DNA of 32,677 bases. Origin: Geosiphon pyriformis uo1 (Eukaryota > Fungi > Glomeromycota). Shown here piece after piece: positions 1 through 32,677 of the stretch. The notes beneath the pieces were generated by a model that was given only the letters and a program-made list of their open reading frames with translations, was not told where the DNA came from and ran no database searches. Where the stretch lies: assembly GCA_016748015.1 (NCBI GenBank), contig JAAOMT010000721.1, forward strand, positions 11,280-43,956, in the 5' to 3' direction. The position numbers were made by a program, and so were the translations under genes. Positions within the stretch are counted from its first letter, which is position 1. Every line of letters begins with the position of its first letter.

Positions 1-1
1 T

Positions 2-253
2 GCTCAAAACCCTGAAGAAAACTACAGTATCGAATCGGAGGATAACCCGAGTGCTCAGCCTTCCCCAGCTGGTCCATCATCAAGCTTTCTTCCCCCGAAA
101 CAATGCCCTTCGGTTCTGAGTTTGCAATGGTTATCATCTTGTACTTGGCAACAAAATAGCTTTTGTTGGCAACAGGGCAAGTCATGTAAGATTGTACAAA
201 TAGTAACATCATTCAAACCATTCCCTAAATGTTCTGTCGCAGCTTGTGTCTAA
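2..253 (+). CDS. 3' end of a small cysteine-rich protein (5'-partial)
   Basis: Frame 2 is open from the window edge to TAA at 251-253: AQNPEENYSIESEDNPSAQPSPAGPSSSFLPPKQCPSVLSLQWLSSCTWQQNSFCWQQGKSCKIVQIVTSFKPFPKCSVAACV*. GC is clearly higher than the flank. An acidic/Pro-Ser spacer precedes a C-x11-C-x7-C-x6-C-x14-C-x4-C domain. Confidence 0.7.
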   Translation, partial: AQNPEENYSIESEDNPSAQPSPAGPSSSFLPPKQCPSVLSLQWLSSCTWQQNSFCWQQGKSCKIVQIVTSFKPFPKCSVAACV

Positions 254-1289
254 TGTTTAAATCCTTAGCATTGCTTACTTTTAAAAGTGGTTGTGCATCT
301 TTTAAAAGATTATTTTTTACTTGTCATTTAATTCATAAACCTTGTAATTAAATGAAATTGTTACTCTTAGTATATTTATAGTAAGTCAGTTATTTAGTCT
401 AAAGCTTAGCTTATCTTATTTCCCAATTTATAACTGTATCTTAAATTTATTTAACAAATGAAATTTCTATTATATTCTTATACCTCTTGCTATTAAATAA
501 AATAAATACTTTACTTGTACTTTAAATTTAAATAAATTTTAAAGTTATAATAAAGAGTCATTTTAAAAGCTAAGGTTGATTTGTTCAAAGAAATTCGATA
601 CTCTTTAGTAAATTGTCAATATCTTCCTAGCTCTTGTAAAATTTGTAGTTTTTAGTGATGGTTGCTTTTTGATGAAATTTTGACTATTGAATATTGAATT
701 TTCAGAGTATTAGAAAAATTCAGGTGTACAAATAAAATTTTAAAAATTTTAAATTTTGTACCTAAACGAATAACACTGTAGAGTGAATTTTACACAGGCT
801 CTGTGGTCCCTTCACCTATTTGAGGCCAATTAGCCTATCCTTTCGTTAAAGATTTTGAGATACGTAGCTCTCAAAATATAGGCAATACCAATGAAAATGA
901 GTCATATGCTTTTAAAATTTCTCATATTAATTATATGTACTATCCCATGAAATATTTATATTTGACTTAATAAAAAAAAGAAATCACCTGCTAATTTCAC
1001 CTAAAATGAAATGCAATTTTAGATAACCACCTTTCATCTAAGGAGAAGGTAATTATAAAATGGAAGCCGATCTGACTGTAGACCTTTAAAGTTTTACAAG
1101 CTTTTTGCTTATATTATAGTCAAAGGAATTCATTCATATGAAATTATAATTTTCAGAAATCAAAATTTTGTTATTAATAAAAAATTTAAAACTTAATTTT
1201 TGAACAATAAATACTTTTACTATAAAATATTCTAACAACAATAAGTTTAATTTAATAACAGCTCCTTTATATATATACTGTGCCTTGAA

Positions 1290-2300
1290 TTTAAATTTAG
1301 CCACTGATTGACGATAGGGTTATGTAGTTTTGTCCTCCAAATCATAACATCAATAATTCTTTCAGCATTAATTCTAACTCTAACCTTCATTCTAGTCATA
1401 TACTTATCGAATTTGGCCCAATTTTTATTGTAAATTTATTTTAAAAAAATCTTTAAAATTTTTTATATCTATCGAATAAAATTATTCTTTTGGGATTTAA
1501 AACACTAATGTCGCTTTTACTGTCAAAAACCTAATGTATCCAACGATTGAATAATATTTTTGACTCCGAATTTAAGTGGACATGATTTTGGGTTTTAAAT
1601 GACGTTATAGTTAAATTCTATTGGTAAAAATTTTTTTAACACGATATAAGCTTGACATATTGTGTTCTTGCAAGCTTTCCGGAAGCTACAAAGATTTTCT
1701 TTATAAAATATATTCAAATAAGCGCACAGAAGCTCTATGTTCATTTAAGGGACTTTCCAAGTGTTGAAACATAATTTGTCACGGGTTTTGGTTCGTATTT
1801 TATTTTATTTTTTAGTCAAGTCAATAAGAAATTTCATAATGTTTTTGAATATTAAAGTCAAGTTCTTGAAAATAGTTGTGAAATGTATCTCTGTTAAAAT
1901 CTTTCTTTGTTCTTGTAAAATTTATTAATAGTTTTCGAATTATTTTGCTTGTCTTTTAAAGCACTGAAATTTCTGAAAAAATGACTATTAATTTCTTTTT
2001 TAACACATTTGTAGAGTGCAGTTTTTATACTTATGCAGCCATTTCAAATTTCAAATTGTTGTTCACAATAAATTTAAAGTTGTTAATAATATTCTAAGAC
2101 TGTTGTTTCAGTAGTTGTTACTTTGTATAAATCTCAACTAGTGGTAATTCTGAAAGAACATTAAATATTACCAGACTTAGTTTTTAGGTAATTAGAATCT
2201 TTATTTATTTTTTAATTTTTAAATGCTGCCAATTTTTATCTATGCTTTTTCCTGTAGTTGTATGCTGTAGAATCTTTAAAATCTGTCGCTATTTTGTATC
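1290..2300 (-). mobile_element. Degenerate hAT-type transposase relic
   Basis: Degraded motifs occur in hAT order on the minus strand: TTS*DLY (~2140, cf. TRWNSTY), ILTEIHFTTI (~1880, cf. LSGxxYPTI), LLCAYLNIFYKK (~1720, cf. AxxLDPRxK), and KYM..NAERI..RTKLHNPIVNQWLNL (~1400-1300, cf. hATC dimerisation KYL..SERxFS..RxxLxxxxVNxLLFL). Many stops and frameshifts; no TIRs found. Confidence 0.45.
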
Positions 2301-4099
2301 AGAAAATTTATTCTCTCTTTGAACAATGTCTAACTAAAAGGCACTTTAGATTTTTATCCAAAAACTAATCCCTGAGTAGATTGGTCTAGTTCAAAATATT
2401 TTAATTTCAATAATCACAATTTTTTAGAAAGCTTAATATCAAGTTATTTTCAAGTCAATAAATTCTAGGTTTTTTTACCAAGTTTAATGGCAATAATACT
2501 CAGTCTAATTTTTAGATAATAAAAAGTTAAATTTTTGAAATAATTACAAGTGTATTTTTGTTTTGTGTCTTAGAAACTTAAAGAAGACTAATTTCAATAA
2601 AGTTGCCAACTAATTAAGTTTTACATTTTTAGTTATAATAGATGACAAAAACTTTGAATTTTAGTTGATTATGGTTTGTATAAAGAGTATTTTTTTTAGT
2701 AAATTATATTTATTTTAAGTATTCAATCTTTAAACTACTAATTAATTCCAATTAAATTAATTTACAAAATGTAATTTATATGTATTTTATTTGGAAGTTT
2801 TAAAGTAAATCATTTTATATACTAAATAATAGAAACATAATTATTTAAATTTCGTTTATAAAATATTTCTTCATGTATATGTGTGTTTGTGTTATTAAAA
2901 TGTAATTTTTTTTATTAAATATGTGCATAATAATTAATTTTTAATTGTATATTGTAATTTTATATAATTTTATGTTATTTCTATTAATTTACAAAATATT
3001 AATATTATTATAGTTGAAATTTTTTTATTATCTATTAATTATTAAAATTACATATTTTGCTATTTTATTTTTAGAATTTACTTTTAACTTAATTATTTAA
3101 CTTAATTAATGACTTATTCATCATCTTAATAATTAATTTGGTTGGTTTGTCAGTTTATTAGCAATACAAAGAATATTATTTTAGTCATATAATTATAATT
3201 TTCTCTTAATTTTTTATTTTAGTCGAAATTATTTAATTTTAAAAGTGCTAATTATGACATAAATTATAGGATGTGTATTATTTTTATTAATAAACACAAA
3301 ATATTTCTTTAGTTTTAAAAATATTAAAAAAAATATATTTTAAATTACTTTTATAATTTTTAATTGGTTATTCATTAGTTTGTTATTGCAACTTGTAAAA
3401 ATACAATTAATTTACACTATTTAATTTAAGATATCAAAAACAACAATATTATTAATTTTTTATTTGGTGAAAATTTATTTCTTTTAGTTATTTATTTTTT
3501 AAAACTATTTAATAAAAAGTATATAAAATTTTTTAATAATATTACAAATTACAATAGCAAGTTAGTAAATAACAAGAATTTAAAAAACACCAAATGAAAT
3601 GTGTAAGAAATTTAATTGATAGAATTAATTTAAAATTGCAGTTTCTAAAAATTTTAAAATAGTTTATAATAGTTAATAAAAAATAACATAATTGTTATAA
3701 TTTTTTCAAATTTAAAAATAAATATTAAATTATTTTACCAATTATTTATTTTATAAATTACAAACCAAGTTTATTTTTTAACAAATTTAAATTTAATAAA
3801 AAACATGCACATTTAATTGATTTGATTTTAAAAAAATTGTGAAACTATAATTAATTGAATGTAATCAATACTTTATGATTTTAGCAAATATTTTTGCATT
3901 ATATATATTTAATAAAAAAATAATTAATTTAATTAACAATTTAATTAATTATTAAGTTATTAATAAAGTTATTAATCAGGTTAATAATAATCAATTTTAT
4001 AATCAATATAGTAACAACTAATTTTAAAAATAAAAATGTAATATTAATGGCTAATATATAATTAATATAATTAAAAAATTAAAATATGAAAAGATTTAA

Positions 4100-4294
4100 A
4101 GCAATTTATTACCTGCTGAGTTTGCTACAAATCTTTTCCATATTATGAAAAGTCGAATTGAGGGGTTAATTGAATTAAGGGGGATTATACAATGTATTAG
4201 AGATCATAATATATTTTAAACTTTGAAATAAAAAAAATCATTTATCTTGCCTGTGCATTAATTTATGGGGGTCAAATACTTTTTCGATGTACTG
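4100..4294 (+). mobile_element. Tc1/mariner right-end remnant (transposase C-terminus plus one TIR)
   Basis: EFATNLFHIMKSRIEGLIEL-(frameshift)-GDYTMY* resembles the Tc1 C-terminal consensus NLxxSMxxRxxAVIxxKGxxTxY. It is followed by GGGGTCAAATACTTTTTCGATGTACTG, whose reverse complement CAGTACATCGAAAAAGTATTTGACCCC is a typical Tc1 TIR start. No left TIR recognised. Confidence 0.7.
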
Positions 4295-5372
4295 AATTAT
4301 AAAAATGCAAGCTCATCTTGATCAGCATAACTTTTGATTTCAGCCTACGGCCTAAAAGAGACTAAAAAACAATTTTTGGAGGTAGAAAATTTTCAACCTG
4401 CTGCGATTCAAAGGCAAAACTTATGGACTTTTAATGAAATCAGTTGCGGTACTTTTTCCACAAGAGTTGTGTGCAACCAGTTGCCATTCATTTCTAATGC
4501 TACACCATCAAGGCTAGAATTCCCTGAATTGAAATGAATGATTTGTATTGGATTTACTTTTGAGATAAGATTGGATAAATTGAATTCAAAGATGTTGCGA
4601 ATAGATGTGAAAATTTGGAAAATTTTAACTAGAAAAACTAATTTGTTTATTCTAATAATTCATAAAGAAAAGATAAATCAAATTATCAATATTTGTTTTT
4701 TCTATTAAAAATAATTTTTTTAAAATCAATTAATATTGACATTATTAATTTTTACAATAAATTTATATTGAAAATTATTCATTGCAACTAATTTTTAATT
4801 TTTTAAGTTAATAGAATATTTAATATAGTAAATAAAATTTCTTGGAGCCGTTTATTGTTAAAAATGAATTGATAAATTTGCCACAATTGTCACCTTTTTT
4901 TGTAAACCAAAATCATTGTGAAAATAAAACTTTATAATATAATTGCTGACATTTACATTTGATTAAAAATTATAGACGAATCCTAGTCATTTTATGCTTA
5001 ATAAATTTAATGTGTACTTACACAATGCCACCAATATTTAATACTCAATCAAAATTTATAAATAGTATGTGTGAAACCATTCAGTTTAGTGTAAATATCA
5101 AAAAATACTCTGAATCAATCAGTTAGAAAGAACTTTAGGTTTTTATTTAAGATAGCAAATTCAATCAACTAGACCTCTTTTAAAGAAAAACTTTTATAAA
5201 TTCGATTTATTACTTTTTACGCCTAAACTTGCGACTTTGAAATTTTTAATTTATAATTAAATTTATAATTAAATTTAAATTAATTCAATTCACTTCACCT
5301 TAATTTACTTCAATTTATTCAACAGTAAATTGAGGTAAAAACTCGGGGTATTAGCTATCAGGTTTTACTTCC

Positions 5373-6946
5373 TCAGCCTCCTCTATTCTTTGATTTCTTC
5401 ATCATATAGCCAAAGTAAGGGCCATTATGTGGTCCGATATCACTCGGAGGACGATTTTCATTTTTTAAAACCGGCTTGAATGTTGTATATTGAGCATTGC
5501 ATGACTTTGAACATTGAAAAAATGATAAATAATTATTATTAACTTTTGAAATATATTTTGCATTTATAAAACTAAATGTAAAATGAGAAAAAAGAAAAAC
5601 CTGATTTTCAAGGAATGTGTCGCCTACAGTGCATCGATATACTTCTGGAAAAAAGCTTAATGTACGTGGTTTTGATGAGAGACATTCGCATGATGCCTCT
5701 TTTTTTATCCAATATTCAGTTCTCAAATGACGATAACCAAACTTTGTCGATGGAAATGAAGTTCTTACATCATCGGAATGTGTCACACGATAAACGGTAA
5801 TTTTGGAATCAGCATAAATTGCTAAATTTTCATCTCCCATTCGTGGCTGTCCAAAGGTCACCACGACTGGTCGTTTAGCAAATATTCCATCTGCAAAAAG
5901 CGCGGACAAAACTGCAAAACCTATTTTGTATGCCAAAAAAAAACTCCTTTCATTGTTAGATTAATTATGAGAATACACTCATTAAATTCATTAAATAGAA
6001 AGATCCTCACCACCACCAATGTCAAATCCAATAAATCTAATTTTTGGCAAAATAGTCTCATTTGACAAGAAATTTTCTCCCCATTCCATTAATTTAGCAA
6101 AAAGATCTTGCACAAGAGATATTGTCCATTCTTTGTGATAAAAATGATCAATCATTCCAGCATTAGGGATGTGATTTGTGATCAATTTGTTTTGCCTCTT
6201 TTGCCAATTTTCTAACCTATCCACTGAGTTTTTAAAAACAACAATTATCTCAGCGGCTCGGTTTGTTGATGTTGACCTTATATAAAGAAACTGAACTAAT
6301 TTTTTTTATAAAGAGACCAGATTTTTAAAATTTTACAAAAAAGATTTTGTCAAAATTCAGAATTTCTTTGTTATTTACCCCAAATATTCCCCATCAATCG
6401 GGTGTGGTGACCATCTTTAACTCCAAAGTCTTCTAGATAAGATGCACTTCGAGCAAGAAATGAAAGTAAATTTAAGTTGGTAACTCGTTCTATTGTTTCA
6501 GGAATTTCTTCGGTAGCTTCTCTCTTTGGAATTTTTTTTTCTAGTTTCTTCCAAAAATTTTGAATTTCCGGTCTAGAGATATTATATTTGCAATGAAACT
6601 TGATTTCGGTAAATAAAGAAACATTGTTTGTTCTATTGTGATCGAGATTTCTTATTTGATTTGAAAAATTCGAAATATTTAAGCATTGATTCCTCTTGAA
6701 GTTTTTCTGGACAAAATAATTAATTTTTACAGTCGAGGTCAGGCTAAAGCAAAAAATAGTTAAATAAAAAAAGGCCAGAGCTAAAAATATCTTTGGATAT
6801 ATTGGCTTTTTAATCCAAAAGACTAAAAAAACAGGGGTTTTGAAATCTTGTGAAGGTGGCAATTTCAAGGTTTGTTTCAAAACATTTTGAATCATGTTAA
6901 ACCTAAGTATTCTCTTTGCATTAATACAGATGTATATAATACTCAT
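5373..6946 (-). CDS. Class-3 lipase-like protein, copy 1 (Ser->Asp, GFDIGG); 4 exons
   Basis: Exons 6946-6379, 6295-6011, 5920-5601 and 5504-5373 have GT..AG boundaries and a continuous frame. Motifs: N-terminal hydrophobic stretch, IIVVFKNS, GFDIGG, VVTFGQPRMGD, YRVTHSDD, EYWI, HNGPYFG. The start codon is uncertain (alternative ATG near 6895). Confidence 0.88.
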
Positions 6947-8019
6947 AAAATGAAATTGGACTCTGTTTAATTAATTTCCAAAATCATTTCTTTACTTTTC
7001 GGTTATCCATCTGATCTTTAGATTCAAAGCTGGAATTTAGTTATGTGGATCTGCTTGAACTTTTTGTTTGATCTTGGGTAATATTTAAATGATCTTTATT
7101 TGATTGAAAGATCATATTTTTGGGGTTTTGTCTATTAATGAGCCAATATTTTGAAAATACGAGCCCTTAGGATACCGTATTACTATGATGAATATTATTT
7201 TTAATTAGATTAGAATAAAGAAAATTTTTAAAATAAAATAAAATTATAAGAGAGAATGAGTTTGATAGTTTAGTTTTAAAAATAAAATTATAAACTGAAA
7301 TAATAAACTAAAAGGTCAATCTCAAGCAAAGTATATTCTCCATAACAGTATTCTTAACTCATATTACTCATTCGTTAAGCATCACAAAGCTTCTTATTTA
7401 TCATATAGCCATTTTTGATGGGAAAACTTGAATCTAAAGTCCACACTACGTTATAATTTCATCTTAAATATTTGTATATATTATATAATTTTTTTAATTG
7501 AGAAGTAGTAATTATGCTTTTTGAATTATATCTGGTAGCAAGTGCCCAAAAATAATTCATCTGCTTCAAAATACATGTCCAAAAAAGATATCAGTTCTTG
7601 AAAATCTTAATCTTGTTGAGCGATCGCAATTTCAAATTAAAAAATTTAGTAATTAAATTAAATCATATTTTGATATCAGTTGTGAGATTTAGGCAAAACT
7701 TAAGAATATATTCGCTTACACAATAAAGATTTCTCGGGGATACATAAATTAATTTAGGAACAATATTTATATCAAGATTTTAAATATGATGTGTGCATCT
7801 TTGTCAATTAAAAATATTATTCCAGATCAGTTATTATACTCTGATATCGCCGTAGCAGCAAGTGCTTTGCTAACCGTTTCATGATAGTAAGTTGTTCTGT
7901 AAATTAACATATATATTTTATTCTCCGTGTGAGCCTATCGATAAACGATAAAGGAAAATTGACAGAGAAAAAATTTCTTCTGACAGTAATCAAATGATTA
8001 GGCTTTGAAGAAAATTTAT

Positions 8020-8660
8020 TTTTAAAGGAGGAAAATATAAAACATTTATCTTGCCAGACTATCTTGAAATAAATACCTCCAATTGGTAAATTTACTGGAT
8101 TAAAAGGTGGGAGGAAACAAAGACCCAAGTGATCAAATTTGAAATAAAAAAAATTAATCTAGTCGTCACTGATATTCAACGGGAAATGAAAAAATAAGAT
8201 TAACCGTGTGAGTAAAGATATAGCTAAATTTCCAAACCTTTATTTTTAACGACAAACATTGAAAAAATTTACAATGGGCAAAAATCCAAAAATTTTGACT
8301 GGAATCAAGTTATGTTTTCAGATTTCACTTGAACCAATCAAGATTAAAAGTTTGGAAGTTTATTGAATGAAACACCACCCATTAATTAAAATTAATGTAT
8401 GGGAATTTTTTTTCAGCTTCAGGCTTTGGTAAACTAATTCGATTCTAACACATTCTAAATACTGATTTTGTAATTACAATATACAAACAAGATCTAGTTT
8501 TTAGGAACAATTCTATAAAGTGGATTTTGTAAAAAAAAATAATGATCTAAAATATTTTTCGAAAAAAGTGGCTCATTGGAAGGAGGAAAATGTTAATATT
8601 ATTTCATACCATCAATTCACCTTTCCAAAATTCGATTGAGAATAATAAAAATTAATGTAG
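8020..8660 (+). pseudogene. Tc1-family (DD34E-like) transposase pseudogene
   Basis: Ordered motifs interrupted by stops and frameshifts: YWIKRWEETK (HTH), LQWAK, DWNQVMFSD (8297-8323), KINVW..SASGFGKLI (from 8388), WIL*..NNDLKYFSKK (from 8521, cf. QxDNDPKH), WKEENV, and SPFQNSIEN (8617-8643, cf. SPDxNPIEN). Confidence 0.85.
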
Positions 8661-10603
8661 TGAAAAAAATTAAAACTCTTACAGGATTAAAAGTGCAATG
8701 AGCAAAAGAAGGGAATCTTTTGCCTAATGAGCTGCTGCAAATCTTGTTCCTAGTATAAAAAATTGAGTTAAGGAATTAATTAAAGTTAGTAGGATTAACA
8801 GTTCATCATCACTATAGACTGAAAGTCACAGCATACCGAAAATTAACCAAACAGTCCCACGATTGTAGACTAAGATTACTATAGACTAACAGTTACAGCT
8901 TTCATCCAAATCAATTAGACAATTAACAATTAAATGAATGACAGAACATGTTTATGTACTAGGTTAAAATTATTTTTTTTATTTAATTCTACCACAAAAG
9001 TAAATAACTATACTTATTAAACAATTTACACAGTTATAGAATGGATTATTAAAATTAATCATTGTAATATTTTTTGGTTGATTATTATAATTTTGCTTAT
9101 TTATAATATTAATTAATATATTTAGATTATTAATTTTATATTAAAATGTATTTTTTTTATAAAATTTTTATCTTATTTTTAATTGTTAATTTCAATTTCA
9201 AAATAGAATATATAAAAAATATGAAAATATACTCTATTTTTAATAATATATTTATAACAGCTGTATTATTTTAATAATCATTATAATTTATTTCTTAATC
9301 TTTAGATTTCTTTTAAAAAAAATTAGCAATTGTAATTTCAAGAATAATTACATTAATTAAATTAAATTTATATACTTTTTTTTTGTTATCATATTTTTCA
9401 AATTTATAACAATATTATTAATTAGTAAAAATTATAAAAGGCTAAAAACTGATCCACTTATTGCTACATAATTTGTACTACGAAAAATAATTCTCAAAAA
9501 AATGAACAGTAAAAAAATTTCTCAATGAATTTGGTATTTGTCTTTTCTCTTATTTGATCAATTGTAAACAAATATTTATTTAAAGACTTTAAAGCTATTT
9601 TTTTGTTAGTAAAATGTTTTTTTTAGATTTATATTCAGAAAAAATTTAAATAAATTTAACCAAAACATGGTTAATTCAAGTTTAGAATCACAAAAAATTA
9701 TAATTTTAGCATTTTTTGGTTATAAGAATTAATTTTTATAATATAATTTTAATAAGCAGTAAAATATTTTTTAAATTCTATATATAAAATTGCTTTTACA
9801 AATTTATAAGTTAAAACTAAAATATTTTAAATTACATCAATTTAAAAATTCTTTAATATTAACTCTTTTTAATAACAATTTCAGAAATTAACTTTCAAAA
9901 ATAGCTACCTATTAATTTTGAACATTCGTGAGTATGATTATCAATATCAAAATCTTGAAACTGATAGGGTTTGTTAGTTTACTAATTATTAATAAAATGA
10001 GAAATCAAAAATATAATAAAGGAGTAAAATAACATATTTTAAGAGTAATTGAAAAATTACAGAATAAAATCATTAAGGAATTAAATTTAAGCCAAAAGAA
10101 AGAAATGAATTATTTATAAGATGTTTCATATAAAACAAGAAAAAATTAGCACTAGTAAATTGATTCAGCAGTTAGTTAACTATTTTTTGTTTATAAAACT
10201 TTCCAAAACATTTGCAGTAAATGTTTTTTGATCAAAAACAAAATAAATAAGAAAAGAAATAAAATATTAATTTAATAAACATGTAGAAAAAAATGTTGGA
10301 TAGTATTTTGTATTTCAAATTCTCTCACTTTTGAAAATTAAATCACTTAAATTCAGCTTTATTTATCCTCTAGTCAGTTTTAATTGAACAAAATCGGTTT
10401 AATTTAATTCAAATTAAGCTAACAGTACCACCGAAATTGGCTTGACCAAATCTTTTGATCATATGAATCAAAGAAGTCGCATATATTTAATGTCAATCAC
10501 GATCTTTGAAATCTATTTAATATTACCCCAAAAATTATTGATGGATATAGCTTAAGATTTTTTTTTGAAATAATATATTTTACAGTTGATGGGGAAGCCT
10601 ATT

Positions 10604-12118
10604 CTATGAACAATCATTTATATTCACTCCAAAATATGGTCCAGAATGTATAAAATTCAATGGTACCTGATCGATTGATTGTCCAGCATTGCACTCCTTT
10701 ATTTATTTATTATTCGTATTAAAAAAATTCAAGATTAAAAAACCTCATTGGACAAAATCTTCAGAATAATCTACCAACCAGATTTTCTCCGGAAATCCCA
10801 GCGTTGGGGAATAATGATCTATCCGAAATTTCAATTTGTCGCCATGATCTAGAATTATAATCAAAACCTGGACATTCCCATATCTCTACTTCTCCCCCCT
10901 CCTCCTGAGGACAGTCACATGGTAACAGACTCATCCAAAATTCCAATTCGTGGTGTCCTAAAATATAATTTCCTGTTTCAGGATTAGGAAAATGTGGGAC
11001 GTGATCATTGGTATGTGTCACACGTTTAACGTCTAGCCATTGATTAATTAATTTGGCAAAAACTACGTTTCCGATTCGAGGAGCGCCGAACGTTACCGCT
11101 TCTACATCAAAATAAGAGAATTTGAAGCTGCTGATCAAGCTTTTTTCATCTTTTAAGTAAGATTCGATTTTCCATGTAAGAGCGGCAAATGTTGCATATG
11201 CTATTGGGGAATGTATAATAGAAAAATTTTCTAAATATTAATAAAATTTTGGAAATGATATTTTACACACTTACCACCACCTACACCCCATCCTGTGAAG
11301 CAAATTTTGGAAAATTCTTCTAACCCTCTTTCTTTGAGATTATGTTCAATATCATGAAAAAGAGAGGTTTTTATTGAAAGGAAATCATTTTGCCATTCCT
11401 GATCCACAAGAATTAATTGATTGGGCCTTAGGTCATTTATTTCAAACGTTACGAAATTTGGGCGTCGATTTGCCCATTCAAATTTCGTCAATGCTACCCC
11501 TAAAAAATTTTATATTAAGCTAATATATTTGGATGAGTCTTTTGATTTTGAAGATTTAAAAAAAAAAAAGAATTACCTGAGAAAGCAATAATTAATGCTC
11601 TTGAAAATTTTTCGTTTATCATATTAACTATATAAAATTGATCATGCTAAAGAGTTTCGAATATTAAATATCCACAAATTAAATATCTCTTCTGGTAAAT
11701 TATAATATATGGCACCTCTGATTTGATGTCTACTCAGCGGAGCATCTTTTTTGCAAAAACTACGGTTGCATAAAATAGCCATGTTAGCAGTTTCTGTAAT
11801 AAATTCTCCGTAATTGTCGTTATCCAATCGCTTTTTCGACGAATATTGAAATGAACGTGAGAGTATATCAGTTTCCCAGGTCGAATTAAATTTATCAGAG
11901 GTTGCATTTATTCTATGGAATGAACTTTTATTTGTTGATTCTAACCGCCAAGTATTAATCGTACCAGGCGAAAGCAACCTTGTGAATGTTGAAGAATGCA
12001 AGACATTATTAAAGATCCAAAAAAAAGCTACAAGTGCCCAGATAATAATACAGATTATCGAGTGAAAAAAAGGTTTGTAAGAGTGAAGGAAAAAAGCTAT
12101 AATCGAGATTTGTGCCAT
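10604..12118 (-). CDS. Class-3 lipase-like protein, copy 2 (Ser->Gly, GWGVGG); 5 exons
   Basis: ATG at 12118. Exons ~12118-11716, 11627-11577, 11499-11275, 11200-10779 and 10696-10604. Motifs: two N-terminal hydrophobic segments, ALIIAFSG, GWGVGGAYA, VTFGAPRIGN, RVTHTNDHVP, HHELEFW, ECNAG, HSGPYFG. The exon 1 donor is uncertain. Confidence 0.9.
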
Positions 12119-14135
12119 GAAAATTGCTGTGAGACTTTTCAAGCCGAAGTTCAATTATATTGCGTGAGGGATAAAAATTCCCTATGATGAAGTAATGATT
12201 GATAAATCAAAGACTTTCTCACGTTTTACTGATAGTGATATGATTATCATTTCACAATAAACCTTATCAAATTAATAAGCAATATCCAAAGCATTATTTG
12301 CTGTTATAATTTTCTTTTTGGGTTTTTGAAATTAAAAATACATTTTTCTACAAAAATGAAGAAGAAATAAGAAAATTTTCTTAAGGAATTCAGCATTTTG
12401 AATAGGATTCCATTATCGTCCGTCTTATATTATTAAATTTATTGATTATACAGTCATCTCATATACTTAGTTCTTTACGGAAATCATATTGAGCTCATTG
12501 AAAGCCCGAAGTGGGGAAAATATTCTTTAAAATATAATTTTATCATTTTAAAAAAGTAAAAATTTTTGTTACATTCATATTCAAACATTTATAATTAATA
12601 ATTTAATAAGCTACGAATGCAAAATAGTTTAACCAAATTTATAATTTTAGTTCATAAAAAATTGCATAAAAAATATGAATAATTAAAGCAAAAACTGTGA
12701 ATATTGAGCAAAATCTATTATTAAAAACAATATAAATATAAATTAATGTGAACTTTTGAATATTTAACTATTCAAAAATGATTGATACAAAAATATATGA
12801 GTTGACTACAAAATGTAGTTCAGGCTTTTGCATATAATTTCCAAAGTTTTTCAGAACTATCTTTAGTAAAAATAGACTAAAATTTTTTTGTAAATTTCAT
12901 TTTATAATTATTTTATTTAATTCGAGTCGAAAAATTACATTATAAAATTAATCTATAAAATTGTTATTTCAATTATACTATGTGTGAGCATACATAAAAA
13001 ATACTTTTTCATAAATTGTTGACCAAGTATTCTAATATCATGAGCTGTTAAACAATTCAAGTTATTAAAGATATATTGCCTTTTATCAAACACAAATAAT
13101 GAGAATTTACTTTTTTTAAACCAAATAATTTATTTTTAATATTTTCATATTCAATTTCAATATTTTGGGCTAGTTCAAAAAATGGATTTTTGTTTTTCCA
13201 TGTGAATAAATATTTCTTATAAATAAATGGGTATACTTTTGACAAAAATATTTGTTTCTTTCCCGTATTGAATAACATTTTATTAATATTTGCATAATTT
13301 TTAGTTTATGATTAAATCTTTTCAATATTTTCAGTATTTTTGAATATTTGTACAAACCGAAGATATTCTTACATTTTTTGACGGAGTAACTAGTCGATGC
13401 GAATATCCCTTTTCTACAAAGAGAAATGTATGCGAGAAAATTTTCGATTGAAATTCAAGGCATTCGCATATGTACATAGAGCATGATGAAAAAAAATTAG
13501 CGTATATACTCACCTTGATTAATCCAGAAATCTTGTTTGAAATTGGTTAAAAAAGAAACATCAACGTAAATTTAATTATTTAAATAATAATGATAATAAT
13601 AATAAATGGCATTACAACTACTATAATTCGAATTTTAAATTTCTAGTTATTAAATATTTATATTGAATATTAATTTTTATTACTAACGCTTTGCCATTGA
13701 AATTCTTTTTAAATGATATGTAAAACAGCTATACAATTCTTTTTCCCGTTTTAATATCATTTTATATATGCGTTCAAGAAATTAACATTATTACTAATAA
13801 AATGTGAAAAATAAAGCTATTAAAACTCTCAAAATGTTTCAACATAGATTTCTTACTATGAAGGCACTTGTAAAAAAGTTATTCGAATAATCTCAATTGT
13901 CTTTTTCTATCGAAAATTCAGGTCTGACCTCGTTAAATTTTTCATATTCTGAAGAAGCCTATTTATTTCTTGTATGTCTTGTTATTATAATACGACAGGG
14001 TGAAATCTGAGATAACAAGTAGTAAAACCTGCGATGATCAGCCATGTAATGTAAAACCTGCGATAGATAGGATAGATTGGGTAAAACCTGCGATAGATTA
14101 GTAAAAACCTGTAAACCCCGTGATTGTATCAAGTG

Positions 14136-15070
14136 AGAAAATGAAATATATAAAATGTGTAAAGAAGGTAAAGGTACATTATTTTTACTACCATAACATT
14201 ATCACTAATAGGCGATTATGCTTTGTCTACTAGCTCTTTTGAAACAAAAAAGGCCATTTGGCGCCCATTATTGCCAACTATTCGATGCATACAAGTGCCA
14301 CTTATACAAGTACCCTCAGTGTTAGACTTATATATGTTTGATACGGTATCCCTAGGAGGTGGTAGTCTTAGTAACGGCTATAAAATTCTAGATCATGACT
14401 GTATGCATAAGAAGTGGGTAAGAGATTATTATTTATATGAATTATAGTTCTATACAATAGTATTTTATTGAATATTAAGGTACGTGAAGGAGATGTAAAA
14501 GCCATTACACTTGTAAATGAAGATGCAAACAAAAATTCAAATTCAAAGTTGGCATACGTAGAATATCTTGGATGTTCCAATAGGGTATAAAATAAAGAAT
14601 AATTTCTAATCAAAATTAAAAAGTATTAACTTTATCTTTATTTATAGAATGGGTGATACCGTATCAAAAAGACAAATCGACCAGCGACTGCCTCTGATCC
14701 TTGTCATCAATGTTACGGGAATTAGCACCATTAATGAAAAGACGTCTCTTCAGAACAAAGATTTACCAGAAGAAATCAATTTTCCTAAAGGAAATCAAAT
14801 TACAAAACAAAGGTAAATTTGAATTAAGTTTATCACTTACTCTATTTATTTATTAATTTTTTAATATAGATATCGCCTGATGGGAGTTTCTTTTTGTAAC
14901 GACATCCATCATATTGCCGATGTTCGTTTCGAAAATTTTAAAAATTCTGGCTGGTATCAATACGATGGGTTGCAAAAAACCTACAAAGCAAGGGCAATGG
15001 CAATTGGAAGTCGCGTCCTCCTCCCAAAAGTGGTTATACAATGGATTTTGTCATCTATGGAAAGATTTGA
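14136..15070 (+). pseudogene. 5'-truncated multi-exon USP-like (papain-fold, C19-like) protease fragment inside the TIR element
   Basis: Introns at 14168-14211, 14418-14479, 14585-14647 and 14813-14869. The spliced product includes RLPLILVINV..LPEEINF..YRLMGVSFCNDIHHIADV..GWYQYDG..GYTMDFVIYGKI*, matching the order of USP C-terminal boxes. Two apparent 1-nt frameshifts (~14652, ~15012). Confidence 0.65.
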
Positions 15071-15081
15071 GTTTTTTGCAA

Positions 15082-15421
15082 TAAAAACTGATCGTTATAT
15101 GTAATAAAGAAGGATCTCTATTTTTAAGCTTACCTGTTTCAATAATAACAGTATTACTTGTTTGAATTTTCCATTCAAAGTTGTGTCACTTAGTTTGGTC
15201 AACTTTACAGCACTTTCAATTGGGTCTACTCTCAAAATGTGCCGTTGTTCTTAAAAACTGATTGCTATATGTAATAAAGAAGGACCTCTATTTTTAAGCT
15301 TACCTGTCTCAGTAATAACAGTATTACTCGTTTGAATTTTCCATTCAAAGTTGTGCCACTTAGTTTGGTCGACTTTACAGTACCTTCAATTGGGTCTGCC
15401 GTCAAAAGGGGTCGTTGTTCT
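15082..15421. repeat. Tandem duplication, 2 x 170 bp
   Basis: 15082-15251 and 15252-15421 align without gaps. My hand count gives about 16 differences, about 13 of them transitions. Confidence 0.95.
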
Positions 15422-15859
15422 TAAAAAATGTCTATTTATCGCAGATTTCACTTGATACAATCACGGGGTTTACATGTTTTTACCCTATTGCAGGTTTTAC
15501 TAATCTATCGCAGGTTTTACATTACATGGCTGATAATCGCAGGTTTTTACTATTTGTAATCTCAGATTTCACCCTGTCGTATTATAATTATGAATTTTTG
15601 AAATTGCAAAAGTTTTAAATTTTAGATTAATATACACGTATATAAACAGTAAAAGGAATTAGATTATAAATAGCTCAACTTGTCACAAACTGGGATTCTT
15701 AAAGATGTTTTATGAAGTATTACTTGCTAAACTGAATTTATTCGTTGGAAAACTTTATTCTCTCGAAAATTCAGAAAACCTATTAAAATGTTAAATTTAA
15801 ATTGTATTGAAAATTATAAATAAAATGACAATAAATGTCTCGTGAGAAAAATTTTGCTT

Positions 15860-17973
15860 TTAAATTTGGTCTTGAGAAATTTTGTTTGATAGCATAGTCT
15901 CAATACTGGGGTGTCTTGGAATGAAACGAACAAAATAGGGTTTAGGAAATTGGAATATAGACCCGGGAGAAGTACTCATGTCAATAGGAATAGATTTTCC
16001 ATTTGAATCTTGATTTGCATTTTCAATTTTGAAAGCTGAAAGTAGCATGCTTGAGATATAGAGTAGTTCGAGTTCAGCCTGTACAGAGTTTTTAACAAGA
16101 AAAAAAAATTAGATATTCATTCCAAAATCTCTAACTGACCATTGAAACTTACTAAATAAATTCCGGTACATGTTCTTCTTCCAACTGAAAATGTATAATG
16201 GTCTCGAGTTTTATAGGAACCTTTTGCCGAAATGGCAAAACTTTCTTTTGAACCCATAAATCGCTCTGGATTGAAAATATCGGGATTTTCGTATCGATTC
16301 TTGTCTGAGTTTAGAGCGTAAATATTCAAAACAATTCTTGAATTTTTTGGAATTTGATATCCCATATATGTATCATCTTGTTCAAGATATCTAAAGACGG
16401 TTCGGACCTAGAAAAAATAGAGGTATTATTTATTAATTTTTGAAAAAAGCACAGCATTAAGCAATATTAAAAGAATGTTTCAGAACTGCAGGAGCCCAAC
16501 GAAGAGTTTCTTTAATGATTGATTGTATATATGGAAGGGAACTAAAGTCGGAAGTTGTTGGTAAACGTTTATCTCCAACCACTCTGTCTAATTCTTCATG
16601 AGCCTTTAGTTGAAACTCTGGATTGTTGACCAAATTCGCAATGAGCCAATTTGTGCTATTTGCCACAGTTTCCTGTTAGATATATAAATAAAATAATCGT
16701 TAATGCACAATCGTTTTTTTCACAAAATAAATTAGATTAATATAAAAAAATGTAATTTTTAACGTACTGTTCCTGCCATTAAGAAAAGTTCACACATTTT
16801 AACCACATCTAATTCATCCATTAACCCTTCATCCTGCTTCGTCAAAAAATCTCGAGCAACACATGGCTTCTTTTCCGGATCATTTTTTACCCTTTTCAAC
16901 AAGTCTCGCGTTACTGTTTCCCATTCTTCACGTAATTTAAGAGTTTTTAAATATTCCTTTCGAAAGGGAGGAAATGAATATAGAAATGGATACAAATTTG
17001 CAAAAATTATTTTGATTGACACAAATGAAAAGGCTGTTTCAAAGAATTGGACTAGCTGTTTATAAAGGGGATCTTGTAAATTTTCAAATTTAATTCCAAA
17101 CATAAGATTTACAATAATATTAAATGATGTGAAACGGAGGTAATGAGAAGGATCGATTCCTTCTGATTTTTTAGTATCCTTTAAAATCATCAAGACTAGG
17201 TTGTGGGTGCATTCTGCTACAAGACTAGAGTAAGATTCGACTTTTCGTTGATTTAAAAACCCGTGTGCTTTTGAAGGTGAAAAGGGAAATTAAAAAAAAT
17301 AACTCTGAAAGATATTATTATTGAGGAGAAATAAAAGTAAAAAAAAAATTGCTTCCTAACCTAACGGCGTCATTTTTCTATACCATTCATTATAAGGTGA
17401 AGAAGCAAAACTCTTATTGCGGTCCAAAAGGTTACCCAAATAACGTTTTGGTTGCGAAGAATAAATCGCACCTCCTATTAATCGATAAAATGATTAATTT
17501 CGAAATAGTTTTAAACTTTGGATAAAAAAAAAAGAAGAGTTACGTTTTAAGAGAAGGTCGTCGACGGCTTGAGCCTTATTGAGGATAACCCAACGCATAG
17601 GGCCAAAATAAATCATGAATATGTCACCATACGTTTCCCTCCATTCAACAAATCTGTAAATAATAATTAATGTTTATTAACAAAATGAATGATTTCAACA
17701 TTTAATTCGAATAAATATGAAATTAAAAAATGACGCAAACTTTTCTGCCATATTATTTCTCAGCAAAAAAAAGTGTCCTAATCGAAATTTAAAAAAATAG
17801 TCAAAAATTTTCTATAAAGAAAAAAAACCAACCAAAAATTTTTTTTTACCAAAAAACGGAATTGCGCCTGGTGGCACAGGCAACTGCGTTCCATCATATT
17901 TTTTTGCTTTCGAAGATTTGATATTATAAAAGTAAAGTGCGAAAATTAAGGCGATAATGTATAATAAAGCCAT
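15860..17973 (-). CDS. Cytochrome P450 monooxygenase (fungal microsomal, CYP64-like); 8 exons
   Basis: Exons 17973-17850, 17777-17741, 17653-17544, 17474-17361, 17267-16768, 16672-16487, 16407-16153 and 16078-15860. Motifs: N-terminal anchor, PVPPG hinge, YGDIF, KRGAIYSS, I-helix AGTET, K-helix ETLR, FNPERF, and heme motif FSVGRRTCTG. Confidence 0.95.
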
Positions 17974-18501
17974 AGTAAACTCTAATATTCAAAATCTCTT
18001 ATAGATTTTAAATGAAAAGTAACATTTCTATTTTTTAGGACACTATTTATACGAAGTCGATGAATATCCATTCTACATGGAATATTTACATCATTAGGGT
18101 TTTTTTGATTCGATTATTAAGCTATTTTCACTATATTAAACTATTATCAAATAGTTTTATATAAACAGAGCTAAAAAAAAAAAAAATTCTCTAACAAATG
18201 GCGTAATATATAATAAATTTGGGAATTTCAATGAGCCAATATTTTTGAAAAAAGCTTTAAGCAAAGCATGTGATATAAAATGCTAATGATTACAAACAGA
18301 AACTGTTTTTCAATCAATGAATCTATTACCAAAGAGATTCGCTAATCAACTCAGAGTTTTTTAAATTTGACAAGCTCATTAGTTTATAAGGAAAAAATGA
18401 GAGATTATATTTTCCCATCTATAATGTATCGTGTTTCCTTGTAGAAATCAACTTTTACCAAGTTAAAGATGATTTAAAATACATAAGACTTATAAAATTT
18501 T

Positions 18502-18503
<2 letters not shown>

Positions 18504-18534
<31 letters not shown>
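18504..18534. repeat. (TAA)n microsatellite
   Basis: About 10 perfect TAA units. Confidence 0.9.
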
Positions 18535-18535
<1 letters not shown>

Positions 18536-19796
18536 GTGTCAAATTGATTTATATACAATTAGTGAGGTTTTATTTATTATATCACATTATTATAAAATTA
18601 CTTTAAAAATGGCAATTAATGAGACATATTTAAATTTCTTCGCCTAGCTTTAGTAACATCTAAAAACTTTTATCTATCATCAAAAATCCAGTATTTATTT
18701 GTATTGGAAACAAATCAAAATTTATTTACTTTCTATCAACAAGAAATTACAAATGATCCGAAAATTCCCTAAATCTTTATTTTATTGCTTCTTCTTTTTC
18801 GTTTGAACTAAAAAACATAAAGATTTATCTAACCTCAATTTGTAGAAAGTTATAAATTGATAAGGAAAAATAAGGTTACATTATCTCTTAATCCTCTAAT
18901 ATTCATAAAGGGAAATTTCAAAAGTCAATAGACAAACTTACACTACCCCAAAATTATGATCCAAGTCTCATTAATAATCCAGTAATGAAAAAGCAATAGA
19001 ATAGAACTTTGAGGTTATAATGGTAAAAAGTTATGCCCAAATACCTTAAGAAAAAGGAAATCAGTTCGTCTATCTTATCTTCTAAAGGAATCTTGTTTAT
19101 TTTTCTAATAAACTAAGATCTCACGATATTTTAAATATGTTCCATTTTAGAAGGTGCCCAATCCAATCATGCGAAAAAAGTTGATTTTGATATTTAGTGT
19201 TTAATTTGTTTATGGTATGATGCGAAAAACAAAATTTTTTTTTGTCACTCGGAGACTATTAAAGCCTGTTTTTTTTTATACTGATTTTTAAGATATTGAT
19301 AACCCATCTTCCCAAAATTCAATAAATGGAATTTAAATTGTAATTAACACATCTCTTGCGTAACTAGAGTTAGGGAAAAGAGAATTATGAGGCATGGAAT
19401 TTCACTCGCCCCAGTATTAACATATTTTTCAGCTGAAAATGTTTATATTAATTGAATAAAGTACTCTTGAAAAGATTTTACTTATAATTCTGAAATAGAT
19501 TAAAACATGATATATTAAAAACTAAATAAAAATTGGTTCTTATTAATTTATAAAACATGTAAATATAATCAGTTTTAAGTATATATTTATTTTTATTTTT
19601 TAAGTAAATCTTAATATATAAAATTTATATTTTTGTGAATTTCAATCATTAATAATTTGTGTGATTTAATTTTTCAAATATTAAAAGCAAAATAATTTAT
19701 AAAATTAATTGTTATAAAAAAACTTCAACATAAGTGATTTTAATTATTTTAAAAAATTTATATTTTTTAACTTTATGTAATTTCATGATTAAATAA

Positions 19797-19800
<4 letters not shown>

Positions 19801-19830
<30 letters not shown>
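19801..19830. repeat. (AT)15 microsatellite
   Basis: Perfect AT dinucleotide run. Confidence 0.95.
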
Positions 19831-19834
<4 letters not shown>

Positions 19835-20296
19835 TTATGAATTCATTATACATTAATATTTTAAAATTTTCTAATGAAAATATTTTTTGAACAGTTATTT
19901 ATCAATGACATTAAGAACATATTTTTATTTAAAAAGAAATAAATACAATCAATATTTATTTTAAATAAAAATAAAATGAAAAAAATAATATTCAAAAATC
20001 TTAAAATTAATTAATTTATTAATAAATAGAATTGAATAAATATTTTGATTTCAATTTTAAATGCATTAACGTTATCAAATAAGTAAAAAATAAATATTTA
20101 AAAGTAATTTTCAAGCCTTGTTTTAAAATAATTTTAAAAATAAAAAAAAAATTCAATATTTGTGCTATTAAAGAATCTTTCAAAATTTCTAAAGTTTAAA
20201 TTTAACTTTTTCCACATTCAAAATTTTAAAGGCAATATTATTTTTTTCATTTTATTTCGATTTTATCATAACTCGAACTAAATTTTTAAGAAAATT

Positions 20297-21617
20297 TTAA
20301 TTAGGGCAAAGACCCATATAATAACCAAAATAGGGTCCACTATGATAATGATTATCGGCCATATATTGGGGTACATTAACTTGTCTATGAAATTGGGCAT
20401 TGCAAAGCTGTTTTTTGTAAGAGTATAGATTAAACAATAAAATTTTAATAAAATACTTAATTTAAAATTTTTTGATTTGGAACAAAAAAAGCTAACCTTA
20501 TTCAAATCTTTAGTTCCTCGTTGCTCACACTTATATACCTCTGGGAAAGAACGTTTTGCAACTGGATCGTCAACAAAACATTCACATTGATTTTGTTGTG
20601 GTATCCAATATTCTGTTGAAAGAGGCCAATACTCTGGAACATTTAGCGGAAAACCGGGAACGTAGTCTTTACCATAGGTTACACGATAAAGTCTTACATT
20701 CAGATACACCTCATATGCAAAATAAAAATCGCCCATTTTTGGTTGCCCGAATGTAACGACAATTGGTTTTTGTTTATATTTTTTTGCATAAGCTAGACCG
20801 GCAAAGACAGCTTGAACTAGAAAAACAGAAATTTAAATTCTTAAGTATTTTCTATAATAAAAAAATTTTTTAAAATATTTGAACTTTTACCTCCTGCAAT
20901 TCCAAAGCCAGTAAATTCAAAATAACATTTTTTCCCGGGAATTCCCATTTTTGGATTTTGGCTATGAATATCATAAACTTTTTGCCAAAATGTTTTGAAT
21001 TTGTTTAAGTGTAATCTCAGCCAGACATCATGATACTCTTTATCAACTCCGGCAAACATATTACCCCGAAATGGAACTAATGTATGGATTTTGCCTTCAT
21101 AATGTTCCGGAGTGTTGAAATAAACAATTCGTGTTTCCGGCTCCTTTTTTTTTCGTTTCTCGGCTTTTATTACAAATTTTGCTATTTCAGAAAATCAAAA
21201 TGTGATTTCATCAATAATTGGACAATATTCGAGTCATCGATTTCTAAATACATATTGGGTACCATAAAGATCCGTCACAAATTTATCTTCTTTTGAATCT
21301 AAACATGCTGCATAATAAGCATAAAATGCATGTTGAGCGAGAAGAGCAAGCTCTTCTTCATCGGTCACACGAACTTTGAGATTTGTATCAAAATTTCTTG
21401 AATTTAACGCGTATGTTTTGTTAAATCTCTGTGTAAAGTTTTCATTAGAAATAAGGATTTTATTTCGTTCATGAAGATATTTTGGTTTTGATCTTGAAAA
21501 GTTTGAATCTGAAAAAAACCTAAAAGCCTCTCGAAACAAAAGCAAGTTCAGAAAAACGAGACAAAAAAAAAGTTTAAAACTTAATTTCTCGCTTTTAAAA
21601 AGTCTCAGAGTTTGCAT
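20297..21617 (-). CDS. Class-3 lipase-like protein, copy 3 (Ser->Gly, GFGIAG); 4 exons
   Basis: Exons 21617-21263, 21181-20891, 20816-20497 and 20407-20297. Motifs: hydrophobic N-terminus, helix EEELALLAQHAFYAYYAAC (cf. mature N-terminal helix of Rhizomucor lipase), FTGFGIAG, VVTFGQPKMGD, YRVTYGKDYVP, TEYWI, LCNAQF, HSGPYFGYYMGLC. Confidence 0.9.
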
Positions 21618-23079
21618 TGTTTTTTTTTTTTAAGTGGTTGAATACAATCAAATCAGTTACTAAATAACACGAGATGCGAACGCTTATTAAATATGGCATA
21701 ATCAAATAAATCTTTTGTTTATTATTTGGGGAACTCTTTCAAAAACGCTTGTAATCTTTGAATCTTTCAAATTAAAAGATTTTTCTCATGAAATACAAAA
21801 TGAATTCACAAGGCCTCCAAAGTTACAAAGATATTCGACATTTTTGGGATGAAATTTGGCATGAATTACTATATCAGATTAGCGGTTGTTTTTTTAATTA
21901 ATTACATGTAATTTTTCGTGGGAAATGGTAACGATCACTGTTTGTATGGAACAAAAAATGAAGAAATTGCTAGACTTTGACATCATTAATTAAAGATCGA
22001 GTCGATTGGACAAAAACATGACTTGATATTTCCGGTTAAAAAGGGGCTGGCTCTAGGCAAACATTGCAAAGGAACTTTTTTAGTTCAATCAGTAATTTTA
22101 ATTGGCCATATAATCTCATAATTAATATTTAAAAATAAAAAATAAAAATATTTGATATTAAAAACAAAAATATTCTTGGATTAATATGATGAGAACTTTA
22201 AACAATCAACGCGTGAAACTAAAAAATTTCTTGAAATTTTTTAGGAAAATAATACCAAAAAACATAAATCTGTTAAAGCTTTTTAAAATTCGATTTGTCA
22301 TCTTCTCTAACGAAATAAATTTTATAAAGTTTTTTCAATATTTTTTTTTCATCAAAAATCTATTATCGAAACTTTGTGGGATACAACGAAATAAACACAA
22401 AAGTACAATTTGATACCGTTTTAAAACAAAAAAAATTAATTCACGTCCAATTCAAATCGTCCCGGAAAAGAAATTTTTATGTTCATTAAGAAAAATAAAA
22501 ATAGAGTTGATCCCTGGCTAACTATTATTATTTAAAGGTTATTTGAAAATTTTTATTTAATACTTTGTTCAAAATAAAGTAATTTATGATTCTATGTTTA
22601 AAAGTAATTGAGTATGGAACATTTTTTGAATTTAAAATTATCAGCCTAGGCTTTTAGTTTATTTCAGAAGGTTTTGAGGCTTGTTAAAATATCTAAATAT
22701 TTATTTTAAAAGGCTAAGAACGTTGAGAATAAAGTGATACAATATAATCAAAATTTTATACATATTGATGTAAAAACAAAATCATATTATTATGATGAGT
22801 AAAAAAATTTATTATTTTAAAATTTGAACAAGATTTTAATTTTTATACATTGATTTATAAAATTGCATGACAGAAGCTAAAATAACTTAACTCATTTTTA
22901 TAATCTTTTTTGAAGTTAAATTAATTTTTAAATTTTATTTTGAATTGATTGAAAACAAATTGAGAAAAATGGTAAAATGAATTATAAATTTCAAAGTTTA
23001 ATTAACAAGTAAAATTAAAAAGATGTGTAAGAATATTAAAAACAAAAAATTCTTTCTCTTTCCTATTTTTTTAATAACT

Positions 23080-23760
23080 ATGGCCAAAGCAAAGAGTAAA
23101 AAAGAAACAATCACTTTTCTTATAATAATAATAATAGTATTACAACCAAGAAATCTTCTTGGTTGTAAAACCGACTAAAAAAGGTATTGTAGAAGCATTT
23201 TTTTAAGTATTTCTGATGCAAACAGTCTTCAACTATTTTAGAGCAATTTTTTGGTCTTTGGTTGAAACTTTTTTTTAATCAAAGTATTAAGATGAAAAAA
23301 ATAGAAAGAACCAAATAAGTCAAGTAAAACAAAACAAGATTAATTAAATTTCTTATTCCTATAACTAATGTTTATCTGCTTAAAAAACTAAATACAGATC
23401 TGGCCAGTCCCTTTTTTTATATTCAAATACTTCAAAATTTCTTACTAACTTGAATTGTAAGATGACTGGGATATTCTAAAATGGTCAAAAGATTTTGTGA
23501 TATTCCTTATGTTTGTAATTATTTTCTTCTTGAGTAATGTCTTCCAACTAGAACAGGTTTTTTAAAATACTATACATAGAACTTTTGAACCAATCTTAAT
23601 GCATTTACAACATTGTCTGTATGCTCTTAAGTGGTTTTCAATATAAGGTACTTTTTCTAAAAAAAACCGAATATTTAAGCTGCTTTTTAATCCTTCCAAA
23701 ATTCTAATTTTTTTTGATTTTAAAATAAGCAAAAATTATAGTAAACCAAAGAATTTACAA
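23080..23760 (+). mobile_element. Possible decayed non-LTR retrotransposon ORF1 relic
   Basis: Starts ATG GCC AAA GCA AAG AGT AAA AAA (MAKAKSKK) and continues with frameshifts into LVVKPTKKGIVEAF. From memory this resembles N-termini of repeat-derived (LINE ORF1-like) hypothetical proteins in Geosiphon. Unverified and heavily disrupted. Confidence 0.3.
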
Positions 23761-24791
23761 CACAAACCTTAAACTGAAAACAGATGTTATAAACTTTTTA
23801 AAACTGTAAAAAAAATATTAGTTTTTTGTTATATTCTTTTTTTTAAATTTGAATATCCAAAAATGAAAAATAAAATTTTTTTTTCTTATTTGTATATTAT
23901 TAAATAAATAATCAGAAAAGCCAAAGCAGCAAAAAAAAACTTTTTTCTCATGATTAATGCTGAAAATCTCTTTAAAATTAGCTTAATATAATTTTATTTA
24001 ACAGATTATTGTCAATTACAAAACAAAATAAATTATGTTTTAACATGTAATTTTTCTAATTATATTGTAAAATTACTTATTTTGAAAAGTTAAATTGCCA
24101 GTTTTTTATCTTAGAAATTCAAATCAAGATTTTTGATAATATAATAACTAATTTGTTCAAAGACTTTGTTAAACCATAAAAAATTTTGTTGTGTATACAT
24201 TTGATAATAATAAAATAAATATAAAAAAACCTCTGTATATAAAAATACATTTTAGAAAAAAATTGATTTTTGGAACCTGTTTGATTTTTTTATTAGACTT
24301 AATGCCAATAAAACTGCCTTTTAGATGAATAACATAGTTTTTAATAGCAGAATTTAAGTTACTTTATTTGTAAAATAAGTGCATTAGAATGGTTTTCCAG
24401 TTAGCATAATGTATTCTTAATATAAATTTGAAGAGCTGGTAATGTGTAGAAAATGCATAATTCACTTTAATAACATGCTAAAATGGTAGCTGCGAGTGTA
24501 ATTTATAAATTTTTTATTGTAATAAAACTTTCGATCAAGTAAAAATTTAAAAAGTATAATAGAAAAAATTTTATGGGTTTTCAACTAGAAGAAATCAATT
24601 TATTTTTCAATTGAAGAAATTAACAATTGACTAATGATTGGTAATATTAAATGATTTGGTTGTTGGAATATTATCTCAGGACGCGTAATAAATTTATAAT
24701 TATTTCTTTATTTTTTCTTATTATATGTAGTGAAAATTTCAAAAATTATATTTGTAAGATTCTAAGAAATGACTATTTTTTAATAAGGCTA

Positions 24792-26184
24792 CTAAGGTGA
24801 GTCAATCTCTTGTACGGGTTTTTCTTCTACCAGGCTCAAAAAGATCATTTCCAAAGTATCATAAGGGTTATTGTCACATTGTCCCATCTTGTAACCGAAA
24901 TATGGTCCAAAATGTATTCTATTGGGGACGAAACTATCTTTAACTTTTTTTAAAGACTTTGAATGAAATTGGGCATTGCATTTCTAAAATAAATAAAATA
25001 AAATGAGAATTAAGTTTTTTTAAAATGAAAATTCCTATACAATAACCAGCTAGCACCGACCGTGTTCAATTCTTTTGTACCCTTTTGTTCGCACATGTAA
25101 ACCTTAGGAAACTTTCCAATTGAAGGGTTACAATCACATGAGTTGTCATCTGGAATCCAAAATTCTGTTGGCAAAGGCCAATACTCATTATTTAAAGGAA
25201 AAGCGGGAACATTATCATCTGCATAGGTGACTCGATAAAGTTTTAATTGAGTGGACACAAGATCTGCAAATAGGCTGTTACTCATTTTTGGTTGGCCAAA
25301 AGTGACTACAACTGGAATCTTCCTGTATCTTTTCCCGTAAGATAGAGCCGCAAATATAGCAAAAACTTTGAAAATTTTTTTATAGCGAAATTTTTAAAAA
25401 AGTTAAAAATAAACGAGAAAATAATTCAAATAGATTTACCTCCACCTTCTCCAAATCCAGTAAACACAAAATAACAATGAGTTGACAATTTATAAAGAGG
25501 ATTCATTCTATGAAATTTTTCAAAGGTTGTTTGAACAAGTTTACGTGGGTTTCTTAGAGCGTTGGACCAGCGTGCATAGTGATCTTTATCAACTTTCATC
25601 CCTTTAGTACCGGGACCACCAGGATATTCTTCTAATATGACAGAGGGATTTTTTTTTATTTTACGTGCATCAAAAAAGAAGACGCGTGTTGGAGGTAGAT
25701 TTAGGGTGGGAGGGCTTAAAATAGTTATTATGCCCACTAAAATTTTATTTAAAAGACAGAATTTTTGAATAAATTGGCTGGATTTATTTTGAAGGAGAAA
25801 GATATTTTTCACCCCACCCCCCAAAAAAGAATTCTTACTGAATAAATTCCTTGAAATTTGATCTTCATTCTTAAGACAAGACCCTTTTTTGGAGATATAA
25901 GCCAAAAGAGAAAGAGTTTTCAATTCATTTTCATTCGTGATAAGAATCTTGGAAGGTGATTCTGATCTTTTGAAAAAAACTTTATGATTCTGGTCATGAC
26001 TAAAGCTTTTTAGGATCAATTGATCAAGATTAGAAGTTGCTAGTTTGAAAGAATTTTTTGGAATTATATCTGTTAAAAGAATAGATGGAATATTTTTTAC
26101 TAAAGATTTAATTTTCAATATGAGAAATAATATTGTTGTCAATATTATGAGTGATGAAAACACCAGTCTATACCAAAAATTCAT
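24792..26184 (-). CDS. Class-3 lipase-like protein, copy 4 (Ser->Gly, GFGEGG); 4 exons
   Basis: Exons 26184-25839, 25736-25440, 25365-25061 and 24983-24792. Motifs: signal/anchor LVFSSLIILTTILFLIL, NELKTLSLLAYISKKGSC, FTGFGEGG, VVTFGQPKMSN, YRVTYADDNVP, TEFWI, KCNAQF, HFGPYFGYKMGQC, then an acidic tail. Confidence 0.9.
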
Positions 26185-27103
26185 TATTTTTCAATAAAAT
26201 CTAACAGACTTTCAACTTTAGAAAGTTTCAAACATTTATTTATTTAATATTTACAATATAGATAATTTCAAAGAAGTGTGAATTTATAATTTTTTATTCT
26301 TATTCATTTTTTCATTAGGGGGAGCTATTAAAAAAAATTGTATATTTCAAATATTTCTTAAAACGTACGATTGAAAAAAAAATAAAAAACAAAGAGAATC
26401 TATAGCTCTACCCCCCTTTTTCACACCCCTTGTATGATAGATCTTCCGATCAGTTCTTGAGTTTTGATTTAATTGTTAGTTAGGAGTTTTTTGTTTGGCA
26501 CCATATGAAATAAAATTTCTTTAGGGATAAATGATATGATTGAATCTTTTTGGAAACAATGTCATTTTTTAATTTATATCTTTTACCAAATTATAACAGG
26601 ATTTGAAAATAACAAAAGGATTATAAAAAATACAAAAGAAGATAAAATATCATATTATTATTATAATTAGATAATATTAACAAATTTGCAAGCGATATTA
26701 ATCTAGGTCAAAAAAACAAAAATCCATCTTTGGGGTTAAATTCGGGAAAAATAATTTAAAAAAGATAAAAATCTTCAAGAAAAACAAACAAATAGAAAAA
26801 CCTGTGTTCTCAATGGGAAAATCTTCTTTCAGCCAGAAAGATAAAAAGAAGTGATAAGAGACATGAGAAATTATTTTTTCAGATTTTATTAATAAAATTA
26901 ATAAACACTATCAGAAAATGATTCTCGGACTAAAATAATTGGAGAAGCCAAAAACTTAATAAAACAAGACTAATTACAAGATTTTATTCTTTTCACCCCT
27001 TATTATTCTGGAAAATCGATAAGAATTATATTTTGTAATGTGAATTTACAGAAATTTATTATATAATTTTGTCATACTATTATTATATTAAATGAGCATA
27101 ATT

Positions 27104-27130
27104 CATAATGCATAATGCATAATGCATAAT
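27104..27130. repeat. (CATAATG)n heptamer repeat, ~4 units
   Basis: cataatgcataatgcataatgcataat. Confidence 0.85.
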
Positions 27131-28400
27131 TTTGATAATCAAAATAGTGTTTGAAAATATTTTTTGAAATCTATTGAATCAAAAAAAGAAGAATAAACTT
27201 CATTCTTAATTCTAATGTAAATTTTTTTCAAAATAAAAAAACAAATGGAAAAATCTTTTTTATTTCATATGAGTAATTCATAGTAATCTGTGGAAAAAAA
27301 AAATGAACGCTTAAACTAAAAAAAAAATTTATTCCTTTTTTGTTGAAACTAGAAATCCGAAATATACTTTAAGATTTCTTTGAAAGCAACCCGATAAGTT
27401 TAAAAACTTGTTTCGGAAACCAAAACATGCATAATGATATCAACGAATGCAATTCAGCAACGGATTTATATGAGCATAAATATTTTTTCTTAAATTTTTC
27501 AAACAAGCTCTTTTTAATCATATGATCACTTCCAAGGTCAAACTTTATTAATTTCATCTAATGAAACGCATAAGATTTGATGAAGCACTCAAAAACGTAT
27601 GTATGAGATGTATGTGCTAGCAAAAATTTATGTTTAAATAGTAAACAAAGCCCTCTGAAAGGGAGAGAGTGAGCTTTAAAGGACAAAGAAATGAAAATGA
27701 AAATTAAATTAAATTGTTCTTGTTAGTATCTTTTTTTTTTTTCATAATTATCTATTACCTTTTGATGGATTTTCATATTTTAAATAAATAACCCATATGA
27801 AATTACTCAAAAGATTCCCTTTTTTAAAAACAAAGAAATATCAAAACGTGGCCATGATCAAAAAATATTATACCAAGACAAGAATTTATGCACGAAATAA
27901 ATTGATTGAAAATTTTTGCCATGTTTTGATCGATGTTTCCCTCCGCGTTCCTACTATTTTAGGTAATGATCGGTGTTTGGAAACAAAAGCCTTTCCATTG
28001 ACATGCTAGCATGGAGTGCATTTACGCCCGGCTTTTTTCATGCATCACAGGATCAACTATTATCTTTTGAAAAATGGAAAAACATTCATCATCATCTGAA
28101 ATAGTTATATCATCTATCAGTGATTGACCTTATATTTCCAATTCTTGATTAGGAAGAGGCGTAAATAAAGCATGATGTAACCAAAATATCTTTAATATTC
28201 ACATGATTATGTTAGAAACAATTGATTTGATTCCTTTTGTCTATGGTTTTTGGTTTCTCAGAGCTGTTTATCATTCGGGAATCGAATGCGGCCATGCTAT
28301 TAGAAATTTGTGGATCATGGGAGATGGGAGTAGGAAATATATCGCCAACTATTTCGGTCAACCTAAAAGAAATTAAATATATATACATAATATCTTTGTC

Positions 28401-28431
<31 letters not shown>

Positions 28432-28477
28432 TAATTGAAAATACAAAAATTCCTTTTGACACAACAATTTAACTAAA

Positions 28478-28997
28478 ATGTCTTTGAAAACCGCATTGAT
28501 TGTCGGATTTGTGAGTACTGCTGGTGTAGTTGGTGGAATACATTATATTATTGAAAAAGTCAAGAAATCTGGCCGAAAGAACAAAATTGCCGCAGTGACG
28601 ACGACGAAAGAAGAGGTATGCAATAATAATAATAATAATAATAATGATATTAAGTTTTTATGAACAAAAAATGATAAAAATCCTTTTATATATTCAGACA
28701 CGAATATTCGAACCTAAACCACAGACATATCTCGAAAAACCAATCATCAACACCCCACTAAAACAAACGAAACCCGGAAAATCGGAAAAGTTGCCAAAAT
28801 CAAAAAATGAAAAGAAAAAATTTTCAAACGAAATTCCACAAAAACCATTCCCAGCAACTTTATATAAAAACAATCAACCTTGGTGGGAATCTAAATCAAA
28901 AAATGAAATTGAAGGTAAAGTTTCTGCGCAAAGGCAACCAAAAAAACCACATCGCGTTAACACCAACGAACGAATTGCGTGGCGCCTTGATTTATAA
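28478..28997 (+). CDS. Hypothetical 145-aa protein with N-terminal membrane anchor and Lys/Pro-rich tail; 2 exons
   Basis: Exon 1 is 28478-28615 (AAAATG context; ALIVGFVSTAGVVGGIHYII). A phase-0 intron GTATGC..TTCAG at 28616-28697 joins it in frame to exon 2, 28698-28997, which ends ERIAWRLDL*. Confidence 0.7.
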
Positions 28998-29471
28998 ATT
29001 CGATTTAATTTATCTCCTGACACATTAACCGAGCAGATATTAGATTTGAATTATTTTGGTTTTTTGAGAAAAATTTGTAGATATTTCATGAACATTTTTC
29101 AAAGATCGAAAGTGGTTTAAAACGGTTTTTCATTTTGTAATAATATTTTGGTAAAACAATTGTTCACTTTTCCTACATATTTTTGTATATAATTTCAAAG
29201 TGTTGGTTAGCTAAAGTATCTTGAAATGAAAAAATAGATTTCCTGTATAAAAATGATGTATTTTCTGAAAAAAAAAATTTTATAGAAAAATTTTTCCAAG
29301 TTGAATTTGAAAATTGAGGTTTTTTAAAACATTGATTACTTTGAATATTTTTTTTAAATTAACAGTTTCTAAAATCAATTTCTATTTTTTCCTAACCATA
29401 TTTAAAAACCCTTCCGAATTTGATTTTTTGGATGTATTTGATAATCTTAGTGAAATGGGGTTCATTAGATT

Positions 29472-30873
29472 TTAATTGATATCTGGACATTTTCCCATTA
29501 AATAACCAAAATATGGGCCAATGTGAACTTTTTCCCGATCTTTCATTTCTTTAAAATTTCTTGGTACTTGACTAATAAATCGTCCACTGCACCTCTTTGT
29601 GAAAACAAATAATTATTAATTGTTTATCATTTAAAAAATTTTAAATTTTTAAATAATAAATAAAGAATTTACCTTATTAAGATCTTGATAGAATGACTGA
29701 TAGCATTTATAAACTTTAGTTTCTTTGCAATCACAATCATCTTCCATTATCCAATATTCAGTCTTTAATGGATAAAACTCTTGAGTATCACTATTCTTGG
29801 GTAAGAATGGAATAATATCATTTTTATAGGTGACTCTGTATGAATTGACTCTTTCTGCCGTATAAATCGCAAAATATTTGTTTCCAATTCGTGGAAGACC
29901 AAATGTCACTACAGTTGGTCGTATTTTAAAGCGAGCTTCAAATGCCAATGCTGCAAATACTGCGTAAACTGATGGAGAAAATTATGTATTCAAAATAAAC
30001 TCTTTTTTTTTTTTTTTTTTAGAAAAATTCCTATGCTCCGAAAAATTAAATATTCACTCACCACCACCAATGCTAAACCCAACAAAAACAAATTTAGGCA
30101 TTTGCCGCTTAAGATCATTCCCAGCAACTGAGGGTGATGATGATAATAATCCAAGACCTCGTTCAAAAACAGGCAAAAAAAGTTGCCAAAATTTTTGTCT
30201 GCCCGTATTCCATTTTTTTAAGAATATACTATCTACTAAAAGGTCAGGCCAGTTTCGCCAACTGACTAGAATACTTTTCCTTAATTCCCATCCATTTAAA
30301 AAAATTTCTGTGGCTTTAAAATAAGAATAAATTCTAGTTGTTTTATGTTCTGATAATGCTTCTATTTGACCCATTGTAGTTGAGTGTACTTCTGGCTGGT
30401 ATATTTCAACGTTAGCTTGAATTTTAAAATATTTTAAACCTTTAGAATTTTACTTTTCAAATTTACTCATTTCAATTATATGCGTTACCATAGAGATGAA
30501 TCGTTAATCGTTCCGTTCTTTCCAAACAAGCGGCTTTGAATGCGTAAGATGCTGCTGTTTTCAAAATTTCTAATTCCGCTGGTTTGGTAACTAAAAGTTT
30601 AGACCCTTGTTCTCTTTTTAATATACGAGTAGCTTGTGAAATAAAAGAATTTTTTGAATAATTTCTTTGAAATTCATAAAGTGATTTCACCCTAAAACTG
30701 TTTTCCAAATAGTTTCCTACAGATGAATTGATTTCAATATTTGAAAAAAATTTTTCACTCTGTTCATATGATAAAAATGTTTTACAGAGTGAAATTATAT
30801 GAAAAAAAATCAACGCTATTGAGAAAAAAATGAAAGGAGTGGTAAAAGCTCTTGAAAGTTGAAATAGTAGCAT
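29472..30873 (-). CDS. Class-3 lipase, copy 5 (intact triad: GFSIGG, D, H); 4 exons
   Basis: Exons 30873-30489, 30439-30062, 29968-29673 and 29594-29472. Motifs: hydrophobic N-terminus, AELEILKTAASYAFKAAC, YFKAT, GFSIGGVYA, VVTFGLPRIGN, YRVTYKNDIIP, TEYWI, HIGPYFGYLMGKC. Confidence 0.92.
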
Positions 30874-31299
30874 TTTTGGAAGATGTAGATAGTCTTTATT
30901 ATTTTTAAGAAGTTCCTTAAAAAATCTTTTAAATGATCTAGCTTATCATAGAAAAATCCTTGGAAAATTATATTAGATTGATCATCAAAATATTTATATG
31001 ATATCATTAACCCAGCAAATAATAGATCGGAAAAATGTAATTTAGTAAAAGAATTTCTTTATAATTCTTTTTTAAAAGATGTTACGTAACAAAATATTTA
31101 TTTCGCAAGTTATACTTTGAAAACTTTAGAAATAAAAAAAATATTTAAAAGTGGATGATAGCTGAAATCTTTTAATTTATTTATAAATTTTAATCACTAA
31201 AAATTGTTGATCTCCTTAAAATTACTTGATTTTATTTGGGGAACTAATACCGATTCGATTTTTATGTTAATCGATATTAAACCAATTAAAGGCTTATTA

Positions 31300-31301
<2 letters not shown>

Positions 31302-31381
<80 letters not shown>
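31302..31381. repeat. (ATT)n microsatellite
   Basis: About 26 perfect ATT units; this explains the poly-Leu ORF. Confidence 0.95.
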
Positions 31382-31384
<3 letters not shown>

Positions 31385-31870
31385 ATTAATTAATATTAAC
31401 CAATTATGTCAATTAATAGCAATATTAATTTCTAAAAAATGACTAAATACATTTTGTAATTTATATAAAATATTCTGAAATTCAAATGTTTGGCAAATAA
31501 CAAATTTAAAATATATTTCTTTTTATTTTTTAAATTTTTCTGTTAATAATTATTATTTATTAAATTAAATTTTATAAATATCTTTGTATCTTATTTTTTT
31601 TGGTAGTTTACAAATTTTTAAAGCTTTAAATTAAATATATTAATATATGATATTAAATAATTTAAAATTTAAATTAATAAATAACAATTATTATAAAATT
31701 TTATAAAGTTTTTAATAAAATATTTGTTATATAACTTTATTATATGTTAATAAAAAAATTTTATATATAATAAAAGTATAATATAAATTTAATAGTTTTA
31801 ATAAATTATTCTAAGAAATACAAATATTTTACATATTATTATTAACTTTATAAAAAAAAATTGTTTCATA

Positions 31871-31873
<3 letters not shown>

Positions 31874-31915
<42 letters not shown>

Positions 31916-31920
31916 TAATA
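31874..31920. repeat. (AAT)n microsatellite
   Basis: Long, near-perfect AAT run. Confidence 0.9.
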
Positions 31921-32677
31921 TTAATAATTAATAAAATCTATTAATATAAACATTTTAAGCATTAAAACATATATATTTTAAGCTTGTAAATAATAATTTT
32001 TTCTGAAAAACTACATTTTTTTTTCAACACATTAGAAACGGTTTTAATAATATTTTAATTATCAACAAAAAATTTAAAACTTTTAATAATATGATCAATT
32101 AAAATTTAACTCAAAAATTATTTTTTAGTTCTTATTATTAATTAACATACATTATTGTTTTATATTTAATATTAATTATTTAAATTATCTAAATTATTCA
32201 TTATTTTATTTTATTAATAACTTAATTTTTACAATACAAAAAATGTAATTAAATATTATAATTAGATTATAAAATAATTTAAATTCTATACAATATTAAA
32301 AATTTTTCTAAATGTAAATAGTTTAAGTATAATTTGATAGTTTATTAAAATTATTATTTTAATTATTAAAATCTTTGCAAAAATAATAGCGTTAATTCAA
32401 ATACAGCAATATATATAAAAAAAAGTTTATCTCTTAAGAAATGTATGTTACCTAAAATATTTATTACTTAAAGATTCTAATATATAAAATAATCAACTAA
32501 AAAATAATAATGCAATTAAAAGAATAATTAATTAATAATAAATAGAGTAACTAAATATCAAAATATTGAAAAAACCAAAAAAATTTTAAATTGTTACACA
32601 TATAACAACAATTAAAGTTTAAAGTATTATAAATCACTTTTTTAATAAGGTTTTAATTCGGTTTAAAAAATACATTA

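Follow-up and report, generated by a model that had tools for sequence, protein, structure and literature searches.

A mixed array from a genome-wide family of mostly serine-less class-3 lipase-fold proteins in Geosiphon pyriformis

Fungal class-3 lipases (PF01764), such as Rhizomucor miehei lipase, Rhizopus lipase 6a0w and Aspergillus FaeA, share with the Geosiphon pyriformis proteins analysed here the fold, the triad Asp and His, the N/C-terminal disulfide and the prepro architecture. In contrast to these lipases, four of the five Geosiphon copies have Gly or Asp as the nucleophile residue, Phe or Trp replaces the elbow His, and the family mostly lacks the oxyanion Ser/Thr, carries an added CxC insert and numbers hundreds of copies. 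The same fold is used non-catalytically by the plant immune regulators EDS1, PAD4 and SAG101 (Z 17-19). These are few, intracellular and fused to an EP domain, whereas the Geosiphon proteins look secreted and have no EP domain, stopping about 10-40 aa past the His loop and starting with hydrophobic N-termini. Neuroligins, NDRG and other non-catalytic alpha/beta-hydrolase folds also keep the scaffold without the nucleophile, function through binding and serve recognition (PMC13404110, PMC7022630), but they are animal proteins of the cholinesterase or other clans with few copies, whereas Geosiphon has a fungal mass expansion of the class-3 lipase fold. The scabies mite, likewise dependent on a partner, has a multigene family of inactivated, secreted protease paralogues, the SMIPPs (PMC4031079, PMC5956821), and secretion without catalysis is also predicted for the Geosiphon family. 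SMIPPs, however, have protease folds and known host targets and belong to a parasite, whereas the Geosiphon proteins have a lipase fold, belong to a mutualist and share one Ser-to-Gly loss.

Lipase-fold genes in the window

Among fungi, Geosiphon is the classic host of an intracellular cyanobacterium. The window, a stretch of 32,677 nucleotides of its contig JAAOMT010000721.1, contains five intact class-3 lipase-fold genes, all on the minus strand. The genes, their elbows and their RVT[HY]xxD and HxGPYFG motifs are all present where an earlier note, made from the sequence, had placed them, and gene models built on intron positions and phases common to the copies, with GT-AG ends, bear out the open frames and splice sites that it had claimed. 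Copy 1 (5373..6946, 434 aa) has exons 6946-6379, 6295-6011, 5920-5601 and 5504-5373, and its elbow GFDIGG (6029-6012) has the Asp codon GAC at 6023-6021. Copy 2 (10604..12118, 397 aa) has exons 12118-11716, 11627-11577, 11499-11275, 11200-10779 and 10696-10604, with the elbow GWGVGG at 11293-11276 and the Gly codon GGT at 11287-11285. Copy 3 (20297..21617, 358 aa; exons 21617-21263, 21181-20891, 20816-20497 and 20407-20297) has the elbow GFGIAG at 20909-20892, with the Gly codon GGA at 20903-20901. Copy 4 (24792..26184, 379 aa; exons 26184-25839, 25736-25440, 25365-25061 and 24983-24792) has the elbow GFGEGG at 25458-25441, again with GGA, at 25452-25450, and its model is identical to the NCBI protein G9A89_003419. 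The elbow of copy 5 (29472..30873, 385 aa; exons 30873-30489, 30415-30062, 29968-29673 and 29594-29472) is GFSIGG at 30080-30063, with the Ser codon AGC at 30074-30072.

The five copies are only 25-37% identical to one another, in agreement with the high divergence noted earlier. Pfam Lipase_3 (PF01764), scored exon by exon, matches the post-elbow exon of each copy with 28.7-40.1 bits against a cut-off of 22, the match resting on one exon per copy. A search for further lipase fragments in the window found none. A transposon sits within the array, and the genome is rich in repeats. The nucleophile Ser of active lipases (GxSxG) is present in copy 5 only; four copies are Ser-less, as had been claimed, but the residue of copy 1 is Asp, not Gly. 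According to the alignment, the predicted triad Asp and His are kept in all five copies. The altered oxyanion motifs are confirmed as FKNS, FSGV, FNTP, FDAR and FKAT in copies 1-5, so that the Ser/Thr position is S in copy 1, T in copy 5 and lost in copies 2-4. The best 19-residue Kyte-Doolittle mean at the N-terminus is 1.7-2.5, as expected from the hydrophobic segment described earlier. Copy 1 has an N-terminal anchor followed by a stem rich in N-glycosylation and a KR-EA site, and lacks both Cys of the N/C-terminal disulfide; a second Met is a possible start (NCBI model). Copy 1 was also considered as an Asp-nucleophile alpha/beta-hydrolase of the epoxide hydrolase or haloalkane dehalogenase type. 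This assignment is rejected despite the elbow Asp: the oxyanion motif is FKNS, not HGxP, and in the tree copy 1 falls among Gly members of the lipase family.

The nucleophile site across the family

The elbow residue was tabulated genome-wide, as the earlier note had proposed, in a sample of 173 family domains. The nucleophile site has 141 Gly, 12 Ser, 9 Ala and 4 Asp, Gly accounting for about 83%, and Ser occupies it in 67/67 non-Geosiphon matches. Ser-less members are so far seen only in Geosiphon in the databases searched. A metagenome scan gave five weak matches, both of the two examined being plant-type canonical Ser lipases, and the ESM Atlas gave generic Lipase_3 clusters only. A literature search that did not include the Geosiphon genome paper of Malar et al. 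2021, which reportedly describes a Lipase_3 expansion, found no published report of a Ser-less lipase family. The oxyanion Ser/Thr is present in 12 of 147 family members, as compared with 43 of 54 canonical lipases. The replacement of the elbow His by Phe or Trp holds for the five copies but not for the family at large, where His is kept in 128/173 domains. The change to Phe marks the subclade of copies 1, 3, 4 and 5, in which copies 3 and 4 are sisters, and copy 2 belongs to a separate GW subclade. The family is best explained by class-3 lipases of the Rhizomucor type that expanded long ago, to a copy number in the hundreds. The array is a mixed sample of this genome-wide family, not a local system.

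Copy 5 carries Ser, Thr, Asp and His together, and had been described as the one intact lipase. It nests deep within the Gly clade, in a tree comparison of 12 changes with 41 parallel losses (AU p=0.037, in a test framed only after the first tree had been seen; tree supports are SH-aLRT on quick trees). In view of its place inside this clade, copy 5 has probably regained a Ser rather than kept an ancestral one; a single Gly-to-Ser step would have restored it. The nested Ser copies have AGY codons, one step from Gly, but basal Ser copies also have AGT, and the codon comparison thus does not separate the two origins. The only clear regain by codon is P0130: its Ser codon is TCA, and its sisters have Ala at the elbow, encoded by GCA in the one sister examined. 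Ser is about as frequent at the nucleophile site as at neighbouring structural Gly sites, and the status of copy 5 as an intact lipase is doubtful. Regulation or shielding of an active copy 5 by its Ser-less neighbours, with the array as a local module, is quite unlikely. Copy 5 has Ser, Thr, Asp and His, and transcripts of copies 4 and 5 come from one run, but copy 5 is nested among Gly copies, copy 2 comes from a different subclade, a canonical lipase (G9A89_002345) is encoded at a separate site of the genome, and Gly copies outnumber Ser copies by about 12:1, many fetched loci having no second Ser gene.

The triad Asp is kept in 167/173 domains and the His in 122/143 aligned members (about 87%). 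The kept residues could be compatible with catalysis by another route, and dyad-only alpha/beta-hydrolase chemistry exists. On this view, Gly copies may be enzymes whose His-Asp dyad activates water or the substrate directly, acting as lyases, in transfer or in slow hydrolysis. Copy 1 and other Asp copies may, like epoxide hydrolases, have an Asp nucleophile; four Asp elbows have arisen independently. This altered chemistry is nevertheless unlikely. The oxyanion loop has degenerated and varies among the copies, N, R or Y replaces the His in about 11%, and hundreds of divergent copies are hard to account for by one slow reaction. The structural Gly sites that flank the nucleophile site, moreover, have a residue spectrum like its own (135 Gly, 9 Ala, 9 Ser and 4 Asp in this comparison), suggesting a steric rather than a chemical constraint.

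Probable secretion, expression and selection

In the pro-regions of the family, KR occurs 57 times against 27.3+/-4.6 expected, and RK 26 times against 27.5; mature domains have no KR excess. The proteins are probably secreted and processed, because the Kex2-type KR site lies between the hydrophobic N-terminus and the disulfide-bonded domain. Copy 3 has no KR site ahead of the domain. The N-terminal Cys is lost in eight copies, and the C-terminal Cys is also lost in all eight.

Copy 4, a Ser-less copy, is represented in the public run X2 by spliced contigs with all three introns removed, and copy 5 by contigs with two introns removed; no letter differences from the genes are listed for either. 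Spliced contigs of copy 4 are absent from the DNA run X1. The RNA evidence covers these two copies in the single run X2, which is of unrecorded type; the splicing check suggested earlier is thus positive for copies 4 and 5, but this run gives no tissue specificity. Copy 2 and its nearest paralogue, G9A89_008571, have a dN/dS of 0.30 (dS 0.84, LRT p=2e-9). This is the sole unsaturated pair involving the window, the window's own copies being saturated among themselves. Another family pair has a dN/dS of 0.80, not different from 1, and some copies therefore drift. The signs of expressed pseudoenzymes under purifying selection come from different copies, splicing from copy 4 and dN/dS from the copy 2 pair.

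Decay of duplicated genes, or errors of assembly or annotation, are highly improbable as explanations and largely refuted for the window. The pair with a dN/dS of 0.80, the repeat-rich genome and the transposon inside the array are in their favour. However, the frames stay open at this divergence in DNA of 25% GC, where the chance of a 350-codon open frame at the window's stop frequency is about 1e-12, and all four Gly codons are in use at the elbow. Decay is rejected by the splicing, the dN/dS of 0.30 and the paired Cys loss: the outcome that the earlier note had set against its own proposal, no transcription with dN/dS near 1, is not what is found. Its claim of maintained, secreted or surface pseudoenzymes gains support from these results, the intact fold and the KR pro-sites.

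Predicted structure and function

Models and full-length searches used the database proteins P0001 (copy 4) and P0034 (copy 5 residues 88-385). The predicted folds are clean, with pLDDT values of 90.6 (copy 4) and 90.4 (copy 5), and the models match Rhizopus lipase 6a0w with Z scores of 25.2 and 27.5 respectively. Against the Rhizopus and Rhizomucor lipases, Z is 25-27; for the fungal class-3 lipases with FaeA included, it is 24-27, at an rmsd of about 2.5 A for some 235 residues. The lid region of the copy 4 model has no predicted helix. The cleft-lining motifs D.VPxFP and HxGPY and a lid Trp are conserved in the family, and the residue directly after the catalytic Asp is aromatic (Y/F/H/W) in 119/161 members, which fits a retained small-ligand pocket.

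The reading that we moderately favour is a diversified repertoire of Ser-less extracellular binding proteins, whose ligands at the Nostoc interface are probably lipids or glycolipids. In the family ancestor, the nucleophile Ser would have been swapped for Gly. The protein of each gene would combine a hydrophobic segment, serving as signal or anchor, with a variable pro-region, in which a Kex2-type KR site is usual, and a lipase fold held by a disulfide. The cleft would not form an acyl-enzyme, because Ser is gone and, in most copies, the oxyanion Ser/Thr also; the Ser-less copies are thus inferred from their residues to lack hydrolytic activity. The proteins are most likely secreted or surface binders with diversified specificities, and the likeliest ligands would be acyl lipids or glycolipids. 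These would come from Nostoc, or from other microbes encountered at the surface of the hypha or symbiosome, and the proteins would capture, carry or sense them. The lipid ligand and the symbiotic role are speculative. FAS homologues are undetected in every Glomeromycota genome analysed, a set that includes Geosiphon (PMC11134847). Other AM fungi likewise lack FAS, yet no such family is present there in the databases searched, which counts against this reading. Regulation of an active paralogue, also proposed earlier, is doubtful with the canonical lipase encoded separately.

Non-catalytic proteins that bind proteins or wall polymers instead of lipids, acting in adhesion or as effectors or decoys towards Nostoc, endobacteria or competitors, as neuroligins and SMIPPs illustrate, are a less probable but real alternative. 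The same maintenance and secretion evidence applies to them, all but one of the five copies carry a strong positive net charge (+15 to +23), the extremely divergent surface loops fit a receptor or effector repertoire, and the copy 4 model lacks the lid helix. The conserved cleft motifs, lid Trp and aromatic residue stand against them.

The repertoire may be placed, tentatively, in a wider putative scheme, in which a digestive lipase gave rise to proteins for recognition or transport, several hundred in number, secreted and processed by Kex2, by which a fatty-acid-auxotrophic fungus selects, houses or draws lipids from its cyanobacterium, hydrolysis then re-emerging in copies such as copy 5. 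Nostoc recognition and fatty-acid supply without an own synthase are two open questions on Geosiphon, and for both of them a lineage-restricted family of hundreds of lipase-fold putative secreted pseudoenzymes is a concrete candidate that can be tested. If annotated by Pfam domain, its Ser-less genes would pass for functional lipases. As an expansion of pseudoenzymes the family would be unusually large, and it would offer a natural experiment in which a catalytic serine is lost and possibly regained.

Gene models in the window

The five class-3 lipase-fold genes claimed by the earlier note to be co-oriented are all located on the minus strand by six-frame motif scans and exon reading, with the RVT..D and HxGPYFG motifs and the elbows GFDIGG (copy 1, 5373-6946), GWGVGG (copy 2, 10604-12118), GFGIAG (copy 3, 20297-21617), GFGEGG (copy 4, 24792-26184) and GFSIGG (copy 5, 29472-30873). 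The claim that the frames and splice sites are intact despite high divergence also holds: the models of copies 1-5 have GT-AG introns at common positions and phases and open frames of 434, 397, 358, 379 and 385 aa, with pairwise identities of 25-37%. The post-elbow exon passes the Pfam Lipase_3 cut-off in all five copies. The nucleophile-site codons are GAC, GGT, GGA, GGA and AGC, in agreement with a nucleophile Ser in copy 5 alone. No further lipase remnants are found in the window.

NCBI protein G9A89_003419 of Geosiphon pyriformis (contig JAAOMT010000721.1) is identical to the copy 4 model; the NCBI models of copies 1, 2, 3 and 5 have a truncated or partly skipped N-terminus. Many single NCBI models in Geosiphon lack part of the N-terminal exon, and many multi-domain 'lipases' of 550-1290 aa in this annotation (NCBI models such as P0029, P0057 and P0036) resemble fusions of neighbouring genes. 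Gene counts and secretion predictions based on the annotation are therefore unreliable. Retention of the last intron of copy 1 (5505-5600, 96 nt) or the first of copy 4 (25737-25838, 102 nt) would lengthen the protein, because both are in frame and stop-free; the latter is spliced out in the public run X2.

A co-oriented cytochrome P450 gene (15860-17900, minus strand; 514 aa in the NCBI model) with Pfam p450 matches and an intact heme motif, FSVGRRTCTG, lies between copies 2 and 3. A small two-exon plus-strand gene (28478-28997; intron 28614-28695, spliced in X2) lies between copies 4 and 5; its 145-aa product has a hydrophobic N-terminus, a basic tail and no Pfam match. A transposon-like insert (13985-15587) contains a 230-aa NCBI-called gene on the plus strand, a 170-nt tandem direct repeat (15082-15421, 91% identical) and two ORF pieces without Pfam match. 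Upstream of copy 5, in DNA of 7-16% GC, two extended microsatellites, (TTA)n and (AAT)n (31294-31380 and 31873-31937), form an inverted pair with about 500 nt between them; this is probably ordinary low-complexity DNA.

Maintenance and probable processing

The lipase-like genes are alive. X2 contigs precisely skip the three predicted introns of copy 4 (joints 24983/25061, 25365/25440 and 25736/25839) and two introns of copy 5 (29968/30062 and 30415/30489), and contain no other letters. None of these joints is present in the DNA run X1. X2 is labelled only 'DNA?' in the catalogue, but behaves as a Geosiphon transcriptome and is read as RNA, because full-identity retrocopies of three separate genes are unlikely; expression cannot be ranked from its contig depth. 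Splicing is thus seen for copies 4 and 5. Between copy 2 and G9A89_008571, the paralogue closest to it (63% identity over 270 codons), dN/dS is 0.30 at dS 0.84 (p=2e-9 against neutrality, pairwise codon model). For the copy pairs inside the window, dN/dS is saturated. The folds predicted by AlphaFold for copies 4 and 5 (pLDDT ~90) match Rhizopus lipase, Rhizomucor lipase and FaeA at Z 24-27. The Cys that follows the first helix is missing from eight family copies, including copy 1, and all eight also lack the C-terminal Cys, so that the disulfide is lost as a pair, as expected of folded extracellular proteins. Decay of these genes would fit the dN/dS of 0.80 for one family pair elsewhere in Geosiphon, but is very improbable given the splicing, the copy 2 ratio and the paired Cys loss. 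The claim that the genes are maintained is accordingly sustained.

The N-terminal hydrophobic segment claimed for all five copies is present in each, followed by a variable stem. KR directly precedes the domain in four of five copies, as KR-EA in copy 1. The pre-domain stretches of 94 family members contain 57 KR, as compared with 27.3+/-4.6 in shuffles (0/1000 reached 57), while RK, RR and KK are at expectation; mature domains have no KR excess in the family dipeptide counts. Such an excess is a signature of Kex2-type processing, as in fungal prepro-lipases. Such cleavage would set free a soluble domain within the secretory pathway. The N-termini of copies 1 and 2 are closer in appearance to signal anchors.

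The Geosiphon family and the copy 5 serine

At E<=1e-10, a profile built from the five post-elbow exons matches 281 representatives, 150 of them listed. A tabulation of the elbow residue, as suggested earlier, gives Gly 141, Ser 12, Ala 9 and Asp 4 among 173 extracted family domains, so that the family comprises at least about 170 domains. Of the triad, Asp is retained in 167 of these 173 and His in 122 of 143 aligned members; the oxyanion Ser/Thr persists in 12 of 147 members versus 43 of 54 canonical (Ser) lipases. All 65 family-type proteins with readable source are from Geosiphon, and all non-Geosiphon matches (67 in one search and 4 in another) have Ser; no Ambispora or other AM-fungal family members are among the matches in these non-exhaustive database searches.

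In trees built without the elbow His and nucleophile columns, copies 1, 3, 4 and 5 fall within a 30-member 'GF' clade (SH-aLRT 99; 26 Gly, 3 Ser, 1 Asp) enclosed by Gly-dominated clades, and copy 2 falls in a distant 'GW' clade. Parsimony requires 12 changes if the site is free, versus 41 separate losses if Ser is never regained. A tree in which copy 5 is forced to join the canonical Ser lipases is worse by 32 log-likelihood units (AU p=0.037), a moderate result of a test framed after a tree had been seen. In the nested clade, residue counts at the nucleophile site (G135 A9 S9 D4) resemble those at the two structural Gly sites beside it (G141 A11 S6 and G142 A13 S4), indicating that Ser copies are about as frequent as drift at a tight Gly predicts. 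AGC of copy 5 is one transition from Gly, but codons by themselves do not settle the origin of Ser, because basal Ser copies also use AGT. The 'intact lipase' of the earlier note does have Ser and an oxyanion Thr, but is probably not a surviving ancestral Ser lipase; its Ser was probably regained. In having a clean oxyanion Thr (FKAT), copy 5 is alone among the nested Ser copies, and hydrolytic activity may therefore have been regained, with chances near even. P0130 (L010:11197; dN/dS 0.80) has a Ser elbow (TCA) among Ala-elbow sisters, whose codon in the adjacent gene is GCA; its Ser was regained via Ala, and this copy may be under relaxed selection. Apart from this family, Geosiphon encodes a canonical lipase, G9A89_002345 (GHSLGG/FKGT), which groups with a Mucorales enzyme. 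Regulation of copy 5 by the Ser-less copies is quite unlikely, considering this enzyme elsewhere and the distant position of copy 2.

A putative binding repertoire

Acyl-enzyme formation requires the elbow Ser; catalysis by the lipase-like copies via a dyad or Asp is improbable, slightly less so than regulation of copy 5. Gly would fit the strained elbow conformation, which would account for its persistence in an AT-rich genome. Across the family, the scaffold, cleft motifs and disulfides are conserved, while the oxyanion loop, stem and surface loops are highly variable. This pattern is best read as a diversified binding repertoire, and lipid or glycolipid ligands are favoured somewhat above even chances; binding of protein or polymer is a less probable alternative, at roughly one chance in several. 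Neuroligins and NDRGs (PMC13404110, PMC7022630) are precedents for dead alpha/beta-hydrolases that bind, as is the EDS1 family, which the predicted folds of copies 4 and 5 also match. For a dead-enzyme family made up of many genes, scabies SMIPPs provide a precedent.

Pseudoenzyme expansions as such are of a known kind; no report of a class-3 lipase expansion this large in a single fungus was found in the literature searched. Geosiphon is a Glomeromycota fungus housing Nostoc. Fatty acid synthase homologues are undetected in all Glomeromycota genomes analysed (PMC11134847). The pseudoenzyme-like family is real and striking, and its taxonomic restriction and this host biology, the whole basis of the proposal, make it a candidate for a role in the Nostoc symbiosis.
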